Shown here: piece by piece, positions 1 through 32,759 of the stretch | How positions within the stretch are numbered: the first letter of the stretch is position 1 | Layout of the letters: each line of letters starts with the position of its first letter | Origin: an uncultured Anaerolineales bacterium | Lineage (GTDB): Bacteria > Chloroflexota > Anaerolineae > B4-G1 > SLSP01 | Direction: 5' to 3' | Assembly: GCA_964501335.1 (NCBI GenBank) | Contig: CAZCTC010000010.1 | Location: 128,001 to 160,759, forward strand | Length of the DNA stretch: 32,759 nucleotides | Made by a program: the position numbers and the translations under genes | The notes under the pieces: model-generated | Told to the model about the DNA's origin: nothing | The model's database searches: none | Seen by the model: the letters and a program-made list of their open reading frames with translations, nothing else

Positions 1-86
1 TCTTCTCGGAGAGTTTTGCTACCCCCTTACCCACATCACCTTCGGCGGTTCTTGCTGGCGCAGGTATTTTTCCCAGTTCACCTGAT

Positions 87-3000
87 TTGCCGTTGGTCGC
101 CTATCTGGTTGTGGGGGCGATTGCCATCTGGTTGGGGACTGGCCCCGCCATTGTGGCTGGCATTTTCAGCGGCTTTTTTCTTTCTGTGTATGTGCCCTTG
201 CCGTTGGCGGATATTTTCCTGCCGGCTTTCTTTGGCGGAGCGCTGGGCGTTTTTGTGCGCCAGCCTTTCCGTGGTTGGGTTTTCAAGATCGCCCGGCAAC
301 CGGTTTTAGCGGTCCCGCTGGCTCTTTGTTTTACCATGATGGCTTTGTGGTTCTCCCGGATGGGCGATGCTTTACCTCCGGGTGGATTGCAGATGGTCGA
401 TTATGCCTTTACCGTTTTGAAAAGCCAGATTGTGCTTTGGGGGGTGGGGGCGATTTGTCTGGCGGTTGTCTTCCAGGGGCTCTTCTTTATTCCTCGTGTT
501 CGTCCTGCTTTGCGTGCGGATGCGGCGCCTGCCTACAACCGGTCGCTGCGAGATCGGTTTATGATTGTGATTATTCCCCTGGTGCTCTTGAGCATTGTCC
601 TTTCGGTTTTTGCGGCCAGCAATCAGGCTATCCGGTCGGCGCAGGATCAGTCGCTCAATGAAATGCGGCGAAATACCGACAATGCCCGACAGGGAATCAA
701 TCACTTTTTTGTCACCGGCTCGAATTTATTGAAGACCTTCGTTGAAGATTCTGCCTTGCTCGATCCGGATTCGAAAGTGCGGGCACGGGCCATGGAGAAC
801 GATTTGCAGATGGTGCCCTTCTTCCAGCAGATGCTTTTTGTGGATATGCAGAAGCAGGTGGTGAATTCGGTGCCGGAAGGGATGGGATATCTGGAGTTGA
901 CGGCAGAAGAACAAAATATGGTCGATCAGGCCTTTTCTCTGGAAATCTCCAATTATACGCATTTGACTGAATTGACGCCGGGCACGGGGGAGGCTTATTT
1001 AACGTTTGTGCAGCCGGTTTTTTCCCCGGGGGACGGTTCGGTGGTGGGGGTTTTGTTGGGGCGAACTTTGTTGAATATTCAGCCGGATATTCAGCGGGCC
1101 CGCGATGCCTTGCAGATTTCTCAGGGTGTGGGCTTTATTATGGACGACCGGCGAATTATTTCGCATCCCGATCCGGCGATGTTGTTGCGCCATTGGGAAG
1201 GTAATACGTCGGAGACGAAAGAGTTCATCGATAATAATCTCCTGGGATCGCCGGAGGCTAAGAAAGACCATTTCTATGAGGATCTGGACTCCAACGGCGA
1301 GCGGGTGTTGACCTATATCAGCCGGGTCGAGGGCACGACCTATTATTTCGTTGTGTTGCAATTGCCCTATGCGACCGTTTTGGAATCGGCGACGGCGATT
1401 GCCGGTCCGATGTTGGTGGTGCAGTTGTTGATTGGTTTTGTGTTGTTGCTGGTGTTGCCGGTGCTTTCTTCACGGGTTACGCAGCCGCTTAATACGCTGG
1501 CGCTGGCCGCTCATCGCATTGCGCAGGGCAATTTGGGGATTCCGGTGGCGATTTCCGGCGAGGACGAGGTGGCCCAGTTGGGGCGGGCCTTTGAGCAGAT
1601 GCGGGTCGGTCTGCGCGCCCGGTTGGACGATCTTTCGTTGCTGCTTCGCATTTCGCAGGCGGTCTCGGCTACCCTGGATCTGGATCAAGGGGTGCCGCCG
1701 ATCCTTCAGGGGGTGTTGGAAGAGACGGGCGCGGCGGTGACTCACTTTGTGTTGTTGGGGAGCGGCGATCGGATTCAGCGTACCTTCTCGGTGGGGGCTG
1801 AAGATTCTGAATTCGCGGCGATCGATCGCACTTTTGCGACGGCTTTGCCGCGCCGCCGCGATCCGTTGGTGATTCAGGATTTACAGAAGGGCAATGCGGC
1901 TTTCCCGGCGACCCGACTGCGGAGCCTGGCGGCGTTGCCGGTGCGGACCAAGGATCGCGCGGTGGCGGTATTGTGGGTGGGGTCTGACCAGGTCAACGCC
2001 TTCGATGAGGCGCGGGTGAATTTCCTGAGCACGCTTTCCAGCCAGGCGGCGGTGTTGGTGGAAAATGTCCGGCTTTTCCAATCGGCGGAGGGGGGCCGGC
2101 GGCGGCTGGCGGCGATCCTTTCCAGTACCAGCGATGCCATTCTGGTTACCGATCAGGAAGGGCGGCTGTTGTTGATTAATCCGGCGGTGCAGCGGGTGTT
2201 GGGGCTGGATGAAGCGGCCTATGGGCGCCCGATTGAGGAGTTAAACCTGCCGCCGTCGTTGTGCGATGCGCTGAACCGTTCGGAGACGGAGCCCGGGCCG
2301 CCTTCGGTGGAAGTGCCGCTTTCGGGCAAACGGACTTTTTATGCCAGCGTGGCCCCTATTATGACGGCGGAAGGTCAGACGATGGGGCGGGTGGTCGTGA
2401 TGCGCGATATCACCCATTTTAAAGAGCTGGATGAGATGAAGTCGGATTTTGTGGCCACCGTCTCGCACGACCTGCGCGCGCCGCTGACCTTTATGCGCGG
2501 TTATGCGACGATGTTGACGATGGTCGGCGATATGAATGATAAGCAAAAGGAATATGTGGAGCATATTATGGAAGGGATCGAGCAGATGGGCGCTTTGATC
2601 GGCGATCTGCTCAATCTCAGCCGGGTGGAAGCCGGGGTGGGAATCAAGCGGGAACCGTGTCGGTTGGGGCTGGTGTTGGTGGAAGCGGTGGATACGATGC
2701 GGGCCCGGGCTTCGGCGAAGGGAATTGCATTGGGCCTTGATCCTGCGGAAGGGGCACCGGTGATCGTGGGCGATCGGACATTGCTGCGACAGGCGATTGG
2801 GAATCTGGTCGACAATGCGATCAAGTATACGCCGAATGGGGGGCAGGTACGGGTTGGTCTGGGGGTGAACGGTCCGGAAGCTGTGGTCCATGTGACGGAT
2901 ACCGGGCTGGGCATCGCGCCGGAAGATCAGGTGCGGTTGTTTGAGAAGTTCTATCGGGTGAAGCGCCGTGAGACGAGCGACATTCCCGGCACCGGTTTGG

Positions 3001-3122
3001 GGCTGGCGCTGGTCAAGTCGATTGTGGAGCACCATCAGGGGCGGGTGTGGGTGGAAAGCCAGTTGAACAAAGGGACGACCTTCTATGTGGCCCTGCCCCT
3101 GGCTCCTGAAGAGGAAAAGTAG
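87..3122 (+). CDS. Multidomain sensor histidine kinase (TM - large extracytoplasmic domain - TM - HAMP - GAF - PAS - HisKA - HATPase_c). The frame stays open upstream to the window edge, so the N-terminus may be truncated and the start uncertain (TTG at 87).
   Basis: 1011-aa ORF. HAMP-like segment after the second TM helix (PLNTLALAAHRIAQGNLG...EVAQLGRAFEQM). GAF-like block. PAS (DAILVTDQEGRLLLINPAVQRVLG). H-box SHDLRAPLT. N/G boxes (NLVDNAIKYT, DTGLGI, GTGLGLALV). Confidence 0.9.
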   Translation: MPLVAYLVVGAIAIWLGTGPAIVAGIFSGFFLSVYVPLPLADIFLPAFFGGALGVFVRQPFRGWVFKIARQPVLAVPLALCFTMMALWFSRMGDALPPGGLQMVDYAFTVLKSQIVLWGVGAICLAVVFQGLFFIPRVRPALRADAAPAYNRSLRDRFMIVIIPLVLLSIVLSVFAASNQAIRSAQDQSLNEMRRNTDNARQGINHFFVTGSNLLKTFVEDSALLDPDSKVRARAMENDLQMVPFFQQMLFVDMQKQVVNSVPEGMGYLELTAEEQNMVDQAFSLEISNYTHLTELTPGTGEAYLTFVQPVFSPGDGSVVGVLLGRTLLNIQPDIQRARDALQISQGVGFIMDDRRIISHPDPAMLLRHWEGNTSETKEFIDNNLLGSPEAKKDHFYEDLDSNGERVLTYISRVEGTTYYFVVLQLPYATVLESATAIAGPMLVVQLLIGFVLLLVLPVLSSRVTQPLNTLALAAHRIAQGNLGIPVAISGEDEVAQLGRAFEQMRVGLRARLDDLSLLLRISQAVSATLDLDQGVPPILQGVLEETGAAVTHFVLLGSGDRIQRTFSVGAEDSEFAAIDRTFATALPRRRDPLVIQDLQKGNAAFPATRLRSLAALPVRTKDRAVAVLWVGSDQVNAFDEARVNFLSTLSSQAAVLVENVRLFQSAEGGRRRLAAILSSTSDAILVTDQEGRLLLINPAVQRVLGLDEAAYGRPIEELNLPPSLCDALNRSETEPGPPSVEVPLSGKRTFYASVAPIMTAEGQTMGRVVVMRDITHFKELDEMKSDFVATVSHDLRAPLTFMRGYATMLTMVGDMNDKQKEYVEHIMEGIEQMGALIGDLLNLSRVEAGVGIKREPCRLGLVLVEAVDTMRARASAKGIALGLDPAEGAPVIVGDRTLLRQAIGNLVDNAIKYTPNGGQVRVGLGVNGPEAVVHVTDTGLGIAPEDQVRLFEKFYRVKRRETSDIPGTGLGLALVKSIVEHHQGRVWVESQLNKGTTFYVALPLAPEEEK

Positions 3123-3136
3123 TCAGTTGTGATTGT

Positions 3137-3664
3137 ATGGCAGTGAATTGGGGGGTGTTGGCTTTTTTTCTGGCGGCACTCGCGGGGGTGCTGTTCTATT
3201 TTGCCCGGCGGCTACGCCGCAGTTTGGGAATTCCTCAGGGGCAGGTGATTGAAGCCGATACCGATGGTTGGGAGATGCTGGCGCAACCTCTTGCCGCGCC
3301 TTCCTTAAAGCTGGTAGGACGACCGGATTATGTCGTCAATGACGGGGTGGATGTGATCCCCATTGGAATTAAATCCCACGCGGCTCCGCGGCAGCCCTAT
3401 CCCTCCCATGTGCTGCAACTGGCGGCCTATTGCGCTTTGGTGACGGAGACGTATGGGCGACGGCCGGGTTATGGGATTCTGCACTATGCCGATCGGACGT
3501 TTGAGATCCCTTATACGGAAGTCCTGGAGACCCAATTGCGGGAGACGTTGCTGGAGATGCGGGAGAATATGGCCGCCGGGGGCGGGACGCGCAACCATCG
3601 CGATGCGGGCCGCTGTCAGGAGTGCCGTTATCGTTCCAAGTGCCCGGATGTGCTGGAGAAGTGA
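3137..3664 (+). CDS. Cas4-like PD-(D/E)XK nuclease family protein (DUF83-like) with an N-terminal transmembrane anchor
   Basis: 175 aa. N-terminal hydrophobic helix (VLAFFLAALAGVLFYF). GRPDYVV (motif II Asp). IPIGIKS at the motif III position. QLAAYCAL (Q-x-x-x-Y). C-terminal C-x2-C-x5-C (CQECRYRSKC), typical of the Cas4/RecB-family Fe-S nuclease domain. Confidence 0.6.
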   Translation: MAVNWGVLAFFLAALAGVLFYFARRLRRSLGIPQGQVIEADTDGWEMLAQPLAAPSLKLVGRPDYVVNDGVDVIPIGIKSHAAPRQPYPSHVLQLAAYCALVTETYGRRPGYGILHYADRTFEIPYTEVLETQLRETLLEMRENMAAGGGTRNHRDAGRCQECRYRSKCPDVLEK

Positions 3665-3800
3665 AAAAGAGATTTCACCGCAGAGCACGCGGAGATCGCA
3701 GAGAGAGAAGGGAGGAGATTTTCTTTAAATTCTTCTCTGTGCCCTCTGCGCCTCGGCGGTGAGTCTTCGGGATGGGCTATTTTCAGGACAGATAACCATG
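3665..3800 (+). repeat. Copy A of the 3' module of the composite intergenic repeat (gagatttcacc...ttctttaaattcttctctgtg...ggtgagtctt...gggctattttcaggacaga-N-ccATG). Its terminal ATG is the start codon of the downstream kinase.
   Basis: About 80% identical by eye over about 130 bp to 10064-10196. Shared boxes are gagatttcacc, ctttaaattcttctctgtg, ggtgagtctt and ctattttcaggacaga. Confidence 0.7.
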
Positions 3801-4880
3801 TTAATTTTGGATTTAAAGCTGGTGCTTTTTATCGTGTTGGTGATCCTATCCGGGGCTGCCCTGGCGGCCTGGGAGTTTTATCGTTCACGGCAGCGCTATG
3901 GGTTGGGCACCACGCTGGAATCGGCGCCCTTTGGGGTGGTTTTGTTGGATGAGCAGCAAATCACTTATGCCAACGGGTATGCCCGGCGGGCGGCCGGCTT
4001 TGCCGCGGTGGGAAGATTGCCCGAGGCGCCCTGGCTGGAATTGCTGGCCGCGGATCGGGCGGCAGCCCGGAGTGATGCTACGGGAGCGGGGCGCTATCGT
4101 AGTGTGGCTTTCCCGGGTGGGGGGGCGGTGCGGTGGTGGGTTACGTCGGTCGGGTTGCGGGATCTGCTGGTGTTGTTGGATGCGACCGTCCATCCCGACG
4201 GCGAAGAGGCGGCGCGCTATTTGTTGAACGATCTGGCGCATGAATTGCGAACGCCGATGGCGACGATTCTGACGCATGCGGAAATTCTGGCGCTCCCTGA
4301 TATTGCCCCTGAAGTGCAACAGCAATCCCAACAGTTATTGAAAGAAGAGACCCGGCGGATGGCGCGGTTGGTGAACGATATGCTCGAACTGGGGCGTCTG
4401 GAGACGGGGGCTGAGATTGCGCTCCGGCCGGTGGATTTGATGGCGCTGGCCGAGGGGGCGGTGCGGCAGATTCAACCGCAGGCCGAGGCGCGGGCCATGA
4501 CGGTGACGCTGGAGGCCGGGGCGGAATTGCCGTTGGTGTTGGGGGATGAGGATCGACTGCGGCAGGTGTTGCTCAATTTGCTGGATAACGCTTTGAAGTA
4601 TTCCCGATCGGGGGACCGGGTCACGGTGGAATTGCAGGCGCGGGCCGGAGGGCTTTATTGTGCCGTGCGCGACAGCGGTCCCGGGATCGCGGCCCGCCAT
4701 TTGCCGCATCTGACGCGCCGTTTTTATCGGGCGGCGCCCCGGGGCATTGAGGGGAGCGGGCTGGGGCTTTCGCTGGCGGCAGAGATTTTGCGGCGGCACG
4801 GCAGCCGGTTGGAGATCGAGAGCCGGGTCGAGCCGCCCAGCGGCACCTCCGTTTCCTTTGAATTGCAAACTGAACAATGA
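3798..4880 (+). CDS. Sensor histidine kinase (single N-terminal TM, PAS-like region, HisKA, HATPase_c). An alternative GTG start at 3759 is in frame.
   Basis: H-box LAHELRTPMATI. N box LLNLLDNALKYS. G boxes DSGPGIA and GSGLGLSLAAEI. Hydrophobic N-terminus MLILDLKLVLFIVLVIL. Confidence 0.85.
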   Translation: MLILDLKLVLFIVLVILSGAALAAWEFYRSRQRYGLGTTLESAPFGVVLLDEQQITYANGYARRAAGFAAVGRLPEAPWLELLAADRAAARSDATGAGRYRSVAFPGGGAVRWWVTSVGLRDLLVLLDATVHPDGEEAARYLLNDLAHELRTPMATILTHAEILALPDIAPEVQQQSQQLLKEETRRMARLVNDMLELGRLETGAEIALRPVDLMALAEGAVRQIQPQAEARAMTVTLEAGAELPLVLGDEDRLRQVLLNLLDNALKYSRSGDRVTVELQARAGGLYCAVRDSGPGIAARHLPHLTRRFYRAAPRGIEGSGLGLSLAAEILRRHGSRLEIESRVEPPSGTSVSFELQTEQ

Positions 4881-4923
4881 ATAAAAAACTTTCGACCTGT
4901 GCCCTCAGCCCGGAAAAGCAAGA

Positions 4924-5182
4924 GAAAAAAAGCCTGTGTTTGGGCGCGCCCAAACATAAATAAAAAACGCAGTACCGCATAATTCACTCAGAACACACCA
5001 CCGAGACGCAGAGGCCGCGGAGAAAAAGCTTAAAAAGCCTCTTTTATCTCTCTCGGCGATCTCGGCGCCTGTTTACAACATCTTCGATCCGCGGTGTATT
5101 TCTTTCGGTTTGCCGTTGAGTTACTTTTGCGGTATTGCTAAAAAATTCTTTCCTTCGATCCAGCGCGTCGTATTTTACCATG
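4924..5182 (+). repeat. Degenerate or rearranged copy C of the composite intergenic repeat. It contains a loop-less 20-bp perfect palindrome TGTTTGGGCGCGCCCAAACA (4936-4956), cacaccaccgagacgcagagg and tccagcgcgtcgtat boxes, and ends in ccATG (5180).
   Basis: Boxes shared with the copies at 9938-10196 and 3665-3800 but in a different order. The palindrome sits where other copies have the hairpin. Confidence 0.5.
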
Positions 5183-5210
5183 AAGAGTTTTGCGCGGGGC
5201 ATAATATCTG

Positions 5211-6653
5211 ATGAAAAGAAAAGAGTGGTTACATTGGGGAGTCTGGTTGCTCACCGCGGCGGCGCTGCTGGGCTATTGGCTGCTGCCGATTTCGGGCGGG
5301 GTGGTGGTCTGGCAGGGTGAATCGGCTCCCTGGCCCTGGCCGTTGATCCAGCTGGAGCCTTCCATGCCACGGGCCGGGCAGCCGTTGACGATCCGGGTGA
5401 CCGATGAACATCCCCGGGTGCATGTTGCGTTGACGATCAATGGGGCCGCGCAGCCGGTATCCATGTGGGGCAAGGTTGCCGAAGGGCGCTGGGGTTGGAC
5501 CTGGGAGGTGATCGCGCCGGCGGCTTCGAGTTATGAGGTGGTTTTTTATTCCGATTGTCATGAGGGCTGTGTGGAGCGGGGCCGGGCGCAGATTGGGACC
5601 GTGGCTACCCCGACCGTTCCGGTGACGCCGACCAAGCTTTGCGTGGTCTTTCCCAATCCAGAACGGGACTGGCACAATCGCAGCGGGTGGGGTGTCGAAG
5701 TGGCTTATGTTAAGCTGGCCGATGATCCCTATTGGGGGCTGGATGGGCTGGCTCAACGGGTCTATCAGGATCAGGCTGCCGGGTTGCGGGTGTTGGTGCG
5801 GGTTGATTATGCCCAGGGGCAGAGTCTGCCCGGTGAAGCGAATTATCTGGAGCTGGATGATTATCTGGCTTATATGCGGCGGCTGGCCCGGGATCAACGG
5901 TTCCGCGATGGGGTGTATGGTTACATAATCGGGGCGGATCTGAATGTCGGACAGACGGGGGTGTCGCCGGCCTGGTATGCGCGGCTTTTTAACGGCTATG
6001 GCGAGGCGGTTTCGCATTCCGACAATGTGGTGCAGACGGTACGGGCGGAGAATCCGACGGTGCGGTTGCTGGTGGGGCCGGTGCGTCCCTGGTGTATGGA
6101 TCGAGACGGCGAGAAGCGGGCTGCGATCAATGTGCCCTGGTTGAATTATATGAATACGCTGGCGGCGGCGTTGGATGAGGGGGGGCAGGCGAAAGCGGGC
6201 GCGGGGATTGCGCTGGCGAGGCCGGACGGCTTTGATATCCAGGCGCCGGGGCATCCGGAGAGTCCGGAGATGCGAGGGCGCTCCCGTGCGGAGGAGCCGC
6301 GGTTGGATCTGGCCCGGGCGGAATGGAAGGGGGCCCAGGCGGGGTTCGGGGTCTATCGGGACTGGCTGACCATTATCAATTCCTATGAGGGATTGGCCGG
6401 GCTGCCGGTCTATATTATTTCGACCAATACCTATGATCGGGAGTCGAATATCCCGCCGGCGCAGAATTATCCTCAGGGGTGGTTGAGTACGGCGGCGGCG
6501 GTGATCGATGGCGAGCCGCAGGTGCAGGCGTTGTGCTGGTTTATGGACGATTTCCCGGATACGGAGGAGTGGGATTATTTCAGTCTGACCCGTCATCCGG
6601 GGCGGTTGGTGGATGCGGCGGAAGAGTTCGATCGTTTACTGCGCGGGCAGTGA
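5211..6653 (+). CDS. Hypothetical secreted or membrane-anchored protein, Trp-rich. Possibly a TIM-barrel glycoside-hydrolase-like fold (weak).
   Basis: 480-aa ORF with an N-terminal signal-anchor-like segment (WLHWGVWLLTAAALLGYWLL). No family motif I can name. The overlapping antisense ORF 5229-6596 is Arg/Pro-rich and judged spurious. Confidence 0.6.
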   Translation: MKRKEWLHWGVWLLTAAALLGYWLLPISGGVVVWQGESAPWPWPLIQLEPSMPRAGQPLTIRVTDEHPRVHVALTINGAAQPVSMWGKVAEGRWGWTWEVIAPAASSYEVVFYSDCHEGCVERGRAQIGTVATPTVPVTPTKLCVVFPNPERDWHNRSGWGVEVAYVKLADDPYWGLDGLAQRVYQDQAAGLRVLVRVDYAQGQSLPGEANYLELDDYLAYMRRLARDQRFRDGVYGYIIGADLNVGQTGVSPAWYARLFNGYGEAVSHSDNVVQTVRAENPTVRLLVGPVRPWCMDRDGEKRAAINVPWLNYMNTLAAALDEGGQAKAGAGIALARPDGFDIQAPGHPESPEMRGRSRAEEPRLDLARAEWKGAQAGFGVYRDWLTIINSYEGLAGLPVYIISTNTYDRESNIPPAQNYPQGWLSTAAAVIDGEPQVQALCWFMDDFPDTEEWDYFSLTRHPGRLVDAAEEFDRLLRGQ

Positions 6654-6671
6654 AATTTTACGAGGTGAAGG

Positions 6672-7298
6672 ATGCAGGAGAAAATTCGGGTATTGCTGGC
6701 AGATGATCATCCGGCACTGCGGATGGGCTTGCGGGTGCTGTTGGATCGCGATGCCCGGATCACGGTGGTGGGAGAGGCGGAGAGTGGGGATGAGGCGTTG
6801 GCTCAGATCGAGGCGCTGCTGCCGGATGTGGCGGTTCTCGATTGCCAGTTGCCGGGGCTTGAAGGGGCGGCGGTGGCGGCGGAATTGAAGCGGCGGGGCC
6901 TTCCCTCTCGAATTCTGGCTCTGAGTGCCTATGACGACGATCGTTACCTGCAACAGATGTGGGAGGCGGGGGCGGTCGGTTATTTGCTTAAAAACGAGGC
7001 GCCGGGGGAGATTGTGGCGGCGGTTGTGGCTACCATGCAGGGCAAGGTGCTCTGGTCGACGGAGCAGCTGGCGCGGGCCCGGCGTTGGAACGACGATGTG
7101 GGGCGGCTGCGACGCAGTCTGACCGATCGGGAGACCGAGGTGTTGCAGCGGATGGCGGAGGGGTTGAGCAACAAAGAGATTGCGACGGCGCTTTCGGTGA
7201 CGGAACGGACGGTGGAATTCCATGTGGGGAATGTGCTGCGCAAATTGGGGGTGATTTCTCGGGTCGAGGCGGCTATCTGGGCCCGGGAACATTTGTAA
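6672..7298 (+). CDS. Two-component response regulator, NarL/FixJ (LuxR-type HTH) family
   Basis: REC domain (LLADDHPALRMGLRVLL, phospho-acceptor region VAVLDCQLPGLEG). C-terminal LuxR HTH (LTDRETEVLQRMAEGLSNKEIA...TVEFHVGNVLRKLG). Confidence 0.9.
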   Translation: MQEKIRVLLADDHPALRMGLRVLLDRDARITVVGEAESGDEALAQIEALLPDVAVLDCQLPGLEGAAVAAELKRRGLPSRILALSAYDDDRYLQQMWEAGAVGYLLKNEAPGEIVAAVVATMQGKVLWSTEQLARARRWNDDVGRLRRSLTDRETEVLQRMAEGLSNKEIATALSVTERTVEFHVGNVLRKLGVISRVEAAIWAREHL

Positions 7299-7315
7299 TT
7301 TTGTTTCTTTTTTCG

Positions 7316-7352
7316 CCTTGGGGCGCGCGGTCTACGACTGCGCGCCCCAAGG
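7316..7352 (+). terminator. Perfect 13-bp GC-rich hairpin CCTTGGGGCGCGC-ggtctacgact-GCGCGCCCCAAGG immediately after the response-regulator gene, followed by a weak T-rich stretch (ctatttta). Possible terminator or a further hairpin element.
   Basis: Inverted repeat read directly from the sequence. The T-tract is poor. Confidence 0.4.
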
Positions 7353-7449
7353 CTATTTTATAGCCCTCGGTGAAGCTGGGGATTTCCACAGTAGATGGGC
7401 GGGCGGTGATTTGCTAGAATGAGCCCATCAAGTTTAAGGAGGTTGGGTA

Positions 7450-8385
7450 ATGTCTCAGACCAACAATCAGGCAGGTGGAACTCCCCCTGTGGTGTTGCCT
7501 CCCGTTGCTACTTCGGGGGGAGCGGGATGGCGACAGCTTGAACGTCTCTACAAGTTGGCCGTCGTTATTTTGGCGGGGTTTATCGTCATGGGGGTTCTTT
7601 TTTTTATTGCCCGGTCGGCTATCTACAAAGTCCATGCTTATGAACGAGGGCTGCATTTGCGCGGCGGGCGGTTTATGAGTGTGGATGATCCGGGCTGGCA
7701 TATGCAGATCCCGCTGGTGGATACGGTGGTGATCGTAAAGGTCAATGAGCGGTTGGGCTATGTCGAACGGATCGCGGCGATGACGTCGGACGATGTAACG
7801 ATGAATGTCTCGTTGCAATACACCTATCGCGTCACCGATCCTCAACGGTTTGCACTGGAAGTGGACGATCCGGAGCGGATTGTTTTTGAGTTTGTGCAGG
7901 GCAAGCTGCGGGATGTGGTCAATACCAAGCCGATGACTGAGGTGATGCACAGTCGGGCGGCGATGAATCAAGAGGTTATGGCTTCCCTGCTGGAAAAAGA
8001 GGAGCAGTATGGGGTGAAGTTTATCACCGTACAGATTCAGAGTGCCTCGCCGCCGGATGAGGTTGTTGCGGCGATCAAGGATCGGATGGTCGCGGTGCAA
8101 CGTCAGGAGCAGGCGCAGGCTGAGGCGGCGCAACGGCGGACGCTGGCGGATGCCGATTTCTATGCGGCGCAGAAGAAGGCGGAAGGTGAAGCCTATCAGA
8201 TTACCCGGCTGGCGGAGGCGCAGCAGAAAGCGGTCCATACGTTGTTGCAGGAACTGGCGGCGCAGGGGACGCTGGGGGAGAAATATATCCAGGTGTTGCT
8301 GGCGCAGGAATTGAAAGAGAACAGCAAGTGGGTTTTGACTGGTGAGAGTACGCCGTGGGTGGATTTGGGAACGTCCAAGCCCTAG
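7450..8385 (+). CDS. SPFH / band-7 domain protein (stomatin, prohibitin, HflK/C-like) with an N-terminal TM and a C-terminal coiled-coil
   Basis: 311 aa. SD aaggagg 7428-7434. TM helix VVILAGFIVMGVLFFIA. Core SPFH region (PLVDTVVIVKVNERLGYV...ALEVDDPERI...). Ala/Gln/Glu-rich coiled-coil tail. Confidence 0.85.
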   Translation: MSQTNNQAGGTPPVVLPPVATSGGAGWRQLERLYKLAVVILAGFIVMGVLFFIARSAIYKVHAYERGLHLRGGRFMSVDDPGWHMQIPLVDTVVIVKVNERLGYVERIAAMTSDDVTMNVSLQYTYRVTDPQRFALEVDDPERIVFEFVQGKLRDVVNTKPMTEVMHSRAAMNQEVMASLLEKEEQYGVKFITVQIQSASPPDEVVAAIKDRMVAVQRQEQAQAEAAQRRTLADADFYAAQKKAEGEAYQITRLAEAQQKAVHTLLQELAAQGTLGEKYIQVLLAQELKENSKWVLTGESTPWVDLGTSKP

Positions 8386-8387
8386 GG

Positions 8388-8502
8388 CTGGAAGGGCGGA
8401 AGATTGGAGGATTGGAAGAATGGAAGTACAACGTGATTTTCGCCGGCCTTCTGAGGCCGGCGAAAATCAAATAAAAAGATTTCTTCTCGGGAGGATAAAG
8501 TC
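8388..8502 (+). repeat. Intergenic repeat copy made of five 8-bp periodic GGAAG/GGAGG units (8388-8427), then the hairpin GATTTTCGCCGGCC-TTCTGA-GGCCGGCGAAAATC (8435-8468), then the A-rich box aaataaaaagatttcttctcggg
   Basis: The loop TTCTGA and the right flank (aaa-A-rich-tttcttctc-gg) match the other hairpin copies. Periodicity read directly. Confidence 0.6.
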
Positions 8503-8985
8503 ATGAGAAGATCATGGTGGCTTGTGTTGGGTGGCGTGGTGGTTTTGTTGGGGTATGCCGCAGTGCTGTCGGGGACAACGATTTTTCCGATGATGCAGGA
8601 AGATCTCACCACTCCACGTGTCTATGCCTATCGGGACTGGCAGAGCCAGGGGATTCTGTTGCAGAAAGGCGATTGGGTGCAGGTGCGGGCTCAGGGGCGC
8701 TGGCTCTATACCCCGAAGGAGTATAACGGGCCGGAAGGCCATCGGCGTTATCTGGCTCCGGATTTCTATCCGCTGCCGGGGGTGGCGGGAGGAGCGTTGA
8801 TCGGGCGGATCGGGGAAGAGGGAACACCCTTTTATGTGGGGCGGTATGTCAATTTCCGGGTCGATCAAGAGGGCATGTTCTATTTGCGGATCGATGACGA
8901 TATTTTGAGCGATAACGACGGCTATGTGACGGTGGTGGTGACCGTCACGCCGGCGGAAGAAACAACGAAAGGAGAAGATCAATGA
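8503..8985 (+). CDS. Hypothetical small secreted protein (signal peptide; possibly beta-sandwich or lectin-like)
   Basis: 160 aa. SD gggaggat. N-terminal hydrophobic segment WWLVLGGVVVLLGYAAV. No recognisable catalytic motif. Confidence 0.5.
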   Translation: MRRSWWLVLGGVVVLLGYAAVLSGTTIFPMMQEDLTTPRVYAYRDWQSQGILLQKGDWVQVRAQGRWLYTPKEYNGPEGHRRYLAPDFYPLPGVAGGALIGRIGEEGTPFYVGRYVNFRVDQEGMFYLRIDDDILSDNDGYVTVVVTVTPAEETTKGEDQ

Positions 8986-9557
8986 AAGCTTTCCAGGAAT
9001 TTGGGCTGCAATGGATTCGGGCGATGACCTATCCATTGGTTCTGGGGGGGCTTTTTATGGGGTGGTACATGGGGTATTACTGGATGTTGTTTGTGACGGA
9101 AGGTCTGGGGGTGCCCTGGGATACGTCGGTTGTGCTGCCTCCGGTGGGATACTGGCAGCGTACTTTGAATGATTTCTTTTCGGCCGGTGTGGGAGCCTAT
9201 CTGCCGGCTGTGATTTTCCTGGCCGTGAATATCTTTCTCTTTGTCCGTGCCGTGATCCATACGAAGAATTTGCGAATGTCGGCGCTTGTTTTTGGGGTGG
9301 TCAATTTGATCGCGGTCGTTGTCTGGGTGGTAATTGCGAGCCCGATCCGAGATTCTATGGTGATTCCTGCCCATCTTACGGTGGATGATTGGGCTTACTG
9401 GGGGGATTTTAGAAGGGAGTGGCCGTTGCTGGGGCTCACTTTTGGGATTTTGGTGAGTCTTTTTTCCTTTTTGGTTTATTGGGGCCGGCGTCAGGGTGGA
9501 GGTGGCGGTTCGGTTGTCGGCATTCCTCATACGTCGCAGCCCGTTCTTTACTCATAA
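8982..9557 (+). CDS. Hypothetical integral membrane protein (4-5 TM)
   Basis: 191 aa. Start ATGA overlaps the upstream stop (translational coupling). SD aaaggagaag. Several hydrophobic helices. Gly-rich C-terminus. Confidence 0.55.
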   Translation: MKAFQEFGLQWIRAMTYPLVLGGLFMGWYMGYYWMLFVTEGLGVPWDTSVVLPPVGYWQRTLNDFFSAGVGAYLPAVIFLAVNIFLFVRAVIHTKNLRMSALVFGVVNLIAVVVWVVIASPIRDSMVIPAHLTVDDWAYWGDFRREWPLLGLTFGILVSLFSFLVYWGRRQGGGGGSVVGIPHTSQPVLYS

Positions 9558-9624
9558 AGACGGAGGGATTTTCCGATTGGTGGTGGATCTTTTCCGTGAC
9601 AGAAGCTCATGCAGGGCGCTGCCC

Positions 9625-9838
9625 CCATATCAGGCAACTTAAGGCGATTCATCAGTAGATCCCAGCTTTGGGACATCCCGCAAAGAGTATTTTCCCTGTA
9701 AGGTGCGACGCGCGGGAGGGGGGAGAGAGTTTTTTTATTCATTTTTTCGCGCGCCGTCTGCGGCGCGCGAAAAAATGGGCTTTCTTTCCCTTTTTCCGGG
9801 CGATTGCTGTTGCAAATGGTTTAAGTTGCCTGATATGG
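9625..9838 (-). repeat. Minus-oriented copy of the hairpin repeat (hairpin CATTTTTTCGCGCGCC-GTCTGC-GGCGCGCGAAAAAATG at 9739-9776; CGCGTCG and TTTGCGGGAtG boxes) bounded by 18-bp perfect terminal inverted repeats ccatatcaggcaacttaa (9625-9642) and ttaagttgcctgatatgg (9821-9838). MITE-like.
   Basis: The inverted repeats are an exact reverse complement. The internal boxes align with copy 9938-10196 when reverse-complemented. Confidence 0.65.
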
Positions 9839-9937
9839 CGCTGTCCCCTGTTTTGTTGTTAAGCAGCGACGCGATTCGATAGGAAGCGTTGCATGGGATC
9901 GCTGCGAGCGATGCGGGAGGGAGAGGGGGGAAGCGTA

Positions 9938-10196
9938 TGTCGCCAGGGCGGCTCTGGAAAAGCCTATGTTTTTGCGCGCATTCTGATGCGCGCAAAAACA
10001 TAAACAAAAAAATTCTCTCTCCCGGTCCAGCGCGTCGTATCTGGCCGGGAAAAGATCATTTGCGGGACGCTAAAAGAGATTTCACCACAGAGGCGCAGAG
10101 AGCACGGAGAAGAAGAGAGGAGATTTTTCTTTAAATTCTTCTCTGTGTTTCCGTGGTGAGTCTTTTCTGGGCCTATTTTCAGGACAGAAGGCCATG
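9938..10196 (+). repeat. Full-length copy B of the composite intergenic repeat. Order: left box tgtcgccagggcggctctggaaaagcc; hairpin TATGTTTTTGCGCGCA-TTCTGA-TGCGCGCAAAAACATA (9965-10002); A-rich tract; tccagcgcgtcgtat; second small hairpin cccggtccag...ctggccggg; catttgcgggacgc; gagatttcacc module; ctttaaattcttctctgtg; ggtgagtctt; ctattttcaggacagaaggccATG.
   Basis: Every module recurs in the other copies (3665-3800, 4924-5182, 8388-8502, 9625-9838, 26341-26813, 29515-29645, 31025-31125, 32500-32759). Confidence 0.75.
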
Positions 10197-10325
10197 CAGT
10201 GGCGGCACCCCGAAAAAAGGTGAAATACCCCGAGGTTTTTTTGCATCCTCTGGATTTGGATTATACTTAAGCTGTTTCCTCTCTGATTGATGTTCCATAT
10301 TTCATTTTGCCTAAGGAGATGCAGG

Positions 10326-12236
10326 ATGGCTCGTCATTTCAAGATTGAATCGCTGCTTTCTGCCCGGCTTTTTCTGAGTCCTCAACTGGTTGATAATCGG
10401 ATTTATTTTATGAGTAACCTTTCGGGCCGTATCGGCCTTTATGCAATGGACAAAGGGGGGAGTGTGCCGGAACCTTTGTTACCTCTGGATATTGCCTTGC
10501 AAAACCCCGTTTTAGTCCATGAAAGCGATTTTTTCTTCGTTTTTCCTAAGCTTGGGAAGATCATGGTGATGATCGATAAGGACGGCGATGAGAATTATCA
10601 GCCCTGTTGGATTCCGCTGTTGGGTGGGATTCCGGAGCCGGTGTTTGGAGACCGGTTTGTCGGTCAACAGGTTTTTGTGACGGAGGCAGATCTCGAGCAT
10701 AATCGCGTTATGTTGCTGGTGGACCATCGGACCGCGCCCATTTATGAGAGTTTTGTGGCCGATCTGGAAAAAGGGACATTGGTCAGTTTGGGGGCCAGCC
10801 CGTACGGCAATGCCTGCCTTGCCGCCGACAAGGATTACCGGCAGTTTATCCTGGCGGACGGTTATATGGGGGGAGATAATGTCCTTTATTATCGCGGGGT
10901 GGAAGATACGGAGCGCCGGTTGATTTACGGTATGCCGTTGGAGGAACGCTCTGCGGGCGTTGAGGTGGTCCGTACTGCTTTTAAAGCCGGGCATCTGCTC
11001 GAGGATGGCAGCGGCGTTTTGGTGATTACCAGCCGGTTCGACGATCAACTCAGCCTGGGATATCTACCCATGGATCGGACCCAGACGGTAGAGCCGGTGA
11101 AAGTGATGGGAACGGTCCATCGCGGCAGCGGCGAGATGGATAACCTGATCTATCTGGAGGGGCTGCGCTATCTGGTGATTTTCAATATCGACGGTTGTTC
11201 TTACGCCTACGAAGGGGCTTTTGATCCAGCCGCGCTTGTTTTCCATGTGGATCGGGTCATTTGCGGGGTGGGCGAATTGCACGACGGCGTTTTGCAACAT
11301 GTGAGCTATGAGAAGGCCAGCGGCGCTTATGCGCTGGCTTTCTGTTCGGCTACGATGCCGGTGCAGCTCTATATTTTGGAGCGGGATGGGACGCTGGCGG
11401 TCCAGACGCGTGAGCGGATGGTGGGAATTCCGATGGATTTGCTGGCGCCCGGCGAGGATGCTTCGTTTATCAGCCACGATGGGCTGCGGATTTCGGCTCG
11501 ACTCTATCTGCCGGCACCGATTTTGGGCTTTGAGGGGCGGCGGCCGGTGGTCTTTTACGTTCATGGAGGGCCGCAGGGGCAGGAGCGCCCGGATTCCACC
11601 TGGTTCTCGATGCCGTTGATTCAGTTCCTGACGCTGCGGGGTTTTGCCGTTTTTGTGCCCAATGTCCGCGGTAGCTCCGGGTATGGGCTGAATTATATGC
11701 GGCAGGTGGATCGCGATTGGGGGGGGAAAGATCGGTTGGACCATGTGGCGGCCTGGCATCACTTGCATGAGGATCCCCGGCTGGATCTGGAGCGGGCGGC
11801 GATTGTGGGCCGATCTTACGGCGGCTATATGACGTTGACCCAGGTCGGGCGACATCCGGAATTGTGGAAAGCCGGTTGTGATATGTTTGGGCCTTATAAT
11901 CTGGCGACCTTTATCGAAAGGTTGCCGGAAACCTGGAAGACGCATTTCTATCTTACGGTAGGAAACCCGGAGACCGAGGCGGCGGAGCTGGAGAAGCGTT
12001 CTCCGAGCAGCTATCTGGATCAACTGGCCTGTCCGTTGCTGGTGATTCAGGGAGCGAACGATCCGCGGGTGCGCCTGGCCGAGTCTGAGGATCTGGTCAA
12101 GCGGTTGCAGGCTCAGGGCAAGCAGGTGGAGCTGCTGATTTTTGAGAATGAGGGCCACGATGTGATCAAGTTTGAAAACAAAGTGCGCTGTTATAACGCC
12201 ATTGTCGATTTCTTCGCCCGGATTTTGCAACCTTAG
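10326..12236 (+). CDS. S9 family serine peptidase (prolyl oligopeptidase, dipeptidyl aminopeptidase or acylaminoacyl-peptidase-like): N-terminal beta-propeller plus C-terminal alpha/beta hydrolase
   Basis: Strong SD aaggag 10313-10318 before ATG 10326 (the ORF track's upstream TTG at 10287 lacks an SD). Nucleophile motif VGRSYGGYM. HGGP motif FYVHGGPQG. Catalytic Asp in GANDPRV and His in EGHD. Confidence 0.9.
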   Translation: MARHFKIESLLSARLFLSPQLVDNRIYFMSNLSGRIGLYAMDKGGSVPEPLLPLDIALQNPVLVHESDFFFVFPKLGKIMVMIDKDGDENYQPCWIPLLGGIPEPVFGDRFVGQQVFVTEADLEHNRVMLLVDHRTAPIYESFVADLEKGTLVSLGASPYGNACLAADKDYRQFILADGYMGGDNVLYYRGVEDTERRLIYGMPLEERSAGVEVVRTAFKAGHLLEDGSGVLVITSRFDDQLSLGYLPMDRTQTVEPVKVMGTVHRGSGEMDNLIYLEGLRYLVIFNIDGCSYAYEGAFDPAALVFHVDRVICGVGELHDGVLQHVSYEKASGAYALAFCSATMPVQLYILERDGTLAVQTRERMVGIPMDLLAPGEDASFISHDGLRISARLYLPAPILGFEGRRPVVFYVHGGPQGQERPDSTWFSMPLIQFLTLRGFAVFVPNVRGSSGYGLNYMRQVDRDWGGKDRLDHVAAWHHLHEDPRLDLERAAIVGRSYGGYMTLTQVGRHPELWKAGCDMFGPYNLATFIERLPETWKTHFYLTVGNPETEAAELEKRSPSSYLDQLACPLLVIQGANDPRVRLAESEDLVKRLQAQGKQVELLIFENEGHDVIKFENKVRCYNAIVDFFARILQP

Positions 12237-12253
12237 CGTAGGGATCGATTGGG

Positions 12254-13594
12254 ATGAGGCGAAGTACCGCTGGAATCGATTTGGAGTTTGACGTTCCCAG
12301 GATTTTTGCCATGTTGCGGCGCCGGCGAAAAGAACGTCCTGTCCGGCGCCGCGCCTGTCTGGAACTGGAACGAAATGTCGGCGGTCCGCTCTGGCAACTG
12401 GTGGTGCTGGGGTTGATCACCAGTGCTTTGTTAAAGGAGCCCTTTTTCTTAGGGCTCACTTTTTGTATGGCGGCTTTTTTGGGGGTTGCCTGGCTGTGGG
12501 ACCATTTCAGCCTGACGGGGGTGCGTTATCGGCGTAAATTTAGTGAGGTGCGCGCTTTTCAGGGGGAAACGGTTATCTTGACTCTGGAAGTGGGCAATCA
12601 AAAGTGGTTGCCGGTGAGCTGGCTGGAGGTGGGCGACATTTTCCCCGGAGAACTGCCGGTGGCCGGCGAACGGGTGATCATCTCTTCATCGACCAATCAG
12701 GTCGAATTCACCACGTTCTGGCATCCGGCCGCTTATCAGAGTTTGACCCGGGTGATGGAAGTGCCCTGTATGCAGCGGGGGTATCATTTTTACGGGCCGG
12801 CAACGGTCCGTACCGGCGACGGCTTCGGCTTTTTCAGTCGGAAGTTGACTTTGCCGGAGCGGGATTTGCTGATCGTCTATCCCCGGCTCTATTCGGCGAC
12901 GGAACTCGATCTGCCTTCGAAGAATCCGTTTGGGGAGCGGCGGACGCTGTTCAAACTTTTTGAGGACCCGTTGCGTCCGGCGGGCATTCGCGACTGGCAG
13001 TTCGGCGATGGGATGCGGCGGGTGCACTGGAAGGCGACCGCGCGTTACGAGCGGTTGCTCAGCCGGATTTACGAGCCGAGCGAGGAGCCGCAGGTGATGA
13101 TTTTGTTGAATGTCTCCACGTTGCCGCGTTATTGGGAGGGGATTGTTCGAGAGTTGTTCGAGCGCACGGTCAGTGTGGCGGGCAGTCTGGCCGCGTTGGC
13201 CATCGAGGAGCGGTTGTCGGTCGGGCTGGCGGCCAATGCTTACTGGCCGGGGAGCGATCAGCGATTGGAGCTCTTCCCGGGGCGGCGGCAGGAGCAGTTG
13301 TTGCATATTTTGGAGTTGCTGGCGGCCGTGACGCCTTATGCCAGTGAATCTTTTGAATCTGTGTTGTTGCAGGTGGCTCCCCGATTGCCCTGGGGAGCCA
13401 CTTTGCTGGTCGTTTCGGCGGTTGCGACCCCCGAATTGTGGGAAACGCTGGTCGATCTGGATCGAGCCGGGCGACAGGTCACGCTCTTCACCCTGGTTGA
13501 GACGCCGCCCGAATTCCCGCCGATCGGCATTCCGGTTTATCATCTACCGCAGTTGATCGACGATCTGGTTATTCCTCAAAAGGTAGCGGAGTAG
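12254..13594 (+). CDS. DUF58 domain protein (vWA-like; usual partner of MoxR ATPases)
   Basis: N-terminal TM. DUF58 signature region IRDWQFGDGMRRVHWKATARYERLLSRIYEPSEEPQVMILLNVS (D-x-R-x-x-x-W-K-A-x-A-R...L-x-x-x-E, then a run of hydrophobics). Confidence 0.8.
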   Translation: MRRSTAGIDLEFDVPRIFAMLRRRRKERPVRRRACLELERNVGGPLWQLVVLGLITSALLKEPFFLGLTFCMAAFLGVAWLWDHFSLTGVRYRRKFSEVRAFQGETVILTLEVGNQKWLPVSWLEVGDIFPGELPVAGERVIISSSTNQVEFTTFWHPAAYQSLTRVMEVPCMQRGYHFYGPATVRTGDGFGFFSRKLTLPERDLLIVYPRLYSATELDLPSKNPFGERRTLFKLFEDPLRPAGIRDWQFGDGMRRVHWKATARYERLLSRIYEPSEEPQVMILLNVSTLPRYWEGIVRELFERTVSVAGSLAALAIEERLSVGLAANAYWPGSDQRLELFPGRRQEQLLHILELLAAVTPYASESFESVLLQVAPRLPWGATLLVVSAVATPELWETLVDLDRAGRQVTLFTLVETPPEFPPIGIPVYHLPQLIDDLVIPQKVAE

Positions 13595-13596
13595 GT

Positions 13597-15063
13597 ATGC
13601 AGCGCGGTGGTTTGTTTCTGGATTTACGGCGCAATTTACTTTATCTGTGCCTGGTAGGAATCGATTCCGCCTGGTTTGCTCTGCTGCTGCCTTTGTTGGG
13701 GGTGCAGTCGACCTTATCCTGGTCGCCGTTGATCTTGTGGGGTATGTTGGCGGTGGGGATGTGCGGCTGTCTGGTGGTGCTGGAGCTTTTCAATCGGATC
13801 GGTTTGGGGAGGCCCTGGTATCCGCTGGCCGTGGCGGCTCTGGTCCTCTTGACGATTGTGGGGCTGATGCGGGTGGTGATTTACAACGGCTGGCCCTTTT
13901 GGAGTTGGGGCTGGGGGGAGCAGATCCTGCTCAGCTTTTTGCTGTTTGAAACCTGGCCGCGGCCGGAGCTGGCGCTGGCTGCGACCGGCTTTTTTGTCTG
14001 GCAGCGGGCTACCTGGGCGACGCGTCGATCGCTGGATTGGCGTGATGTCAGCAGCAATTTCTGGTTGGGCCTCTTCTTTTTGGGCTGCGGCGGGCTCTTT
14101 TGGGAGTTGTGGTTGAAGCAGCCGGCGCCGTTGGCGTTTGTCTGGGGCTATTTTGGATTGGGGATGGTGGCGTTGGCGTTGACGCGGGCCCATACGGCGC
14201 CGTTGCTGGTGCGGAGCATGGGGGCAGAGCTTTCGCCGGTGCGGCTGGCTCAACTGGGGATGACGGTGGGCCTGACCTTGCTGATCGGCGGGTTGAGCTG
14301 GTGGGGGCTTTCACAGCCTTTAATAGGGTTTGTGGCCTGGCTGGGGCCGTTGTGGAACTTTCTCTTTGTGTTGGTGGAAGTGTTGGTGGTATTGTTGATT
14401 TTTGTCGGCTGGCGGTTCTGGCAGTTTATTTCGGAGCTGTTGAAGGGGGAGCTGCTGCCGGCCTTGCAAAATCTGGAGGATATCTCTCGCTCGATTCAGC
14501 AGCTGGGAGAACAATTGGCCCAGCAGGCCGGATTGAATTTTGTCTGGCCTCCCTGGCTCGGGCTGGTTTTGCGTATTGGTGTGGCATTGTTGATTTTGTT
14601 GCCGGGTTTGTGGCTGGTGCTGGTCTATTTGGGGATCATTCAGCCGCCGCGGCGCCGGGAGGACGACGAGTATGCGAATCGATTGTCGGCGGAGCGGTTG
14701 TTGTGGGATGGATTGGATTCGCTGCGCGATCTGGGCCGGTTGATGCGCCGGTATGGGTTCAGCCGGCAGATGCTGGCGGCGATTTCGGTGCAGAATCTCT
14801 ATGCCAATGTGTGTCGTTTGGGGCGGCGGCAGGGGCGGCCGCGGCGGCCGTCGCAGCCCCCGGATGCTTATTTGCCGCAGCTGGTGGCGGCTTTTGAGGG
14901 GCTGGATAGTCAGTTGTCCCGGATCACGGAGGCCTATATGCAGGTGCATTACGGGGATCGGTCGGTTACGAATGAGGAACTGGCCCGGCTGCGGAAGGAT
15001 TATGCGGAGGTGCGGGCGCAGGCGGGGCGGAAGCGGCGCCTGGACGTGAAACGTAAAACGTAA
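13597..15063 (+). CDS. Polytopic membrane protein with a C-terminal DUF4129-like domain (the third usual member of MoxR/DUF58 operons)
   Basis: About 10 hydrophobic helices. C-terminal region GRRQGRPRRPSQPPDAYLPQLVAAFEGLDSQLSRITEAYMQVHYGDRSVTNEELARLRKDY matches the DUF4129 pattern (R..G.P...S.TP.EY......L.......Y...RYG). Confidence 0.7.
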   Translation: MQRGGLFLDLRRNLLYLCLVGIDSAWFALLLPLLGVQSTLSWSPLILWGMLAVGMCGCLVVLELFNRIGLGRPWYPLAVAALVLLTIVGLMRVVIYNGWPFWSWGWGEQILLSFLLFETWPRPELALAATGFFVWQRATWATRRSLDWRDVSSNFWLGLFFLGCGGLFWELWLKQPAPLAFVWGYFGLGMVALALTRAHTAPLLVRSMGAELSPVRLAQLGMTVGLTLLIGGLSWWGLSQPLIGFVAWLGPLWNFLFVLVEVLVVLLIFVGWRFWQFISELLKGELLPALQNLEDISRSIQQLGEQLAQQAGLNFVWPPWLGLVLRIGVALLILLPGLWLVLVYLGIIQPPRRREDDEYANRLSAERLLWDGLDSLRDLGRLMRRYGFSRQMLAAISVQNLYANVCRLGRRQGRPRRPSQPPDAYLPQLVAAFEGLDSQLSRITEAYMQVHYGDRSVTNEELARLRKDYAEVRAQAGRKRRLDVKRKT

Positions 15064-15250
15064 AACGTATTTCCTGTCCTGCGCGGCGTTACAAGGCCGG
15101 GGGGCGGTACTTCAAAGGATGAAAATGGTTTGTCGGGTGCAGTTTCCTGGGGTCTGCGAATCCCAGGCTACCCTAAGGTCGCCCCTTTGGGGCTGAGAAG
15201 GCTCGACAAAAAGGTGCCTGCTAATTTAGCGAAGGCAAAAAAGGGGAAGG

Positions 15251-15288
15251 GGGGAATTTGCACGCCTTCTGAGGCGTGCAAATTCCCC
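15251..15288 (+). repeat. Perfect 16-bp hairpin GGGGAATTTGCACGCC-TTCTGA-GGCGTGCAAATTCCCC, a member of the TTCTGA-loop hairpin family, in the gap between the DUF4129 gene and moxR
   Basis: Exact inverted repeat with the family loop TTCTGA. Preceded by an A/G-rich tract (aaaaaaggggaagggg). No 3' T-tract. Confidence 0.7.
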
Positions 15289-15369
15289 TTAACAACACAC
15301 TCCCCCTTTCCCCCGCTTGCGGGGTGCGAAGCAGGGGGCAGGGGGGATAGAGGGATATAAGGAGGCCTT

Positions 15370-16308
15370 ATGGAGTTCTCAGAGCTGGCGAAAGCGATTA
15401 AACAGAATGTCGGCCGGGTGATCATCGGCAAGGCGGATGTGGTTGAGATGTTGTTGATTGCCCTGTTGACTGAGGGACATGTGCTGTTGGAGGATGTTCC
15501 AGGGATCGGCAAAACGACGCTGGCCAAGGCTTTGGCACGGAGTCTGGATGCTTCTTTTGCGCGCATCCAGTTCACGCCGGATCTGCTGCCGGGCGATGTC
15601 ACAGGGTTGAGCATTTACAATCAGAAAGAGCGGGAGTTTGAGTTTCACGCCGGGCCGGTTTTCCGTCAACTGCTGTTGGCCGATGAAATCAACCGGGCGA
15701 CGCCGCGGACCCAATCCAGCCTGCTGGAGGCCATGCAGGAGCAGCAGGTGACGGTGGACGGCAAGACCTATGCGTTGCCGCGGCCCTTTCTGGTCATTGC
15801 GACGCAGAATCCGATTGAGCTGGAGGGGACCTTTCCCTTGCCGGAGGCGCAGCTGGACCGCTTTTTGATGCAGGTGCGGTTGGGGTATCCCAGCGAAGCT
15901 GAGGAAGAGGAAATTCTCTTGCAATACGAGCGTCAGGATCCGCTGGTGGAGCTGCGGCCGGTGGTAACGATGGCCGAGATTCAGGAATTGCAGCGAAAAG
16001 TGCGGGAGATCCATGTCAATGGGGATGTGCGGCGGTATATCGTGCAGGTGGTGCGGACGACGCGGGAACATGAGGCGGTGGCGCTGGGCGGTTCGCCGCG
16101 GGGGACGCTGGCGCTCTATCGGTCAAGCCAGGCGCTGGCGGCGTTGCGGGGACGGGATTATGTCACGCCGGGCGATGTGCAGCAGCTCTGTCCGGCGATT
16201 TTAACGCATCGCGTGCATATTCGGCCGCAGGTGCGGTTACGAGGGCGTACGCCGGCGCAAGTAGTGGCGGAAATCATTGAAGCGGTGCCGGTACCGGTAG
16301 TTGAATAA
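15370..16308 (+). CDS. MoxR-family AAA+ ATPase
   Basis: SD aaggagg 15357-15363. Walker A GHVLLEDVPGIGKTTLAKALA. Walker B LLADEINRA. Characteristic MoxR length (312 aa) and C-terminal region (YVTPGDVQQL). Confidence 0.95.
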   Translation: MEFSELAKAIKQNVGRVIIGKADVVEMLLIALLTEGHVLLEDVPGIGKTTLAKALARSLDASFARIQFTPDLLPGDVTGLSIYNQKEREFEFHAGPVFRQLLLADEINRATPRTQSSLLEAMQEQQVTVDGKTYALPRPFLVIATQNPIELEGTFPLPEAQLDRFLMQVRLGYPSEAEEEEILLQYERQDPLVELRPVVTMAEIQELQRKVREIHVNGDVRRYIVQVVRTTREHEAVALGGSPRGTLALYRSSQALAALRGRDYVTPGDVQQLCPAILTHRVHIRPQVRLRGRTPAQVVAEIIEAVPVPVVE

Positions 16309-16312
16309 GGCT

Positions 16313-18343
16313 ATGATGGAGATTTCGGGTTATAAAATTCGCGTGAAAATAGCGCGGCTGGCCTTAAGCGGGCAATTTATCTGCCTTACTGGAATCCTGG
16401 TCATTTATTTTGGGCTGGCGTTGGGCTATAGAATTGCGGGGCCTTTTAATCGCCCTGTATGGATGAATTTGTATTTATTGCTGGCGCTGGATATCTGTTC
16501 TTTTATTTCCGTTTTCTGGTTGAGAAGATCGTTGACTCAGGCGGTGTGGGGGTATGCCTGGAGCAATCTCATTTATGTGGTTTTGATGCTGGGCTATCGG
16601 CTGCTCGATTTCAACTCTCCGAAAATCGATCCTCCTTATATTATCTTTTTATTGCATTTGAATATCTTTTCGTTGGGGATTATATTTGGTTTTCGTCCGG
16701 CGTTTAAATATGCCCTGGCGACCGTCGTCGTATTTTTAGTGGTGGGAATTTTCTATACCGAACGGCTGTCGATTGTGGTGGGAATTTTGTTTGCTTTGCT
16801 TATGACCTTTCCTCCTTTGGGGATCGATAAGTTAATGGCGGAGTTGCGGCAAAGCCAGGAAAAATTAAGTATCATTTTTCGAGAATCTCCGGATGTGATT
16901 TTAGTGTTGGATCCGGCGACAGGGAGAATTTGGGAGGGGAATGCCGCTGTCAAATGGGTGTTAGGTTACGTGGAAGAAGAGCTGCGTGGGGAACCTTTCA
17001 GTAAATTGTATGAATCGGATTCGCCGTTGGGAAAGGAGAAACTCTGGTATGTGGAGGCTCAGCGGCGGGATACCCACGGTTCCCAGTTCTTTTTGAAAGC
17101 CGATGGAACGCGCTGTCCGATGGATTGGACGGCGGCGCGCATTCCCTGGGATGAGGATTCGGCGATCCTGATTACGTTACGGGATGTGACGGAACGTTAT
17201 CAGGCGGAGGTGGAGCGAGCTCGTTTTACGGCCCAGTTGGGGGCCGCGGCCGAACTGGCGGCCCGGATCAATGCTTATCTGGATGCCGATCAGTTGTTGC
17301 CGATGGTGGTGGCTCAGGTGCAATCCCGCCTGGATGTGGCCCGGGCGGCGATCTATTTGTTGAATGAGGATTTGCAGGCGGCGCTTTCTCCTGCTGTTAA
17401 AGAGAGTGTGAGCCTGGGGGCATTGATGGCCTCGTCCAGCGTTATTGCCCGGGTGGTTCAGAACCGGGAGATGGTCAGGATTGACGATCTTCAGGAGTTG
17501 TCGTCAGAAGATCTTCCGTTTTTGCAGGCGGGGATGCAGACTCAACTGGTCGTTCCTTTGATTGTGCAGGATTGTCTGTTGGGCGTGATGGATCTTCAGG
17601 ATCTGCGGCCGGGGCGTTTTCATACCATCGATCTGGATGTCTTTTTCACGCTGGGGGTTCAGATCGCGACATCGCTTGAGAATGCGCGGCTCTTTGGGGA
17701 ATTGCAGAAGACGGCCCGTAATTTGCAGGGCCTTTCGCATCGTCTGGTGGCGGTGCAGGAGCAGGAGCGGCGGAACATTGCCTGTGAACTGCACGATGAG
17801 ATCGGGCAGATGTTGACGGCATTGAAGTTAATGCTGGATATGAGCAGCGGCGCCGGGGATTCGCAACAGGAGGCGCGGGATATGGTGCGCGATCTGTTGG
17901 AGCGGGTGCGCAACCTTTCGTTGGAGTTGCGGCCGCCGATGCTGGACGATTTAGGGATTTTGCCGGCGCTGGTCTGGCTTTTCAACCGTTATACCACGCA
18001 GACCCATATCAAAGTGAGTTTTCGCCATTCCGGGTTGGAGCGGCGTTTTACCCCGCAGATTGAGACGGCGGCCTATCGAGTGATCCAGGAATCGTTGACC
18101 AATGTCGCCCGCCATGCTCGTGTGCAAGAGGTCGAGGTGCGGTTGTGGGCGGATGAGGCGCAATTGCAGGTGCAGGTGGAAGATAACGGTCAGGGATTTG
18201 ATCTGGACGAAGTGCTGAGCCAGGCGGGTTCCAATGGATTATCGGGGATGCGGGAACGGGTTATGTTGTTGGGCGGAGAACTGACGATCGATTCCCGGCC
18301 GGGGGCGGGGACTTCGCTGGTGGCGGAGTTGCCCTTGCAATGA
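16313..18343 (+). CDS. Sensor histidine kinase, NarL-partner type (polytopic membrane domain - PAS - GAF - HisKA_3 - HATPase_c). A TTG at 16301 overlapping the moxR stop is an alternative start.
   Basis: HisKA_3 H-box CELHDEIGQMLTALK. HATPase N/G boxes (LTNVARHA, DNGQGFD, GLSGMRERVMLLGG). GAF block before LENARLFGELQ. AT-richer N-terminal membrane domain with a PVWMNLYLL motif. Confidence 0.9.
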   Translation: MMEISGYKIRVKIARLALSGQFICLTGILVIYFGLALGYRIAGPFNRPVWMNLYLLLALDICSFISVFWLRRSLTQAVWGYAWSNLIYVVLMLGYRLLDFNSPKIDPPYIIFLLHLNIFSLGIIFGFRPAFKYALATVVVFLVVGIFYTERLSIVVGILFALLMTFPPLGIDKLMAELRQSQEKLSIIFRESPDVILVLDPATGRIWEGNAAVKWVLGYVEEELRGEPFSKLYESDSPLGKEKLWYVEAQRRDTHGSQFFLKADGTRCPMDWTAARIPWDEDSAILITLRDVTERYQAEVERARFTAQLGAAAELAARINAYLDADQLLPMVVAQVQSRLDVARAAIYLLNEDLQAALSPAVKESVSLGALMASSSVIARVVQNREMVRIDDLQELSSEDLPFLQAGMQTQLVVPLIVQDCLLGVMDLQDLRPGRFHTIDLDVFFTLGVQIATSLENARLFGELQKTARNLQGLSHRLVAVQEQERRNIACELHDEIGQMLTALKLMLDMSSGAGDSQQEARDMVRDLLERVRNLSLELRPPMLDDLGILPALVWLFNRYTTQTHIKVSFRHSGLERRFTPQIETAAYRVIQESLTNVARHARVQEVEVRLWADEAQLQVQVEDNGQGFDLDEVLSQAGSNGLSGMRERVMLLGGELTIDSRPGAGTSLVAELPLQ

Positions 18344-20409
18344 AGACATCTAAGGAAAGCTATTTAGAAATCGATTATTCTGAACAGCTTGCCCGGGAGA
18401 AGATTGCCAGGGTGATTTTGCTTAGCAATGTTATTGCCCTTGGAGCCCTTTTTATTTTCAATCTGGTTAGATTAATCTTAATGTTAACGGAAGAGCCGGG
18501 GTATCAACCCGCCTGGTATTCATTCTTTAGTATGGCGGCGTTGGTGGGGGGCGGGATTGTTGCGTTGGGTTGGATCAGGAGATCGCTTTTTGCGGGAATG
18601 GTGTTTTACGCCTGGTTTGCATTGTTTTGTGTCCTGGTAATGATTGTGGGAGCCTTTATATGGGGAGGTCTGCAACGTTACCCTTTAATAGTGTTAGTTT
18701 TTTATATAGGGATTTTATCTCTCAGTGTTATTGTAGGATATAAGACAGCTTTACCTTATGCAATTGTTGTGTCTTTGGTAATGGTGGTCTGTGGGGTAAT
18801 TTTTAATGATGTGCTTTTTTCAGTACCTTTGGTCGTTACCTCTTATTTAATGGTTTTGCCAGCCTTATTCATTGATTATATGACCGATAGTATAAGACAG
18901 AGTGAACAACGGTTTAAAATCCTTTTTCAGGAATCGCCGGATTTGATTGTGGTCGTTGAACGAGAAACGGGGATTGTGTTACATGTCAATTCGGCGTTGG
19001 AACGTTTTACAGGGTATTTTCCTGAAATGTTGATAGGCAAATCCTTTTTTGATGTTTTTCCTCAAGAAGTGTTTCCTGACTTAACTGAAATTTCAGAGGG
19101 TCAACCCCGAGCCGAATTTCGTGCTGTTGCAGATCGAGCTTTTTATCGGTTGGATGGGACTCTTATTTTTATGGATTTGAGTATAGCTTCAATAGTTTGG
19201 ATGAAGAGATCTGCTTTGTTGGTGGTTTTAAGAGACGTTACTGGGCGCCATCGCGCAGAGGAAGACCGTCAACATTTTACGAAACAATTGCGAGTGGCCG
19301 CAGAGTTGACTGGCCAGATTAATACCTGTCTGAACTCTGAAGCCTTAACTTTCATGATAGAAAATCAAATGGAGCAACTTTTGAATTTGAGTCGGGTGAG
19401 AATTTTTCTCTTTGATGAAAAAAGTCAAACCCTTGTTCGATATGCAGGTGGCTCGGAAATTGTGAAATCTTATCATTTGCAGGATCCCTACCTAGTGGCA
19501 CAAGCTGCCCATGATCTCATTCTGGTTCAGGCCCTTAAAGAATCAAAGATGGATGATGGGAGGAGATTGGATTCTGAGGGGGATATGGGAGGGCAGGTAG
19601 CAGTACCTTTGGTTTCACATGGAAAACTTTTGGGAGTGTTAGACATTCAAGATATCAGTCCAAATCGATTTCATCCCGGTGATCTGGATATTTTCTATAC
19701 TTTGGCAGGGCAAATTGCTGTAGCTTTGGAAAATGCTCGTTTATTTGGAGACTTGCAGAAGACGGCGATGCATTTACAGGGGCTTTCTTTGCGGTTGCTT
19801 GAGGTTCAGGAGCAGGAACGTCGGAATATTGCGTGTGAGTTGCATGATGAGATGGGCCAAATGTTAACTGCTATCAAGTTGCTTTTGGAAATGAAGAAGT
19901 CCAAATTGGGGAGGGCGGCAGATAATTCGGATCAGGAAATTGGGGATCTTGTGTCGGATTTGTTGAATCGAATTCGGAATCTCTCTTTGCAATTGCGACC
20001 GCCGATGCTCGATGATCTGGGGATTTTACCAACTTTAGTATGGTTGTTTAATCGTTATAGCCATCAAACTCAGATAAAGGTTAATTTTAAGCATGTGGGA
20101 TTGGAACGCCGTTTTTCTTCTCAGGTAGAGACAGTTATCTATCGTGTAATTCAAGAATCTTTAACTAATGTAGCACGTTACGCTATGGTGGATAATGTCG
20201 ACGTTTATATCTGGGGGGATGAATCAATTTTACGGTTACAGGTCGACGATAATGGAGTCGGGTTTGATTTGGATAAGGTTTCAGGTCAATTGAGCTCTAA
20301 CGGCCTTTCTGGCATGCAGGAACGGGTTACTTTACTGGGGGGACAATTCTTGATAGATTCTAAACCAAATTTTGGAACCCATTTGATGGCGGAAATTCCC
20401 CTGCAATAA
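18340..20409 (+). CDS. Sensor histidine kinase, tandem paralog of 16313-18343 (membrane domain - PAS - GAF - HisKA_3 - HATPase_c), distinctly AT-richer than its neighbour
   Basis: ATGA start/stop overlap with the upstream kinase. H-box CELHDEMGQMLTAIK. ENARLFGDLQKTAMHLQGL is nearly identical to the paralog. Membrane-domain motif EPGYQPAWYSFFS. Confidence 0.9.
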   Translation: MKTSKESYLEIDYSEQLAREKIARVILLSNVIALGALFIFNLVRLILMLTEEPGYQPAWYSFFSMAALVGGGIVALGWIRRSLFAGMVFYAWFALFCVLVMIVGAFIWGGLQRYPLIVLVFYIGILSLSVIVGYKTALPYAIVVSLVMVVCGVIFNDVLFSVPLVVTSYLMVLPALFIDYMTDSIRQSEQRFKILFQESPDLIVVVERETGIVLHVNSALERFTGYFPEMLIGKSFFDVFPQEVFPDLTEISEGQPRAEFRAVADRAFYRLDGTLIFMDLSIASIVWMKRSALLVVLRDVTGRHRAEEDRQHFTKQLRVAAELTGQINTCLNSEALTFMIENQMEQLLNLSRVRIFLFDEKSQTLVRYAGGSEIVKSYHLQDPYLVAQAAHDLILVQALKESKMDDGRRLDSEGDMGGQVAVPLVSHGKLLGVLDIQDISPNRFHPGDLDIFYTLAGQIAVALENARLFGDLQKTAMHLQGLSLRLLEVQEQERRNIACELHDEMGQMLTAIKLLLEMKKSKLGRAADNSDQEIGDLVSDLLNRIRNLSLQLRPPMLDDLGILPTLVWLFNRYSHQTQIKVNFKHVGLERRFSSQVETVIYRVIQESLTNVARYAMVDNVDVYIWGDESILRLQVDDNGVGFDLDKVSGQLSSNGLSGMQERVTLLGGQFLIDSKPNFGTHLMAEIPLQ

Positions 20410-20575
20410 ATTTTTTATATTACCCCCTGGTTTTTTTGAGACTGTTTTTTTGTTTTTCTGGTTTTTAAGAGGAAAATGCTATAATGTTTGTATCGCTCCC
20501 TGGGGCGTTTCTATCCTGTATGCTCCCAGCCAGGGATGGCGGCATCACCACAACCTGTTTCCAAGGAGGCCAGTT

Positions 20576-20875
20576 ATGGCACACGCAGCGATTAGTTGGA
20601 TTTCGGGAAGGGTTTTTCTTTTTAAAGATTTTGTGGGGATGGTCGAGAAAAACGTTCAGGAAAACGGATGGGATGGTTTTTTCAAGGAACAGGGCGAAGT
20701 GTTTATGAAGGAATTCGGCAAAGCGCCCGATTGGACAGAGGATGAACGGAAAGTTTTTGCCACCGCTTTTGAGAACGGTAGTTTGCGGAAAGTGGTGGAT
20801 CTGTGGTGGGGCAGCTATGTGGAGGCCCGGGAAGCGGGGCTTTTAAAGTCGGCCGCAGAATATTGGGAATTTTAA
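20576..20875 (+). CDS. Small hypothetical protein X1 (99 aa) carrying one copy of an unrecognised ~85-aa domain (motif F-x-A/T-A-F-x-N-x-x-L-R-x-V-V-x-x-W-W-x-x-Y-x-E)
   Basis: SD aaggagg 20563-20569, 6 nt before ATG 20576. Paralogous to both halves of 21104-21661 (VFATAFENGSLRKVVDLWWGSYVEAREAG vs VTFVACFKNLRLREVVVQWWHAYDEGRKKG and ATFTAAFYNSHLRDVVENWWFVYEEE). Confidence 0.55.
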   Translation: MAHAAISWISGRVFLFKDFVGMVEKNVQENGWDGFFKEQGEVFMKEFGKAPDWTEDERKVFATAFENGSLRKVVDLWWGSYVEAREAGLLKSAAEYWEF

Positions 20876-20904
20876 CTCTTAACTTTATTTTTCAGAAGCG
20901 AGGG

Positions 20905-20942
20905 AAGCCCTTCTCGATAGTCTTATCGAGAAGGGCTTTTTG
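20905..20942 (+). terminator. Rho-independent terminator: 15-bp stem AAGCCCTTCTCGATA-gtct-TATCGAGAAGGGCTT followed by TTTTG
   Basis: Perfect inverted repeat plus a 3' T-run, 30 bp after the stop of 20576-20875. Confidence 0.7.
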
Positions 20943-20987
20943 TTGGTAGGGGGAATGGTTAGCATGTTCAAACATTTATGAGCTTGT

Positions 20988-21016
20988 TTGATTTTTTCTC
21001 GAAAACGGCATACAAT
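20988..21016 (+). promoter_or_regulatory. Sigma70-like promoter candidate TTGATT-17 bp-TACAAT upstream of 21104-21661
   Basis: -35 TTGATT 20988-20993, 17-nt spacer, -10 TACAAT 21011-21016, about 90 nt upstream of ATG 21104, in an AT-rich gap. Confidence 0.45.
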
Positions 21017-21103
21017 GGTATTGGTATGCCCTGGCATATTTCATTTTGCTTGGCCAACTTCCAGGGAAGGGGCGAAGCTGTTGTTAAAGTAAGGAGAAGT
21101 GTC

Positions 21104-21661
21104 ATGATAAATCAAATAAAAACTTTACCCCTTGAAGATTATGAAATACATGTGGTTGGGTATCACGATATTTTACGTCTTACGGGATTGATCTTTTTGG
21201 AGCGAGGTTTTGTTGCAAGGGTAGATGCCCGCGGGATCGATGCTGTTCTCGCTGAAATGGGCTCTGTCGATCTGGATGTTGAACAGGCGGTTACCTTTGT
21301 CGCCTGTTTCAAGAATCTTCGCTTGCGTGAAGTTGTGGTGCAGTGGTGGCATGCCTATGATGAGGGGCGGAAAAAGGGTGAGATCCCTCAGGCGGAACCT
21401 TATTGGACTCCTAATAGACCCACCGGTTATCAGGATATTGTACGGCTTTCGGGGTTGGTTTTCTTTCAACAGAATTTTATAGCCAGGGTGGATGCGCTGG
21501 GGCTGGATGCGATGATTGCGATGGAAGCCGTTTATGGTGATTTAACAGCTTTACAACGTGCTACTTTTACGGCAGCTTTCTATAATTCTCATCTGCGGGA
21601 TGTGGTAGAGAACTGGTGGTTTGTTTATGAAGAGGAACGGTCTTTGAACCATATTCCTTAA
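21104..21661 (+). CDS. Hypothetical protein X2 (185 aa) made of two tandem copies of the same ~85-aa WW-motif domain found in 20576-20875
   Basis: SD aaggag 21091-21096 before ATG 21104. The internal halves align with each other (YHDILRLTGLIFLERGFVARVDARGIDAVL vs YQDIVRLSGLVFFQQNFIARVDALGLDAMI; ...VVVQWWHAYDEG vs ...VVENWWFVYEEE). Confidence 0.55.
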   Translation: MINQIKTLPLEDYEIHVVGYHDILRLTGLIFLERGFVARVDARGIDAVLAEMGSVDLDVEQAVTFVACFKNLRLREVVVQWWHAYDEGRKKGEIPQAEPYWTPNRPTGYQDIVRLSGLVFFQQNFIARVDALGLDAMIAMEAVYGDLTALQRATFTAAFYNSHLRDVVENWWFVYEEERSLNHIP

Positions 21662-21754
21662 ACCTGAATAGTTTTGGCTAATGCTTAGCAATGATCGAAG
21701 CCAGGTGATGTTGGCTGTTTTGATTGATCGAGATTCAATTTCGAACTTCGAGAG

Positions 21755-21797
21755 TGTTCCGGGATTTTGAGCCCGGAACATTCTTATTTTTGTTTTT
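21755..21797 (+). terminator. Rho-independent terminator: stem TGTTCCGGG-attttgag-CCCGGAACA followed by TTCTTATTTTTGTTTTTG
   Basis: 9-bp GC stem plus a long T-rich tail, about 95 bp downstream of the 21661 stop. Confidence 0.65.
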
Positions 21798-21853
21798 GAT
21801 TTTAATGGGTCAGGTATAATTAGGAGAAAAATGGGCCCTGGAAGATTTCGCAT

Positions 21854-23659
21854 TTGTTGGTTGTAAGGGAAAGGAGTCCAGTGAGTGATCGTTTGCAATC
21901 TTCTTCATCTGTTCGTTATAAAACAGCTCGTTTAATTTTATGGTTTAATGCTTTCTTTTTGACTGGGGCGACTGTTCTGAGCCTTGGGTTGTTTATATTA
22001 AAAAGATTCTATCAACCCGGTTATGAACCTGCCTGGATTAATTTTTTTAGCACAATTGCGTTATTTGTTTCTGTATGGGTTTCTTTATATCGGATCCGGT
22101 ATTCTCTTTTTCAAGGTTTTTATTTATATGGCTGGTTGGGGTTGATTTGTATTACTATAGTGCTTTTTTATAATGTTTTTGTAGAGCATGAGGTTGAAAT
22201 TCCTTTTATTGTTTTTGCGTTGCATATTGGGATTTTTGCTGCCGGATTGATCCTGGGATTAAGATATGCGTTGATTTATGCCACCGTAGTCAGTGTTATT
22301 GTGACCATAGTGGGATTTTATTGTAAGAATACAGGATTTGCGGTTGCTGCGGTCGGTCTGGCCTACGGCATGACCCTCCCTTCCTGGCTGGTGGATCAGC
22401 TGGAGCGCGATCTGCGGAAAAGCGAAGAGAAATTTATTACGATCTTCCGGGATGCGTTGGATGTGATTCTGGTGGTGGATCTCGATACCCGGGTGATTCT
22501 CAAGGTGAACCGGGCGGTCGAGACGGTGTTGGGGTATGAATCCGAGGTGTTGTTGGGCCAGCCGGTTTCGATTTTATGGTTGCCGGAGGGGGAGCTTTCC
22601 AGTTACCATTTCTGGGAAGATTTGCGCACCAGGAAGGCAATTTTTGAATCGACTTCGTTCCGGCGGGCTGACGGGCTGCTCTGTCCGGTGGATTTGACGG
22701 CGACGGTGATCCCCTGGGAAGATCACAATGCGGCGCTGGTGACGCTGCGCGATGTGACGGAGCGCTATTATGTGGAGGAGCAACTGCGCCGCCATCAAGA
22801 ACAACTGGAACAGCAGGTGCAGGATCGTACGGGGGAGTTGCAGACGGCCAACGATCAGTTGCGGATCGAGGTTTTGGAACGGCAACGAGCCGAAGAGACG
22901 TTGCGGGATCAGGCTGTGGAGCTGGAGGCCCGGAATGTGGAGCTGGATGCGTTTGCCCATACGGTGGCCCACGATCTGAAAAATCCCCTGACTAATTTGA
23001 TCGGCTTCAGCAATCTGCTGGAACGACGTCTGGAACGCCTTTCGCCCGACAAAATAGCTTCGTATGTGCAGATGATCGGTCAAAACGGCCGCAAGATGAA
23101 CAACATCATTAATGAGTTGTTGTTGCTGGCCAGTGTGCGCAAGATTGAAGAGGTGGAGCGCGATGTGCTGGATATGGCCACCATTGTGCATGAGGCGCAG
23201 GATCGCCTGCGGGATATGCTGGCCGAATCTCAGGCGGTGGTGACGGTGCCCGAGCAATGGCCGCCGGCTTTCGGTTACGGGCCCTGGGTGGAAGAAGTAT
23301 GGGCCAACTATATCAGCAACGCGATCAAGTATGGCGGAGTGCCGCCGCGGGTGGAGTTGGGCGCTGAGCGGCTGGTGGATGGGCGGGTGCGCTTTTGGGT
23401 GCGCGATAACGGCAAGGGATTGACCCTTGAGGAACGGGCTCAGCTTTTCACGCTTTTTACCCGGCTGGATAAGGTCCGGGCCCGGGGGCATGGTTTAGGC
23501 CTTTCGATTGTGCGGCGGATTGTGGAGAAATTGGGCGGTGAGGTCGGTGTGGAGAGCGAAGTAGGGCAGGGAAGCTGTTTTTCCTTTATTTTACCGGCGG
23601 CTGCGGTATCTATGGCGGTGCAGCCCACGTCGACCCCGTTGCTGGGCCGGCAGGATTGA
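21854..23659 (+). CDS. Sensor histidine kinase (membrane domain homologous to those of the two preceding kinases - PAS - coiled-coil - HisKA - HATPase_c). The GTG at 21881 after SD aaggag (21871-21876) is the more likely start.
   Basis: Membrane motif QPGYEPAWINFFS. H-box VAHDLKNPLTNL. N/G boxes (YISNAIKYG, DNGKGL, GHGLGLSIVRRIVEKLGG). Nucleotide composition switches from AT-rich to GC-rich at about 22380, just after the last TM helix. Confidence 0.85.
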   Translation: MLVVRERSPVSDRLQSSSSVRYKTARLILWFNAFFLTGATVLSLGLFILKRFYQPGYEPAWINFFSTIALFVSVWVSLYRIRYSLFQGFYLYGWLGLICITIVLFYNVFVEHEVEIPFIVFALHIGIFAAGLILGLRYALIYATVVSVIVTIVGFYCKNTGFAVAAVGLAYGMTLPSWLVDQLERDLRKSEEKFITIFRDALDVILVVDLDTRVILKVNRAVETVLGYESEVLLGQPVSILWLPEGELSSYHFWEDLRTRKAIFESTSFRRADGLLCPVDLTATVIPWEDHNAALVTLRDVTERYYVEEQLRRHQEQLEQQVQDRTGELQTANDQLRIEVLERQRAEETLRDQAVELEARNVELDAFAHTVAHDLKNPLTNLIGFSNLLERRLERLSPDKIASYVQMIGQNGRKMNNIINELLLLASVRKIEEVERDVLDMATIVHEAQDRLRDMLAESQAVVTVPEQWPPAFGYGPWVEEVWANYISNAIKYGGVPPRVELGAERLVDGRVRFWVRDNGKGLTLEERAQLFTLFTRLDKVRARGHGLGLSIVRRIVEKLGGEVGVESEVGQGSCFSFILPAAAVSMAVQPTSTPLLGRQD

Positions 23660-23669
23660 GGTTTTACCG

Positions 23670-24377
23670 ATGGAGGTGATCTGGGCCGGGTTGATTGAAG
23701 GCTTGCGCTTGTTTTTTACCGGTGATCCGGCTTTGTGGACCGTGATCGGACGCTCGGCTCAGGTGAGCGGGGTGGCGTTGCTGGTGAGCAGTTTGTTGGG
23801 CGTTCCCGCCGGCGCGGTGTTGGGGCTGACCCGTTTTCCTGGTCGGCGTCTGGTGCAGGCTCTGGTTTATACCGGAATGGGGCTGCCGCCGGTAGTGGTT
23901 GGGCTGGCGGTCTATCTGTTGCTTTCGCGCAACGGCATCCTCGGGCCGTTGCATTGGTCCTGGGTCCCCGAACTTTTTACCCCTGAGGCGATGATTTGGG
24001 CTCAGGTGGTGATTGCCGTGCCGATGGTGGTGGGCTTCACGATGGCGGCGGTGGCCGGGGTGGATCCTGAACTGGGGCGGCAACTGGCCGCTCTGGGGGC
24101 GACGCGGTTGCAGGTGGGCCTGGCGGTGCTGCGCGAGGCGCGTTTGGGGGTGCTGATCTCGATCATCGCCGGGTTGGGGAGCATTATTTCCGAGGTTGGG
24201 GCGGTGATGATGGTGGGCGGCAATATTGAGGGCTATACGCGGGTTTTGACTACCGCTATTATGCTGGAGACCCGGCAGGGCAATTTCGATCTGGCGATTG
24301 GATTGGGGCTGGTTCTGTTGGGCCTTTCGTTTGTGATCAATCTGGCGATGACTTTGTTGCAGGGAAAGGGACGTTGA
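23670..24377 (+). CDS. ABC transporter permease (TupB/ModB/CysTW-like small-anion importer family; substrate not determinable)
   Basis: 235 aa, 5-6 TM. EAA-like loop LAALGATRLQVGLAVLREARLGVLISIIAGLG. Its stop overlaps the ATPase start (TGATG). Confidence 0.8.
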   Translation: MEVIWAGLIEGLRLFFTGDPALWTVIGRSAQVSGVALLVSSLLGVPAGAVLGLTRFPGRRLVQALVYTGMGLPPVVVGLAVYLLLSRNGILGPLHWSWVPELFTPEAMIWAQVVIAVPMVVGFTMAAVAGVDPELGRQLAALGATRLQVGLAVLREARLGVLISIIAGLGSIISEVGAVMMVGGNIEGYTRVLTTAIMLETRQGNFDLAIGLGLVLLGLSFVINLAMTLLQGKGR

Positions 24378-25105
24378 TGACGGCATCGATTTACAGGTTG
24401 GAAGGGGTGCGCCGGCTTTATCAGGGGCGGCCCGTGGTGGATATCGCGCAGCTGGATGTGGAACCGGGAGAGATTCTGGCGATTGTGGGGCCAAGCGGGG
24501 CGGGAAAATCGACGTTGTTGCGGCTGCTCAATTTTTTGGAGTTTCCTGACAGCGGTACGCTTCATTATCGCGGGCACTCTGTGACGCATGAGTCGGTGAC
24601 GCTGGCGCTGCGTCGTGAAGTGACGACAGTCTTTCAACGGCCGGCGTTGCTTTCAATGAGCGTGATGGAGAATGTGACTTACGGGTTGCATCTGCGCGGC
24701 GAGCGCGGGGGGCGGGCCCGGGTGGAGACGGTGCTGGAGCGGATGGGGCTGGCGGCCTTGAGCAAGGCGCCGGCGCGGACGCTTTCCGGCGGTGAGGCGC
24801 AGCGGGTAGCTCTGGCCCGCGCGTTGGTGATCCGGCCGGCGGTGATGTTGCTGGATGAACCTACGGCGAATCTGGATCCTTACAATGTGGGGTTGATCGA
24901 ATCGGTGGTGGCCGGGATGAATCAGGAAGAAGGCACGACGATGGTGCTGGTGACCCATAACATTTTTCAGGCCCGCCGATTGGCCCGGCGCGTTGTTTTT
25001 TTGCTTAACGGGCAGGTTGTTGAGGTCGCTCCGAGCCGGGCCTTTTTTGAAATGCCCGTCGATCCGCGAACGGCGGCTTTTGTGCGCGGCGAGATGGTTT
25101 GTTAG
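24377..25105 (+). CDS. ABC transporter ATP-binding protein
   Basis: Walker A GPSGAGKST. Signature LSGGEAQR. Walker B MLLDEPTANLD. H-loop VLVTHN. Confidence 0.9.
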   Translation: MTASIYRLEGVRRLYQGRPVVDIAQLDVEPGEILAIVGPSGAGKSTLLRLLNFLEFPDSGTLHYRGHSVTHESVTLALRREVTTVFQRPALLSMSVMENVTYGLHLRGERGGRARVETVLERMGLAALSKAPARTLSGGEAQRVALARALVIRPAVMLLDEPTANLDPYNVGLIESVVAGMNQEEGTTMVLVTHNIFQARRLARRVVFLLNGQVVEVAPSRAFFEMPVDPRTAAFVRGEMVC

Positions 25106-25779
25106 GCTAGAGCTTCGGTGATCAATTTGACGGCGCGGGCCTGATCGATGACGCCGGTGTTGATGACCAGATCGTAGAGCAGGGGGTCCAGCCAGTTGAC
25201 CCCGAAGTAGCGCCGCATATACTGAGTGCGGATTTTATCGCTTTGGCGAACCCGTTTTTGAGCTTCTTGCGGGCTTATTTTCATCCGTTCGGCGATCGTT
25301 TGGACTCGTTGGGCCTCCGGTGCGACGATCAACACGCGCAAGATAGCAGGTGTGTCGCGCAGGATAATCTGGCCTCCCCGTCCCACGATGAGGGCATCAC
25401 CTTCTTGGGCGAATTCTCGGATGACCTGACGTACGAGATCGATGTAATAGTTGCTGGATTCCAGCGGCGAGCTTTCGGGGTAGAGCATCCAATCGTTGTA
25501 GATATAGGGTTCGCGTAGGCTGGCGCTGGGGACCAGAGGGACGAGGGGCATGAGGGACATGGATTGCAGGATGCGGTGGATTAACTGCGGGGCGATATTT
25601 CCAGATTCCCGAATTTCCATTTCATTGATCAGGGATTCCTGGTTGCCGCCGGCAATCTCGGCGGCTCGTTGTAAAATTTCCCGATCCAGGTAGCGCATTT
25701 TGAGGATTGCGGCCACTTCCGTAGCGATGTAACTGCCTTGACTGCCAAGTTGCCTTGAGAGGGTGATTACGTTGTTCAT
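25102..25779 (-). CDS. Cytidylate-kinase-like family protein (Cytidylate_kin2 / AAA_28-type small NTP-binding protein)
   Basis: Family-typical N-terminus ITLSRQLGSQGSYIATEVAAILKMRYLDREIL. SD ggagg before ATG (25777-25779 on the minus strand). 225 aa. Confidence 0.75.
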   Translation of the reverse strand: MNNVITLSRQLGSQGSYIATEVAAILKMRYLDREILQRAAEIAGGNQESLINEMEIRESGNIAPQLIHRILQSMSLMPLVPLVPSASLREPYIYNDWMLYPESSPLESSNYYIDLVRQVIREFAQEGDALIVGRGGQIILRDTPAILRVLIVAPEAQRVQTIAERMKISPQEAQKRVRQSDKIRTQYMRRYFGVNWLDPLLYDLVINTGVIDQARAVKLITEALA

Positions 25780-25935
25780 ATCTGGCCTCCAGGTTCCGGA
25801 GCTGATAGTTTAAGTCTAGCACAGCCTGCTTGCTTTGCAATTCATTCGCATTAAAATCTTACCTGTGCGGTGGGCATTTTTAATCCCGCTTTTTTGGGCT
25901 ACTGTACAGGCCGTTAAAATCGAAGGGAGCAATTG

Positions 25936-26295
25936 ATGGAGAATCGATCCAGACCCGGGTTGGAACCGGTGGAACAGTTGATTGAACGGCTGGGGGCCGG
26001 GGCTGCCTTTGGGGCGCCGACGCAGGTTGAAGGCGGCACGGTCATCCCGGCGGCGGAAGTTCAGATCGGCTTTGATTATAGTGCCGGGGCCGATTCTGAA
26101 AACGGCGCTGGCCGGGCGCATGCCTGGGGCAAAGCGGCTCCGCGCGGATTTATTCAGGCTACCGAACAGGGCATCGGCTACCGTCCGGCGGTCGATCCGG
26201 TGCGGATTGTCATTGCTTCTTTGTTGACCTGGGGTTGGACGGTTTACTGGATCACGCATATGGTGCGGGCTCTGGCCCGGCGCCCCAAAGGGTGA
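25936..26295 (+). CDS. GerW / YtfJ-family (sporulation/germination-associated) small protein
   Basis: SD aagggag 25923-25929. Pattern L.ERL....AFG.P.QVEGGTVIPAAEVQIGFDYSAGA...G...A.G then a C-terminal hydrophobic segment, as in the YtfJ/GerW family. Confidence 0.65.
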   Translation: MENRSRPGLEPVEQLIERLGAGAAFGAPTQVEGGTVIPAAEVQIGFDYSAGADSENGAGRAHAWGKAAPRGFIQATEQGIGYRPAVDPVRIVIASLLTWGWTVYWITHMVRALARRPKG

Positions 26296-26340
26296 AAATG
26301 CAGCGGAAGTAGACAGCATCAAGTAGACAGTAGACAGCCT

Positions 26341-26813
26341 GTGTCGCCGGGGCAGCTCTGGAAAGGGCTATGTTTTCGTGCTTAGCCCTCACCCCAACCC
26401 CTCCCCATGCAGTAGTACCGGTGTAGCGCGCTTTCGGGTGATTCCTGGTGAAGATGCGCGGCCGGCATGGAGGTGAGGGGCTTAAGATGACGTCGCCGGG
26501 GCGGCTCTGGAAAGGGCTATGTTTTCGTGCTTAGCCCTCACCCCAACCCCTCCCCATGCAGTAGTACCGGTGTAGCGCGCTTTCGGGTGATTCCTGGTGA
26601 AGATGCGCGGCCGGCATGGAGGTGAGGGGCTTAAGATGACGTCGCCGGGGCGGCTCTGGAAAGGGCTATGTTTTCGTGCGCATCAGAATGCGCACGAAAA
26701 CATCAACAAAAAACTCTCTCCCGATCCTGCGCGGCGTAGCTTAGGGGGAAAGTATCATTTGCGGGACGCCACAGGGTTGACCTGTTTTCAGGACCGTCGT
26801 GAGGTGATTTATG
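26341..26813 (+). repeat. Copy D of the composite repeat. It contains a 148-bp unit tandemly duplicated 2.3 times (26345-26640). Each complete unit splits the family hairpin with a 111-bp insert bounded by imperfect inverted repeats (ttagccctcacc ... ggtgaggggcttaa). The intact hairpin TATGTTTTCGTGCGCA-TCAGAA-TGCGCACGAAAACAT lies at 26667-26703, followed by the cctgcgcggcgta and catttgcgggacgc boxes and ttttcaggac...ATG.
   Basis: Units 26345-26492 and 26493-26640 are identical except for one base (gcagctctgg vs gcggctctgg). The third unit continues into the intact hairpin. All boxes match the other copies. Confidence 0.7.
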
Positions 26814-26948
26814 CCTTTTGTGGAAGAAACCGATCAACAAATTACCCTTGAGTTCAATTTTCTGGATATCCCCCTGTTGATTTATATGCCGGGTAGCACA
26901 AAGCCGCTTGTTCATTATCCCGATAATCGAAGTAAAAGGTAGGGTGAA
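26811..26948 (+). CDS. Possible 45-aa small ORF (MPFVEETDQQITLEFNFLDIPLLIYMPGSTKPLVHYPDNRSKR). Its ATG is supplied by the 3' end of repeat copy D and its stop abuts the SD of the next gene.
   Basis: SD-like gaggtga 5 nt before the ATG. Unbiased composition. No homology I can recognise. Below the ORF-track length cut-off. Confidence 0.2.
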
Positions 26949-27455
26949 ATGAAGCGGATCAAATTGCTGAGGCCTATGCGAGAGCCACCGCGTTACGATG
27001 TCTATCTGGTTCTGCGCGAGCGGATTTTGACGACTCGTCCCGAGGATCTGGGCGTGCCGGCCGAGACGGAAGGCCGGGAGCCCTGGGGTGTTTTGATGGA
27101 AATGGCCTATCCTGACGGCATGGCTTCGCTGGTGGCGATGGGAACGGGGGATGCCAGCCTCTATTTCAGCAGCGGACAGGGGGTCCTGGGTGATCTCCAT
27201 CAGCGACGGGTACGCCAGGCAACCCAGGCTTTTGTCAAGGCGGCGCGGCATTATCTTTCCTGGATGTTGCCGGCTGAGCAGTGTCCTTTACCCGGGATGG
27301 GACAGGCGCGGTTCTATATTTTGACACCGGATGGGGTCTTTACTGCGGAGGCCGGGATCATGGAGCTGATCGGGCGACGGCATTCTCTGGCCCCTTTCTT
27401 TTATGCCGGGCAGGATGTGATTACAGGGCTGCGAATGGCGACGGAAAAGCAATAA
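26949..27455 (+). CDS. Hypothetical protein (168 aa)
   Basis: ORF with SD aaggtagggtga. No motif I can name. Confidence 0.5.
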   Translation: MKRIKLLRPMREPPRYDVYLVLRERILTTRPEDLGVPAETEGREPWGVLMEMAYPDGMASLVAMGTGDASLYFSSGQGVLGDLHQRRVRQATQAFVKAARHYLSWMLPAEQCPLPGMGQARFYILTPDGVFTAEAGIMELIGRRHSLAPFFYAGQDVITGLRMATEKQ

Positions 27456-27474
27456 TCATAGAAGGAGCTGATGA

Positions 27475-28452
27475 ATGATCCGTTCGGTTTATCATCCCAA
27501 AGCTGGGCCGGTGGAGTTCAATATAGATTTCAATCGGCTGAAGGTCGCCGTTGAGGATCGTGAAGGTATGGTGTGGGTCAGTCTGGAGCATGCCTCAACG
27601 GATGAGGTCTATGCGGTACTGCGCGATATCTTTCATTTTCACCCGCTGGCGATTGAAGATTGTCTGAGTGAGGAGTATCAGCCTCCCAAGGTAGACGATT
27701 TTGACGATTATATTTTTGTGATCATGCATGCTCTCCGGCCGGAATTTCCTCTTGATCAGCTCGATACGAGGGAGTTGAATTGTTTCCTGGGGTGTAATTA
27801 TGTGGTTACCTCGACGGTTGCGGAGGTTATGCCGCCGGTACAGGATGTCTGGGACCGAATCAAGCGGGATGAGCGGTTGTTGCATCGCGGCGCTGATTTC
27901 CTTTGCCATGCCCTGTTGGATGCACTGGTCGATAATTACATGCCGATCCTGGACATTATGGATGAACAGCTGGATCGGTTGGAGGCCGAGGTGTTGGATC
28001 GGCCCCGCGCCGATACCTTGCAGCAGATTTTAGGACTCAAACACAGTGTATTGGTATTGCGGCGGGTGGTTTCACCTCAACGCGAGGTGATGAACCGGCT
28101 CAGCCGTGACGAATTTGCTCAGATCACCGAGGATCGGCGCATCTATTTCCGGGATATTTACGACCATCTGGTGCGGGTCAATGATCTGAGCGAGTCGGTG
28201 CGGGATGTCATCAGCGGGACGCTCGATACCTATCTTTCGGTGACATCCAATCGGCTCAATGAAGTGATGAAGGCTCTGACCGTGGTTTCGACGATTTTTC
28301 TGCCGCTTTCTTTTATTGCCGGGGTTTATGGGATGAACTTCGAGTTTATGCCGGAATTGCACTGGCGGTACGGCTATCTTTTTGTCTGGGCTGTTTTCAT
28401 TGGGGTGGCCTGGTTTATGGTGCGGATTTTCAGGAGGCAGGGGTGGTGGTGA
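27475..28452 (+). CDS. corA: Magnesium/cobalt transporter CorA
   Basis: SD gaaggag. Cytoplasmic domain then two C-terminal TM helices with the signature GMNFEFMPEL (GMN motif). Confidence 0.9.
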   Translation: MIRSVYHPKAGPVEFNIDFNRLKVAVEDREGMVWVSLEHASTDEVYAVLRDIFHFHPLAIEDCLSEEYQPPKVDDFDDYIFVIMHALRPEFPLDQLDTRELNCFLGCNYVVTSTVAEVMPPVQDVWDRIKRDERLLHRGADFLCHALLDALVDNYMPILDIMDEQLDRLEAEVLDRPRADTLQQILGLKHSVLVLRRVVSPQREVMNRLSRDEFAQITEDRRIYFRDIYDHLVRVNDLSESVRDVISGTLDTYLSVTSNRLNEVMKALTVVSTIFLPLSFIAGVYGMNFEFMPELHWRYGYLFVWAVFIGVAWFMVRIFRRQGWW

Positions 28453-28453
28453 A

Positions 28454-29449
28454 ATGGAACTGGATTGGTTTGAGGTAAATCGTGCGGCTGTTCAGCAGCG
28501 GGTCGCCTGGCTGAAAACTGAAATGGACGGGGTGGTATATGTGGGTTCTTCAGCTTTACACGATCTGGTGGTGACGAAGTCGGGATCGTGGCTGGAGCTG
28601 GGTTTTGTCGATCCTACGTCTGATGAAGTCATGTCCCGGCTCGATCTCGACGATCCTTTGAATTTACTTTCTCCTTATATGCAGTCGATGATGCTGGGAC
28701 TTCTCTGGCGTCCTGAGCCGCAGCAAGCCTATCTGATCGGGTTTGGCGGCGGCAATATCCCCCTGGTTTTACATCATTACTATCCCGAATTGACGATTGA
28801 GAGTGCGGAGATCGATCCTGAGGTTGTGCGGCTGGCCTGCGCTTATTTTGGGGTGGTTCCGGATGACCGGTTGCGAGTTGCGGTGGAAGATGGACGTGCC
28901 GGGCTGGAGCGAGGAATGCCGGGACAGTATGATATGGTCTTTGTCGATGCCTTTCGCGGGACGGGCTATGGGCCATATCATTTGGGGACCCTGGAATTTT
29001 TCCAGCTTTGTAAGGAACGATTGGTCGACGGGGGCGTGTTGGCGATCAATCTCTATCGGGGCGATTTTCTCTGTTGGGAGAAGATGAAGACCCTGATGAC
29101 GGTCTTCCCGGAAGTGCTCTGTGTGCCTTTGCACAATGCCGCCGTCCTTTTTGCTTCCAATGCGCGGCCGGGTGATATTGAAGCCCGTCTGGCCGGGTTA
29201 CAGGAACGGCATCATTTTACTTTTCCTTTTGTAACACAGGGGCGAAAGTTGATGCCGCTCTTAGAACTGGCGGCGATGAATGGGGCTGATTGGCACGCGG
29301 CGCCGATTTTGCGGGATGGGGAGCTGCCGCCGGGGTATTGCGAGCAGATTTCGGGACGCAGTACGATTTTCAGGAAGGCTTTGCCGGAGGATCTCTGTCC
29401 CTGCGGTTCAGGGAAGCTGCTCAAAGTGTGTCATGGTCGGGATCAATAA
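28454..29449 (+). CDS. Spermidine/spermine-synthase-like class I SAM-dependent methyltransferase-fold protein with a C-terminal SEC-C metal-binding motif
   Basis: ATG 1 nt after the corA stop. YLIGFGGGNIPLVLHHY (Gly-rich SAM/dcSAM loop). ESAEIDPEVV. YDMVFVDAF. C-terminal CPCGSGKLLKVCHG, which is the SEC-C motif as at the SecA C-terminus. Confidence 0.75.
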   Translation: MELDWFEVNRAAVQQRVAWLKTEMDGVVYVGSSALHDLVVTKSGSWLELGFVDPTSDEVMSRLDLDDPLNLLSPYMQSMMLGLLWRPEPQQAYLIGFGGGNIPLVLHHYYPELTIESAEIDPEVVRLACAYFGVVPDDRLRVAVEDGRAGLERGMPGQYDMVFVDAFRGTGYGPYHLGTLEFFQLCKERLVDGGVLAINLYRGDFLCWEKMKTLMTVFPEVLCVPLHNAAVLFASNARPGDIEARLAGLQERHHFTFPFVTQGRKLMPLLELAAMNGADWHAAPILRDGELPPGYCEQISGRSTIFRKALPEDLCPCGSGKLLKVCHGRDQ

Positions 29450-29463
29450 ATCAATTTTTCGTG

Positions 29464-29501
29464 GCCGCCTTCTAAGGCGACCACGAAAAATCAAAAAAGT
29501 T
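29464..29501 (+). repeat. Hairpin family member ATTTTTCGTGGCCGCC-TTCTAA-GGCGACCACGAAAAAT (one C.A mismatch; loop variant TTCTAA) directly after the methyltransferase stop
   Basis: Inverted repeat read from the sequence with the same T5-stem-loop-stem-A5 layout as the other copies. It sits 35 bp upstream of the next hairpin. Confidence 0.6.
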
Positions 29502-29514
29502 ATCCATCTATGCA

Positions 29515-29645
29515 GTTGGTTGGGAGAAAAATCTATTTTTTCGCGCGCCGTCTGCGGCGCGCGAAAAAATAAACAAAAAAATTTCCCCCATCCAGCGTGT
29601 CGTTTCGAGCCGAACAAAAGCCTTTTGCGGGACGCTAAAATGCTA
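29515..29645 (+). repeat. Repeat copy with hairpin TATTTTTTCGCGCGCC-GTCTGC-GGCGCGCGAAAAAATA (29534-29571), then aaacaaaaaaatttccccc, tccagcgtgtcgt and ttttgcgggacgctaaaa boxes, in the convergent gap between the methyltransferase gene and obg
   Basis: The hairpin core is identical to the one at 9741-9774. Flank boxes match copy B. Confidence 0.7.
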
Positions 29646-29662
29646 ACCGCACAAGTTGAAAA

Positions 29663-30931
29663 TTATTCTTCTTCGCGCCACTCCAATTCGTAATCCCCAA
29701 TGCGTACCAGATCGCCCTCCTGGACTCCGGCTTTGCGCAGCGCAGAGAGCACTCCCTGGTGTTCCAGATAGCGGTGTAACCGCATCAACGCATCATCCAT
29801 ATTCAACGGTGTCCGGCGAACGGCCCGTTCGATCTTGCCGTTGGTGACCCGCCAGATGCCGTCGTAATCGCGTTCTACTACGACCGGTTCCTCGGGTTCG
29901 GGCCGGAAGACCGGCGTCTGAATTTCTTCCGCGGGCGGCGGTGGGGTTTCCTGCAACAGCTGATAGGCCCGGCCCAACAGCGGGCGCAGGTTTTCCGTGG
30001 TGGCGCCGGAAATACCCCAGACTTCATAGCCCATCTTTTCCAGCGCTTCTTTGATGGTGGGGAAGGCTTCCCGGGCTTCGGGAATATCCAGTTTGTTTAC
30101 GGCCACGATTTGCGGCCGTTCGGCCAATCCATGGCCGAAGGCGGCCAGTTCCGCATTGATGGTGGTGAAATCCTCGATGGGATCTTCTGCCGAGCCGTCC
30201 AGCAGATGGAGCAGGATGCGGGTCCGCTCGATATGTTTCAGAAATTCCAATCCGAGCCCTTTGCCTTCGCTGGCGCCTTCGATCAGGCCTGGAAGGTCTG
30301 CCAGCACAAAGGTGTTATTGGTACTCAACGCGACGACGCCCAGGATGGGATGGAGGGTGGTGAAGGGGTAATCGGCGATGGCCGGTTTGGCGGCCGTCGT
30401 GGCGGCCAGCAGCGTGGATTTGCCGGCATTGGGCTTGCCGACCAGACCGACATCGGCCAGCAATTTCAACTCCAGATGAATCCAGCGATCTTCGCCGGGT
30501 TCCCCGTGTTCTGCGATGCGGGGGGCGCGATTGTTGGACGTCACGAAATGTTTATTGCCTCGTCCGCCCCGGCCGCCCCGGGCCACGACGTAACGGGTCC
30601 CTTTTTCGGTCAGATCGGCGAGCAGTTCCCCGGTTTCGGCATCGCGGACCATCGTGCCGGGGGGGACGAGAATGACCATGTCCTTGCCGGCGGCGCCATA
30701 TTGATCCTTGTTGCGGCCGTTCTCGCCGTTGTCGGCGAGAAACTGGGGGTGGTGGGCAAACATGTAGAGGGTGTTGAGATGGGTATCAACTTCCAGGACG
30801 ATGTCCCCGCCCTTGCCGCCGTCGCCGCCGGAGGGGCCGCCGAAGGGGACATACTTTTCACGCCGGAACATGGCGGCACCGTTGCCGCCGTCGCCGGCCT
30901 TAACGTAAATTTTCACTTCATCGTAAAACAT
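29663..30931 (-). CDS. obg: GTPase Obg/CgtA
   Basis: N-terminal Obg fold MFYDEVKIYVKAGDGGNGAAMFRREKYVPFGGPSGGDGGKGGDIVLEVD. G1 GKPNAGKST. G3 DLPG. G4 NKLD. C-terminal OCT-like domain. Confidence 0.95.
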   Translation of the reverse strand: MFYDEVKIYVKAGDGGNGAAMFRREKYVPFGGPSGGDGGKGGDIVLEVDTHLNTLYMFAHHPQFLADNGENGRNKDQYGAAGKDMVILVPPGTMVRDAETGELLADLTEKGTRYVVARGGRGGRGNKHFVTSNNRAPRIAEHGEPGEDRWIHLELKLLADVGLVGKPNAGKSTLLAATTAAKPAIADYPFTTLHPILGVVALSTNNTFVLADLPGLIEGASEGKGLGLEFLKHIERTRILLHLLDGSAEDPIEDFTTINAELAAFGHGLAERPQIVAVNKLDIPEAREAFPTIKEALEKMGYEVWGISGATTENLRPLLGRAYQLLQETPPPPAEEIQTPVFRPEPEEPVVVERDYDGIWRVTNGKIERAVRRTPLNMDDALMRLHRYLEHQGVLSALRKAGVQEGDLVRIGDYELEWREEE

Positions 30932-31024
30932 TCAGGTTCCTCGCTTTGGTTACACTGCGCCCTCTACGTATACTACATAGTTGCAGAAAAGTCAAAAAAG
31001 AAAGTAGACAGGAAGATTGCACGG

Positions 31025-31125
31025 GTTGGAAAAAAGTCCGTGTTTTTGCGCGCATTCTGATGCGCGCAAAAACACAAACAAAAACTCTCTCCGTTTATCC
31101 CGCGCGTCGTTTTTTACCAGGAAAG
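31025..31125 (+). repeat. Repeat copy with hairpin TGTTTTTGCGCGCA-TTCTGA-TGCGCGCAAAAACA (31041-31074), then aaacaaaaactctctcc and cccgcgcgtcgt boxes, between the obg start and the MFS gene end
   Basis: The hairpin core is identical to the one at 9965-10002. Flank boxes match. Confidence 0.7.
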
Positions 31126-31141
31126 CACCGGCTGTGGGGCG

Positions 31142-32416
31142 TTAATTTTTTCCCAATTTCACTTTTTTAAAGAACATAAAGGCCAGAGCATTGATCAGGA
31201 TGGCCGCGATGAAAAGTGCCGACATGCCGAAGAGATCGACCAGGCCGCCGCAGAGTCCGCTCAGGATCAGGGTGACCCCGAAAACGGTATTGGCAAAGCC
31301 TATCGCCAACGTTCGATCATCGGCGGGAATAATTTCCATCAGCAGCGTTTGGCCGGAGATGGCTTCCATGGGACTGAGCAGGCCTACCAGGGCAAAGATC
31401 GGATAGGCGGCCATGTAGGCGGGGAAGGGGAAGCCCGGCGCGAAAAGTCGACTGCTCAACAGGTCCAGGCCGAGCGCCAGTATGGCCAGCAATCCCCAGC
31501 CCAGAGCGGCCCCGCACAAAATCCAGCGGTGTCCCCGCCGATCTGCGATCCAGCCCCAGGGGTAGTTGGCGATCAATCTGAAAAAGGTCACGATGGTCAG
31601 ATAGTCGGTAGCGGCCTGGGCCGGGGCCTGGAGGGTGCGCTGGGCCTGGAGTGAATAGAAGGGGATTACGATCATGCCCAAAAAGAGAAAGCTGCGCCCC
31701 AACACCATATTTCGATAGGTGGCGTCATTTTTTAGATAATTCCAGCCGCGGCGCAGTTGATTACTGAGGGAGTTGACTGCGCGGGTGGGGCCCGGCGGTT
31801 CTTTGGTCAATGAGAAGATGACCAGAGCCAGGCCTCCTACGATGGCGGAGATGAAGATCAGGAGGGCGTAGTTGCGGGGGAAAGAGAGGCCGCCGCTGAG
31901 GATCGGGCCGATGATCTGGACGCCGGCGAGGGCCAGCAGGCCGGCGCTGAGCTGGCGTAAGGCGAACATTCGCCCGCGTTGATGGGGAGCGATGGTTTTG
32001 ACCGTCACTTCCAGGAAGGGGATGCCGGCCAGTCCGGAGGTAACCCGTCCGGCGAAGTAGATCAGGTAAAAGGCGACCAGCAACGCCGTCGGTTCGCGAA
32101 TCCACCAGAGGGCGGCGGCCAGGGAGAGCCAGGTTGCCACCCGGACGATGGTCAGCCAGCGGTAGATGATGATCTGGCGAGGGAATTTTTGCAGCCAGCC
32201 GGAGATGAAGATTTGGGGAAGATACCAGCCTCCGGTGTTGATGGGAGCGATGAGCCCTAACAGGATGTTGGATTGGGTGAGCTGGCTGGCGAACCAGAGG
32301 AGTACCAGATTGGCATCCATGAGGGCGTCGGAGAAAGTGGAGATTCCGCCGTTGGCGACATTGAGTGCAAAGGCTTCCCGGCTTTCGCGCGGAGTGAGTT
32401 GTTCTGTTTGGGCCAT
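31142..32416 (-). CDS. MFS (major facilitator superfamily) transporter, 12 TM predicted
   Basis: 424 aa, hydrophobic throughout. MFS motif-A-like GWIADRRGHRWIL and GRVTSGLAG segments. SD aggatgaa before the minus-strand ATG. Confidence 0.85.
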   Translation of the reverse strand: MAQTEQLTPRESREAFALNVANGGISTFSDALMDANLVLLWFASQLTQSNILLGLIAPINTGGWYLPQIFISGWLQKFPRQIIIYRWLTIVRVATWLSLAAALWWIREPTALLVAFYLIYFAGRVTSGLAGIPFLEVTVKTIAPHQRGRMFALRQLSAGLLALAGVQIIGPILSGGLSFPRNYALLIFISAIVGGLALVIFSLTKEPPGPTRAVNSLSNQLRRGWNYLKNDATYRNMVLGRSFLFLGMIVIPFYSLQAQRTLQAPAQAATDYLTIVTFFRLIANYPWGWIADRRGHRWILCGAALGWGLLAILALGLDLLSSRLFAPGFPFPAYMAAYPIFALVGLLSPMEAISGQTLLMEIIPADDRTLAIGFANTVFGVTLILSGLCGGLVDLFGMSALFIAAILINALAFMFFKKVKLGKN

Positions 32417-32499
32417 GATATAAGTTCATCCTGTTGATCTGAGCATAGATGGGGCCATTCTACCTCAGCATTCTTGTGGGACAAGAGCCCATCTTTTGG

Positions 32500-32759
32500 G
32501 GCCCCCGGCATGGCCGTCTGTCCTGAAAATAGCCCCGTCTAAGGTGCGACGCACTTTCTATCCCTGAAACCGACGATTCAAACGACTCAACGTGGGAACA
32601 AGTCGTCTGTCCTTGCAAGATCAGAGTGCGTTGCACCTCTTTGAGAAATCCTCCTCACCCGCACAAGGCCCCTCTCCCGTAAGCTACGCCGCGCAGGATA
32701 GGGGGAGAGTTTTTTTGTTTATGTTTTCGCGGGCTTCAGAAAGCCCGCGAAAACATAGG
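32500..32759 (-). repeat. Minus-oriented copy of the composite repeat (hairpin TATGTTTTCGCGGGCTT-TCAGAA-AGCCCGCGAAAACATA at 32720-32757; cctgcgcggcgtagctta and ctattttcaggacagacggccATG boxes) upstream of the MFS gene. Cut by the window end.
   Basis: The reverse complement aligns with copy D (26700-26800) and with the 3' module of copies A and B. Its ATG at 32509-32511 opens a frame that runs out of phase into the MFS start. Confidence 0.65.

Follow-up and report, generated by a model that had tools for sequence, protein, structure and literature searches.

A Cas4-like gene beside sensor kinases as a putative half of a split, membrane-anchored nuclease family, with glycine at the motif III glutamate position

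We analysed a 32,759-nt stretch of DNA from an uncultured Anaerolineales bacterium (the window, 32.7 kb), in which a 175-aa open reading frame has features of Cas4 nucleases. In the reading that we consider reasonably probable, this gene encodes the C-terminal-half subunit (C-half) of a split Cas4-like family, its partner gene does not lie nearby, and a private E77G substitution has probably left this copy inactivated or impaired. The window gene alone is a modest find, a candidate for a natural single-residue knock-out, and the architecture of its family is the more interesting result. The features discussed below are as follows.

1-3122, + strand: sensor histidine kinase with the domains dCache-HAMP-GAF-PAS-HisKA-HATPase, truncated at the window edge (Pfam)
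3137-3664, + strand: putative C-half subunit gene of the split, membrane-anchored Cas4-like (PD-(D/E)XK) nuclease family; 175 aa, ATG start
3149-3226, + strand: N-terminal membrane helix, residues 5-30 (Kyte-Doolittle, AlphaFold2, family conservation)
3317-3337, + strand: motif II GRPDYVV, residues 61-67, with Asp64 (conservation and alignment to 4R5Q)
3365-3367, + strand: codon 77, GGA (Gly), a private substitution at the Glu position of motif III E-x-K
3416-3433, + strand: QLAAY (residues 94-98), then Cys99; conserved within the family
3614-3643, + strand: C160-x2-C163-x5-C169, matching the three Fe-S ligand cysteines at the Cas4 C-terminus (alignment to 8D3L and 4R5Q)
3719-3800, no strand assigned: dispersed intergenic repeat between the C-half and the downstream kinase (repeat families D14, I10 and I13)
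3798-4880, + strand: small downstream histidine kinase, HisKA-HATPase (Pfam)

The window protein scores above the cut-offs of two Pfam profiles, PDDEXK_1 (35.1 bits, cut-off 22) and Cas_Cas4 (24.4 bits, cut-off 22.7), the latter being covered only from position 55 of 160. With the TIGR00372 cas4 equivalog model it reaches 53.9 bits, under the cut-off of 65, and covers positions 60-180 of 180. Foldseek searches of the PDB with an AlphaFold2 model (pLDDT 91.2) gave as top matches 8D3Q and 8D3L (type I-C Cas4) and 4IC1 (SSO0001), with E values from 2.6e-6 to 2.3e-5 and probability 1.00; Dna2, MGME1, AdnAB and Exo5 were also among the matches. These profile hits and the predicted fold together support the Cas4-like identity that an earlier sequence-only reading had proposed, in our case for a PD-(D/E)XK protein without CRISPR association. 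Homology searches returned 136 relatives, all about 170-180 aa long and 41% to 89% identical to the window protein, the named ones coming from Chloroflexota. This number of homologues and a dN/dS of 0.12 against the nearest one indicate that the open reading frame is a real gene. The family signature consists of an N-terminal membrane helix followed by G-L-P-x-G...D41, GRPD, P-V-E-V-K-S, H-x2-Q-L-A-A-Y-C and R-x-H...C-x2-C-x5-C, and the window protein matches every family column conserved at 90% or more except for V76I and E77G (2 of 37 deviate).

The landmarks on which the Cas4 assignment had first been based, GRPDYVV, QLAAY and C-x2-C-x5-C, were all located in the 175-aa product. Asp64 is invariant in 121/121 family members and 82/82 locus-derived sequences and aligns to the G-x-x-D of Cas4 4R5Q; Asp41 is likewise invariant in the database and locus-derived sequences. 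Gln94 and Tyr98, which form the Q-h-x-x-Y motif, are invariant in the family and present here. The protein contains cysteines at positions 99, 160, 163 and 169 only. The last three, each kept in 120/121 members, correspond in the alignment to the C-x2-C-x5-C at the C-terminus of 8D3L and 4R5Q, and Cys99 (also 120/121) has no cysteine opposite it in the solved Cas4 sequences aligned through the family profile. Thus, the earlier observation that no cysteine precedes residue 97 holds, whereas the description of a three-cysteine cluster fits the C-terminal triad but overlooks the conserved Cys99. With nothing before residue 99, the four-cysteine Fe-S module of Cas4 is incomplete in the window protein, and a normal ligand set with four cysteines and a histidine is not found there, the N-terminal cysteine and the motif I histidine segment both being absent.

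In place of that segment, the protein begins with a membrane helix. The Kyte-Doolittle mean over 19 residues peaks at 2.15 with start residue 5, and AlphaFold2 models a helix over residues 5-30 with pLDDT 93-98, in agreement with the transmembrane helix first proposed here. The hydrophobic N-terminus is kept across the family and is therefore not peculiar to the window protein. A basic stretch, RRLRRS, follows directly after the helix and suggests by the positive-inside rule that the catalytic domain is cytoplasmic.

A separate upstream open reading frame that supplies the Cas4 N-terminus accounts both for the lack of an N-terminal cysteine and for the membrane helix at the start of the protein. 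Of the 80 related genomes that were fetched, 68 carry this reading frame (the N-half) upstream of the C-half and in the same orientation; one such pair is that of Anaerolinea thermolimosa IMO-1 (L076, about 9756-10513). The N-half encodes about 80-95 aa, comprising a Cas4 N-terminus, in which the first Fe-S cysteine is joined by the histidine motif G-x3-H-x2-H-G, and then a membrane helix of its own (signature IRASEIGqYxyCarAWWL...G-x3-H-x2-HG followed by a C-terminal membrane helix); its Cys18, His45 and His48 are invariant. In 63 of the 68 cases, the end of the N-half lies no more than about 120 nt away from the aligned C-half start. It is always its own open reading frame and occurs in all three frames relative to the C-half, which argues against a frameshift artefact. 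A search for N-half homologues returned 2187 database proteins. The two halves cover Cas4 in a complementary manner: N-half and C-half span positions 3-51 and 55-158 of 160 in Pfam Cas_Cas4, positions 2-48 and 60-180 of 180 in TIGR00372, and residues 5-48 and 102-202 of PDB 8D3L. No natural fusion of an N-half to a C-half was found among the homologues. The longest match, P0104 (221 aa), is a C-terminally divergent sequence, and P0145 (139 aa) is an N-terminally extended gene call. The missing cysteine and the membrane helix had been regarded as peculiarities of this protein; they are indeed present but are shared with the whole split-gene family. In the same way, the term stand-alone is apt in that no partner gene lies in the window, but most relatives have a second, complementary gene.

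From this gene adjacency and complementary homology we infer that N-half and C-half form a heterodimer, and that the family represents a two-gene, doubly membrane-anchored Cas4-like nuclease of Anaerolineae-type Chloroflexota. In such an enzyme, the C-terminal helix of the N-half would pair with the N-terminal helix of the C-half, and the two cytoplasmic pieces would together restore one Cas4 fold on the cytoplasmic side of the membrane. Both chains would contribute to the active site as well as to the Fe-S cluster, the N-half giving the first Fe-S cysteine and the histidine motif and the C-half giving the Asp, E-x-K, Q-x3-Y and C-x2-C-x5-C. A passage in PMC13621843 that cites Lemak 2013 gives His62, Asp99 and Glu113 as the catalytic metal ligands of SSO0001, so the catalytic histidine is expected on the N-half.

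This partner is not found near the window gene, nor near the other members of its subclade. Here, the upstream kinase gene (1108 aa in the gene call on a Logan contig) ends at 3122 and the C-half starts at 3137, which bears out the 14-bp spacing given earlier; the two genes are probably co-transcribed given this short gap. No promoter-like site was found in 2800-4000. The order of kinase and then C-half recurs in seven distinct loci (the window, L002, L003, L004, L083/L084, L085 from GCA_053494975.1 and L086 from GCA_963992675.1). Apart from the sister in L002 at 89%, their proteins share no more than 57-63% identity with the window protein. Neither tblastn nor HMM searches of six-frame segments of at least 25 aa detected an N-half in the 32.7-kb window, and the N-half HMM has no match within 10 kb in L001-L004 or L083-L086. 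The C-half gene of this subclade has moved to a place right after a large sensor kinase gene. Its members also carry L100A and have lost Gly164, which is present in 67/68 relatives with an adjacent N-half and in 0/7 of the kinase-linked ones (Arg in the window protein). The other six kinase-linked members retain Glu77, Asp64, Lys79, Gln94, Tyr98 and all cysteines. With this catalytic set kept and no N-half nearby, the N-half gene must lie at another place in those genomes, or else the C-half works alone; if it works alone, the term obligate two-subunit enzyme is too strong.

Downstream, a small histidine kinase adjoins the C-half, as it also does in L083/L084. Its start is probably ATG 3798 rather than GTG 3759, judging from a Logan gene call of 360 aa (L001, 10662-11744) that maps to window position 3798. 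Other copies of the repeat at 3719-3800 lie near 10082-10202 and 32503-32536. Such repeats are dispersed intergenic palindromes all over the window, and a different palindrome occupies the gap between kinase and C-half in the sister locus L002. The speculative link between the nuclease and the hairpin repeats therefore finds no support, as nothing ties the repeats to the gene family; the repeat is context and lies outside the Cas4-like system.

We then consider the active site. The family profile reads liPvEvKsg at motif III and aligns to PVEYKRG of Cas4 8D3L and IPVEIKTG of Cas4 4R5Q; this alignment was made with the family profile since a single sequence is insufficient, and a single-sequence phmmer search of the PDB with the window protein gave nothing meaningful. 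It places Gly77, within IPIGIKS (residues 74-80), at the position of the motif III acid, so that the window protein reads G77-I-K79 and departs from E-x-K. The motif assignment of the sequence-only reading is thereby confirmed, and no Glu or Asp occupies the true motif III position. Glu stands at position 77 in 119/119 other database relatives and in 82/82 relatives taken from the fetched loci, and the closest relative, the 89%-identical sister gene of L002, carries the codon GAA there instead of GGA. An evolved atypical active site, as first suggested, gains no support from a Gly found in one sequence only. Impaired catalysis is the natural expectation when the catalytic glutamate is replaced by glycine, and motif III mutants of characterised Cas4 enzymes are reportedly inactive. 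Thus, the window copy was probably crippled by a private one-base change that removed the catalytic glutamate, and it is most likely a recently inactivated or strongly impaired gene rather than a long-evolved variant active site. General gene decay was ruled out by the 2/37 deviating conserved columns and the dN/dS of 0.12 against the sister. With its otherwise perfect conservation the gene lacks the appearance of a pseudogene in decay, indicating that the mutation is very recent or that the protein retains a selectable role.

The observation that a single transition separates GGA from GAA also invites a technical explanation, in which Gly77, being read from a metagenome-assembled genome, reflects an error of base calling, assembly or consensus, or else a minority allele, and the real gene carries GAA and encodes an ordinary active member. 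The origin of the sequence in metagenome assemblies, the intact state of every other conserved residue and the low dN/dS fit this explanation. However, a Logan assembly of SRR6476076 contains the identical 528-nt gene, though quite possibly from the same reads. In addition, 13 of 17 polarisable amino-acid differences are derived on the window lineage, versus 4 on that of the sister (binomial p = 0.049), an excess beyond what one base error can produce. We regard an artefact as unlikely. A bolder version of the inactivation reading, in which the family is an obligate two-chain nuclease, the kinase-linked C-half has shed its partner for a new kinase-coupled role and the window copy is a dead pseudo-nuclease kept by selection, seems to us quite unlikely.

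If the kinase-linked C-half instead acts as a repurposed, non-catalytic scaffold, anchored in the membrane and assisting the sensor kinase by binding DNA or in signalling, loss of the glutamate would be tolerated or adaptive. The kinase-then-C-half order across such divergent proteins, the lack of an N-half within 10 kb in any kinase-linked locus, the subclade-wide changes at residues 164 and 100 and the evidence for selection in dN/dS are consistent with this proposal. It is opposed by the full catalytic set in the six other kinase-linked members, which makes it appear that the role of the subclade still needs that set, and by the restriction of Gly77 to one sequence; adjacency to a kinase is itself no evidence of a functional link. 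We consider a scaffold role improbable. Of the two terms used earlier for this protein, impaired accords with the Glu-to-Gly change, whereas repurposed scaffold gains no support from a private substitution.

A further possibility is that the protein is still an active nuclease in which another acidic residue compensates for Glu77. Catalytic residues can relocate within the active site in the PD-(D/E)XK superfamily, and Glu39, two residues before the invariant Asp41, would be the candidate. It is found only in the window protein and P0002, the position being Tyr in 64/82 other sequences and otherwise Ala, Ser or Phe. However, P0002, the sister protein, has both Glu39 and Glu77, indicating that Glu39 did not arise as a replacement, and the reported inactivity of motif III mutants also weighs against compensation, which we hold to be similarly improbable.

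The surroundings of the family point away from CRISPR. No CRISPR-like array was found in the 32.7-kb window, where the sole tandem repeat is a 149-bp duplication (26343-26679), and no Cas domain was detected among the 20 other window open reading frames that were scanned, in line with the earlier statement that the window holds neither an array nor another cas gene. The recurrent neighbours in the 80 related loci are housekeeping genes rather than cas1 or cas2: an AfTRAX-like gene upstream in 39/80 (PDB 3ZC1, E = 9e-21), SSB in 19/80, DUF3467 in 19/80, NAD kinase in 15/80 and RecN in 14/80. The missing array, the missing Cas domains and the non-cas neighbours indicate a solo type of Cas4. These neighbourhoods suggest that the family is inherited vertically and serves DNA-end processing or repair rather than CRISPR adaptation; this role draws on partial synteny (14 to 39 of 80 loci). 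We know of no adaptation-module Cas4 that is membrane-tethered and encoded by two genes. A role in CRISPR adaptation, in trans to a CRISPR-Cas locus at another site of the genome, would agree with the matches to Cas4 models and with the label CRISPR-associated exonuclease Cas4 that several databases give to relatives, but the empty window, the neighbours, the score under the TIGR00372 cut-off and the tethered two-gene layout make it extremely improbable.

A monophyletic group of solo-Cas4 proteins has been described from many Chloroflexi (Hudaiberdiev et al. 2017, PMC5704561). For solo-cas4 genes as a class, that paper reports mostly vertical evolution under ordinary purifying selection. The split family is very probably this same lineage. 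No description of a split or membrane-anchored Cas4 was found in the literature searched, and the words split and transmembrane do not occur in the text of PMC5704561, according to which every member of the Cas4 family has its catalytic motifs intact and four cysteines conserved. The architecture offers a handle on solo-Cas4 function, as the natural split parts the metal-binding histidine and first Fe-S cysteine from the remaining enzyme, both halves are membrane-tethered, and the genes recur beside SSB, a TRAX-like nuclease, NAD kinase and RecN. If the halves assemble, they would provide a ready-made system for the roles of the Fe-S staple and the N-terminal segment in Cas4-family nucleases, and would show why a DNA-end nuclease might act at the membrane. 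The finding also bears on annotation, since the N-half is nearly always called a hypothetical protein and the C-half variously CRISPR-associated Cas4, though no link to CRISPR was found in the loci.

Among known systems, we compared CRISPR Cas4 (PF01930/DUF83, COG1468, TIGR00372; 4IC1 SSO0001, 4R5Q Pcal_0546, 8D3L type I-C and 7MI4 Cas4-Cas1), which provides the best sequence-profile and fold matches of the window protein. Both have the RecB-type PD-(D/E)XK core, the motif II Asp, the x-K of motif III, Q-x3-Y and the C-terminal C-x2-C-x5-C. Unlike CRISPR Cas4, the window protein spans only about the C-terminal two-thirds of Cas4, has a membrane helix in place of the Cys1/His segment and Gly for the motif III Glu, falls under the TIGR00372 cut-off, and is encoded without cas1, cas2 or a CRISPR array nearby. 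The iron-staple nucleases (PD-(D/E)XK domains of the AddB, Dna2, Exo5 and MGME1 type) belong to the same fold class and have one cysteine N-terminal to the core and three C-terminal, which together clamp an Fe-S cluster. They are soluble single-chain domains, usually within larger helicase-nucleases, whereas the staple of the split family would close between two chains. The family differs from solo-Cas4 as described in PMC5704561 in that the first cysteine and the histidine motif are on a separate product and both products are membrane-anchored, and the window copy further lacks the motif III Glu. The TTV1 nucleocapsid protein, an inactivated Cas4-like derivative (PMC5704561), is a precedent for a Cas4 fold that has lost catalytic residues and has a structural or other role; such derivatives are long-diverged viral proteins, whereas the window gene is an otherwise fully conserved cellular gene with a single private substitution.

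We examined the Cas4-like gene in the window together with the genes on either side of it:

3137-3664, + strand: Cas4-like ORF, 175 aa
87-3122: upstream histidine kinase with Pfam domains dCache-HAMP-GAF-PAS, ending 14 bp before the Cas4-like ORF
3759-4880, probable start 3798: small kinase, HisKA-HATPase, 3' of the Cas4-like ORF

The sequence-only reading had described a gene wedged between kinase genes, with Cas4/DUF83 landmarks, a leading transmembrane (TM) helix, no cysteine before residue 97 and no CRISPR array or other cas gene in the window, and each of these points is borne out. All of the landmarks are present: GRPDYVV (residues 61-67), IPIGIKS (74-80), QLAAY (94-98) and C160-x2-C163-x5-C169. 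The earliest cysteine is Cys99, with none N-terminal to it. The peak 19-residue hydrophobicity begins at residue 5 and is followed by RRLRRS, and an AlphaFold2 model built from a 59-sequence alignment (mean pLDDT 91.2) has a helix at 5-30. No CRISPR-like array was found in the 32.7-kb window, and a scan of 20 other ORFs there gave no match to a Cas domain.

The window protein scores above the curated cut-offs of Pfam PDDEXK_1 (35.1 bits) and Cas_Cas4 (24.4 bits). Its match to TIGR00372, the NCBIfam cas4 equivalog, reaches 53.9 bits against a cut-off of 65 and is confined to profile positions 60-180 of 180, which leaves out the N-terminal third of Cas4. A PDB search with the single sequence gave no match; a 59-member family profile retrieved Cas4 structures 8D3L (E = 1.2e-5) and 4R5Q (E = 5.4e-4) and the Cas4-Cas1 fusion 7MI4. 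Foldseek with the window model likewise places Cas4 structures on top (8D3Q, 8D3L, 4IC1), followed by MGME1, Dna2, ACE1, AdnAB and Exo5. In the profile alignment the family consensus liPvEvKsg pairs with FPVEYKRG of 8D3L and IPVEIKTG of 4R5Q; Gly77 therefore occupies the motif III glutamate position, as had been proposed for IPIGIKS.

The missing N-terminal third is found in a separate gene among relatives. Scanning GTDB at one genome per species, we identified 335 species that encode a relative; the best 80 loci all belong to Chloroflexota, including the isolate Anaerolinea thermolimosa IMO-1. By clustering ORFs that neighbour the larger, window-like gene (the C-half), we found a small gene (the N-half) with the pattern ...IRASEIGrYxYCarAWWL...G-x3-H-x2-HG... 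and a hydrophobic helix at its C-terminal end:

Loci within L003-L082 (fetched GTDB loci), e.g. L076 9756-9989 and L082 9758-9985: N-half gene, 80-95 aa, immediately upstream of the C-half

By tblastn, the N-half lies upstream of the C-half on the same strand in 68 of these best 80 loci. It always has its own open frame and is never joined to the C-half, and since all three relative reading frames occur, the split is no frameshift artefact. For 63 of the 68, the N-half end and the aligned C-half start are at most about 120 nt apart, with several pairs abutting or overlapping; the five exceptions lie 203, 327, 672, 772 and 9623 nt away. An N-half profile search matched 2187 database proteins; the matches listed are about 79-96 aa long, mostly unnamed or "hypothetical protein" (a few have a JGI Cas4 label), and all lack a precomputed Pfam domain.

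Matches of the two halves to Cas4 references
Pfam Cas_Cas4 (160 positions): N-half 3-51 (23 of 33 members match, best E = 5.5e-4); C-half 55-158
TIGR00372 (180 positions): N-half 2-48 (E = 1.8e-5); C-half 60-180
PDB 8D3L (218 residues): N-half 5-48; C-half 102-202

The N-half matches are singly weak, but mutually consistent and collinear with those of the C-half. Cys18, His45 and His48 are invariant in the N-half alignment, and a passage of PMC13621843 citing Lemak et al. 2013 gives His62, Asp99 and Glu113 as the catalytic metal ligands of SSO0001. The N-half therefore supplies the canonical first Fe-S cysteine and, very probably, the histidine that binds the metal. The absent fourth cysteine and the TM helix, taken earlier as oddities of the window protein, are real, but are explained by a two-gene architecture rather than by a quirk of one protein. 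The N-half would be tail-anchored and the C-half head-anchored in the membrane, with the soluble parts of both predicted to be cytoplasmic from the positive-inside rule.

The window belongs to a kinase-linked subclade in which a kinase gene lies directly 5' of the C-half (window, L002, L003, L004, L083/L084, L085 and L086); the complete examples are sensor kinases of about 1100 aa. In L083/L084 the match to the window's gene order extends to the small kinase downstream, a protein of 483 aa and a LuxR-type regulator. HMM searches found no N-half in the 32.7-kb window or in the other six loci. Those six keep Glu77 and all other catalytic residues and cysteines, so the C-half is still under selection in the subclade. 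These genomes either encode the N-half at another site or have a C-half that needs no partner; unlinked arrangements do exist, since the L075 N-half lies 9.6 kb from its C-half. Gly164 (window 3626-3628), which comes directly after the second C-x2-C cysteine, occurs in 67 of 68 N-half-linked loci, as it does in 8/8 other loci without an adjacent N-half. All seven kinase-linked sequences (window, L002, L003, L004, L083, L085, L086) have another residue there (R, L, L, L, A, L and P), and L100A is a further mark of the subclade. Replacement of Gly164 may reflect an altered Fe-S cluster environment where there is no adjacent N-half.

A database search returned 136 homologues; the 120 matches listed are nearly all 166-189 aa, and those with a name are from Anaerolineae, Caldilineaceae, Promineifilaceae, Litorilinea and unclassified Chloroflexota. 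Of the 121 rows in the alignment of these matches, 119 have Glu at position 77, and Gly stands only in the query and an identical database copy; Glu is also found in 82/82 further sequences from the fetched loci. The nearest relative, P0002 (sister locus L002, 1303-1830), is 89% identical and has codon GAA where the window has GGA. Gly77 is a private one-base change in one genome and most likely a recent inactivating mutation. Because the family's motif III Glu binds the catalytic metal, nuclease activity of the window copy is predicted to be lost or severely reduced. A base error is less likely; an identical gene occurs in the SRR6476076 Logan assembly, which may share the window's reads. The suggestion of an evolved atypical active site or a repurposed scaffold is not supported, Gly being private to the window sequence.

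Between the window and P0002 genes dS is 0.53, dN 0.064 and dN/dS 0.12, and the window protein departs from the family at 2 of 37 columns conserved at >=90% (V76I, E77G). At the sequence level the gene is not a decaying pseudogene. We polarised 19 window-sister differences with ten outgroups (2 ambiguous); the excess of derived changes on the window lineage (13 versus 4, binomial p = 0.049) hints at some relaxation of constraint. P0002 keeps Glu77 but has H91Q, His91 being present in 118/118 other family members; the two closest sequences therefore carry one change apiece at a residue that is otherwise invariant.

Among same-strand neighbours in the best 80 loci, the commonest is an upstream AfTRAX-like gene (39/80; PDB 3ZC1, E = 9e-21):

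L052 9056-9712, for example: AfTRAX-like protein (homologue of archaeal AfTRAX), about 218 aa, upstream of the N-half and C-half pair

DUF3467 and SSB are each upstream in 19/80, both often 5' of the AfTRAX-like gene, and NAD kinase (15/80) and RecN (14/80) are downstream. No recurrent cas gene was found among these neighbours, and a role in CRISPR adaptation is unsupported. A monophyletic solo-Cas4 is present in many Chloroflexi, and solo-cas4 genes are mainly inherited vertically (Hudaiberdiev et al. 2017, PMC5704561). Together with this inheritance, the partial synteny with SSB, TRAX-like, NAD kinase and RecN genes points to housekeeping DNA- or nucleic-acid-end processing at the membrane. 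A B-box membrane protein is also a frequent downstream neighbour of the pair. The TRAX-like family goes by "haloacid dehalogenase superfamily protein" in NCBIfam, apparently a misnomer.

A suggested link between hairpin repeats and the Cas4-like gene found no support, the repeats being dispersed intergenic elements across the window. These and other features of the window are:

8434-8469, 9741-9776, 9966-10001, 26668-26703, 29535-29570, 31040-31075, 32721-32756: 36-nt perfect palindromes (ATnTTTTCGCGCGC...GCGCGCGAAAAnAT)
3719-3800, 10082-10202, 32503-32536: second dispersed repeat, ending ...GGGCTATTTTCAGGACAGAnnnCCATG
26343-26679: tandem repeat, 149-bp unit x 2.3, 99% identity, overlapping one palindrome copy
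87-3122, 3759-4880, 16301-18343, 18340-20409, 21854-23659, 6672-7298: two-component genes
12254-16308: adjoining DUF58, DUF4129 and MoxR-type AAA ATPase genes, unrelated to the Cas4-like finding

The palindromes sit in longer, REP- or MITE-like repeated units (flanking 58-96-nt families); a similar one lies in the kinase/C-half gap of L002 and none in that of the window. The second repeat is a possible shared 5' leader or element of the promoter region, and the terminal ATG of copy 3774-3800 is the probable small-kinase start. Two-component genes are unusually dense, with five histidine kinases and a LuxR-type response regulator in 24 kb. The DUF58/DUF4129/MoxR-type arrangement is known in other bacteria.

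The split family is a more interesting result than the window gene's Gly77. The 2017 survey assigns four cysteines and intact motifs to all Cas4 family members, and the words "split" and "transmembrane" are absent from its text (PMC5704561); we found no published description of a split or membrane-anchored Cas4 in the literature searched, and the two-gene, doubly membrane-anchored family appears to be undescribed. Cys99 (window 3431-3433), directly after the Q-x3-Y tyrosine, is kept in 120 of 121 family members and has no counterpart in the solved Cas4 sequences aligned; it may serve as an extra cluster ligand, as a redox site or in some other role. The window protein shares the Cas4 fold and most Cas4 motifs. 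Three defining features are absent from its chain alone, namely the Glu of motif III, the His segment at the N-terminus and the N-terminal Cys, and its score falls under the cut-off of TIGR00372. The best description of the protein is the C-half of a split solo-Cas4-like enzyme.

Follow-up and report, generated by a model that had tools for sequence, protein, structure and literature searches.

What are the hairpins that recur between the genes of this uncultured Anaerolineales bacterium, and how do they keep their stems paired while the stem sequence changes from copy to copy? We analysed the whole stretch of 32,759 nucleotides, here called the window, with an independent hairpin scan, which confirmed the family proposed in an earlier note (Table 1). 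That note had counted at least 11 perfect hairpins; the family is real, but only eight copies are perfect, with stems of 15-17 bp and a 4-nt loop (TCTG/CAGA). The further members are one single-mismatch copy, one loop-less palindrome and two truncated arms. The mismatched copy, previously placed at 29464-29501, actually lies at 29454-29491 (the C29465/A29480 mismatch is G·T on the - strand). The 6-nt loop TTCTGA is better described as the 4-nt loop TCTG closed by a variable pair; in the window, the + strand reading of the loop is TCTG six times, CAGA twice and TCTA once. What had been taken for split copies is the beginning of the left arm, repeated within a tandem duplication. With 14-bp arms and at most one mismatch, there are 11 hairpins in the window and none in any of 20 shuffles, and a degenerate family pattern gave six matches where none was expected. 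DNA folding of the family hairpins yielded energies of -20.5 to -22.5 kcal/mol (z-scores, -6.5 to -11). The window also contains an ordinary terminator at 20905-20938 that is unrelated to the family.

Table 1. Family elements and isolated modules in the window.
Positions	Strand	Feature	Modules and hairpin	Context
4894-4956	+	Loop-less family member	Left-end 15-mer GACCTGTGCCCTCAG at 4894-4908, then purine/A-run left flank; 10+10 bp palindrome TGTTTGGGCG/CGCCCAAACA at 4937-4956; weak covariance-model match (25.4 bits)	
5138-5203	+	Orphan right box M2	No adjoining hairpin	Ends 8 nt before ATG 5211
8434-8469	.	Solo hairpin without flank modules	16-bp perfect stem; + strand loop TCTG	Between co-oriented genes 7450-8385 and 8503-8985
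9656-9777	-	Full element, A-rich sense on -	Perfect hairpin 9740-9777 (17-bp stem, type B, CGCGCGCCG); M2 9656-9739	Terminator-like T-rich sense on +, 183 nt past gene 8982-9557
9938-10075	+	Full element (copy B)	Left box GTCGCCAGGGCGGCTCTGGAAAAGCC 9938-9964; perfect hairpin 9965-10002 (stem type A, GCGCGCAT); A-run and right box M2 10003-10075	
15251-15288	+	Hairpin	Perfect, 17 bp, stem GCACGCCT, loop TCTG; M4 repeat before, degenerate right box after	
26343-26772	+	Full element with 149-bp tandem duplication	At 26343-26679, 2.3 units, every one with the left box and the opening 13 nt of the left arm; perfect hairpin in full at 26668-26703, + strand loop CAGA; M2 26704-26772	
29454-29491	+	One-mismatch hairpin (C29465/A29480)	Loop TCTA; head-to-tail pair with element 29534	Begins 5 nt past stop codon of gene 28382-29449
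29534-29657	+	Full element	Perfect hairpin 29534-29571 (stem type B); M2 29572-29640; inverted end 15-mer CTAACCGCACAAGTT 29643-29657	T-rich sense on -, directly after obg (29663-30931, -)
31040-31142	+	Full element	Perfect hairpin 31040-31075 (stem type A); M2 31076-31142	T-rich sense on -, directly after MFS gene (31142-32416, -); 109 nt before obg start
32636-32757	-	Full element, A-rich sense on -	Perfect hairpin 32720-32757 (stem type C, CGCGGGCTT; + strand loop CAGA); M2 32636-32719; left box and another tandem element past window end (L001 1-464)	Upstream of MFS gene

The palindromic units (PUs) are DNA palindromes of 36-38 bp, with arms of 15-17 bp around a 4-nt loop. The foot of the PU is A/T-rich and its top G+C-rich and variable, with G12, G16 and the loop conserved. 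Many PUs are embedded in a mosaic unit of ~185 bp, consisting of a 15-mer (GACCTGTGCGGTTAG), a purine/A-run, the PU, right-hand boxes and an inverted 15-mer, as exemplified by the full 185-bp unit L003 2091-2275. The right-hand side begins with AAACAAAAAAA-CTCTCCC, followed by an unstructured box of 65 nt, M2 (GCGCGTCG-N22-TTGCGGGACGC-TAAAA). The end 15-mer (at most three mismatches) marks the left end and recurs in inverted form behind M2. The conserved flank boxes described earlier are real, the right box of ~65 nt being present in seven window copies. The spacing of M2 is fixed and the box forms no RNA fold; unlike the near-perfect hairpins, its copies share only 64% identity per alignment column. 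Family copies are often paired head-to-tail.

Variable but fully compensated stems had been claimed, and this holds: 15 of the 17 pairs have changed on both sides, including C-G/G-C swaps, and there are no wobble pairs. Among 323 stem cells from 19 aligned copies, 66 are compensated and none is one-sided (G·U). Paired cells make up 95.7%, compared with 72% in shuffles and 31-55% in slid controls. Given that changes occur on both sides and G·U pairs do not occur, it appears to be the DNA palindrome itself that is maintained, and not just an RNA fold. Of 29 hairpins from the window, L001, L003, L006 and L140, 25 are perfect, four have one mismatch and none is worse; searching with a covariance model turned up no additional decayed copies. 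L140_7113, with arms of two types (GGCGGGCTT versus GGCGCGCTT), is an intermediate between two perfect stem types. The M2 boxes of two tandem neighbours in L004 (1452 and 1282) are almost the same, but the hairpin tops of these units differ and yet stay perfect. At 4937 the loop has been lost symmetrically, and in three of the 19 aligned copies the loop is flipped relative to the flanks.

Homogenised inverted-repeat arms and inverted spacers are attributed to template switching in two published reports (PMC8604942; PMC5941160). Judging from the patterns above, the arms of the present family are probably homogenised in this manner. Arm-to-arm copying, by replication template switching within the inverted repeat, would keep the arms identical in DNA: a new mutation would be erased or copied to the other arm, and the loop would occasionally be inverted. 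Such copying would explain the perfect stems without wobble pairs as well as the flipped loops. The loop is conserved, as had been noted, along with some stem positions; that it does not drift like the stems suggests a sequence-specific constraint beyond template switching alone.

The family had also been judged incapable of intrinsic termination, which is incorrect. The flanks outside the palindrome are asymmetric; one strand reads T-run, hairpin, GGGC, TTTTTT, and a terminator scan flags 9738-9779 (+), 31079-31036 (-), 29574-29531 (-) and 29494-29451 (-). RNA of the T-rich sense folds with -37 to -43 kcal/mol, the stem extending into the flanks. Flank pairing is stronger in the T-rich than in the A-rich sense in 18 of 22 copies (mean, -18.5 and -12.4, respectively; -14.0 for shuffled flanks). 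Copies with an M3 left box (9965, 26668) have weak T-runs. In 14 of ~25 copies a co-oriented gene ends no more than 500 nt before the T-rich sense; in L140 this sense lies behind a co-oriented gene in eight of 11 copies, at apparent operon borders. Several copies begin 5-12 nt past a stop codon. These predictions are best read as partial use of the family as terminators, with only about half of the copies able to end a gene. T-rich-sense transcripts would fold into a hairpin of 17-20 bp followed by a U-run and terminate, so that an element whose T-rich sense follows a gene would be the terminator of that gene. In the opposite sense, it would merely form a stable mRNA hairpin, possibly a 3' stabiliser.

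All copies might simply be ordinary Rho-independent terminators that resemble one another only because they were duplicated, and whose stems stay paired because selection acts on the RNA fold. The T-rich sense does fit the terminator consensus, with a G+C-rich stem and T-run on one strand, and the positions just past stop codons and at the operon borders of L140 speak for this explanation. We nevertheless consider it unlikely. Two of three conventional terminators in the window contain mismatches, in contrast to the complete lack of G·U cells in the family. Roughly half of the copies point towards gene starts or run antisense to their neighbouring genes; most + strand genes of the window use other terminators (7315, 20905, 21750), beside which the family copies are turned the opposite way, and in L140 it is the A-rich sense that meets the ends of - strand genes (6491, 17554). 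The family further differs from intrinsic terminators in its 3-4-nt spacer (GGGC) between perfect stem and T-run, its long A/U lower stem and its shared flanks, and the conserved loop, M2 box and inverted end 15-mers have no role in termination.

The orientation of the copies is strongly biased. In 24 of 27 copies the C-rich strand carries the T-run, and in 22 of 26 the G-rich strand carries TCTG. This polarity is constant although the window has most of its genes on the G-rich strand and L140 has most of its own on the C-rich one. Taking GC skew as a proxy for replication direction, in four contigs from two or three MAGs, nearly all copies appear to share one orientation with respect to the replication strand, regardless of gene direction. 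The spreading mechanism may be strand-specific. HUH-type copying, as suggested in the earlier note, fits this polarity in that it acts on one DNA strand, but no HUH gene was seen in the ~85 kb examined.

Contig-wide polarity independent of gene strand would also fit DNA-structural signals, which a host protein would bind as cruciforms or single-strand hairpins in organising or replicating the chromosome; they would be comparable to the BIME sites of gyrase or IHF, or to KOPS and similar polar motifs. The strict Watson-Crick symmetry, the A-tract flanks, the conserved positions and loop, and the fixed spacing of M2 without an RNA fold are consistent with such a role. On the other hand, the tandem duplications and the turnover of copies between relatives have the look of selfish DNA and not of design, and a protein that reads sequence would need compensated stems only if the hairpin were extruded. 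This explanation is the least probable of those considered here, and we give it very little weight.

The family is dispersed rather than a local duplication, as it is also found in contigs of two other MAG assemblies; beyond the contig of the window, three contigs of related MAGs carry it. Where short-read contigs of the same organism break off, the ends lie within or beside family elements. In relatives with 69-72% Obg identity the MFS-obg synteny is kept and the family is absent there, which suggests that its gain is lineage-specific. We infer mobility from this distribution only, because no transposase or HUH (Y1) gene was seen in the ~85 kb and no target-site duplication is evident at family elements.

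One candidate route is that of classical REP/BIME elements, in which REPs are bound and mobilised by a single-copy RAYT (TnpA-REP, HUH Y1) encoded elsewhere. Like the REP/BIMEs of Enterobacteria and Pseudomonas, the family comprises short, G+C-rich, high-copy palindromes that are exclusively intergenic, form mosaics with other conserved motifs and fall into sub-families with compensated differences; roles in termination and mRNA stabilisation have been proposed for REPs, and the strand polarity is compatible with an enzyme acting on single-stranded DNA. While the mosaic flanks thus bear out the comparison made earlier, the defining REP/RAYT features are absent. GTAG/CGTC tags mark most known REP families (PMC3733652), but neither tag occurs at the foot of the family hairpins. 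REP stems are imperfect and 5-13 bp long, whereas ours are perfect and 15-17 bp, and E. coli TnpA-REP requires a stem mismatch and GTAG, a perfect REP being neither bound nor cleaved (PMC3333891). The 29454/29534 pair, previously called BIME-like, is a direct and not an inverted repeat, and head-to-tail pairs are negligible among REPs (PMC3733652). Together with the polarity relative to GC skew and the lack of a Y1 gene in the ~85 kb, these differences make a classical REP system improbable.

Alternatively, the family could be a conventional MITE, with a DDE transposase recognising 15-bp terminal inverted repeats, the hairpin as cargo and the bias arising from selection against co-directional terminators. 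Inverted 15-mers (GACCTGTGCGGTTAG ... CTAACCGCACAGGTC) do bound the ~185-bp non-coding unit, the sequences beside both ends are A-rich (GAAAAAAC / GAAAAWT), and elements are absent at the same loci in relatives. MITEs with regulatory hairpins (Correia/NEMIS, ERIC, RUP) are similarly non-coding, 100-200 bp long and intergenic, with inverted ends and a presence that varies between relatives, and can supply terminators. However, both ends are intact in few copies, as they have frequently degenerated or given way to other modules, target-site duplications were not clearly seen, and solo hairpins without ends keep their loop polarity (8434, 29454, L003_2050, L140_4271). The perfect inner palindrome and strong orientation bias also set the family apart. 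Selection against co-directional terminators fails to explain this bias, because the terminator sense in L140 runs with most genes. We know of no autonomous partner, and regard a conventional MITE as an unlikely explanation.

The account we favour, and consider probable by a little, is a lineage-specific, high-copy family of PUs in mosaic intergenic units, REP/BIME- or MITE-like in character, with homogenised arms and partial use as terminators. By analogy, the family would be a functional and structural counterpart of REP/BIMEs or MITEs and not a classical REP. Copies would spread by a copying or insertion process that is strand-specific relative to replication, most likely by insertion into the single-stranded lagging-strand template with recognition of the hairpin and TCTG loop.

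IS200/IS605 relatives are active at the lagging-strand template (PMC3333891; PMC6006769). IS200/IS605 elements and their miniature derivatives (PATEs) resemble the family in being hairpin-based and strand-specific, with an orientation tied to that template. They have two different imperfect subterminal hairpins and insert beside a specific tetra- or pentanucleotide, whereas the family has one central perfect hairpin and inverted end 15-mers, and no TnpA was seen in the ~85 kb. Integron attC sites and HUH Rep replicon origins differ from the family in their R/L core boxes or extrahelical bases, in the integrase or Rep gene and in loop size (only 4 nt here), and the neighbours of the family are housekeeping genes rather than cassettes. 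Like the family, they keep their structure around a constant loop or core while the stem sequence varies, and function on one DNA strand.

The hairpins constitute a genuine, well-defined repeat family. A purpose-written perfect-hairpin scan of the window found eight perfect hairpins with 15-17-bp arms and a 4-nt loop, and a mismatch-tolerant scan added one member with a single C/A mismatch (Table). Hairpins with 14-bp arms and at most one mismatch number 11 in the window vs none in 20 window shuffles, and a degenerate family pattern matched six times in the window where no match was expected. The single-stranded-DNA folds of the hairpins have energies of -20.5 to -22.5 kcal/mol (z-scores, -6.5 to -11). 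All copies found are intergenic, without exception. The dense set of perfect hairpins described in the earlier note is thus recovered independently, as eight perfect copies, one with one mismatch and one without a loop. Two details have to be corrected: the copy called perfect at 29464-29501 lies 10 nt further left (29454-29491) and has one C/A mismatch, and the two "split copies" are the first 13 nt of one left arm, inside a 149-bp tandem duplication (26343-26679).

Table. Locations of hairpins, repeat modules and related features. Coordinates without a prefix, or with W, refer to the window; L numbers denote other contigs or loci.
Feature	Location	Source or remark
Perfect hairpins	8434-8469, 9740-9777, 9965-10002, 15251-15288, 26668-26703, 29534-29571, 31040-31075, 32720-32757	perfect-hairpin scan
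Single-mismatch (C/A) family member	29454-29491	mismatch-tolerant scan
Loop-less palindrome, 10+10 bp	4937-4956	perfect-hairpin scan
Conventional terminator, unrelated to family	20905-20938	perfect-hairpin scan
Head-to-tail pairs (n=8)	29454/29534; L001 207/465; L003 2050/2208; L140 1026/1207, 6204/6374, 7113/7313, 17365/17472, 19571 + masked upstream copy	
Inverted pair (n=1)	9740/9965	
Further right-end 15-mers	W29643-29657; L001 107-121	
Intrinsic-terminator-like sites	9738-9779(+), 31079-31036(-), 29574-29531(-), 29494-29451(-)	consensus scan
Copies following a co-oriented gene (examples)	after gene 8982-9557; after obg; after MFS gene	
M6 copies	3668-3765, 4996-5070, 10077-10165	
M9 copies	10170-10215, 26775-26800; L001 335-375, 690-730	
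L003 and L006	Anaerolineaceae MAG CAZHTS01	true family loci from genome scan
L004	contig binned as Geobacter, CAZHVY01	true family locus from genome scan

The family is dispersed and not the product of local duplication, as copies occur beyond the window and in L003, L006 and L004/L140. A hairpin-pattern scan of species-representative genomes returned at least four loci, three of which are true family loci; L005 (Paracoccaceae, 8-nt loop) appears to have matched by chance. One protein of the L004 contig was also found in SRR6476076, the window's own sample, and its named homologues are from Chloroflexota, Anaerolineales, Firmicutes and one Polyangiaceae, with none from Geobacter; the contig therefore most likely belongs to the window organism itself or to a sister organism. 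L140, 20.9 kb of this contig, contains 13 readable family hairpins and one masked copy, and L001 has one additional hairpin just past the right end of the window. The total is 29 hairpins, of which 25 are perfect, four have exactly one mismatch and none has two or more. A covariance model trained on 19 copies found no further decayed members in the family contigs and only weak matches in more distant relatives. The copy density is one per 1.5-3.3 kb, and extrapolation from these contigs suggests a whole-genome copy number of the order of a thousand. As expected of a high-copy repeat, short-read contigs from the window organism (JGI 3300022666, Logan SRR6476076) terminate in or beside family elements; the elements break short-read assemblies of the lineage.

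The best named relatives of the window's Obg protein are Anaerolineae MAGs, at no more than 72% identity. Relatives with 69-72% Obg identity (L007-L010, L133-L139) retain the MFS-obg gene order and have no family element at this locus, and on this synteny the 29534 and 31040 copies are to be read as lineage-specific gains. Two of the more distant Anaerolineae carry hairpins of their own: in L010, five tandem ~130-bp hairpin units (GTGATTTTGTCAGGCGGG-TCTTT-...) follow obg at 11300-11880, three of them imperfect and all analogous to the family but distinct from it, and L008 990-1085 has hairpins with the layout T-run, hairpin, T-run. The hairpin pattern gave no match in viral contigs, and neither did a BLASTN search of plasmids with copy B, the element at 9938, or a protein search with an L006 ORF. 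The M2-box pattern matched at least 120 metagenome loci, and those listed are all false positives in which the A-run/CTC context is absent. The P0122 locus proved to be from an unrelated Gram-negative organism.

Each copy was oriented by its flanks, and the A-rich sense is referred to as canonical. In this sense the order in a typical copy is ...GGGAGAAAAAAGCCC, hairpin, AAACAAAAAAA-CTCTCCCC, right box, with the hairpin consensus (Y)RTDTTTT-SGNNSGC-NN-TCTG-NN-GCSNNCS-AAAAHAY(R). The right box M2 (65 nt; ATCCnGCGCGTCGT-N-TTTTACnGGGAAAG-N6-TTGCGGGACGC-TAAAA) has a constant spacing of 22 nt from GCGCGTCG to TTGCGGG and is common to units whose left modules differ. The left side is made up of M3 (GTCGCCGGGGCGGCTCTGG), M4, M5, M7 (which sits upstream of M3) or the 15-mer GACCTGTGCGGTTAG. 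This 15-mer, with up to three mismatches, is found at left ends, and an inverted copy directly follows M2, so that the pair encloses a non-coding unit of ~185 bp (full example, L003 2091-2275); more than 15 matches were seen vs ~2 expected by chance in 150 kb. Four hairpins lack any flank module (8434, 29454, L003_2050 and L140_4271), the last sharing its exact stem sequence with 9740, 29534 and L003_5891. Close neighbours are almost always arranged head-to-tail, 79-260 bp apart.

M2 can be excluded as a structured RNA, given a consensus energy of -1.6 kcal/mol, four pairs, no covariation and hence no conserved fold. Its spacings, by inspection, are unsuitable for a sigma-70, sigma-54 or ECF promoter. 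A promoter scan placed likely gene promoters downstream of M2, at 10240-10267 and 32484-32457, and the interval from the M2 box to the promoters predicted for the genes downstream contains a further module, M9 (TATTTTCAGGACAGA(A/C)GGCCATGC). M4 is an 80-nt repeat (window 15146-15225 and L003 ~120-300 (-)) with two stem-loops (CCTGGG...CCCAGG and GCCCC-TTT-GGGGC); its copies in two MAGs, at sites that are not orthologous, share ~90% identity. The repeat is invariably located 5' to a family hairpin and matches the Acido-Lenti-1 sRNA of Rfam weakly (23.4 bits; gathering score, 37). We rejected the M4-hairpin units W15251 and L003_78 as orthologues, as their adjoining ORFs are unrelated and they are paralogous repeat copies. 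At L003 ~235-290 the flanks occur without a hairpin (GGAAAAAAGC-TACCTT-AAACAAAAAAATTCTCTCC), representing either an empty site or a hairpin deletion. The tandem duplications at W26343-26679 and L140 19630-19900 have their junction within a hairpin left arm, after 13-15 nt, which suggests replication stalling or slippage at the hairpins.

As had been proposed from the sequence, the stems are variable yet compensated. In the alignment of 19 copies, 15 of the 17 stem pairs have changed on both sides, and there are 66 compensated cells, C-G/G-C swaps among them, and not a single one-sided (G.U) cell. The cells are paired in 95.7% of cases, compared with 72% after column shuffling and 31-55% with a slid partner column. 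Independent compensatory events are fewer than the cell count, since stem types recur between MAGs and are associated with particular left modules; even so, there are at least eight different stems, each of them perfect. The two arms disagree at 4 of ~470 pairs, while the M2 boxes beside these hairpins show 64% identity per column. Two of the three conventional terminators of the window carry mismatches. Selection for an RNA fold would tolerate G.U pairs; the alignment indicates that the palindrome is maintained as DNA.

Several individual copies appear to illustrate how the hairpins change. L140_7113 combines an arm of type GGCGGGCTT with one of type GGCGCGCTT. In L004, nearly the same M2 box in the neighbouring tandem units 1452 and 1282 is combined with different hairpin tops (CGCACTG-A-CAGTGCG vs CGCGGGCTT-TCTG-AAGCCCGCG), both perfect. 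The loss of the loop at 4937 is symmetric, and in 3 of the 19 aligned copies (9740, 26668 and L004_2391) the loop is inverted relative to the flanks. Two papers describe template switching between inverted-repeat arms, which homogenises the arms and inverts the spacers, and propose that it keeps short inverted repeats perfect over evolutionary time (PMC8604942; PMC5941160). The perfect stems and inverted loops of the present family fit the expected outcome of polymerase template switching between the arms, which probably homogenises them. The loop, the G12/C31 and G16/C27 pairs and the T/A foot are conserved while adjacent pairs vary, a pattern that template switching leaves unexplained and that implies a further, sequence-specific constraint on the hairpin. 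With hundreds of base pairs, zero wobble and flanks diverged by about one third, the family is an unusually clean natural example of concerted evolution of palindrome arms, and thus offers a natural measure of template-switch correction.

The copies within one contig share the same direction, which follows the sign of the GC skew and not the gene strand. The + strand of the window has a skew of +0.09 to +0.24 and nearly all of the genes, and 8 of 10 copies have their T-rich sense (the reverse of the canonical one) on the - strand. L140 shows the opposite skew, -0.05 to -0.13 on the + strand along its whole length, whichever strand the genes are on, and two thirds of its genes are on +; here all 11 copies that have flanks carry the T-rich sense on +, and it is the A-rich sense that the 3' ends of the - strand genes at 6491 and 17554 meet. 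The polarity of L003 (4/4) and L006 (1/1) is in agreement. Overall, 24 of 27 copies have the T-run on the C-rich strand, counting in the nonconforming tandem copy L001_207 just past the right end of the window, and the TCTG loop is on the G-rich strand in 22 of 26, a count that includes five solo or flank-poor hairpins (8434, 15251, 29454, L003_2050 and L140_4271); this sample represents four contigs from two or three MAGs, with GC skew as a proxy for replication direction and tandem copies that are not independent. The G-rich strand is usually the leading strand and hence the lagging-strand template. By this rule, the A-rich sense with its TCTG loop would be the one that becomes single-stranded at the fork. 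Should this polarity extend to the whole genome, the family would provide a simple marker for the direction of replication in fragmented MAGs and would point to a hairpin-recognising single-strand-DNA enzyme whose rules are unlike those of RAYT and IS200/IS605. The GC skew of the whole window is very strong and uniform (+0.1 to +0.3), being positive also under the three - strand genes; 22 of the 25 genes are on the G-rich strand.

The earlier note held that no copy can be an intrinsic terminator, as a T-run lies 5' and an A-run 3' of the stem on both strands. Within the palindrome the runs do lie this way, but the asymmetric flanks make one strand terminator-like. On the strand opposite to the canonical sense, the order is GAGAG-TTTTTTTGTT, hairpin, GGGC-TTTTTT-CTCCC, and a consensus scan flagged four sites (Table), whose stems are lengthened to 19-20 pairs by G.U pairs. 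RNA folds of the T-rich sense have energies of -37 to -43 kcal/mol. In 18 of 22 copies the two flanks pair more strongly with each other in this sense; the mean energies are -18.5 kcal/mol (T-rich sense), -12.4 (A-rich sense) and -14.0 (shuffled flanks). On the T-rich strand, copies with the GGGC-TTTTTT flank have a stem followed by a U-run, the 3-4-nt spacer being bridged by G.U pairs only; the A-rich sense never has a stem-loop with an immediate U-run. In 14 of ~25 copies, the T-rich sense lies within 500 nt after the end of a co-oriented gene (L140, 8/11, at apparent operon borders; window, 4/10; L003, 2/3). Of the remaining copies, some precede genes, some lie in divergent regions and others are antisense between two genes of the same orientation, and copies with the M3 left box have weak T-runs, with 3-4 T in 12 nt. 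For these reasons termination is a plausible role for many copies, without accounting for the family as a whole. The family probably supplies many of the terminators of the lineage, and genome annotation should take the elements into account.

REP/BIME-type repeats are known mainly from Proteobacteria. The present family shares with them that its palindromic units are high-copy and extragenic, are interspersed in mosaics with other motifs and probably act in termination or mRNA stability. To this extent the earlier comparison with REP/BIME elements stands, but the other REP/RAYT hallmarks examined are lacking. In REP/RAYT systems the hairpin is bordered on one side by a conserved tetranucleotide, GTAG or CGTC (PMC3733652; PMC3333891), whereas neither GTAG/CTAC nor CGTC/GACG occurs at the hairpin foot of the 19 aligned copies, examined with 2-nt and with longer flanks; the bases bordering the stem are CC/GCC before and AA after. 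E. coli TnpA-REP needs a stem mismatch as well as GTAG, and a REP made perfect is neither bound nor cleaved (PMC3333891). REP stems are imperfect and 5-13 bp long, in contrast to 15-17 bp here, with 25 of 29 perfect and the other four having one mismatch at varying positions. REP pairs are mainly inverted (head-to-head or tail-to-tail), whereas we find eight head-to-tail and one inverted; the pair at 29464/29534 that was called BIME-like is really 29454/29534 and is head-to-tail. Finally, RAYT systems have a single-copy Y1 (HUH) gene flanked by its own REPs, and no Y1 gene is present in the ~85 kb of the window, L003, L006, L132 and L140.

The unit resembles a DDE-type MITE in being short, non-coding and bounded by terminal inverted repeats (GACCTGTGCGGTTAG). 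Both flanks at the unit ends are A-rich (GAAAAAAC..., GAAAAWT...), with no clear or exact target-site duplication between them, and no autonomous partner is known. IS200/IS605-derived PATEs share the orientation bias relative to the replication strand, which in the family is 24/27 by flanks and 22/26 by loop with GC skew as proxy. The bias of IS200/IS605 arises from excision and insertion at the lagging-strand template (PMC3333891; PMC6006769). PATEs contain two different subterminal hairpins, both imperfect, and use a fixed tetranucleotide as target, whereas the family unit has one central perfect hairpin; the single perfect hairpin, together with the lack of a conserved fold in M2, rules out a miniature element of this type. 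Integron attC sites are characterised by R''/R' (RYYYAAC / GTTRRRY) and L boxes, extrahelical bases and a nearby integrase. An attC site was rejected because the alignment contains no such boxes, the stems are perfect, no integrase is present and the genes alongside are housekeeping genes. A CRISPR, a retron and a dimeric operator were discarded on anatomical grounds. The hairpins and the M2 box gave no match when the whole window was compared with Rfam by permissive cmscan, and a literature search for comparable repeats in Chloroflexi or Anaerolineae found none. The family is apparently undescribed so far and is REP/BIME/MITE-like, in a poorly studied, mostly uncultured class of Chloroflexota.

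In the mechanism we propose, the arms would be homogenised at the DNA level, transcription termination would be possible in one sense, and spread would be strand-polar, possibly by a single-strand-DNA route with a postulated enzyme. A more far-reaching proposal, which we regard as rather unlikely, is that the hairpins are active sites of an undescribed single-strand-DNA mobile system or a genome-polarity signal in Anaerolineae, where the enzyme would recognise the perfect TCTG-loop hairpin as it extrudes from the lagging-strand template, and would copy or insert the hairpin in one orientation only. If true, this would be a replication-polar repeat class separate from REP/RAYT and IS200/IS605, which require imperfect hairpins. 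For specialists, the interest lies in the polarity and in the strict absence of wobble pairs.

Another repeat family of the window, M6, consists of long imperfect hairpins, ~95 nt in length, with CRCRGAGA-like octamers around TTTAAATTC; its first copy lies directly 3' of the stop codon of a PD-(D/E)XK nuclease gene. Heptamer runs, (G)TAGACA(G) three to four times and ACGTAAA three times, adjoin repeat modules at window 26305-26340 and 15048-15072 and at L001 404-432, and similar runs occur in the relatives L135 and L138. Three paralogous PAS/GAF histidine-kinase genes are consecutive at 16301-23659, and the GC content at 18-22 kb of the window is 0.43 vs ~0.57 elsewhere.

Follow-up and report, generated by a model that had tools for sequence, protein, structure and literature searches.

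A MITE-like 214-bp unit with perfect 18-bp terminal inverted repeats and a nested hairpin repeat in an uncultured Anaerolineales bacterium

The window, as we call the whole 32.8-kb stretch of DNA that was analyzed, includes an intergenic gap of approximately 770 bp (9558-10325) located between a 191-aa ORF of unassigned function (8982-9557, + strand) and a gene coding for an S9-family peptidase, probably translated from the ATG at 10326, which follows an AAGGAG box. Three small repeats are found in this gap: a framed, non-coding unit of 214 bp (9625-9838), a copy of an abundant hairpin repeat family (9956-10076) and a palindromic repeat (10076-10164). The unit is bounded by a perfect 18-nt inverted pair, as claimed in the first-pass annotation. 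A repeat search of the 32.8-kb window located both arms, which are 100% complementary and lie 178 nt apart, the right one (TTAAGTTGCCTGATATGG) being the exact reverse complement of the left one (CCATATCAGGCAACTTAA). When up to three mismatches were allowed, the 18-mer was found at the two arm sites only in the window and at no site in 100 dinucleotide-preserving shuffles, and even at five mismatches these ends recurred on no further copy in the window, in agreement with the earlier observation. The chance expectation, as an arithmetic estimate, is about 3e-4 perfect 18-nt inverted pairs (spacing within 600 nt) per 32.8 kb. The coding capacity of the unit is limited to ORFs of 48-90 aa, and no gene was called inside it in the gene tables of other assemblies.

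The features of the unit and the copies of the hairpin repeat family are listed in Table 1. The family core occupies the middle 118 nt of the unit, and about 43 nt at the left and 53 nt at the right, arms included, were found only in the two framed copies described below; besides the arms, the element-specific sequence amounts to approximately 60 nt. This composition fits the earlier proposal that a separate carrier element took up the hairpin module. The contents previously described for the interior are all present, namely the hairpin, the CGCGTCG box (as its reverse complement, CGACGCG, at 9708-9714) and the TTTGCGGGATG box (as its reverse complement, CATCCCGCAAA, at 9673-9683). The hairpin coordinates given before, 9739-9776, were off by one and are corrected in Table 1.

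Table 1. Features of the framed unit, its flanks, and copies of the hairpin repeat family
Feature	Position	Strand	Remarks
Left flanking direct repeat CGCTGCCC, candidate target-site duplication	9617-9624		7/8 vs 9839-9846; abuts left arm
Left terminal inverted repeat CCATATCAGGCAACTTAA	9625-9642	+	Identical in second copy, L002 5775-5792
Unit-specific left segment	9643-9667		Aligns to second framed copy only (~80%), not to other family copies
Small hairpin TCCCA-GCTT-TGGGA	9660-9673		Window only; last 6 nt inside family core; not conserved in L002
Nested ~120-nt intergenic repeat copy	9668-9785	-	nhmmer profile match 9785-9668, E=3e-30
Parts of the nested repeat: hairpin, A-run, CTCTCCC, CGCGTCG box, TTTGCGGGA box	within 9668-9785	-	Family alignment
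Central perfect hairpin, 17-bp arms, 4-nt loop TCTG	9740-9777		Repeat search
T-rich run after central hairpin, terminator-like	9780-9799	+ strand reading	
Unit-specific right segment	9786-9820		Aligns to second framed copy only (~79-81%)
Small stem TTGC-loop-GCAA	9804-9815		4-bp stem in both copies, loops differ
Right terminal inverted repeat TTAAGTTGCCTGATATGG	9821-9838	-	Identical in second copy, L002 5973-5990
Right flanking direct repeat CGCTGTCC, candidate target-site duplication	9839-9846		Abuts right arm
Hairpin family copies, window (n=7)	5140-5206 (partial), 9668-9785(-), 9956-10076, 26658-26775, 29525-29642, 31030-31146, 32658-32758(-)		
Hairpin family copies, 16 kb of L060 (n=6)	2559-2677, 6240-6365, 8370-8490, 8626-8744, 10140-10258, 13548-13660(-)		

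In the window, the + strand of the unit is co-directional with both neighboring genes. Between the 191-aa and peptidase genes, terminator prediction found a single site, namely the nested hairpin with its T-rich tail; as it happens, the unit here provides the 191-aa gene with its first downstream hairpin of terminator-like form. The palindromic repeat found in the same gap is about 90 nt long, has the arrangement TCACC(A/G)CAGAG...GCAGAGAG...TTTCTTTAAATTCTTCTCTGTG...GGTGA and is present once more in the window, at 3670-3765; it adjoins the peptidase gene and a histidine-kinase gene, just upstream of each. A shorter motif, GGGC(C)TATTTTCAGGACAGA(N4-5)CCATG, occurs three times in the window, at 3774-3800 (+), 10169-10198 (+) and 32503-32536 (-), and each copy lies a short distance 5' of a gene that is read in the same direction. 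It may represent a promoter, with TATTTT resembling a -10 box, or a leader motif. The ATG at 10195, which belongs to one of its copies, opens a 9-codon mini-ORF only.

A scan for the exact 18-mer in a collection with one genome per prokaryotic species returned 16 loci, about the chance expectation. One of them, L002 (CAZHTS010000137.1, from a MAG labelled uncultured Anaerolineaceae), has both arms, 198 nt apart, and includes a second full copy of the unit (5775-5990, 216 bp, 82.6% identity). The first-pass annotation had considered the case that no further genomic copies exist, which is contradicted by this second complete copy at a non-orthologous locus. The L002 inverted repeats are perfect over 20 nt, and at the left end the conservation between both copies runs to 24 of 24 nt (CCATATCAGGCAACTTAAGGCGAT). 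A comparison of the window and L002 sequences showed identity at 36/36 positions in the arms, 139/181 in the interior, and 11/40 and 8/40 in the adjacent flanks. Identity at the repeat tips falls from 100% to 20-28%, and the boundaries of similarity coincide exactly with the tips of the inverted repeats. The two copies differ by 38 substitutions (28 transitions and 10 others) and by indels over four alignment columns (1 nt and 3 nt), and these differences follow no reading-frame pattern. Two further contigs carry an identical version of the second locus: L060, a JGI contig of 42.5 kb, and L062, a Logan contig from run SRR6476076. The unit sits there between the genes for a 613/810-aa protein and a 1131-aa secreted glycosidase-/lectin-like protein, and a hybrid-cluster protein gene is a further neighbor. 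None of the window genes is present at the second locus and, since the second-locus neighbors have no counterpart in the window, the two sites are not orthologous.

Besides L002, searches for the exact 18-mer in species-representative genomes, JGI metagenome contigs and viral contigs returned single, chance-level matches only, extending at most 24 nt save for one of 42 nt. The latter, in Rhizobium (L010), was considered as a further copy and rejected as a chance match inside a coding gene. Approximate ends, with up to five mismatches, were searched in 95 kb of DNA from the lineage and relatives, and nothing above chance was found besides the two known copies. The dispersal observed is two copies at unrelated loci, as seen by exact-match scans, which overlook diverged copies, in collections that are non-exhaustive (the JGI contig bearing the unit was absent from the metagenome scan results). 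Both copies are probably present in one genome or species: the window genes and the L002 locus are found in the same run, SRR6476076, at 100% identity, interleaved repeat subfamilies are common to the window and the L060/L002 locus, and the window and the second-locus DNA correlate in tetranucleotide usage (0.92-0.94) just as strongly as one half of the window does with the other.

The unit in L060 is inverted relative to its co-directional flanking genes, i.e., its orientation is opposite to that in the window. It is located directly after the intrinsic terminator of the upstream gene (2470-2491, followed by TTTGTTT) and before the promoter-like site (2734-2761) of the glycosidase-like gene, 75 nt upstream of the gene for a large secreted carbohydrate-binding protein. 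Lying between a terminator and a promoter-like site, this copy is therefore in neutral spacer DNA and plays no evident role there. A mobile element behaves in this way, landing in spacer DNA in either orientation, whereas a strand-specific RNA gene or a dedicated promoter switch does not.

Where the earlier reading saw no obvious duplication in the flanks of the unit, imperfect direct repeats directly abut both ends, and this is the case at both loci. The window unit is flanked by CGCTGCCC and CGCTGTCC, which are identical at 7/8 positions, and the L002 unit by GGGATAAGC and GGGGTAAAC, identical at 7/9. The sequence of the flanking repeats differs between the loci, as expected of duplicated target DNA. 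All three mismatches (3/17 positions, both loci) are transitions, which is consistent with decay of the flanking repeats. The repeats are imperfect and of unequal length (8 vs 9 bp). Among 200,000 positions drawn at random from the window, 0.18% had flanking repeats of at least 8 bp with at most one mismatch, and 0.48% satisfied a broader criterion that also admits 9 bp with two mismatches; these frequencies give an indication and no exact value, since the criterion was set after seeing the sequences. Even so, independent flanking repeats at both loci are hard to attribute to chance.

The hairpin repeat family to which the core of the unit belongs is about 120 nt long, intergenic and lineage-specific, with a density of about one copy per 3-5 kb. 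Its copies sit upstream of genes, in co-directional orientation, and at the 3' ends of genes; a T-run comes after the hairpin when a copy is read in reverse. Alignment of 12 copies showed that 10 of the 17 pairs of the hairpin changed on both sides, with no G-T pairs and no one-sided changes. The 4-nt loop alternates between TCTG and CAGA, a flip also found between the two framed copies (CAGA in the second). The Watson-Crick-only covariation together with the loop flips suggests upkeep of the palindromes by an active mechanism at the DNA level rather than by RNA selection. The cores of the two framed units are 74% identical to each other and up to 80% identical to unframed copies; either the framed copies may be about as old as the spread of the family, or the cores may exchange sequence.

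Other repeats were observed in the same DNA. Solo perfect hairpins are located just past gene ends in the window (8434-8469, 15251-15288 and 29454-29491, the last one also readable with a 2-nt loop) and in L060 (2470-2491 and 6413-6444). They share the family loop TCTG except for that at L060 2470-2491 (TCCG). These hairpins are probably the usual terminators of the organism, and possibly the source of the family hairpin. In a divergent intergenic region, a hairpin-family copy is directly adjoined by a tandem duplication of 149 bp with 99% identity (26343-26491 and 26492-26640). The Logan contigs break in repeats: L001 ends in a hairpin, L062 starts in a hairpin and L066 starts in the third palindromic repeat.

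Neither the 32.8-kb window nor the 16 kb of L060 was found to carry transposase, integrase or invertase/recombinase genes; the genes present code for sensor kinases, a response regulator, MoxR/DUF58, CorA, Obg, an MFS transporter and similar proteins. A 175-aa ORF of the PD-(D/E)XK nuclease superfamily (3137-3664) is located in the window between two histidine-kinase genes and has no visible link to the repeats. Around 18000-22500 of the window, the GC content is about 0.43 vs 0.57, and PAS/GAF sensor histidine kinase paralogues are found at 16301-18343, 18340-20409 and 21854-23659; the low-GC stretch may be horizontally acquired or fast-evolving. The GC skew is strongly positive across the whole window (+0.05 to +0.30 per kb), and the + strand carries most genes. 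The names attached to homologues place the lineage in the Chloroflexota, with an Anaerolineae/Caldilineae-like affinity. The protein database contains no close relative: the nearest homologues of the flanking genes share 46% (191-aa gene), 67% (S9 peptidase) and 59% (L002 glycosidase-like) protein identity, and synteny is lost. The loci of these homologues in more distant Chloroflexota include neither the unit nor the hairpin repeat family. The absence of the unit beside the distant homologues indicates that the element is lineage-specific.

With moderate confidence, we interpret 9625-9838 as a discrete non-coding, non-autonomous, MITE-like element with a nested hairpin repeat. Its perfect terminal inverted repeats measure 18-20 bp, and the whole unit occurs at two intergenic loci that are unrelated and at which its orientation differs. 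A transposase of the DDE type, encoded elsewhere, would recognize the two identical ends and excise or copy the unit; upon its insertion between genes, a staggered cut would duplicate 8-9 bp of the target. The hairpin repeat would already have been inside the carrier before the two copies separated. What stands of the MITE reading first proposed is reinforced by the second copy with the same ends, the boundaries located exactly at the tips and the imperfect 8-9-bp flanking repeats, and weakened by the number of copies, two, and by the failure to find a matching insertion sequence. The unit has the architecture of a MITE, its dispersal goes part of the way, and a cognate transposase was not found. 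None of the 18-mer loci, the window or L060 includes an insertion sequence with matching ends, and a plasmid collection used as a source of insertion-sequence ends yielded hairpin-like chance matches only. Resemblances of the ends to those of IS1 (common AACTTA), IS10 (CTGATGAATC) and IS26 (CTGTTGCAAA) were considered and rejected; they are short, misplaced or not conserved in the second copy, and all were ascribed to chance. Retrons, attC and dif-like sites were also discarded, since the core motifs do not match and a gene for a reverse transcriptase is absent.

Prokaryotic MITEs are shorter than 500 bp, have inverted repeats of 4-30 bp and direct repeats that fade with age, and occur in one to hundreds of copies (PMC10969869). 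Very stable hairpin folds of their transcripts and nesting with other repeats have been described, and small bacterial repeats were reported to insert into one another (PMC10969869). QMITE2 of Coxiella burnetii has direct repeats of 7-9 bp, inverted repeats of 23-29 bp, a core of 113-145 bp and a predicted fold energy of -113, and MITEAba12 of Acinetobacter is found in 1-22 copies per genome (PMC10969869). The window unit is like QMITE2 and MITEAba12 in being non-coding, shorter than 500 bp and intergenic, with inverted repeats of about 20 bp, apparently decayed direct repeats within the 7-9-bp range and a possibly low copy number; it also resembles QMITE2 in the stability of its predicted fold (-113 vs -110.6 kcal/mol for the window unit). 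It shares no sequence similarity with them, however, has no identified cognate insertion sequence, is known from two copies only, is not AT-rich and has as its interior a copy of another abundant repeat.

Other families offer partial parallels. The pneumococcal BOX, RUP and SPRITE elements are small repeat families that also pile up and nest in the same intergenic regions, and SPRITE resembles a Rho-independent terminator (PMC10969869). They belong to another phylum, however, and are unrelated in sequence, and the hairpin family described here is distinguished by its strict Watson-Crick covariation with loop flips. The Correia elements of Neisseria and the ERIC sequences of enterobacteria are bounded by inverted repeats, 100-150 bp in length, intergenic and co-transcribed with their neighbors, and fold into long hairpins. 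They are present in hundreds of copies, with characteristic ends and targets (TA for Correia). The window unit is likewise an inverted-repeat-bounded intergenic element that is predicted to fold into a long hairpin, but its copy number is apparently low and the candidate duplication is of 8-9 bp.

One property of the unit deserves separate consideration. The arms are identical at both loci although the interior diverged by 21% and the flanking repeats by 3/17 positions. Under neutral decay, the chance of one 18-nt arm staying identical is about 0.79^18 = 0.014 by an arithmetic estimate that has to be read with the ascertainment in mind: it was its perfection that drew attention to the window pair, and an exact match that led to L002. 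This accounts for part of the effect but leaves the identity of the second arm unexplained. Something besides past transposition seems to preserve the arms. The lineages may have kept their competence for transposition until recent times, although imperfect duplications would then be odd; the arms may have been homogenized like the central palindrome; or they may be under selection.

The last possibility leads to an alternative that we consider unlikely, although not negligible, namely that the element is functional, possibly domesticated, that selection keeps the arms as the closing stem of a structured RNA or as a pair of protein-binding sites, and that the copies are paralogous functional loci. 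The identity of the arms (36/36, plus six more bases at the left) vs 77% in the interior exceeds the neutral-decay prediction for an old insertion. As an argument for selection this is tempered by the way in which the second copy was found, since retrieval by an exact arm match biases the sample towards conserved arms. The predicted fold of the + strand RNA is very stable (-110.6 kcal/mol, z = -10.8, compared with -88.7 kcal/mol predicted for the - strand), with many G-U pairs in the + strand model only. Such stability would be expected of any DNA that combines perfect terminal repeats with a perfect 17-bp internal palindrome. The consensus of the two sequences includes three compensatory pairs, but 1.3-1.4 are expected (P about 0.14, two sequences), and preservation of the interior structure, taken as the fraction of touched pairs that were kept, was not significant under a transition-aware null (P = 0.03-0.76, depending on strand and reference) in a two-sequence comparison of low power. 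The covariation that appeared significant under a uniform substitution null was an artefact of the 28:10 transition bias and was gone once the bias was modeled, and sequence identity without covariation gives an RNA stem no support. A search of the whole window against Rfam 15 returned no matches at the gathering score, and at E<=5 the matches were weak, generic hairpin ones, to miRNA precursor models and to one truncated RNase P model. Conservation ends exactly at the stem tips, beyond which no promoter is conserved; relative to its neighbors, the unit is sense in the window and antisense in L060; and on the window + strand the terminator-like hairpin precedes the right arm, such that an RNA clamp would form only after read-through.

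A related proposal, which we regard as quite improbable, is that the unit with its undecayed 18-24-nt ends is a working cassette, i.e., a portable terminator or regulatory switch in which the hairpin module is placed between protein recognition sites or is clamped as RNA. The protein could be a recombinase flipping the cassette or a regulator derived from a transposase. The contrast between the conserved ends and the decayed flanks and interior is the sole feature that could point to function over parasitism.

A non-transpositional origin, by ectopic recombination or gene conversion among hairpin repeats, with the inverted ends as a by-product of palindrome-generating replication errors, is also highly improbable. 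The density of the family is very high, at the value given above, and the loop flips and strictly Watson-Crick stems point to active processing of palindromes at the DNA level. The framed cores, moreover, are not mutual closest relatives (74% vs up to 80%), which is compatible with conversion. However, such a process would not put breakpoints precisely at the ends of an 18-bp repeat external to the family core, nor would it produce site-specific flanking direct repeats at both loci.

Inversion of the 178-bp interior by a site-specific recombinase acting at the repeats, switching an outward-reading signal on and off, is in our judgment highly improbable. The geometry resembles that of an invertible promoter (inverton) in that perfect inverted repeats of 18-20 bp surround a segment shorter than 200 bp, the repeat sequence is conserved between loci and, at one of the two loci, L060, the unit lies a short distance upstream of a gene for a secreted protein; the orientation of the interior relative to the downstream gene is also opposite at the two loci. 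Against this, each locus showed a single orientation in five independent assemblies (window, L001, L060, L061/L002 and L062), the genes in the 32.8-kb window and the 16 kb of L060 include no invertase or recombinase, no sigma-70-like promoter was predicted inside the unit at either locus, the promoter-like site of the glycosidase-like gene being outside, and inversion leaves the flanking direct repeats unexplained. A merely local origin of the 18-mer pair, as an inverted repeat that arose by chance or in a one-off event, would agree with the window having no other copy, but is practically impossible in view of the second complete copy with the same ends at an unrelated locus and a chance expectation of about 3e-4.

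Elements of this kind are well known in bacteria, and the MITE-like interpretation is not conceptually new. The context outweighs the frame in interest, with three small repeats in one gap and a hairpin family whose palindromes seem to be maintained at the DNA level. Recognition of these repeats is useful for annotation because they break short-read assemblies, as in the three Logan contigs. If the unit is a MITE, it would be the first described example for a poorly known lineage of uncultured Chloroflexota, and it would be a marker for an as-yet-unseen transposase with an 8-9-bp target duplication.

Follow-up and report, generated by a model that had tools for sequence, protein, structure and literature searches.

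A low-GC block in an array of small-protein and sensor-kinase genes of an uncultured Anaerolineales bacterium: a possible recombination mosaic

In the window analysed here, a 32,759-nt stretch of a contig from an uncultured Anaerolineales bacterium, GC content falls from ~0.58 to ~0.41 between 18339 and 22340. This composition anomaly is real, and the data support a history for the low-GC DNA other than that of its flanks. With somewhat more confidence than doubt, we read the block as a mosaic produced by recombination within an array of S-K modules specific to the lineage, with a lower-GC relative as the donor; what the preliminary description took for an imported island carrying a new gene fusion would thus be a recombination patchwork in a conserved 'small protein + membrane kinase' array. 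A module, as we picture it, would comprise a ~87-aa cytoplasmic protein (S) and, directly downstream, a sensor histidine kinase (K) with an N-terminal six-helix membrane bundle followed by PAS, optional GAF and transmitter domains. The genes and control sites concerned are as follows.

K1, 16301..18343, + strand: 6TM-PAS-GAF-HisKA_3-HATPase sensor kinase (ORF and Pfam)
K2, 18340..20409, + strand: 6TM-PAS-GAF-HisKA_3-HATPase kinase, GC3 0.40
Inverted repeat TCCCTGG-N27-CCAGGGA, 20497..20536, + strand: S1 leader, between the -10 box and the ribosome-binding site
S1, 20576..20875, + strand: 99-aa S-family member, a small cytoplasmic protein with the invariant WW motif; AAGGAGG ribosome-binding site
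S1 intrinsic terminator, 20905..20938, + strand: perfect 15-nt stem, then a T run (inverted repeat and sequence)
Inverted repeat CCCTGG-N27-CCAGGGA, 21029..21067, + strand: S2 leader; by alignment the same repeat as in the S1 leader
S2, 21104..21661, + strand: 185 aa, two tandem S-family domains
S2 intrinsic terminator, 21750..21785, + strand: 14-bp stem, then a T run
K3, 21881..23659, + strand: 6TM-PAS-coiled coil-HisKA-HATPase kinase

Composition and boundaries of the block

In 500-nt windows, GC is 0.36-0.47 over 18251-22500 and 0.52-0.65 in both flanks. Maximum-likelihood change points were placed at 18339 on the left (2-lnL interval 18324-18361) and at 22340 on the right (22326-22351), both outer steps being sharp, with intervals of <40 nt each. 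Third codon positions were compared with those of 21 flanking genes (GC3 0.679 ± 0.052, range 0.57-0.76): GC3 is 0.40 in K2 (z -5.3), 0.42 in S2 (z -4.9) and 0.29 in codons 1-153 of K3 (z -7.4), while the remainder of K3 stands at 0.70 and S1 is shifted only mildly (0.52). For nearly every amino acid in the block, G/C-ending codons are depleted. The windows, GC3 values and change points together bear out the low-GC block of the preliminary description and its position, and the genes, promoter-like sites and terminators are also as described there. Its right boundary, by contrast, had been set at ~22380, after the last transmembrane helix, whereas the step lies at codon ~153 of K3, between TM5 and TM6; the last helix is GC-rich, and GC3 passes from 0.29 to 0.70 in ~25 nt. 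Comparison with a close relative, L091, which is discussed below, divides the block into three tracts. The change points also reveal an AT-shifted stretch outside the island as first delimited, within K1, which had been called GC-rich and is not uniformly so.

AT-shifted stretch, 16298..16909, + strand: membrane domain of K1, first ~200 codons; 43% GC, GC3 0.52, z -3.0
Tract A, 18345..20468: low-GC, 41.6% GC; without counterpart in L091
Tract B, 20470..20850: 49.6% GC; S1 promoter and leader and most of S1; 88-95% identical to L091
Tract C, 20851..22340: 40.9% GC; last codons of S1, S1 terminator, S2 and TM1-5 of K3

Tracts A and C are thus nearly equal in GC (0.416 and 0.409).

The kinases, the S family and their conserved pairing

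All three kinases are predicted to be membrane-embedded receptors signalling to HisKA_3- or HisKA-type phosphotransfer cores. The ATG of K2 overlaps the TGA of K1 (ATGA), and K1 has an alternative start, ATG 16316, giving 675 aa, the length of the gene call in L001. K1 and K2 share one architecture, as had been claimed, but at 44% identity they are not the close paralogs that had been supposed; their transmitter cores are 68-74% identical, with PF07730 (HisKA_3) and PF02518 (HATPase_c) above cut-offs and the H-box ..ACELHDE(I/M)GQ.. in both. Among 5.8 billion proteins, the best match of K2 is its neighbour K1, and the next spans only 56% of K2. GC at codon positions 1/2 is 0.525/0.335 in K2 versus 0.58/0.38 in K1, and K2 is enriched in FYMINK and depleted in GARP residues, a pattern to be expected of a gene that has long resided at low GC. 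There is no clear sign that K2 arose in place by tandem duplication, and a foreign donor is likewise not demonstrable. The motif PGY(E/Q)PAW..FFS, reported as common to all three kinases, is strict only in K2 and K3; K1 has GPFNRPVWMNLY.

The K3 reading frame opens at TTG 21854, but GTG 21881, after GGAAAGGAG, is the likelier start. K3 contains PF00512 (HisKA, 48 bits) and PF02518 (HATPase_c, 82 bits), with the H-box AHDLKNPL. Its closest match among the 5.8 billion proteins is 52% identical, and its 6TM-PAS-HisKA-HATPase architecture recurs in ~20 full-length homologs (44-52% identity, 95-97% coverage); it is the standard, ancestral one of a rare Anaerolineae kinase family. Because the architecture is standard there, K3 is a mosaic allele of an ancestral gene, and not the novel fusion of an imported sensor to a native core that had been proposed. 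The AT-rich TM1-5 part is only ~1 sd more diverged from the homologs than the core predicts, a weak test at the protein level.

S1 and S2 had been presented as a new family; they do belong to an unannotated one (no match in Pfam, NCBIfam, PDB or PHROG) but are not orphans, since the family is shared with other Anaerolineae and is syntenic with the kinase. Its domain is 86-102 aa long (typically ~87); in the alignment, G, F, F, G, D, F, F, LR, VV, WW, Y, E and R are invariant, and an HMM of the family matched further members at E 1e-31 to 1e-42. A word-indexed search with S2 returned only S2 itself; against the 86-87-aa S proteins of three other loci (L083, L084, L086), each half of S2 shows 38-51% identity. 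S lies directly upstream of the kinase, on the same strand, in six of seven kinase-seeded loci, and a kinase directly downstream of S in all four S-seeded loci; three of these four kinases clearly have the 6TM membrane domain, and the fourth (L090) weakly matches the K3 core only. Given this synteny, S2-K3 is a conserved module that straddles the composition boundary. Tandem overlapping kinase pairs are typical of the kinase family. We regard each S protein as a probable cytoplasmic accessory partner to the kinase whose gene follows. No receiver domain was found between 12254 and 29449, so no response regulator adjoins the kinases; the nearest LuxR-type regulator is at 6672-7298.

In the relatives, the module has near-native GC3 without an intragenic step. 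Their S and kinase genes show a mild AT shift, and all 11 other module-bearing loci lie at 51-61% GC, both of which count against the mosaic.

Divergence from a close relative and the origin of the tracts

Of the nine window proteins looked up, only S1 was in a 90%-identity cluster with more than one member, and the only close relative found was L091, a 1.9-kb sequence that covers neither K3 nor the 5' end of K1. There the K1 stop is followed directly by the S1 region, K2 being absent between them. The 3' end of K1 (dS 0.54, 88% nucleotide identity) and S1 (tract B, 20470-20850; dS 0.59, 88-95%) are diverged to a like extent, which is why we regard tract B as co-inherited with K1. From 20851 on, nucleotide identity is 53-70%, and S2, ~65% identical to its counterpart, has a saturated dS of 1.64; the divergence changes abruptly along the alignment, and does so where the composition changes. 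GC3 of S2 is native-like in L091 (0.64) and 0.42 in the window, while that of S1 is 0.52-0.54 in both lineages. The dN/dS values of 0.07-0.15 for the K1 3' end, S1 and S2 (0.08 for S1) point to purifying selection and hence to functional genes, not decaying DNA. Between S1 and S2, L091 retains an in-frame remnant of a deleted kinase (its first 6 and last ~20 codons). The kinase array is therefore dynamic, L091 having demonstrably deleted a kinase. K2, too, could have been deleted in the L091 lineage, a possibility that counts against the mosaic.

This comparison divides the earlier proposal of an imported block. A history different from that of the flanks is indicated by the missing K2, the dS of S2 and the sharp step in K3; the block as a whole is nonetheless not absent from the relative, which has S1 (88-95% identical) and an S2, and with a 380-nt S1 tract that co-diverges with K1 it is no single insertion. 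We hypothesize that tracts 18345-20468 (K2) and 20851-22340 are non-vertical, separated by this 380-nt native tract of S1 and its leader. Most likely, homology-guided recombination brought in DNA of a lower-GC (~41-42%) relative that had a homologous S-K array, possibly in one patchy event. The import would have added or replaced K2, and replaced S2 and the first five membrane helices of K3, which would have kept its own TM6-PAS-HisKA-HATPase part; for S2, it is the composition that suggests this direction of replacement. The breakpoints lie at or adjoin blocks conserved in the families: the kinase C-terminus (..AELPLQ-stop), the S-protein WW..EAREAG and the kinase AYGMTLPSWLVD of TM6. The search of 5.8 billion proteins gave no donor lineage: the nearest matches stand at 44% identity for K2 and 52% for K3.

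An origin in place is unlikely but keeps an appreciable share of the probability. K2 would then be an old tandem paralog of K1 in a native array, lost in the L091 lineage, and the low GC would stem from a locally faster, AT-biased evolution of genes that are fast-evolving, weakly expressed and lineage-specific; a possible cause is that the region, not recombining with the population, escapes GC-biased gene conversion. Such an origin would agree with K1 as the closest K2 homolog anywhere and with their similar transmitter cores, as well as with the family's tandem overlapping pairs, the mild AT shift in relatives, the similar GC3 of S1 in both lineages and the kinase deletion at the same locus in L091; neither a donor nor a low-GC host of the module turned up among the 5.8 billion proteins and the 11 other loci. 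It is hard to reconcile with a GC3 step within ~25 nt of one gene, hence at one expression level, or with the dS of S2 only 230 nt from that of S1. Purifying selection acts on the genes, the shift extends beyond codon position 3 to positions 1 and 2 and to amino-acid usage, and tract-like boundaries of this kind match no known local process. The single foreign island of the preliminary description (18340-22380, with K2, S1, S2 and a membrane sensor that joined a native PAS-HisKA-HATPase core to give a new chimeric kinase) is improbable. The low-GC stretch is contiguous and sharp-ended, K2 is missing from L091, S2 and the K3 5' end share the composition of K2, and the block deviates as a classical genomic island does (GC 0.41-0.42 versus ~0.58; GC3 z -4.9 to -7.4). 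The S1 tract, however, co-diverges with native K1, the K3 architecture and the S-upstream-of-K order are ancestral in the family, and the step falls inside the membrane domain rather than at a domain border. Further, the window contains no tRNA, no flanking direct repeats of the block were found, and no integrase, transposase or other mobility domain was detected in any window ORF scanned against Pfam; these absences count against the mosaic as well.

Two technical readings are more remote. The source is a metagenome assembly, and the family to which the genes at the junctions belong has conserved blocks, where an assembler might join contigs of GC-rich and AT-rich populations carrying homologous clusters. 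We consider this very improbable: the same arrangement occurs in a JGI 83-kb contig and a Logan 11-kb contig, an NCBI contig of 160,759 bp is a further recorded source of the nine proteins that were looked up, neither outer junction disrupts a reading frame or the ATGA overlap, the native tract 20470-20850 would demand four chimeric joins, and no long k-mers are shared between sequences of 41% and 58% GC whose identity is <=65%. A composition artefact of membrane-protein coding (hydrophobic, T-rich codons) was rejected as the cause of the low GC and is scarcely credible. Although all three membrane domains lie in low-GC stretches with low GC1 and GC2, the effect is largest at third positions, the PAS, GAF and kinase domains of K2 are as AT-rich as its membrane domain, as is soluble S2, and the ABC permease at 23670-24377 has a GC3 of 0.74, compared with 0.29-0.42 in the block; these GC3 data already refute the artefact.

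Relation to known systems

Mosaic loci arising by homologous or homeologous recombination include streptococcal pbp genes, enterobacterial low-GC O-antigen and capsule loci, and the patchy tracts left by natural transformation. As in these, divergence and composition change sharply in tracts, also within genes, with breakpoints in conserved blocks; frames are preserved, mobility genes are lacking, and native and imported tracts would alternate. Unlike them, the present case concerns an array of sensor kinases in an uncultured Chloroflexota bacterium, and the direction of exchange is read from composition. Small accessory proteins are known to modulate sensor kinases, such as Sda and KipI (KinA), FixT (FixL), and MgrB and SafA (PhoQ). 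S resembles them in its small size, its lack of enzymatic motifs and its genetic association with a sensor kinase, and differs in having no detectable sequence relation to them and in the position of its gene, which precedes the kinase gene and has a promoter and a terminator to itself.

Among the hallmarks of lineage-specific histidine kinase expansion, Alm et al. 2006 (PMC1630713) name orphan status and domain shuffling; they set such expansion against horizontal transfer. The array shares with such expansions its tandem paralogous kinases without an adjacent response regulator and its varying domain complements (GAF-HisKA_3 in K1/K2, HisKA in K3). It differs in that expansion and transfer both seem to act on one array, and in that the exchange, instead of shuffling domains, would replace part of a homologous sensor domain. 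For the kinase membrane domain, no matching model was found in Pfam or NCBIfam. Hexahelical (6TM) membrane modules occur in class III adenylyl cyclases and the quorum-sensing kinase CqsS (PMC4821796, PMC9433096); the kinases resemble these in six tightly packed helices with very short loops and a cytoplasmic helix into the output domains, but sequence identity is only 6-10% and the output is PAS plus histidine kinase.

More speculatively, the S-K pair may represent a type of signalling module not yet described in Anaerolineae-type Chloroflexota, in which S and a six-helix receptor kinase (with a bundle shaped like the adenylyl-cyclase anchor) act together. On this view 'S + TM1-5' would form a specificity cassette whose parts are co-adapted and which passes between lineages by recombination in conserved blocks, the transmitter core remaining native; the inverted repeat common to the leaders of S1 and S2 would serve as the circuit's operator. 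We consider this unlikely. The repeat has a chance expectation of 0.03, and its S1-leader copy is conserved in L091.

Composition of the kinase cluster

The kinase cluster contains three sensor kinases, each with a six-helix (6TM) membrane domain, and two small genes of one family, referred to here as S:

K1, 16301-18343, 6TM-PAS-GAF-HisKA_3-HATPase kinase
K2, 18340-20409, kinase of the same architecture
S1, 20576-20875, small gene (99 aa)
S2, 21104-21661, small gene (185 aa, two tandem copies of an S1-like domain)
K3, 21881-23659, 6TM-PAS-HisKA-HATPase kinase

Analysis in 500-nt windows gave a GC content of 0.36-0.47 across 18251-22500, compared to 0.52-0.65 on both sides. A two-change-point likelihood scan over 15370-25105 placed the low-GC block at 18340-22340, and single-boundary scans gave a left boundary at 18339 (2-lnL interval 18324-18361) and a right boundary at 22340 (22326-22351). 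The GC3 baseline, obtained from 21 genes outside the kinase cluster, is 0.679 ± 0.052 (range 0.57-0.76), and codons ending in G or C are scarce for almost every amino acid in the low-GC genes of the cluster. The window scan, the change points and the GC3 of K2, S2 and the 5′ part of K3 confirm the AT-rich block noticed in the preliminary description, whose interpretation is partly supported. The mono-corrected tetranucleotide correlation is 0.72-0.77 between island and flanks and 0.82-0.89 between flanks; K1 alone gives 0.74-0.83, so the signature discriminates little at these lengths.

GC3 in the kinase cluster, with z-scores against the baseline
K2, 18340-20409: GC3 0.40, z -5.3
S1, 20576-20875: GC3 0.52, z -2.9
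S2, 21104-21661: GC3 0.42, z -4.9
K3, first 153 codons: GC3 0.29, z -7.4
K3, remainder: GC3 0.70

Membrane-protein coding was rejected as the cause of the low GC. An ABC permease gene (23670-24377) has a GC3 of 0.74, the PAS, GAF and kinase domains of K2 match its membrane domain in AT-richness, and the soluble S2 is likewise AT-rich.

The right boundary had been put at about 22380, after the last membrane helix of K3, but it lies at 22340, between TM5 and TM6, which leaves TM6 and the conserved AYGMTLPSWLVD block on the GC-rich side. Nor is K1 GC-rich throughout, as had been supposed: its membrane domain (16298-16909, from the start codon to the TM/PAS border) has 43% GC and a GC3 of 0.52 (z = -3.0). 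This AT-shifted segment lies outside the previously delineated island and is covered by no relative.

Up to ~29250, nearly all windows have a positive GC skew (~+0.1 to +0.35), which is unchanged across the low-GC block; of the 26 larger ORFs counted as genes, 22 lie on the + strand. A separate dip in GC content, to 0.46 at 10001-10750, covers the spacer 5′ of an S9 peptidase gene and the 5′ end of that gene.

The kinases and the S family

K1 and K2 share their architecture as first described, but they are not close paralogs: identity is 44% overall (membrane domain 27%, PAS 36%, GAF 38%, DHp 74%, CA 68%). Among 5.8 billion proteins, the top match to K2 is K1 (97% coverage), and the second match (40% identity) covers only 56%. 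When the three membrane domains were made into a profile and 1.84 billion representative proteins were searched with it, the 6TM domain was found in only 41; twelve top matches were retrieved, 7 with the K3 architecture and 1 (P0130) with that of K1 and K2.

K3 has ~20 full-length homologs (44-52% identity, 95-97% coverage) from Anaerolineae MAGs, often in overlapping tandem pairs. Since the combination of 6TM with PAS-HisKA-HATPase is common to these homologs, it is ancestral, and K3 does not represent a novel fusion of domains. The proposal of an imported membrane module fused to a native core is thus not borne out, and the composition step falls within the membrane domain. In the family alignment, the AT-rich part of K3 is 21-36% and the core 46-65% identical to homologs. 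The AT-rich part lies ~0.06 (1 sd) under the family regression of membrane on core identity, which agrees, though not decisively, with its being a homologous, somewhat more diverged allele. Partitioned identities between K3 and 19 family members, a comparison of low resolution, did not clearly set TM1-5 apart from the core.

A good ribosome-binding site precedes both S1 and S2, and each gene ends, as the preliminary description had it, in a canonical terminator. The AT-rich promoters also proposed were recovered in part: -10-like hexamers can be read upstream of S1, S2 and K3, but the scan itself flagged only the S2 site. A word-indexed search returned S2 alone; its apparent orphan status was dispelled by context look-ups, which gave ~15 relatives. 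All contigs with K3 homologs first examined carry an 86-87-aa ORF directly upstream of the kinase, whose identity to S1, and to either half of S2, is 38-51% (E 1e-15 to 1e-25). A metagenome scan with a 4-sequence S alignment gave four more S loci, each with a kinase directly downstream (in one, L090, a weak match to the K3 core only), and one arranged S-K-S-K. Four further kinase-seeded look-ups found S upstream in three, one of them arranged S-K-S-K (HMM E 1e-31 to 1e-42), bringing the total to 6 of 7 kinase-seeded loci. Given S upstream of the kinase in relatives, S2-K3 is a canonical module (S-K), cut through by the composition step. The GC3 of the relatives' modules (0.48-0.61) is slightly under that of their neighbours (0.53-0.78, except for one low-GC hydrolase gene, GC3 0.35, and two short ORFs in the locus L084), with no intragenic step.

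The S family is without a match in Pfam, NCBIfam, PDB and PHROG. A phage origin was rejected on the lack of a PHROG match and of any S relative in viral contigs. An AF2 model of S2 made without an alignment has a pLDDT of 37 and is unusable, and for the N-terminal 185 residues of K3 a 17-sequence alignment gave a model with a pLDDT of 88.7, in which six membrane helices are joined by very short loops, alongside a linker helix. From the synteny, S probably serves the downstream kinase as an accessory partner in the cytoplasm. Neither the S-K module nor the 6TM sensor family has an annotation, and both are mildly novel.

The leaders of S1 (20497-20536) and S2 (21029-21067) both carry an inverted repeat, (T)CCCTGG-N27-CCAGGGA, downstream of the -10 box and ahead of the ribosome-binding site. 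No other copy occurs in the window, where chance predicts 0.03. The repeat is kept in the close relative L091 (~722-761 and 1386-1424), even inside the divergent S2 tract, and was not seen upstream of the S genes of three more distant loci (L083, L084, L086). Since folding of the S leader RNA is no better than that of shuffled sequences, a structured leader at S1 and S2 lacks support, and the repeat is more likely a protein-binding operator.

No response regulator is present near K1-K3, and the kinases are orphan, which is a hallmark of lineage-specific kinase expansion as described by Alm et al. (PMC1630713). A LuxR-type response regulator encoded at 6672-7298 is a possible partner of the HisKA_3 kinases K1 and K2.

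Comparison with L091 and origin of the low-GC tracts

Clustering of nine window proteins (including MoxR, K1, K2, S1, S2 and K3) at 90% identity gave a second member for S1 only, carried by L091, a 1909-nt contig from a different sample. L091 contains the 3′ end of a K1 ortholog (88% nucleotide identity, GC3 0.79), the S1 leader and S1 directly after the stop codon of that ortholog, and an S2 gene with a GC3 of 0.64; it has no K2. Between S1 and S2 (1190-1300, ~120 nt), the first six codons (MEISGY) and about the last twenty (..SKPG*GTSLTAELPLQ*) of a K1/K2-type kinase are joined in frame. This segment is a deletion remnant of such a kinase gene, which argues that in the ancestral array S1 was followed by a kinase (S-K-S-K) and that kinases are lost from the locus by internal deletion.

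Divergence from L091 along the cluster (dS and dN by Nei-Gojobori)
K1 3′ end: 88% identity (sliding); dS 0.54, dN 0.039
18345-20468 (K2): counterpart absent in L091; GC 0.416
20470-20850 (S1 and leader): 88-95% identity; GC 0.496; S1 dS 0.59, dN 0.050
20851 onward (S1 3′ end, S2): 53-70% identity; GC 0.409 (to 22340, through K3 TM1-5); S2 dS 1.64, dN 0.25

The matching dS and identity indicate that S1 and its leader were co-inherited with K1, so that 18340-22380 is not the single island it had appeared to be. The two low-GC tracts on either side of S1 differ in history from K1 and S1 and are alike in composition. Breakpoints lie at or beside blocks conserved in the families: the kinase C-terminus, WW..EAREAG of the S protein and AYGMTLPSWLVD of TM6. 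No tRNA, flanking repeats, integrase or transposase were found in the window.

The most economical explanation for the low-GC tracts is homology-guided recombination with DNA from a relative that has a lower GC and a homologous S-K array of its own. K2 would have been added or replaced, and the stretch from the 3′ end of S1 to TM5 of K3 replaced, possibly in one patchy event. The direction of the S2 replacement is read from composition alone. K2 may be missing from L091 by deletion there, because the L091 lineage demonstrably deleted another kinase. The codon-position GC of K2 (GC1, GC2 and GC3 of 0.525, 0.335 and 0.40) and the amino acids it uses match expectation for a gene at equilibrium at ~42% GC, judged by regressions reportedly due to Muto and Osawa and to Lawrence and Ochman.

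The main rival, divergence in situ under locally AT-biased evolution, draws on the search of 5.8 billion proteins, in which no donor was found and K1 is the nearest known homolog of K2. It is made less likely by the GC3 step that K3 takes within ~25 nt, a three-fold contrast in dS across the 230 nt from one gene to the next, and a dN/dS of 0.07-0.15. The single island with a fused K3 is contradicted by the ancestral K3 architecture, the conserved S-K synteny and the mosaic pattern against L091. An assembly chimera is rejected: sequences of at most 65% identity would have had to be joined four times, each time in frame, and a JGI contig (3300022666, 83 kb) as well as a Logan contig show the same arrangement. 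All nine window proteins that were looked up also have entries under an NCBI contig of 160,759 bp.

Compositional mosaics that arise in a kinase array by recombination are of a known kind, and none of these results overturns current understanding. The locus illustrates that a low-GC 'island' homogeneous to the eye can conceal alternating native and non-native tracts, and that synteny-guided relatives can dissolve apparent orphan genes or chimeric architectures. Under the recombination explanation, it would be a clean example of replacement of part of a histidine kinase membrane sensor domain within a gene. Two families without annotation emerge from it as well, the S protein of ~87 aa and the rare 6TM sensor domain, which are tightly linked in uncultured Chloroflexota; the predicted 6TM fold links this domain with the debate over whether the membrane anchors of adenylyl cyclases serve as receptors.

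Surroundings of the cluster

Upstream of the cluster, the MoxR of this uncultured Chloroflexota bacterium is at most 75% identical to its best relatives among 185,579 GTDB species genomes, the top matches being Chloroflexia or Anaerolineae MAGs. In these relatives the order is MoxR-DUF58-DUF4129, in a different neighbourhood and without kinases adjoining MoxR, so MoxR synteny was set aside as it says nothing on insertion. In the window, the order at 12254-16308 is DUF58, DUF4129, MoxR. DUF58 directly follows MoxR in 62 of 80 fetched Chloroflexota loci and the window's order occurs in none, indicating that the MoxR operon is rearranged in this genome. The kinase cluster begins 8 nt past the MoxR stop codon or overlaps it.

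A hairpin of two perfectly matching 17-nt arms (15251-15267 / 15272-15288) lies in the spacer from DUF4129 to MoxR. An Rfam scan of 15000-25000 gave a single, sub-threshold match outside the low-GC block, in the same spacer, to the Acido-Lenti-1 sRNA (15146-15194, 23.4 bits against a gathering score of 37, E 0.068).

Signalling genes also abound at the left of the window (87-7298):

within 87-7298, dCache-HAMP-GAF-PAS kinase, 1011 aa
3137-3664, Cas4-like PD-(D/E)XK protein
3759-4880, PAS kinase
6672-7298, LuxR-type response regulator

Follow-up and report, generated by a model that had tools for sequence, protein, structure and literature searches.

Five kinase genes lie in the 32.8-kb window (the whole stretch of DNA analysed here), two at 87-3122 and 3759-4880 and three, HK1, HK2 and HK3, in a cluster that also holds two small genes. 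HK1 (16316..18343, + strand) and HK2 (18340..20409, +) each encode a six-transmembrane (6TM) domain (16313-16867 and 18349-18915, respectively) followed by PAS, GAF, HisKA_3 and HATPase_c domains, and HK3 (21881..23659, +) encodes a 6TM domain (21884-22435) followed by PAS, a coiled coil, HisKA and HATPase_c. The window shares sequence with contig Ga0248168_1000393 of JGI 3300022666. JGI gene calls and ribosome-binding sites place the likely start codons at ATG 16313 or 16316 for HK1, ATG 18340 for HK2 and GTG 21881 for HK3. The MoxR stop codon (16308) precedes the HK1 start by 4–7 nt, and the HK1 stop overlaps the HK2 start.

Pfam leaves residues 1 to ~185 of HK1 and HK2 and 1 to ~190 of HK3 unmatched and otherwise agrees with the architectures read in an earlier note on this DNA, twice PAS-GAF-HisKA_3 and once PAS-coiled-coil-HisKA. 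HK1 and HK2 are HisKA_3 (NarX/LiaS/UhpB-like) kinases (HisKA_3 E = 7e-10 and 1.9e-11; HATPase_c E = 2e-14 and 8e-9) with a readable H-box around the conserved histidine (ACELHDE(I/M)GQ), and their NCBIfam matches are partial, to the MctS, UhpB and LiaS cores. HK3 is a HisKA (PhoR/EnvZ-like) kinase (HisKA E = 1.2e-12; HATPase_c E = 6e-23) whose H-box, FAHTVAHDLKNPL, is readable in the translation. All three are paralogous membrane-embedded histidine kinases. The kinase cores of HK1 and HK2 are 70% identical, their 6TM domains only 28%. HK2 has a low G+C content across the entire gene (GC3 0.40), and in HK3 it is low over the first ~450 nt (GC3 0.30–0.32, compared with ~0.7 downstream).

The two small genes lie between HK2 and HK3. 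hypA (20576..20875, +) encodes an acidic, soluble protein of 99 aa that contains a single copy of a ~87-aa domain, here called the partner domain, and its homologue hypB (21104..21661, +; E = 2e-11) encodes 185 aa with two tandem copies (21149-21412 and 21416-21658). A ribosome-binding site (AAGGAGG) and an extended -10-like element, TGCTATAAT, precede hypA. Intrinsic-terminator-like hairpins with U-runs follow hypA (20904..20944, +; -28.9 kcal/mol, z = -5.7) and separate hypB from HK3 (21750..21795, +; 14-bp stem, -23.8 kcal/mol, z = -6.0). A pattern scan for sigma-70 promoters and terminators found sites no more often than in shuffled sequence, and the hairpins reported are the two that folding confirmed. 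Scans for Rfam families and for tRNA genes across the window gave no match. The earlier note took this interval to be three kinases only; the two small open reading frames belong instead to a conserved genetic partner of the 6TM domain, and this conservation changes the nature of what is observed at the locus.

A six-helix membrane domain

The N-termini of HK1, HK2 and HK3 (~185 residues) align nearly gap-free and are 28–36% identical in composition-adjusted BLASTP, with pairwise E-values of 1e-17, 3e-27 and 3e-26, far past chance; the homology proposed for them in the earlier note is thus borne out, as is the proposed polytopic character (5-6 TM). Hydropathy reveals six hydrophobic spans, with positive charge at the N-terminus and in the even-numbered loops, and the AlphaFold2 model (pLDDT 92.8, pTM 0.83) is a bundle of six transmembrane helices with an additional C-terminal helix (residues 10-53, 61-80, 85-109, 119-134, 136-157, 160-172 and 175-192). 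Both termini are predicted to be cytoplasmic and the loops to span at most ~11 residues, so that the 6TM kinases would have no extracytoplasmic ligand-binding domain. TM6 is predicted to extend as a cytoplasmic helix, carrying the motif LPSWLVDxLExDLxxSEEKF, into the PAS(-GAF) region and kinase core. Conserved positions, among them R21, A25, R26, S84 and G135, are skewed to the cytoplasmic side (27/108 versus 12/85), and the most conserved motif is the glycine-rich G126-x4-G131-x3-G135, followed by YA.

The domain matches no named sensor family, in keeping with the earlier note. The best Pfam match of the three N-termini alone has E = 0.23 and NCBIfam, searched at E <= 1, returned nothing relevant, and when 40 family members were searched singly against Pfam no family was matched by more than two of them. 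No match reached the curated Pfam-A or NCBIfam threshold of the MASE families, MHYT, 5TMR-LYT, 7TMR-DISM_7TM, 7TM-7TMR_HD, HisKA_7TM, DUF4118 or PhoR. The MASE11 and HisKA_7TM models matched neighbouring genes and so are present in the library. Membership in DUF4118 was considered and rejected, as 2 of the 40 members matched it with a best E of 0.0019, far below the family threshold. Judged by its sequence, the 6TM domain is an undescribed, Anaerolineae-restricted six-helix membrane domain.

This family is small. An exhaustive HMMER search of 1.84 billion proteins yielded 42 representatives at E <= 1e-3. A word-indexed search with the three N-termini (8000 candidates) had missed even the query's own protein, a failure that we read as a limit of word indexing for hydrophobic sequence because the exhaustive search did find these relatives. 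All named relatives are from Anaerolineae/Chloroflexota, as are the MAGs with the eight loci retrieved from GTDB with a seven-sequence 6TM alignment; a three-sequence alignment (HK1-3) retrieved no relative from the GTDB species representatives. The outputs fused to the domain comprise HisKA, HisKA_2/HWE and HisKA_3 kinases and (GAF-)SpoIIE phosphatases, and stand-alone 6TM proteins of 165–235 aa also occur. The commonest relatives, at ~440 aa, are 6TM-coiled coil-HisKA-HATPase proteins that lack PAS and GAF. Several different outputs behind one 6TM domain are the classical signature of an input domain, although a 'sensor' role for the bundle itself is an assumption.

The family resembles MASE (to at least MASE11), MHYT, 5TMR-LYT, 7TMR-DISM_7TM, HisKA_7TM and DUF4118 domains in being N-terminal and polytopic, with short loops and varied outputs. 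Unlike MASE-type domains, it has no sequence match, is confined to Anaerolineae and is always encoded with a small soluble protein; to our knowledge, a dedicated partner of this kind is not a described feature of MASE-type families. The model lies closest to the membrane bundles of the adenylyl cyclases AC9 (6r3q), AC5 (8sl3) and AC8 (8buz), Mycobacterium tuberculosis Rv1625c (7yzi) and Pseudomonas aeruginosa ImcA (8wcn), with which it is predicted to share six transmembrane helices, cytoplasmic termini, short loops and the continuation of TM6 into a cytoplasmic helix. Identity to these bundles is 6–11%, there is no profile match and the Foldseek score is not significant, and the predicted likeness is one of fold only. 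The outputs also differ, being cyclases in the adenylyl cyclase and ImcA proteins and kinases and phosphatases in the 6TM family. The 6TM anchors of class III adenylyl cyclases have been suggested to act as ligand receptors. Among bacterial structures the best match is ImcA, whose 6TM domain builds the dimer interface, is required for activity and contacts a partner membrane protein (PMC10904736). That partner, IsmP, is itself a membrane protein, whereas the partner of the 6TM family is small and soluble.

A small soluble protein encoded with the 6TM domain

The small proteins form an unnamed family of ~87 residues, acidic (median pI 5.1), whose 87 clusters are all labelled 'hypothetical protein [Anaerolineae]'. 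An AlphaFold2 model built from an alignment of database proteins has five helices (pLDDT 95.2). DUF7979 (PF25934) was considered and rejected as a family for them: a faint precomputed match touches 5 of the 87 clusters, and hmmscan at E <= 10 gave none. The sole mention of DUF7979 in the literature is in a haloarchaeal paper.

In about 40 related loci, comprising all those with enough flanking DNA and reached by three routes, the 6TM gene is immediately preceded on its own strand by a small-protein gene, and this linkage holds whatever the output domain. A small-protein homologue is directly upstream in 7/7 GTDB loci with upstream DNA, upstream of the stand-alone 6TM genes (L011 and L012) and upstream of a 6TM-SpoIIE phosphatase gene (L024; E = 1e-35). 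Conversely, each of four loci reached starting from the small protein has a 6TM gene directly downstream, and the linkage recurs in 26/26 metagenome loci reached in the same way, with gaps of 4–190 nt on the same strand. Two loci whose contigs end just upstream of the 6TM gene (L013 and L023) were left out of this evidence. Similar habitats contributed many of the loci, and there are near-duplicates among them, so the independent lineages are fewer than the loci.

In the window, neither HK1 nor HK2 has a small gene directly upstream, and hypA, hypB and HK3 are separated by strong terminator-like hairpins; in most relatives the gap is 4–100 nt. The numbers of the two genes are also not always balanced: L004/L019 has three small-domain copies with one 6TM gene within reach, and L003 has one small gene with two 6TM kinases.

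The sole response regulator in the window (6672..7298, +; Response_reg and GerE, NarL/LuxR class) is an orphan 9 kb upstream of HK1 and HK2, and Pfam and an iterated REC search found no other receiver domain in the 32.8-kb window. It is preceded by a 480-aa protein, which was considered as a hidden kinase and rejected, as it combines an N-terminal transmembrane span with a large non-kinase domain and has no kinase motifs. The earlier note was therefore right that no regulator adjoins the cluster and that the only one in the window is adjacent to none of the five kinases. HK1 and HK2 have no NarL/LuxR-class regulator in their operon; HisKA_3 kinases usually, though not obligatorily, have one there. 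This absence is no peculiarity of the locus: no REC domain was found within ±4 to 10 kb of any 6TM relative, so orphan status is a trait of the whole family. Kinases that lack an adjacent regulator are common in general. The regulator at 6672-7298 is a plausible candidate partner of HK1 and HK2.

A possible two-part input module

On balance, we favour a two-gene input module upstream of varied outputs, composed of the 6TM domain together with the small protein. The 6TM domain would then not work alone, being the membrane half of the module, and the other half would be the ~87-residue acidic five-helix cytoplasmic protein, represented here by hypA and the two-repeat hypB. Our inference is that the small protein attaches to the 6TM bundle, probably on the bundle's cytoplasmic face, which is conserved and basic, and that it either brings a cytoplasmic signal to the bundle or sets its on/off state. 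From the bundle, the change would reach the output by way of TM6 and the linker helix; here the output is a kinase, and in relatives it is a PP2C phosphatase or absent. Regulators encoded elsewhere would then receive the phosphate, in the case of HK1 and HK2 a NarL-class regulator, possibly that at 6672-7298; with DHp/CA cores 70% identical, the two kinases probably have one regulator in common.

More tentatively, the pair may be an obligate two-part receptor of an undescribed class: the small protein would bind a cyclase-like six-helix bundle from the cytoplasm and govern the fused output, be it a kinase, a PP2C phosphatase or none at all. The small protein could then be the actual ligand-binding sensor, or a factor that stays at the membrane until a signal releases it; the latter would explain why these kinases never occur with an adjacent regulator.

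For most membrane-embedded sensor domains of bacterial kinases, the signal is not known. Here, gene linkage points to a partner and turns an opaque transmembrane domain into a testable two-protein system. If the pair interacts, the relay of cytoplasmic input via a hexahelical membrane domain to various outputs could be studied in a small and tractable model, a 180-aa bundle resembling the still-enigmatic 6TM anchors of adenylyl cyclases plus an 87-aa protein whose fold is predicted with high confidence. In that case, two families would also join the signalling-domain catalogue of Chloroflexota, a phylum for which we know of almost no experimental signalling biology. If the pair does not interact, two new lineage-specific families and an orphan kinase cluster have still been annotated.

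The bundle might instead be a receptor in its own right, sensing a hydrophobic or membrane-borne ligand (a lipid, a quinone or an autoinducer-like molecule), with the small protein only a modulator or unrelated to sensing. We consider this unlikely, though such a role has been shown for the 6TM kinase CqsS (PMC4821796), a comparison drawn from the literature.

Still less probable, in our judgement, is that the 6TM domain is a mere anchor and dimerisation device, with PAS and GAF reading the signals and the small protein co-transcribed for another reason, as a folding or insertion helper or a pathway target. PAS is present in all three kinases and GAF in two, and both are known ligand binders; the top-conserved G126-x4-G131-x3-G135 motif is typical of helix packing, and ImcA dimerises through its 6TM domain. 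However, the commonest relatives have neither PAS nor GAF, which leaves the 6TM module and its partner as the only possible input there, and if the domain were a simple anchor, its persistence as a stand-alone protein still paired with the small one would be unexpected.

The arrangement recalls comX-comP, agrD-agrC and comC-comD, in which the gene of a polytopic-sensor kinase directly follows a small gene, and the small protein could by analogy be a pheromone precursor that the kinase senses after its export or processing. This is very improbable, as the small protein is confidently modelled as a compact fold (pLDDT 95), its alignment has no signal peptide or double-glycine leader by eye, the fused two-repeat proteins (hypB and L004) make the first 'tail' internal, no peptidase, exporter, modifying enzyme or regulator is conserved beside the pair across ~40 loci, and the small protein is also paired with phosphatase-linked and output-less 6TM proteins. 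The pair thus departs from pheromone cassettes in its folded, leaderless 87-aa domain, in lacking both a regulator next to it and genes for processing or export, and in a pairing kept even when the kinase domain is missing. ComP is a HisKA_3-type kinase with a NarL-class partner, and HK1 and HK2 resemble it in their HisKA_3 type.

A shared N-terminal membrane domain

Three paralogous + strand sensor kinases, HK1 (16316–18343), HK2 (18340–20409) and HK3 (21881–23659), have in common an unnamed, modular domain of six transmembrane helices (6TM) that is restricted to Anaerolineae. HK1 and HK2 have a PAS-GAF-HisKA_3-HATPase_c architecture and HK3 is PAS-HisKA-HATPase_c (Pfam), and the first ~185–190 residues of all three are without a Pfam match in full-length scans. 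These N-termini align nearly gap-free at 28–36% pairwise identity (composition-adjusted BLASTP E of 1e-17, 3e-27 and 3e-26) and hydropathy places six hydrophobic spans in them, bearing out the homologous membrane domain proposed in the earlier note. Its view that the domain falls outside named families also stands: the isolated N-termini match nothing in Pfam at E ≤ 10 or in NCBIfam at E ≤ 1. The N terminus, the loops following TM2 and TM4 and the segment following TM6 carry basic residues, and the TM3–TM4 loop is acidic, consistent with an N-in, C-in topology in which loops are ≤~11 residues long.

An exhaustive HMMER search of 1.84 billion representative proteins with a three-sequence profile returned 42 relatives at E ≤ 1e-3, 30 of them at E ≤ 1e-10; all eight GTDB species-representative relatives come from Anaerolineae/Chloroflexota MAGs, none of which is the source genome. 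The relatives form two groups, the N-termini of signalling proteins and stand-alone proteins of 165–235 aa. In ten diverse relatives, Pfam identifies fusions to coiled coil-HisKA-HATPase, GAF/PAS-HisKA, multi-PAS-GAF-HisKA_2/HWE, GAF-SpoIIE and SpoIIE alone, and the 6TM portion never matches a model. Counting the HisKA_3 kinases of the window, the domain occurs with four output types and with no output, as a modular input or anchor domain does.

In a 40-sequence alignment of the family (A3), only G135 (HK3 numbering) is at least 90% conserved. The main motif, H-x-G-I-F-x-L-G-L-x-L-G-F-(R/K)-x-A-x-x-Y-A, spans TM4–TM5, and minor ones are A-R before TM1, (R/K)-S-L after TM2, Y-A-W at TM3 and L-P-S-W-L-V at the end of TM6. 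One-by-one Pfam scans of the 40 members (E ≤ 1) yielded no match shared across the family (two touch DUF4118, best E 0.0019), and the family profile found nothing among PDB sequences.

A small protein co-encoded with the 6TM domain

The gene linkage of the 6TM domain to a small, acidic helical protein is strict, irrespective of output. The earlier note described the kinases of this interval correctly but missed two small + strand genes inside it, hypA (20576–20875) and hypB (21104–21661), which are a more interesting feature than the common N-terminus. Their products are homologous (BLASTP E = 2e-11), hypB being a tandem duplication of a domain present once in hypA, and neither matches Pfam or NCBIfam. 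The family comprises 87 clusters in a 5.8-billion-protein collection, and those with a named source are all 'hypothetical protein' from Anaerolineae or Anaerolineales. Members are acidic (median pI 5.1), with invariant G13, F21, W66-W67, Y70 and R74 and a near-invariant C-P-Y-G-D-L-T motif, and are predicted to adopt a compact five-helix domain (pLDDT 95.2). A precomputed 'faint' match to DUF7979 was not reproducible, and membership was rejected.

We searched hypA and hypB against the ORFs of related loci (L numbers) fetched via the 6TM domain. A homologue immediately precedes the 6TM gene, in the same orientation, in every locus with upstream DNA (L003, L004, L006–L010). The same holds for the stand-alone 6TM genes of L011 and L012 and for the 6TM-SpoIIE phosphatase of L024 (hmmsearch E = 1e-35), so the linkage tracks the 6TM domain rather than the kinase. 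In the reverse direction, four of four loci fetched via small-protein clusters have a 6TM gene just downstream, and scanning metagenomes with the small protein gave 27 loci (52–100% identity to the query), with a 6TM gene 4–190 nt downstream in all 26 that have downstream DNA. L021 carries two tandem small-protein/6TM units.

The two-repeat form recurs (L004 3282–3860, L019 6846–7424, L049 2885–3421 and window 21104–21661), each time with a single-repeat gene or the kinase a few hundred bases downstream; copy numbers of partner domain and 6TM gene thus need not match. In L011 (928–1266) and L013 (551–1009), a third gene, for an apparently coiled-coil-rich protein, comes after the stand-alone 6TM gene. 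The two products resemble each other by eye on short, unrelated contigs, suggestive of a form of the module with three genes. At least two different Anaerolineae genomes encode a protein of ~2060 aa after the small-protein/6TM-kinase pair (L003 8277–14465, L004 6937–13119, L019 10419–16267; the latter two look like one locus). The L003 protein has bacterial alpha-2-macroglobulin domains (Pfam); the L004 and L019 ORFs match it in size, and the precomputed matches for L019 are to Big_5, without macroglobulin domains. In one MAG (L018 3204–8308), the pair adjoins genes with RAMP and weak Cas6 matches that could be a CRISPR-associated cluster, its position there probably being coincidence.

Predicted fold and proposed joint action

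An AlphaFold2 model built from A3 (pLDDT 92.8, pTM 0.83) opens with a long N-terminal helix that continues into TM1, followed by five further TM helices and a C-terminal helix extending TM6. Its structural neighbours are adenylyl cyclase 9 (6r3q; 13.5, 170), the Pseudomonas aeruginosa diguanylate cyclase ImcA (8wcn; 12.4, 173), AC5 (8sl3; 11.3, 171) and Mycobacterium tuberculosis Rv1625c (7yzi; 10.8, 133). Foldseek likewise places ImcA, Rv1625c and AC8 at the top, at values that are not significant (best E 0.29, best TM-score 0.57). With a sequence identity of 6–11%, we read these predicted similarities as the nearest known architecture rather than homology. Activity of ImcA depends on its 6TM domain, which makes the dimer interface and through which ImcA contacts its partner IsmP (PMC10904736). 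A receptor role has been argued for the cyclase 6TM anchors, which can be swapped with the 6TM quorum sensor CqsS (PMC4821796, PMC11606603). For the Anaerolineae domain, this literature serves as an analogy.

We infer that the small protein and the 6TM domain act together, in the simplest form by the small protein binding the 6TM bundle. Conserved positions are modestly enriched on the cytoplasmic side (27/108 vs 12/85), and basic conserved residues there, with an acidic partner, agree with such binding. The cyclase/CqsS analogy would instead make the bundle a receptor for a lipid or hydrophobic ligand, which we consider rather unlikely. That the region is a plain anchor is improbable, and a pheromone cassette of small protein and 6TM kinase is very improbable. 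All three account less simply than direct partnership for a small protein linked to stand-alone and phosphatase-fused 6TM proteins. What is new here is the pair of undescribed, lineage-specific families. The proposed mechanism would make them a variant of a familiar arrangement, an accessory protein serving an input module embedded in the membrane.

Regulators and the window locus

The window encodes five kinases and, as the earlier note held, a single receiver domain (6672–7298, +, Response_reg+GerE), confirmed by Pfam and by an iterated search seeded with CheY and this regulator. That search, covering the window and the fetched flanks of 6TM loci, also upheld the claim that no regulator gene lies beside the kinases. 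The flanks contain no REC domain except in L021/L022, where two regulators lie 6–8 kb from the 6TM locus; absence of a neighbouring regulator therefore characterizes the family as a whole. The NarL-class regulator of the window is also an orphan, and the gene before it (the two span 5211–7298) encodes a 480-aa non-kinase protein anchored by an N-terminal membrane span, in which neither kinase motifs nor any match to Pfam or NCBIfam were found. As a NarL-class protein, the regulator suits HK1 and HK2 and is a candidate partner. The DHp/CA cores of HK1 and HK2 share 70% identity vs 28% in 6TM, 35% in PAS and 40% in GAF, which suggests a common regulator and diverged inputs. Two more orphan kinases (within 87–4880), of 1011 aa (dCache-HAMP-GAF-PAS-HisKA) and 373 aa (PAS-HisKA), flank a small PD-(D/E)XK/Cas4-like nuclease gene (3137–3664).

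Up to ~25 kb, the + strand carries nearly all of the long ORFs, and the GC skew has strongly positive values. Genes for an S9 peptidase (10287–12236), a DUF58 protein (12254–13594), a DUF4129 membrane protein (13597–15063) and a MoxR ATPase (15370–16308) are followed by HK1, HK2, the two small ORFs, HK3 and an ABC permease and ATPase (23670–25105). An identical stretch occurs in JGI metagenome 3300022666 (contig Ga0248168_1000393), where gene calls give HK1 675 aa (ATG 16316), HK2 689 aa, HK3 592 aa (GTG 21881) and small proteins of 99 and 185 aa, and in one Logan contig. The DUF58–DUF4129–MoxR AAA+ ATPase cluster lies directly upstream of HK1 (12254–18343). Because only 4–7 nt separate the MoxR stop from HK1 and the HK1 stop overlaps the HK2 start, MoxR, HK1 and HK2 look co-transcribed, and two of the three kinases appear to sit in a MoxR operon; this association was not seen in related loci. 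Both hypA and hypB are preceded by an RBS and a -10-like element, and after each comes a strong hairpin with a U-run (-28.9 kcal/mol, z -5.7, and -23.8 kcal/mol, z -6.0). With hypB 220 nt from HK3 and three partner-domain copies for three 6TM kinases, the arrangement is looser than the bicistronic pairs of other loci.

A low-G+C block (18600–22400) covers HK2, hypA, hypB and the first ~450 nt of HK3. GC3 is 0.30–0.46 in HK2 past its first 300 nt and 0.30–0.32 in that part of HK3, vs 0.64–0.82 in flanking genes, and the boundary within HK3 coincides with the 6TM/PAS junction. The 6TM-coding part of L004 has a GC3 of 0.46 vs 0.81 for the rest of the kinase, and L018, L008 and L021 are likewise lower in this part. 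Exchange of modules, horizontal transfer or constrained codon usage in the membrane part may lie behind the pattern.

Follow-up and report, generated by a model that had tools for sequence, protein, structure and literature searches.

Results

Two small genes, A and B, lie among three histidine kinase genes (HK1, HK2, and HK3) of the window, i.e., the whole stretch of 32,759 nucleotides that was analyzed (Table 1). Both ORFs are present where the sequence-only reading had placed them, and independent gene callers have also predicted genes of 99 aa and 185 aa at the same locus in two other assemblies. That each gene has its own SD was likewise borne out. The intrinsic terminator attributed to A is a strong one, with a centroid fold of -26.5 kcal/mol (z -4.3) for its perfect stem followed by a U-run. 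The near-consensus promoter proposed for B exists as a site with 9 of 12 consensus matches, but two promoter-like sites were found in the region against a shuffle expectation of 2.8 ± 1.7, i.e., no excess; the evidence for a promoter before B is thus weak. A terminator-like hairpin between B and HK3 is absent from the sequence-only reading. No Rfam family and no tRNA was found in the whole window.

Table 1. Features of the locus in window coordinates
Feature	Coordinates	Strand	Description
HK1	16301-18343	+	Six-TM + PAS + GAF + HisKA_3 + HATPase; 4-nt overlap with HK2
HK2	18340-20409	+	Six-TM + PAS + GAF + HisKA_3 + HATPase
SD of A	20563-20569		AAGGAGG (read from sequence)
Gene A, single-domain member	20576-20875	+	99 aa; ORF and SD; family HMM 76.6 bits
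Intrinsic terminator after A	20904-20947	+	Perfect 15-16 bp stem (20904-20939), 4-nt loop, U-run
Promoter-like site 5′ of B	20988-21016	+	TTGATT-17-TACAAT, 9/12 consensus matches
SD of B	21091-21096		AAGGAG (read from sequence)
Gene B, two-domain member	21104-21661	+	185 aa; two HMM domains, 206.6 bits
B domain 1	21152-21412	+	Residues ~17-103; ...PYW tail motif kept, internal
B domain 2	21413-21658	+	Residues ~104-185; tail shortened (...SLNHIP), without the conserved Trp
Terminator-like hairpin between B and HK3	21750-21795	+	14 bp (hairpin 21750-21785) and T-run
HK3	21881-23659	+	Six-TM + PAS + HisKA + HATPase (Pfam; TM prediction)
HK3 six-TM input domain, proposed docking partner	21881-22420	+	GC3 0.36 vs 0.69 in the rest of the gene

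Sequence comparison shows, as had been proposed, that one domain occurs three times, once in A and once in each half of B. BLASTP aligned A with B domain 1 at 32% identity (E 2e-11) and B domain 1 with B domain 2 at 49% identity (E 5e-26). The three-way alignment contains 20 invariant columns, F..F.N..LR.VV..WW..Y.E.R among them. This motif, noticed earlier, is kept in the window's three copies, but invariance across the whole family is limited to the second W of WW and the Y. Between helices 2 and 3, A has an extra 13 aa relative to the other copies, and it ends in the tail ...AAEYWEF. Residues 1 to 16 of B are predicted to be disordered. A homolog of A with ~90% identity, from another sample, differs by substitutions only.

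A and B match no Pfam family at E ≤ 10, and their matches in NCBIfam, PHROGs, and PADLOC are at noise level only. The family has no significant match among PDB sequences, and no family was matched by more than one member when 35 members were compared with Pfam and 49 with NCBIfam. The earlier failure to recognize a named family therefore holds. A word-indexed search with B returned B itself as the sole match, and the same kind of search with a 35-sequence family profile returned seven proteins. When 1.84 billion representatives were scanned exhaustively with HMMER, 45 matched, mostly single-domain proteins of 85 to 95 aa. Related loci were gathered via degenerate DNA patterns followed by an HMM check of family membership; about two thirds of the genome pattern matches (gammaproteobacteria, Solobacterium) failed the family HMM and were dropped. 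The fetched loci hold 47 non-duplicate family genes from Chloroflexota/Anaerolineae MAGs and unclassified metagenome contigs. All genome-assigned members belong to Chloroflexota/Anaerolineae MAGs, with several paralogous pairs per genome.

Across the family, motifs are conserved at 25 to 50% identity. The signature reads ...LAGxVF..R.F...GLD...(C)PYGDLT..Q...F.A....LR..V..WW..YD..R..G.IP, followed by a variable spacer of 3 to 12 residues and the C-terminus [F/Y/P]-W-x(-x). The C-terminal Trp is 98% conserved and lies 2 to 4 residues from the end, whereas the spacer before it varies in both length and sequence; the tails have no conserved Cys or Ser. We considered the Cys-Pro of ...CPYGDLT as a heme or redox site and rejected it, since it is only ~56% conserved and is missing from all three window copies.

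The family to which A and B belong has no name and comprises all-alpha proteins that are acidic and soluble, with five helices and about 85 to 90 residues. AF2 predicted A with a pLDDT of 91.7 and B, as two five-helix domains, with a pLDDT of 87 and a pTM of 0.81. The tail of A is modeled at low confidence, and the Trp tail is probably flexible. Family members contain no TM segment and no signal peptide, their median pI is 4.7, and 88% are net negative; in two proteins (P0025 and P0041), the domain is fused to TM helices. Since single-domain proteins dominate the family and two-domain forms are few, with at least two origins, these comparisons support the earlier proposal that a single-domain ancestor underwent duplication and fusion.

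Of the 47 non-duplicate family genes, 39 lie directly upstream, on the same strand, of a gene that starts with a six-TM domain of ~180 aa. The gap between the paired genes has a median of 6 nt and is ≤25 nt in 29 of the 39 pairs, and several pairs overlap. Exceptions are mostly technical (contig ends, second copies beside another pair, a miscalled ORF); a two-domain homolog, L061, has no adjoining TM-domain gene. Conversely, in the fetched loci, 47 of 48 kinases with the six-TM domain have a family gene directly upstream and the lone exception is cut by the locus end, a count biased by the fetching of these loci via the small protein. A word-indexed search with a TM-domain profile, intended to avoid this bias, had no match, even to a kinase of the window.

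The kinase cores downstream of the family genes vary: they are either HisKA, as in HK3, or HisKA_3 (L063, L093, L109, and L119), with PAS present or absent. Furthermore, in a distant branch (L065, L123, and L124), the next gene encodes a stand-alone membrane protein of 136 to 195 aa with five to six TM helices; when a TM-domain HMM was run against 11,522 ORFs, these three proteins were the only non-kinase matches. Because the kinase cores differ and the TM domain also occurs alone, the constant partner of the family is the TM input domain and not the kinase core. The pairing is near-obligate with or without a kinase, which also qualifies the earlier question of whether homologs always accompany kinases: the six-TM gene that follows is usually, but not in the distant branch, a kinase gene. 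Distances within the family correlate slightly better with those of the TM domain (r 0.84; partial r 0.63) than with those of the kinase core (r 0.78; partial r 0.43), these mirror-tree correlations being inflated by shared phylogeny.

The six-TM domain, too, represents a family without a name. It has very short outside loops, and only R12, A16, and G126 are invariant or nearly so; no conserved polar or catalytic signature and no conserved His/Cys pair was found in it. The possibility of an AgrB-like peptidase was rejected, as conserved catalytic residues are absent. The N-terminal tails of the kinases are net positive in 93%. Other neighbors of the family genes are variable (PBP1A, PriA, MFS/ATG22, ABC-2, EamA, and GH32).

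In the window, the six-TM domain forms the N-terminus of all three kinases, so that three TM-domain kinases accompany three small-domain copies. HK3 is of the same type as the kinases downstream of family genes elsewhere and shares 44 to 59% identity with them. No family gene immediately precedes HK1 or HK2, and both A and B are followed by a separate terminator, with no translational coupling to a kinase; these points weigh against an accessory partner. The AT-rich island described earlier corresponds to a real drop in GC (0.37 to 0.47 vs about 0.58 to 0.62 in the flanks), but AT richness is in part typical of the module in general and not of the island only. The low-GC3 segment ends within HK3, at the TM/PAS boundary, and B and the HK3 TM domain have one composition. 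From this pattern, B and the HK3 TM domain appear to have been replaced together in the window, which we count among the points for an accessory partner.

Discussion

Our study describes an unnamed family of small helical proteins whose genes are linked to a six-TM domain. We put the chances at about even that the small protein serves the six-TM input domain as an accessory subunit or co-sensor, one that would be acidic, cytoplasmic, and probably dimeric, with a conserved Trp-tipped C-terminal tail. In this proposal, the ~180-residue six-TM domain would serve as the input module of histidine kinases in Anaerolineae-like bacteria and the small protein as its cytoplasmic partner. The latter may dock onto the cytoplasmic face of the TM domain or onto its basic N-terminal juxtamembrane segment, as a homodimer or, in the case of B, as a fused pseudo-dimer. 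The contact surface would comprise helix 5, which is conserved, and the flexible tail with its Trp tip. Docking could then set or relay a signal that controls kinase activity, making the small protein an auxiliary co-sensor or regulator. A complex is predicted because the genes are so tightly linked (39 of 47, median gap 6 nt), and a dimer is proposed because tandem two-domain fusions, which would be expected of a homodimer, arose at least twice. The sequence-only reading had ventured an accessory role in signaling as inference; the conserved gene order now supports that role and sharpens it to a partner of the TM domain.

Auxiliary proteins are known for several intramembrane-sensing kinases, as in the GraX-GraS, LiaF-LiaS, SaeP/SaeQ-SaeS, and BceAB-BceS systems. 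GraX is cytoplasmic and encoded 5′ of its kinase, whereas LiaF and SaeP/SaeQ are membrane proteins or lipoproteins and BceAB is a transporter. In these systems, too, the accessory gene shares a locus with a kinase that has only short membrane loops, and delivery or gating of the signal is attributed to the accessory protein rather than to an extracellular domain. A conserved genetic linkage with a kinase, as expected of an auxiliary regulator, is also found for the new family, and GraX resembles the proposed subunit in being cytoplasmic with its gene upstream of the kinase. However, the family has no sequence or fold relation to any of these proteins and is much smaller, five-helix, and acidic. 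Moreover, the six-TM input domain is itself unnamed here, and the pairing occurs without a kinase too. Small cytoplasmic proteins such as Sda and KipI (KinA) or SipA (NblS) also modulate histidine kinases by direct binding. Their binding sites are the DHp or ATP-binding domains, and their genes are not known to keep synteny with any one membrane domain. By analogy, the new family may likewise comprise small soluble kinase modulators, but its constant partner is the TM domain with any kinase core, and the folds are unrelated.

Another comparison leads to a different reading. The ComX/ComP system of Bacillus subtilis and the staphylococcal AgrD/AgrC system each combine a polytopic receptor kinase with a small precursor encoded by the adjacent gene, and in ComX a Trp located about three residues before the C-terminal end is modified. 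Similarly, our small gene lies directly 5′ of a multi-TM kinase with very short outside loops and encodes a conserved aromatic residue near the C-terminus. The folded domain of ~75 residues could be a large protein-like leader (NHLP, Nif11, or Os1348 type), and its Trp tail would be released, perhaps modified, and exported, to be detected by the cognate six-TM kinase. A Trp in the C-terminal region together with a gene upstream of a polytopic kinase is necessary for a ComX-type system but far from sufficient. The near-invariance of the Trp after its variable spacer, the probable flexibility of the tail, and the differences in tails among paralogous pairs within one genome (L043, L111, and L113) favor such a precursor, as do three weak signals toward the RiPP-like Os1348 family. 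The latter, of the NHLP clan (NF038399, PF14407 Frankia_peptide; PDB 6lk7), is ~85 aa, all-alpha, and dimeric, with a flexible C-terminal tail (PMC7726476). It shares its length, all-alpha composition, and probably its flexible tail with our family, as well as the proposed dimeric state, and is the top NCBIfam match; yet all similarity scores to RiPP precursors lie below significance (NF038399 was matched by one of 49 members, at E 0.015 at best, and PF14407 by one of 35, at E 0.021), and 6lk7 was not recovered by the family profile search of PDB. Os1348 has six helices and genes for GNAT, HEXXH, and SagB-type proteins beside it (PMC7726476), and canonical NHLP leaders have three helices and two strands (PMC12537861), in contrast to the five helices here. 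No Os1348-type maturation gene (SagB-type dehydrogenase, HEXXH, GNAT, cyclodehydratase, LanM, or similar) adjoins the family genes. Around the ~47 genes, there is no conserved protease, modifying enzyme, or exporter, be it a prenyltransferase, AgrB, a radical SAM protein, or a C39 peptidase; a ComQ-like prenyltransferase is absent from both the window and the related loci. Nor do the proteins have a signal peptide or a double-glycine site, or a tail Cys for an AgrD-like thiolactone. A confidently folded 85-aa domain differs from the short unstructured precursors ComX and AgrD, and the released peptide would measure only 2 to 6 residues. In the fused proteins, the first tail lies within the chain, and the second domain of B lacks a Trp tail altogether. 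Finally, the pairing persists with stand-alone TM proteins without an output domain. We thus consider a signaling-peptide precursor unlikely. An ancient ligand-receptor pair, in which a leader-like domain distantly related to the Os1348/NHLP clan has its Trp tail released and sensed by the cognate kinase, seems to us very unlikely; if true, it would mean peptide cell-to-cell signaling in filamentous Chloroflexota, with many specificity-diverged paralogous pairs per genome and relatives in mobile elements.

The stand-alone TM partners beside distant family members raise the further possibility that the small protein and the six-TM protein form an ancient membrane complex (e.g., acting on membrane or envelope, or controlling lysis or exclusion in mobile elements), whose fusion to kinases in Anaerolineae is secondary. 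In that case, the small protein would act as a subunit in structure, assembly, or gating and not as a regulator of phosphorylation. Consistent with this, L065 has strong PHROG matches to ParB-like and PAPS-reductase genes, an M23 peptidase is encoded on another contig, small coiled-coil and 2-TM proteins are located downstream, and the domain occurs fused to TM helices. Against it, kinases are the partner of most known members, and the few (near-)invariant residues of the TM domain make up no polar or catalytic signature. Moreover, a pattern scan of IMG/VR detected no member (one match, judged chance), and tblastn with two distant members and two of their neighbors had no match in 50,697 phage genomes; P0045 had no relative in IMG/VR, and a BFVD fold search matched nothing. 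A phage-like label for the distant branch is tentative, as it draws only on the L065 PHROG matches and the one M23 peptidase. A membrane complex outside signaling is thus improbable in our judgment. That A and B are chance ORFs or a fast-evolving functionless ORFan might be suggested by the AT-rich region and by the initial word-indexed search, which matched only the query protein. The homolog census refutes this, leaving it a negligible probability: the exhaustive search found 45 representatives and the fetched loci 47 non-duplicate genes outside the source genome. Conserved motifs at 25 to 50% identity, confident folds, conserved synteny, SD sites and terminators, and a homolog ~90% identical to A that differs by substitutions only argue in the same direction.

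To our knowledge, how histidine kinases without an extracellular domain receive their signals is open for most of them, and the few auxiliary partners known to us come mainly from Firmicutes. An accessory partner of the six-TM domain would offer a concrete hypothesis, and the pairing makes it directly testable. Two linked unnamed families, the soluble 85-aa helical protein and the six-TM input domain, are new and could be defined and named. The module they form is expanded in the understudied and hard-to-culture Chloroflexota/Anaerolineae. Furthermore, the partners that consist of the TM domain alone hint at the way in which a membrane complex that already existed may have become the input of a kinase.

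Family and predicted structure

The genes A and B encode small proteins with one and two copies, respectively, of a domain of ~85 aa. In two further assemblies that cover this locus, one from a JGI metagenome and one from an SRA run, independent gene callers gave both genes exactly these lengths. A matched the first half of B with 32% identity (E 2e-11), and the halves of B matched each other with 49% identity (E 5e-26). The 20 invariant columns common to the three copies include the motif noticed in an earlier, sequence-only reading, which had rightly counted three copies of one domain. Good Shine-Dalgarno sites precede both genes and a strong intrinsic terminator follows A (15-16 bp stem, z -4.3), as that reading had proposed; a terminator-like hairpin with a T-run also lies downstream of B. 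The near-consensus promoter that it had placed before B is present as a 9/12 match, but such sites are no more numerous here than expected from shuffling.

The small-protein family is unnamed in the libraries searched. A and B matched nothing in Pfam, NCBIfam, PHROGs or PADLOC, even at permissive thresholds, and PDB sequences gave no match for B or for the family profiles, in agreement with the earlier failure to recognise a named family. When 35 and 49 members were scanned singly, no Pfam or NCBIfam family was matched by more than one member. Members in public sources are nameless or 'hypothetical protein', and a word-indexed protein search with B recovered B itself alone. The sequence-only reading had allowed for ORFs confined to this genome. 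Homologs do exist elsewhere: with a profile built from the three window copies, HMMER was run exhaustively over 1.84 billion representative proteins and returned 45 at E<=1e-3, of which 23 reached E<=1e-10; almost all have a single domain (83-120 aa) and three have two domains. Another sample contains a protein of the same 90% cluster as A, closely related to it, in which the differences are substitutions only. Chance ORFs are excluded as an explanation of A and B. Degenerate DNA patterns of the conserved helix-5 motif, run over GTDB species genomes and JGI metagenomes and filtered with the family HMM, located 58 family genes, 47 of them non-duplicate. Among the GTDB species genomes scanned, true members occurred in Chloroflexota/Anaerolineae MAGs only.

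The family alignment begins with the conserved element ...(G)Y.D...LAG.VF..R.F, followed in order by G-L-D, (C)PYGDLT, F.A and LR..V..WW..YD..R..G.IP, then a spacer of variable length and an aromatic-Trp pair 2-4 residues from the end. This C-terminal Trp is 98% conserved; the second domain of B, with a truncated tail lacking it, is the sole such copy seen. The AlphaFold2 model of B (32-sequence alignment; mean pLDDT 87, pTM 0.81) consists of two all-alpha, five-helix domains preceded by 16 disordered N-terminal residues. In the model of A (pLDDT 91.7), a 13-aa insertion is predicted to merge helices 2 and 3 into one long helix, and the C-terminal tail is of low confidence (pLDDT 61). No TM segments were predicted in family proteins, which are acidic (median pI 4.7; net negative in 88%).

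Pairing with a six-TM input domain

The main result of our analysis is a genomic association. In the gene-neighbourhood census that the earlier reading had suggested, 39 of the 47 non-duplicate family genes proved to be followed, on their own strand, by a gene beginning with one and the same type of polytopic membrane domain. This TM domain (~180 aa, six predicted helices, very short loops) is likewise unnamed, having no Pfam family, and opens all three histidine kinases of the window, HK1 to HK3. The gap between the genes has a median of 6 nt and is <=25 nt in 29 of the 39 pairs, several of which overlap. Eight genes are exceptions: three at contig ends or in fragments (loci L022b, L087, L118), three second divergent copies or first of tandem copies adjoining another pair (L022a, L113a, L107a), a miscalled ORF (L065) and the one genuine case, a two-domain homolog in L061. 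Seen from the kinases, 47 of the 48 with this TM domain within the fetched loci have a small gene directly upstream, and the remaining one is truncated where the locus ends. Tandem small-gene/kinase pairs occur in L043 and L111, and L004 has part of such an arrangement. Other neighbours are housekeeping genes that vary, with PBP1A and PriA in one clade and an ABC-2 transporter and MFS in another; no conserved peptide-modifying enzyme, dedicated peptidase or peptide exporter was found near family genes.

In L022 (1107-1457, minus strand) and L113 (982-1332, minus strand), a normal small-gene/kinase pair is accompanied by a second divergent copy (type of homolog P0012, 111-116 aa) whose transcription runs away from the pair. 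In L022 this copy is oriented towards the gene of an ABC-2 type transporter ATPase; in L113 the gene downstream of it is unannotated. The same transporter divergently adjoins the pair in several other loci, without the extra copy.

What stays constant in the partner of the small protein is the membrane domain; the kinase core differs. HisKA cores, like that of HK3, and HisKA_3 cores (L063, L093, L109, L119), like those of HK1 and HK2, both occur downstream, with PAS present in some kinases and absent in others. Besides, in a distant branch (P0011/L123, P0036/L124, P0045/L065) the next gene encodes a stand-alone membrane protein of 136-195 aa with 5-6 TM segments. Among 11,522 ORFs, including many unrelated membrane proteins, these were the only non-kinase matches of the kinase-TM-domain HMM (E 1e-5 to 6e-3). 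Another two distant members precede genes for unannotated proteins, one of 200 and one of 234 aa. Small-protein distances track TM-domain distances slightly better than kinase-core distances (r 0.84 vs 0.78; partial r 0.63 vs 0.43), both correlations being inflated by shared phylogeny; this co-divergence lends weak support to the TM domain as the probable partner.

The distant pairs (L065 240-951, L123 105-958, L124 575-1319) sit in dense runs of small unannotated genes, and L065 has ParB-like and PAPS-reductase/DUF3440 genes with strong PHROG matches. These loci may be prophage or another mobile element, but among the sequenced phages and IMG/VR contigs searched none proved to carry a family member.

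Duplication, composition and layout of the window

Duplication and fusion of a single-domain ancestor, as proposed earlier, is supported by the prevalence of single-domain proteins and by the neighbour-joining tree. B, P0002, P0003 and the L061 protein form one clade; in the latter three, first domains cluster together and second domains cluster together, whereas in B the two halves cluster with one another. Since the domains of P0004 are placed at different positions, two-domain fusion occurred at least twice. Such recurrent tandem fusion would be expected of a protein working as a homodimer. Other, unusual architectures were N-terminal TM helices fused to the domain (P0025), a domain running into C-terminal TM helices (P0041) and a HAD-like N-terminal part that continues into the C-terminal half of the domain only (P0029). 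All come from very short contigs, so that each could be either a genuine fusion or an artefact of assembly or of a frameshift.

GC3 is 0.40 in HK2, 0.42 in B and 0.52 in A, against ~0.70 in flanking genes. Low GC3 stops within HK3, exactly where its TM domain ends (sharp boundary near 22420; 0.36 in the TM-domain part vs 0.69 in the rest of the gene). Therefore, B, being similar, and the TM domain of HK3 share one compositional history. In HK1, the TM part has 0.52 and the remainder 0.67. In other genomes too, the module of small-protein and TM-domain genes is generally poorer in GC3 than adjoining genes (0.57-0.65 vs 0.73). Thus, the AT-rich island of the sequence-only reading is present, but is partly a module property and not simply foreign.

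Three features make the window atypical. Its two family genes are monocistronic and have separate terminators, A sits on a long branch, and HK3 alone has a family gene upstream, namely B at a distance of 220 nt. Even so, it is notable that the window brings together three kinases with the TM domain and the small domain in three copies.

Features of the window
Feature	Position	Strand	Description
Histidine kinase	87-3122		dCache-HAMP-GAF-PAS
Second kinase	3759-4880		HisKA
ORF	5211-6653		480 aa, without any Pfam match
Response regulator	6672-7298		NarL/LuxR-type
Operon	12254-16308		DUF58 protein, DUF4129 protein, MoxR-type AAA+ ATPase; directly upstream of HK1
HK1	16301-18343		N-terminus is the TM domain
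Compositional mosaic	16301-16900		
Compositional mosaic	18300-22420		
HK2	18340-20409		N-terminus is the TM domain
A	20576-20875	+	ORF, 99 aa
B	21104-21661	+	ORF, 185 aa
HK3	21881-23659		N-terminus is the TM domain
Importer-type pair	23670-25105		Binding-protein-dependent-type permease and ABC ATPase; 10 nt after HK3

The region 87-7298 is rich in signalling genes, and its response regulator is the nearest candidate partner of the HisKA_3 kinases HK1 and HK2. HK1 starts within the end of the MoxR gene. The importer-type pair after HK3 is unlike the ABC-2 exporters that other genomes have close to the module. Over 1-29000, GC skew is uniform and strongly positive (~+0.2 to +0.3), with nearly all long ORFs on the plus strand; beyond ~29000, where minus-strand genes start, it drops towards zero.

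Discussion

The small protein could instead be a signalling-peptide precursor whose C-terminal tail is the signal for the kinase. It is reminiscent of ComX/ComP in its conserved Trp near the C-terminus, its flexible tail and its gene lying ahead of that for a polytopic kinase. Furthermore, three weak signals, each non-significant, point to Os1348, a putative RiPP precursor of 85 aa that is all-alpha and dimeric and whose C-terminus is flexible (PMC7726476); they include PF14407 (E 0.021, one member) and NF038399 'Os1348 family NHLP clan protein' (E 0.015, top NCBIfam match). However, canonical NHLP leaders contain strands (PMC12537861), and the small protein has neither a signal peptide nor a double-glycine site. 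No maturase, peptidase or exporter lies anywhere nearby, the tail is internal or absent in fused copies, and the stand-alone TM partners have no output domain. A precursor role thus appears unlikely. We consider it similarly improbable that the pair is primarily a membrane complex of mobile elements, with kinase fusion secondary: the phage link amounts to PHROG matches in L065 and an M23 peptidase, and direct virus searches were all negative.

The accessory role in signalling that the earlier reading had suggested is supported and sharpened by the 39/47 pairing and by the TM-domain partner. Kinases with a small auxiliary protein are a known concept. GraX, LiaF, SaeP/SaeQ and BceAB are auxiliary proteins of intramembrane-sensing kinases, to which the small protein would be a functional analog. 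To our knowledge, on a limited literature search, its tight linkage to the TM domain has not been described before. Our analysis establishes the family, its predicted fold, its solubility and the pairing; binding, dimerisation and any effect on kinase activity are inferences. In the reading with most support, the small protein, soluble, acidic and probably dimeric, may well be an accessory subunit of the six-TM input domain. That domain has a basic N-terminal tail in 93% of cases. Docked on its cytoplasmic side, the small protein would relay or gate the signal to the kinase.

Follow-up and report, generated by a model that had tools for sequence, protein, structure and literature searches.

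The 32,759-nt stretch of DNA analysed here (the window), from an uncultured Anaerolineales bacterium, contains a short tandem array in which a hairpin-forming sequence seems to be interrupted. The question is whether this array records a second small mobile element that targeted the hairpin and was then amplified together with its target, as the original prediction had proposed, or whether it arose by rearrangement of the repeats themselves. We extended the window past its end with the overlapping JGI contig Ga0248168_1009156, so that approximately 40 kb of genome could be examined. The evidence points to ordinary repeat turnover, i.e. a real, recent and small tandem duplication within one copy of a repeat, and does not support a nested mobile insert.

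Anatomy of the tandem array

The array occupies positions 26343-26679 and was recognized by TRF as 2.3 copies with a period of 149 nt and 99% matches (2.26 copies of the 149-nt unit in the array). A direct count of the self-comparison gave 187 of 188 matches at an offset of 149 nt, versus ~58 of 188 (~30%) at offsets of 147, 148 and 150. The identity of this head-to-tail array of 149-nt units is far above chance, and the array is a tandem duplication. Unit 1 (26343-26491, plus strand) and unit 2 (26492-26640, plus strand) are each 149 nt long, and their sole mismatch is an A at 26354 versus a G at 26503. The near-identity of the units, with one differing base, was thus correctly described in the original prediction, and the period of 148 given there has to be replaced by 149. 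It had also described a third, partial unit that runs into an intact hairpin; this unit exists, and the hairpin starts at 26668 rather than at 26667.

The layout of the array is P-A-B-A-B-A-R-tail, all on the plus strand. Segment A (39 nt, GTCGCC...CGTGC) runs from the 5′ end of the repeat element to nucleotide 12 of the 14-nt left arm of its hairpin, and R is the remainder of the hairpin beyond A. Segment B, predicted as a 111-bp insert, has 110 nt (TTAGCCC...GATGAC), does not belong to the hairpin, and is flanked on both sides by A as 39-nt direct repeats. The first A (26343-26381) carries the only variant of the array (26354 A) and is followed by the first B (26382-26491), in which the left 58-59 nt are an orphan sequence and the right ~50 nt (26441-26491) are associated with the repeat family. 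The second A (26492-26530) is identical to the third, and the second B (26531-26640) is identical to the first. The third A (26641-26679) is the partial unit and continues into the intact hairpin at 26668-26703, which has 14-nt arms (ATGTTTTCGTGCGC and GCGCACGAAAACAT) and an 8-nt loop (ATCAGAAT). The tail that follows (26704 to ~26775) contains AACAAAAAA, CTCTCTCCC, ATCCTGCGCGGCGTA and TTTGCGGGACGC. Together, the third A, the hairpin and the tail make up a complete element at the 3′ end of the array (~26628/26641-26775, plus strand; nhmmer E = 1.7e-46).

The first A agrees with the second and third at 38 of 39 positions. Compared with the A segments of other family copies it agrees at 31-33 of 39-40 positions, and A segments of different copies in general agree at only 31-35 of 39-40. 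Given that the units are >99% identical and the A segments within the array 38-39/39 alike, both the A-B-A core and the extra unit are recent, in keeping with the predicted recent amplification. The duplication has no implied function and alters only the spacing between the open reading frame (ORF) at 25936-26295 and the 26811, 26949 and corA genes downstream of it.

The module that precedes the first A, termed P (26278-26342, plus strand), contains GTAGACAG three times (26309-26316, 26323-26330 and 26330-26337); the window as a whole has four copies versus 0.18 expected. P can be aligned over 52 nt, with ~85% identity and with all three GTAGACAG included, to the sequence upstream of A in the family copy at 32797-32658 (CGGCACCCCGAAGGATGAAAATTCAGTGGAAGTAGACAGCGGCAAGTAGACAGTAGACAGCCCGT). 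Because the triplet recurs there, we regard it as a module of the family and not as a local oddity. P begins 18 nt upstream of the end of the stop codon (26293-26295) of ORF 25936-26295, which places the last six codons of this ORF in repeat sequence. The repeat may therefore be the source of the C-terminus and stop of the ORF (26278-26295). Related motifs, CCCNAAGGRTGAAAAT in form, are present at about 10209 and 15113. The triple direct repeat after the stop had been predicted correctly, and neither Pfam nor NCBIfam has a profile that supports the name GerW given to the ORF.

A modular family of intergenic hairpin repeats

The repeat family was delimited in the 40 kb by pattern search, repeat finding and an nhmmer profile. 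A pattern for the hairpin arms had 12 matches versus 0.41 expected, and 11 intact hairpins with arms of 14-16 bp were identified, every one located between called genes. The full element is ~135 nt long and consists of A (which ends in the left arm), the hairpin and the tail, the parts of the latter being AAACAAAAAA, a CTCTCYCCC box, a conserved ATCCWGCGCGKCGT and TTTGCGGGACGC. Four copies in the 40 kb are full length and include A; others consist of hairpin and tail, or of the hairpin only.

In addition to the element at the end of the array, there are three full-length paralogues. One (9926-10076, plus strand) is made up of A, hairpin and tail, and what precedes its A is unrelated; over 9939-10070 this copy is 81% identical to the element at the array 3′ end. 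Another (32797-32658, minus strand), which crosses the window end at 32759 into Ga0248168_1009156, has an uninterrupted P-A-hairpin-tail organization. The last (33054-32904, minus strand) lies past the window end, and a homologue of the right half of B abuts its A. Copies with hairpin and tail but no A occur at 29526-29639 (plus strand), at the 3′ end of obg (29663-30931, minus strand); at 31027-31144 (plus strand), at the 3′ end of an MFS gene (31142-32416, minus strand) and with a single GTAGACAG upstream at 31004; and at 9673-9783 (minus strand), in inverse orientation and divergent from the 9926-10076 copy. Hairpin-only copies are found at about 4929, 8434, 15257 and 29456.

Pairing in the hairpin is maintained: all 16 pairs are kept among seven aligned copies, eight of them through changes on both sides (compensatory). 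The loop reads TCTG in five of the seven copies and its reverse complement, CAGA, in two, including the copy at 26668, and the 5′ flanks of the hairpins are variable (GGCT, GCCT, ATCT, GTCC and others). P, A, hairpin, tail, a tail-extension module and the right half of B combine variably among copies, and tandem repetition occurs at this one locus only within the 40 kb.

Searches of Rfam gave no match for the whole window at gathering thresholds or for 26250-26960 at E <= 1. The family is absent from the loci of the nearest Obg relatives and from 119 kb of other fetched loci (histidine-kinase paralogues, other organisms). A gapped pattern for the family tail, which matched four copies in the window, had no match in metagenome or viral contig collections, which evidently do not contain this organism. 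The family is best read as a lineage-specific modular intergenic repeat, with a 36-nt palindromic hairpin at its core, of an uncultured, Anaerolineae-like member of the Chloroflexota.

Two regulatory interpretations of the element were rejected. The hairpin is not a canonical intrinsic terminator, as its GC core has T on the 5′ side and A on the 3′ side on both strands, the reverse of a terminator. Runs of T follow the second stem and, 4 nt on, the hairpin in the minus orientation of the element only. Inspection of the tail by eye gave no convincing sigma-54 or sigma-70 promoter, and a consensus scan was at background level.

Several other sequence features were noted in the window and just past its end. 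A separate, conserved motif, GGGCYTATTTTCAGGACAGANNNCCATG, occurs at 3774-3800 (plus), 10169-10197 (plus), 32535-32509 (minus) and 32878-32852 (minus, past the window end), directly on the apparent start codons of unrelated genes (that of the histidine kinase gene at 3798, what may be an in-frame start upstream in the MFS gene, and those of short ORFs); it looks like a shared 5′-UTR/ribosome-binding-site module that may have been propagated with the repeat family. A further module, CTAAAAYSCTAACCGCACARGTYGAAAATT, is present at 29636-29670 (plus), after the tail of the 29535 copy, and at 33140-33100 (minus, past the window end), before the B right-half homologue of the 33054 copy. This suggests that family units might chain head to tail in the order tail, CTAAAAYSCTAACCGCACARGTYGAAAATT module, B right half, A. 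The copy at 9673-9783 is bracketed by a perfect 18-nt inverted repeat (CCATATCAGGCAACTTAA and TTAAGTTGCCTGATATGG, at 9625-9642 and 9821-9838, 178 nt apart), which could mark an invertible or inserted segment. At 15049-15075, a tandem AAACGT AAAACGT AAAACGT lies beside a partial family tail (CCTGCGCGGCGT, 15077-15092). The window also encodes paralogous histidine kinases with PAS, GAF and HisKA_3 domains, both in tandem (ORFs 16316-18343 and 18340-20409) and ~5.5 kb apart (16891-17210 versus 22459-22778). The proteins are 44% identical, with 71% identity in DNA repeats of ~112 nt.

The family shares several features with the REP/BIME repeats of Enterobacteria, Pseudomonas and Stenotrophomonas (in particular BIME-2 and atypical BIMEs, in which REP-containing units are repeated in tandem). 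These are likewise short, dense, imperfect extragenic palindromes, and within the 40 kb, at 11 hairpins, the present family shows the same pattern of a short imperfect extragenic palindrome in many copies. In both cases the palindrome is kept by complementary changes, as described for REP sequences (PMC2817692), and hairpins are combined with other motifs in mosaics. BIMEs typically consist of tandem hairpin-containing units with length polymorphism between strains (PMC2817692). There is, however, no sequence similarity between the two, the phylum differs, the hairpins in the repeated units are truncated and do not alternate in orientation, and the tail of the family is long (~70 nt) and oriented and contains a second conserved stem. 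No cognate RAYT (Y1 transposase) was found among genes with Pfam hits across the ~40 kb. In RAYT-type REPs the palindrome is preceded on its 5′ side by a conserved GT[AG]G head. Such a head is absent from the foot of the hairpin in this family, where GTAGACAG lies no closer than 30-60 nt upstream, as part of module P. The BOX elements of Streptococcus pneumoniae (boxA-boxB(n)-boxC) are also modular interspersed repeats with an internal module whose tandem copies vary in number, the count of boxB differing between strains by unequal crossover or by excision and reinsertion (PMC3049150). The difference is that boxB is a regular module at many loci, whereas the A+B tandem is known from one locus and half of B is an orphan. 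The family is thus not demonstrably a member of either group, and by analogy appears to resemble both.

Copy number of the unit in independent assemblies

Among searchable assemblies, the organism is represented only in the JGI metagenome 3300022666 and in the Logan run SRR6476076. Two independent contigs of the JGI assembly both contain A-B-A, so that this core did not arise as an artefact of the assembly from which the window derives. Contig Ga0248168_1000393 (83 kb) has the order P-A(A)-B(C)-A(G)-R and a single B; its end is exactly 127 nt (inclusive) from position 46 of B. Contig Ga0248168_1009156 has T versus C at this position; it starts at position 13 of A, right after the A/G site, and reads B(T)-A-R-tail. 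These ends are those expected of a de Bruijn graph with k = 127 that is tangled by the repeat and its variants. The contigs show at least two haplotypes of the last unit and a path with one B. They give no confirmation of the allele with two B copies, which is seen in the assembly of the window alone, and the number of units is either polymorphic or still in doubt.

It is possible, if rather doubtful, that the second 149-nt unit was created by expansion in the assembly or by a mixed-strain consensus, in which case the true structure would be A-B-A-hairpin with a single B, maybe with C/T strain variants of B. The JGI assembly does break here, one k-mer from the C/T site in one contig and just past the A/G site in the other, and a unit of 149 nt is close to a typical short-read length, so that copy number is hard to establish without read pairs or long reads. 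Against this, a de Bruijn graph of a true duplication with A/G at position 12 of A, and hence two in-edges, predicts the contig start at position 13. The C variant is present in both B copies of the window, which therefore did not come about by simply merging the two JGI contigs end to end.

Logan contigs end within family hairpins at window positions 9760, 26684 and 29562, and in or beside a family palindrome at 4991; the JGI contigs end at 26553 and 26507. As independent short-read assemblies end in or near the palindromes, the family is a systematic cause of fragmentation for this genome. The practical value of the locus is mostly in this respect, and its number of units should not be trusted without spanning reads.

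Segment B and the history of the locus

The junctions of B are central to the choice between insertion and rearrangement. The original prediction had the hairpin split right after its left arm by the insert. The break in fact falls after 12 of the 14 nt of the arm, and the right half of the hairpin (GCATCAGAATGCGCACGAAAACAT) never follows B; instead, a family element begins at its usual 5′ end (GTCGCC...) directly after B. A comparable arrangement is found upstream of A in the 33054-32904 copy, where the right half of B (ATTCCTGGTGAAGATGCGCGGCCGGCATGGAGGTGAGGGG..CTTAAGATGAC directly before GTCGCC) can be aligned to ...ATTCTTTGTGAAGATACGCTGCCGGCATCAAGATGAGGGGGAGGGCTCAGATCGC directly before GTCGCC. 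The score of this homologue was 52, versus a null maximum of 34.9 +/- 3.1 (40 kb, both strands), with 33 of 40 positions identical. Because it abuts A there, the junction between the right half of B and the following A is a family junction, and the junction between A and the left end of B (CGTGC joined to TTAGCCC), which occurs twice in identical form, is the only novel junction of the structure.

No part of the 40 kb is significantly similar to the left 58 nt of B; this includes the flank of the 9939 copy and the family tails on either strand. An apparent likeness of the left half to the reverse complement of one tail, seen by eye, was reached by 7 of 200 shuffles with no correction for multiple tests and was discarded. 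No alignment was obtained between B and the upstream flank of the 9926-10076 copy (score 14 versus 14.6 for the null). A coding role of the array was considered and rejected as well. At 26472-26538, GGAGGTGA is followed 13 nt later by an ATG that opens a 15-codon ORF (MTSPGRLWKGLCFRA and a stop codon), which spans the junction between B and A and stops at a TAG made where A meets B. The ATG is absent in the paralogue, and differences between copies follow the pairing of the hairpin and not codons, which also applies to an 84-aa ORF at 26597-26851. The 15-codon ORF, being unconserved in the paralogue, is probably fortuitous.

We consider it unlikely that B is a small non-autonomous mobile element, such as a MITE or an IS1397-like targeter of hairpins, that inserted in the hairpin and was amplified together with its target. 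Insertion into REP hairpin loops has precedents in IS1397 and ISKpn1 (PMC2817692), the left junction of B lies within the family hairpin, and an inverted repeat is present near the termini of B, as had been predicted. This repeat (26382-26393 and 26472-26485, CCCTCACC and GGTGAGGG) is short and weak, with 8 perfect bp and 3 bp more after one bulge, and its right arm stops 6 nt inside the right end of B. In a comparison of the two halves of B, 30 of 1000 shuffles reached it; when only the termini were considered, a test chosen after the repeat had been seen, 1 of 2000 did. Furthermore, the right arm recurs beside A in the 33054-32904 copy, together with ~30 nt of its upstream sequence and the 6-nt spacer; this copy has neither the left half of B nor a partner for the inverted repeat.

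Other properties of B also differ from those of MITEs, IS1397 and ISKpn1. The right junction lies outside the hairpin, at the 5′ boundary of the element, and B is bracketed by copies of A with no short target-site duplication around it (the flanks are ...CGTGC and GTCGCC..., or GATGAC on the right if B ends at the inverted repeat). The fold of B is not unusually stable relative to shuffles (z = -1.4 and -0.8 for the two strands). No second full copy of B exists in the 40 kb, and only its right half recurs, beside A. An exact-pattern scan with a 26-mer of B gave no match in metagenome or genome contig collections, and a degenerate pattern for the right half had none in a viral contig collection, bringing the public collections scanned to three; such scans cannot detect diverged copies, and the organism is evidently absent from these collections. 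B is likewise absent from the loci of the nearest Obg relatives and from the 119 kb of other fetched loci. A second mobile element that targeted the hairpin is thus not borne out, the right half of the supposed insert being a module of the family itself.

The locus is probably one copy of a mosaic intergenic repeat that underwent an illegitimate join and then a tandem duplication. Among GTDB representative genomes, the Obg proteins most similar to that of the window are encoded in MAGs of Anaerolineae and Thermoflexia, with amino-acid identities of 70% and 65%; the downstream 168-aa protein is without relatives at more than 50% identity, and there is no close strain or species for comparison with an orthologous empty site. 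The 32797-32658 copy can serve as a paralogous stand-in for the empty site, as P-A-hairpin-tail is uninterrupted there. The ancestral state would have been this same arrangement, still present in the paralogue 6 kb away. In a first step, an illegitimate join would have been made within the hairpin, just past base 12 of its left arm, and would have attached B and a 39-nt A, generating A-B-A. In a second step, unequal crossover or slippage between the 39-nt direct repeats would have added one 149-nt unit, giving A-B-A-B-A. What the sequence shows is the anatomy, the near-identity of the units and the membership in the family of P, A, the hairpin, the tail and the right half of B; the order of these events, the mechanism of the join and the source of the left half of B are inferred.

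Secondary structure is known to stall replication and to provoke template switching. Most economically, replication stalled at the hairpin would have switched template to a donor with the whole of B and then A. No such donor, with the left half of B, the right half and then A, was seen in the ~40 kb, and the template switch is to be read as a proposal. Template switching or slippage at quasipalindromes reportedly leads to hairpin-bounded duplications, deletions and loop inversions (work attributed to Ripley in 1982 and to the Lovett and Ehrlich laboratories). Shared with the locus are an end-point inside a hairpin arm, a flipped loop and direct repeats that flank the amplified segment; here, by contrast, the process would be known from its products alone, and microhomology at the junction cannot be assessed without the donor. 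The flipped loop of the 26668 copy fits template switching within the hairpin, a circumstantial point since two of seven copies have the flip. A counterpoint to the proposed history is that the first two A segments are near-identical although the sequence on the left, P in one case and the right half of B in the other, joins A at a natural family junction in both, which requires a near-identical donor or later homogenization.

Excision of the 149-nt A+B unit as a circle and its site-specific, single-strand re-integration at the hairpin, in the manner of attC or IS200/IS605/RAYT-like systems and with one unit gained per integration, is extremely unlikely: A-B-A-B-A-R is the exact product of an A-bearing circle integrating at the chromosomal boundary of A and R, and the break is at a fixed position of a conserved hairpin, but unequal crossover gives the same product without special machinery, no recombinase, RAYT or tnpA is among the genes called over ~40 kb, A is joined to B at no other locus there, and the hairpin is without the conserved GTAG/GTGG head of RAYT-type REPs. 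Very unlikely, too, is that A+B constitutes a very small mobile module that is excised as a single-stranded circle and re-integrates specifically at a fixed position of the palindrome, through a putative HUH/Y1-type or other recombinase encoded elsewhere. Were this true, A+B would be a new hairpin-targeting micro-element in the Chloroflexota, with the surrounding family as its target and vehicle.

With an illegitimate join followed by tandem duplication as the favoured history, the locus provides a clean case of a rearrangement that ended within a palindrome whose pairing is maintained. It also documents dense, modular, hairpin-centred intergenic repeats in an uncultured lineage of Chloroflexota that is without close sequenced relatives. 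If the whole genome has hundreds of copies and a cognate transposase, REP/BIME-type biology would be extended to a new phylum, a worthwhile result and not a surprising one.

Follow-up and report, generated by a model that had tools for sequence, protein, structure and literature searches.

The nearest repeat classes are REP/BIME elements, REPINs, other bacterial stem-loop repeat families and MITEs, and work on quasipalindromes and template switching in E. coli is a related precedent. Surveys exist of bacterial stem-loop families (PMC2267715) and of small inversions in plastomes (e.g., PMC6824564), and Kelchner and Wendel reportedly described, in 1996, hairpin-associated minute inversions in plastid non-coding DNA. 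Inversion of the loop alone in perfect hairpins, ascribed to inter-strand template switching, is on record, bacteria included (Monttinen & Loytynoja 2022, PMC8794818). Here we discuss a family of perfect hairpins in an uncultured member of the Anaerolineae (Chloroflexota), some copies of which carry the loop in the opposite orientation relative to their flanks.

The repeat family and its perfect stems

In the window, i.e., the whole stretch of 32,759 nucleotides that was analysed, a single repeat family is represented by eight intergenic hairpins, in each of which a perfect stem of 16-17 bp closes a 4-nt loop, and by two degenerate copies. The family pattern has six matches in the window and none in 100 shuffles, and the hairpins, when folded as single-stranded DNA, reach -20 to -24 kcal/mol (z = -7.8 to -9.9). 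From 5′ to 3′, a copy consists of a G/A-rich 5′ box, the perfect 16-17 bp palindrome with its 4-nt spacer, an A-tract and two conserved boxes (TCCAGCGCGTCGT and TTTGCGGGACGC). The asymmetric flanks set the orientation of each window copy unambiguously, for the 8434 copy on the A-rich 3′ flank only. The copies and their parts are:

26668-26703, plus strand: copy D hairpin, flipped: perfect stem of 16 bp, with CAGA as the loop (26684-26687) where most of the family has TCTG
26641-26667, plus strand: copy D 5′ flank box (GACGTCGCCGGGGCGGCTCTGGAAAGGGCT), co-linear with 9939-9964
26704-26769, plus strand: copy D 3′ flank box, with an A-tract, CTCTCTCCC, TCCTGCGCGGCGT and TTTGCGGGACGC; 80% identity to 10005-10070
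26343-26640, plus strand: tandem units, 2 x 149 nt, each beginning with the copy D 5′ flank and the first 12 nt of the left arm
32720-32757, minus strand: 32720 copy, 17-bp perfect stem, own-strand loop TCTG (plus strand CAGA, 32737-32740), unflipped
32658-32719, minus strand: 3′ flank box of the 32720 copy, reverse complement of the copy D 3′ box
9740-9777, minus strand: 9740 copy (w9740), flipped, with minus-oriented flanks; at 9757-9760 the loop is CAGA on the minus and TCTG on the plus strand
9625-9838, minus strand: MITE-like unit of 214 nt around the 9740 hairpin, its ends being perfect 18-nt terminal inverted repeats (CCATATCAGGCAACTTAA)
9965-10002, plus strand: 9965 copy, the reference, 17-bp stem, loop TCTG
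29534-29571, plus strand: 29534 copy, loop TCTG; its minus-strand reading resembles a terminator, downstream of obg
31040-31075, plus strand: 31040 copy, loop TCTG; its minus-strand reading resembles a terminator, downstream of the MFS gene
8434-8469, plus strand: 8434 copy, divergent, loop TCTG, oriented by its A-rich 3′ flank alone
15251-15288, plus strand: 15251 copy, divergent, loop TCTG, orientation backed by 5′-flank homology to L003_79
29454-29491, plus strand: 29454 copy, degenerate, with one stem mismatch and the centre TTCTAA
4935-4958, plus strand: 4935 copy (w4935), loop-less (TGTGTTTGGGCG directly followed by CGCCCAAACATA), with family flanks and a symmetrically deleted centre

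Three different 5′ modules are found among the copies, and the family 3′ box also occurs without a hairpin, at 5138-5203. The hairpins are best read as the core of a dispersed, REP/MITE-like repeat that is modular, non-coding and undescribed. The conserved core is ~110-120 nt long, and at least one subfamily takes the form of a 214-nt MITE whose terminal inverted repeats (TIRs) are 18 nt long. It is in the 9625-9838 subfamily only that MITE traits are found; there, the TIRs are perfect, the homology to positions 5774-5990 of locus L003 stops at the TIRs and the neighbouring genes differ. Imperfect repeats noted by eye beside the TIRs (CGCTG-CCC / CGCTGTCCC in the window and GGGGATAAG / GGGG-TAAAC in L003) are a possible target duplication of ~8-9 bp. 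Transposase genes, RAYT included, were absent from the 32.8-kb window, and none was present among the main ORFs scanned of L003 and L004. The family does not carry the REP/REPIN signature: the stems are perfect, and GCC(T/C)A rather than GTAG stands 5′ of the stem. In some copies, but not in all, repeats of GTAGACAG lie 30-60 nt upstream.

Read on its antisense strand, the element is predicted to be terminator-like at 9740, 29534, 29457, 31040, 8434 and 4937. The T-run begins 2-4 nt past the stem, and, as judged from gene positions, the terminator direction places only four of 11 copies downstream of a gene. The covariance models of Rfam 15 gave no match at the gathering score. Allowing E values up to 5 added just two weak matches, neither of which corresponds to the element: one to rli59 at 29449-29629, a span that includes the 29457 and 29534 copies (27.8 bits; gathering score 100), and one to Acido-Lenti-1 at 15146-15194 (23.4 bits). 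Two candidate functions for the 3′ box were rejected. For a sigma-70 promoter, no consistent, well-spaced -35/-10 pair was seen by eye and the promoter scan flagged none within elements, while for an RNA helix formed by GCGTC/GACGC, the substitutions in copy D and the 32720 copy are uncompensated.

The stems are strictly palindromic. Between copies, 13 of the 17 stem pairs vary, and this variation comprises 54 two-sided Watson-Crick changes, no one-sided change and no G-T wobble. Paired cells amount to 95.8% vs 75% in shuffles, and the observed values were reached by 0 of 500 shuffles. The pattern points to a palindrome at the DNA level, or to arm-to-arm templating, and not to RNA-only selection. 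The centre has likewise been remodelled symmetrically: it reads ACT-GTC-AGT in L004_1452, and w4935 is without a loop.

Orientation of the loops

As argued in an earlier note on this DNA, the perfect palindrome leaves the loop as the only reporter of orientation, so that a flip signals inversion or re-synthesis via the palindrome. Copy D bears this logic out, and w9740, L004_2391 and a loop-inversion polymorphism in a related Anaerolineae species (see below) support it. In copy D, the hairpin reads ATGTTTTCGTGCGCAT-CAGA-ATGCGCACGAAAACAT, i.e., CAGA where the 9965 copy has TCTG. Both of its flanks align with those of the 9965 copy in direct orientation (34/45 positions 5′ of the hairpin and 58/75 positions 3′ of it), while the reverse orientation gives just 14/45 and 29/75. 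The claim that the copy D loop is inverted within co-oriented flanks thus stands, and the reversed flanks that might have undone it were not found. A JGI contig (L001/L005) that spans both flanks shows the same flip; its one mismatch in 6256 nt lies outside the hairpin. A Logan contig begins with CAGAATGCGCACGAAAACATCAACAAAAAAC and so joins the flipped loop to the copy D 3′ flank. Because the JGI and Logan assemblies carry the same flipped loop, an assembly error at copy D is unlikely. The stem of this copy (GTGCGCAT) is unique in the data. Moreover, since each 149-nt tandem unit starts with the D 5′ flank and 12 nt of the left arm, the duplication junction falls within that hairpin arm.

The 32720-32757 copy, previously given as a second flipped example, was a strand-reading error. 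TCAGAA is what the plus strand shows; on its own (minus) strand this copy carries TTCTGA, the majority form. Its 3′ flank matches at 52/75 positions in minus orientation only, the repeat search lists it under inverted repeats, and the TTCTGA match lies on the minus strand at 32736-32741. The set of flipped copies therefore keeps copy D, loses the 32720 copy and gains a minus-strand flip at 9740-9777 that had been overlooked. The 36-nt hairpin of the latter (9741-9776) and 29535-29570 have the same plus-strand sequence (100% identity), although the flanks of the two copies are opposite. The same 214-nt unit as 9625-9838 is found at L003 5774-5990 with 82.6% identity and an unflipped loop. In direct orientation, the flanks of w9740 and L003_5889 match at 51/60 and 94/120 positions. 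The flip at w9740 is known from one assembly: in the search for a second record of the locus, the genes at 8982-9557, 8503-8985 and 7450-8385 gave no exact-protein match, and a contig with the peptidase gene ends at window position 10170, short of the hairpin.

The flank-anchored tabulation proposed in the earlier note was carried out on 17 oriented copies from the window and two related MAG contigs. In this small census, 14 copies have the majority form, among them those at 9965, 31041, 8435 and 15251, and three are flipped (approximately one copy in six). Copy D belongs to a subfamily with the unflipped 9965, 32720, ext32979 and L004_6147; the counterpart of w9740 is the unflipped L003_5889, in the same TIR-bounded unit; and L004_2391 groups with the unflipped L004_2191 and L004_3554. 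Since each flip occurs in a separate 5′-module subfamily whose other members are unflipped, the three flips are independent events. The inversion is in each case an exact reverse complement of unchanged length (TCTG vs CAGA in D and w9740; AAGA in L004_2391 vs TCTT in L004_3554), so all four loop bases have changed while the 16-bp stem is still perfect. For point mutation as the source of a flip, we estimate a chance of ~0.2^4 x (1/3)^4, or ~2e-5, at ~20% divergence.

The 14:3 bias has a two-sided binomial probability of ~0.013 if the copies are counted as independent, which they are not; either shared ancestry or selection acting on the orientation may lie behind it. Loop orientation was also compared with chromosome strand and with the direction of local transcription, and neither rule was supported: in the extended window the split is 6:3 by strand against 7:2 by flank, and the 31040 copy and copy D break the transcription rule. 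A genome scan for the family pattern found at least two loci. A strict scan of metagenome DNA with a pattern including the flank had no match, and a loose scan with the hairpin only returned 120 loci, none with the family loop or flanks.

Origin of the flipped loops

The flips are probably due to occasional inversion in place of the palindrome spacer. The ancestral spacer in element orientation would be TCTG, and a DNA-level event in which the two arms supply their own homology would have inverted it in approximately one copy in six. We infer the molecular route, and the evidence for flips in this organism comes from a comparison of paralogous copies. Inter-strand template switching at the replication fork would be the likeliest route; the same product would arise if the arms recombined (via a cruciform or snap-back) or if a copy in the opposite orientation acted as donor in a conversion. 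Template switching, cruciform/arm recombination, hairpin-primed copying and gene conversion would all fit the data alike, and hence the earlier proposal of inversion or re-synthesis through the palindrome holds for copy D, without a choice among template switching, cruciform resolution and hairpin priming. Arm-templated copying of the same class probably keeps the arms Watson-Crick complementary while the copies diverge. The zero count of one-sided stem changes suggests that an inversion-type process, and not stepwise compensatory mutation, keeps the hairpins perfect.

Ectopic gene conversion, a route absent from the earlier note, would act through palindromic arms that allow oppositely oriented copies to pair in direct register, such that a short tract over the loop brings in a donor loop that is flipped relative to the recipient flanks. 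Both orientations are present within 20 kb, and the same-strand identity of 9741-9776 (in a minus element) to 29535-29570 (in a plus element), over 36 nt between inverted flanks, fits conversion at least as well as inversion in place. However, the stem in question (TTTTTTCGCGCGCCG) is also found in the unflipped L003_5889, and the identity can therefore be shared ancestry. Copy D has a stem (GTGCGCAT) without a known donor, and the flipped L004 copy sits in a locus where all six copies found have the same orientation. We consider conversion an unlikely source of the flips. Alternatively, the hairpin could be an independent palindromic module (cf. the palindromic unit in BIMEs) placed either way, its orientation being fixed at the birth of the copy with no later inversion. 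The modularity of the family, with its hairpin-less 3′ box, its three distinct 5′ modules and one TIR-bounded subfamily, speaks for such a module, but the same specific 5′ and 3′ modules, with a nearly identical stem, occur in flipped as well as in unflipped copies (w9740 vs L003_5889; D vs 9965), and the flip is therefore later than module assembly. The module junctions also lie at the same positions in flipped and unflipped copies, and this origin seems to us quite improbable.

An artefact of assembly or library preparation would be a further explanation: a k-mer assembler, or else fold-back or template switching in vitro, could place the loop of a perfect palindrome the wrong way round. K-mers wholly within a perfect hairpin are common to both orientations, and de Bruijn assemblers cannot orient the loop if the k-mers are shorter than arm, loop and flank together. 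Logan contigs break exactly at these loops, and the w9740 flip comes from a single assembly. For copy D, on the other hand, the flipped loop lies within the JGI contig covering both flanks, and a Logan 31-mer links the loop, the arm and 11 nt of unique flank. Arm and loop together are just ~21 nt, below the usual final k, and we regard an artefact as highly improbable. The phenomenon seems to recur elsewhere in this lineage: a related Anaerolineae species shows a loop-inversion polymorphism (TAT vs ATA; L009/L011) at another, orthologous hairpin between nearly identical flanks (95% mean column identity in the alignment, 13-nt indel columns counted), although this polymorphism could also be an assembly artefact. 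Among candidate close relatives for orthologous comparison, the nearest Obg is 72% identical, and its loci (L008-L011) are without this repeat family.

A more far-reaching scenario, which we hold to be very doubtful, is that the perfect palindromes are actively maintained and mobilised as single-stranded hairpins, a candidate agent being an enzyme that recognises hairpins, of the HUH/Y1 type or another, with its gene elsewhere in the genome. The flips, the centre remodelling and the arm-junction duplication would then be footprints of one hairpin-templated copying process specific to an undescribed Chloroflexota family, and loop orientation (14:3) would be under selection because the element acts in a strand-specific manner.

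Comparison with described systems

The flipped loop, which we attribute to spacer inversion in place, belongs among the replication or recombination errors already known, and nothing suggests a new mechanism. The repeat family itself (modular, partly TIR-bounded, terminator-like on one strand and without an Rfam match) is an undescribed feature of Anaerolineae genomes. Loop flips in paralogous perfect palindromes provide a clean natural record of inverted-repeat-mediated inversion, by template switch or cruciform, in a bacterial chromosome. Their practical value is mostly cautionary: the loops of palindromic repeats are homoplastic characters and weak points in assemblies, and comparing palindromic copies needs strand tracking.

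Like the present family, REP/BIME elements, REPINs and MITEs are short, dispersed, intergenic, palindromic and modular, occur in both orientations and are terminator-like on one strand. REPs are imperfect palindromes, whereas the stems here are perfect and long (16-17 bp), with no conserved 5′ GTAG beside the stem. The minute inversions of plastids are also recurrent, homoplastic inversions of a spacer between short inverted repeats in intergenic DNA, but they concern organelle genomes, single-copy loci and usually longer loops. In the inversions ascribed to template switching (PMC8794818), as here, the 4-nt loop is reverse-complemented in place between perfect arms and leaves no footprint in the stem. 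The same process was proposed to make two-sided "compensatory" stem changes in one step, which may be compared with the stems described above. That work followed rRNA and miRNA genes on phylogenies, whereas here paralogous copies of a multi-copy intergenic repeat are compared.

Anatomy of the repeat family

A scan of the window for perfect hairpins, combined with a reading of their coordinates, gives eight family members. In all eight the stem is perfect over 16–17 bp and the loop is 4 nt long, with TCTG or CAGA as its plus-strand sequence. The family-specific pattern matches six times in the window and in none of 100 shuffles, and folding of the hairpins as single-stranded DNA yields −20 to −24 kcal/mol (z = −7.8 to −9.9). 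The copies in the window are intergenic throughout, in an ordinary bacterial chromosome segment with genes for, among others, histidine kinases, MoxR/DUF58, peptidase S9, CorA, Obg and an MFS transporter. Obg homologues place the host in the Anaerolineae (Chloroflexota); no close strain was found in the collections, the nearest relative being only 72% identical by Obg.

Family features in the window
8434, 9740, 9965, 15251, 26668 (copy D), 29534, 31040, 32720: start coordinates of the eight perfect hairpins
29454-29491: degenerate copy, one mismatch, centre TTCTAA
4935-4958: loop-less copy
5138-5203: 3′ box present without a hairpin

The element was aligned using the window copies, one copy just past the window end (ext32979, taken from L001, a JGI contig 99.98% identical to 26504-32759) and copies on L003 and L004, two related MAG contigs among the matches listed in the genome scan. 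L004 (CAZHVY010000024.1) carries six family copies in 8 kb under the label "uncultured Geobacter sp.", and its MAG is likely mis-binned or wrongly labelled. The aligned copies define an asymmetric element, as follows.

Parts of the element, 5′ to 3′
5′ box: …GGAAAAGCC, with at least three alternative upstream modules
Palindrome: between the 5′ box and the A-tract
A-tract: AAACAAAAAAA, 3′ of the palindrome
3′ boxes: CTCTCTCCC, then TCCAGCGCGTCGT, after the A-tract
Spacer: fixed length of 22 nt after TCCAGCGCGTCGT, then TTTGCGGGACGC

The 9625-9838 subfamily is a discrete 214-nt unit with perfect 18-nt terminal inverted repeats (CCATATCAGGCAACTTAA) at both ends, and it is found again at a non-syntenic position, L003 5774-5990, with 82.6% identity. 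Possible target duplications of this unit, imperfect and 8–9 bp long, were also observed. Given the alternative modules, the 3′ box without a hairpin and the recurring subfamily bounded by terminal repeats, the family is a modular, partly MITE-like dispersed repeat. No transposase was found near the repeat copies. The repeat has no Rfam match at the gathering score, and at E up to 5 there are two weak matches only, neither of which models the element. Scans flag several copies as terminator-like on the strand antisense to the element orientation; a reading of where the genes lie puts only about 4 of 11 copies downstream of a gene in the terminator direction.

Other repeats and hairpins lie nearby. 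Two to four direct GTAGACAG repeats occur 30–60 nt upstream of the first unit at 26343, of 32720 and of L004_6147 (26305-26340; on L001 past the window end; L004 ~6210-6260). A second repeat type (10076-10170, 3719-3762) combines TTTTCTTTAAATTCTTCTCTGTG, 23 nt repeated exactly at 3719 and 10125, with an inverted match of 33 nt between 3730-3762 and 10082-10114; the two make up a long imperfect hairpin that is inserted between the 9965 element and a downstream TTTTCAGGACAGAAGGCCATGC box. The conserved box CTATTTTCAGGACAGA(A/C)GGCCATGC turns up again 110–200 nt past several elements and ahead of genes (10169-10202; 32503-32536, minus strand; 3774-3800; 26780-26795); it may belong to a longer composite element or be a motif of a 5′ UTR. 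Two perfect hairpins of 15–18 bp that are unrelated to the family (7315-7353 and 20905-20938) stand directly past gene ends, each followed by a T-run; ordinary terminators of this organism likewise have unusually long perfect stems.

Loop orientation and its reversals

The earlier note listed copy D and 32720-32757 as carrying flipped loops, and for D this reading hinged on the flank orientation. Scored against 9965, the flanks of D match in direct orientation (34/45 on the 5′ side, 58/75 on the 3′ side) and not in reverse (14/45 and 29/75). Copy D is thus co-oriented with 9965 and has CAGA where 9965 has TCTG. The JGI contig (L001/L005) covers D together with both flanks and shows no difference there, and the Logan contig L006 starts with CAGAATGCGCACGAAAACATCAACAAAAAAC, in which the flipped loop of D is joined to its unique 3′ flank. 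The flip of D is not an artefact of this assembly, and assembly error is unlikely. On a related point, Logan contigs (k=31) break at or within the family's hairpins: two begin exactly at the loop (the starts of L002 and L006) and a third break falls in the right arm, 10 nt past the loop (the end of L006). Both assembly and coverage are vulnerable at these palindromes.

The second listed example turned out otherwise. The flank boxes of 32720-32757 are the reverse complement of those of D and match (52/75) in minus orientation only; its own strand is therefore minus, and its loop there, TTCTGA, is the majority form. Absent from the earlier list is 9740-9777, where the flanks are minus-oriented (58/75) and the plus-strand loop TCTG becomes CAGA on the element's own strand. 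This is a flipped copy, with assembly error a possible source of the flip. On the plus strand, the 36 nt of this hairpin match 29535-29570 exactly, and the flanks of the two copies are opposed.

Across 17 copies (the window, the copy past its end, L003 and L004), the loop in element orientation is TCTG in 14, one of these being TCTT, and the reverse complement in three: D, 9740 and L004_2391 (AAGA).

Subfamilies by 5′ module
Flipped D; unflipped 9965, 32720, ext32979, L004_6147
Flipped 9740; unflipped L003_5889
Flipped L004_2391; unflipped L004_2191, L004_3554

The flips are three independent events and not one inherited variant, because each falls in a different 5′-module subfamily whose other members are unflipped. 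For the 14:3 bias, our own arithmetic gives a two-sided binomial of ~0.013; as the copies lack independence, ancestry or selection may account for it. Two pattern scans of metagenomes found no further family members.

A related Anaerolineae species, with 70% identity in Obg, shows a loop difference of the same kind in a different long hairpin of ~17–20 bp. At one intergenic locus in two assemblies, the loop is TAT in L009 (1041-1083) and ATA, the exact reverse complement, in L011 (1028-1070). Over 274 columns, including a 13-nt indel, mean column identity of the surroundings is 95%, with a few single-base differences. Comparison of the two suggests that loop inversion is polymorphic at this orthologous site.

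Stem symmetry and possible routes to inversion

In the 17-copy alignment, 13 of 17 stem pairs are variable; 54 changed stem cells are two-sided and none is one-sided, with G-T/G-U wobble nowhere. Paired cells amount to 95.8% versus 75% in shuffles, the observed values were reached by 0 of 500 shuffles, and slid controls collapse. Under RNA-level selection, wobble intermediates are normally tolerated. The strict Watson-Crick symmetry seen here indicates a palindrome at the level of DNA, or templated copying from arm to arm. The centre is also remodelled symmetrically (ACT-GTC-AGT in L004_1452; no loop in 4935-4958). Moreover, just upstream of D, two tandem 149-nt units (26343-26640; 99% identical) both open with the 5′ flank of D and the first 12 nt of its left arm (…GGCTCTGGAAAGGGCTATGTTTTCGTGC), which places the duplication junction inside the hairpin arm. 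The centre remodelling, this junction and the TAT/ATA difference agree with a DNA-level palindrome or arm-templated copying. L001 ends within the tandem repeat, and the copy number of the repeat may be uncertain.

The best explanation of the flips is that the spacer of a perfect inverted repeat has been inverted in place. An inter-strand template switch at replication would invert the spacer in this way; such switching has been reported to turn around the loops of hairpins whose arms pair perfectly, leaving no footprint in the stem, and to be able to introduce several "compensatory" changes in one go, and 69 loop-only inversions in rRNA, bacterial cases among them, are on record (PMC8794818). 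An identical product would result if the arms recombined within a cruciform or snap-back structure. The same holds if two copies of opposite orientation align via their palindromic arms and undergo gene conversion, a route that fits the identity of 9741-9776 with 29535-29570, but for which no donor for D is known. The earlier proposal is partly supported: inversion or re-synthesis through the palindrome stands for D, the 32720 example falls away, and the candidate routes would be alike in product.

Comparison with known systems

Like members of the REP/BIME and MITE families, the repeat is short, intergenic, palindromic, modular and bidirectional. On the REP hallmarks testable here it differs, however, as its palindrome is not imperfect and GTAG does not adjoin the stem, and the terminal inverted repeats of a MITE are present in one subfamily only. 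The loop flips share their event type with template-switch loop inversions and with the minute inversions known at hairpins in plastid DNA. They represent a known mutation type, recorded here in an undescribed Anaerolineae repeat family.
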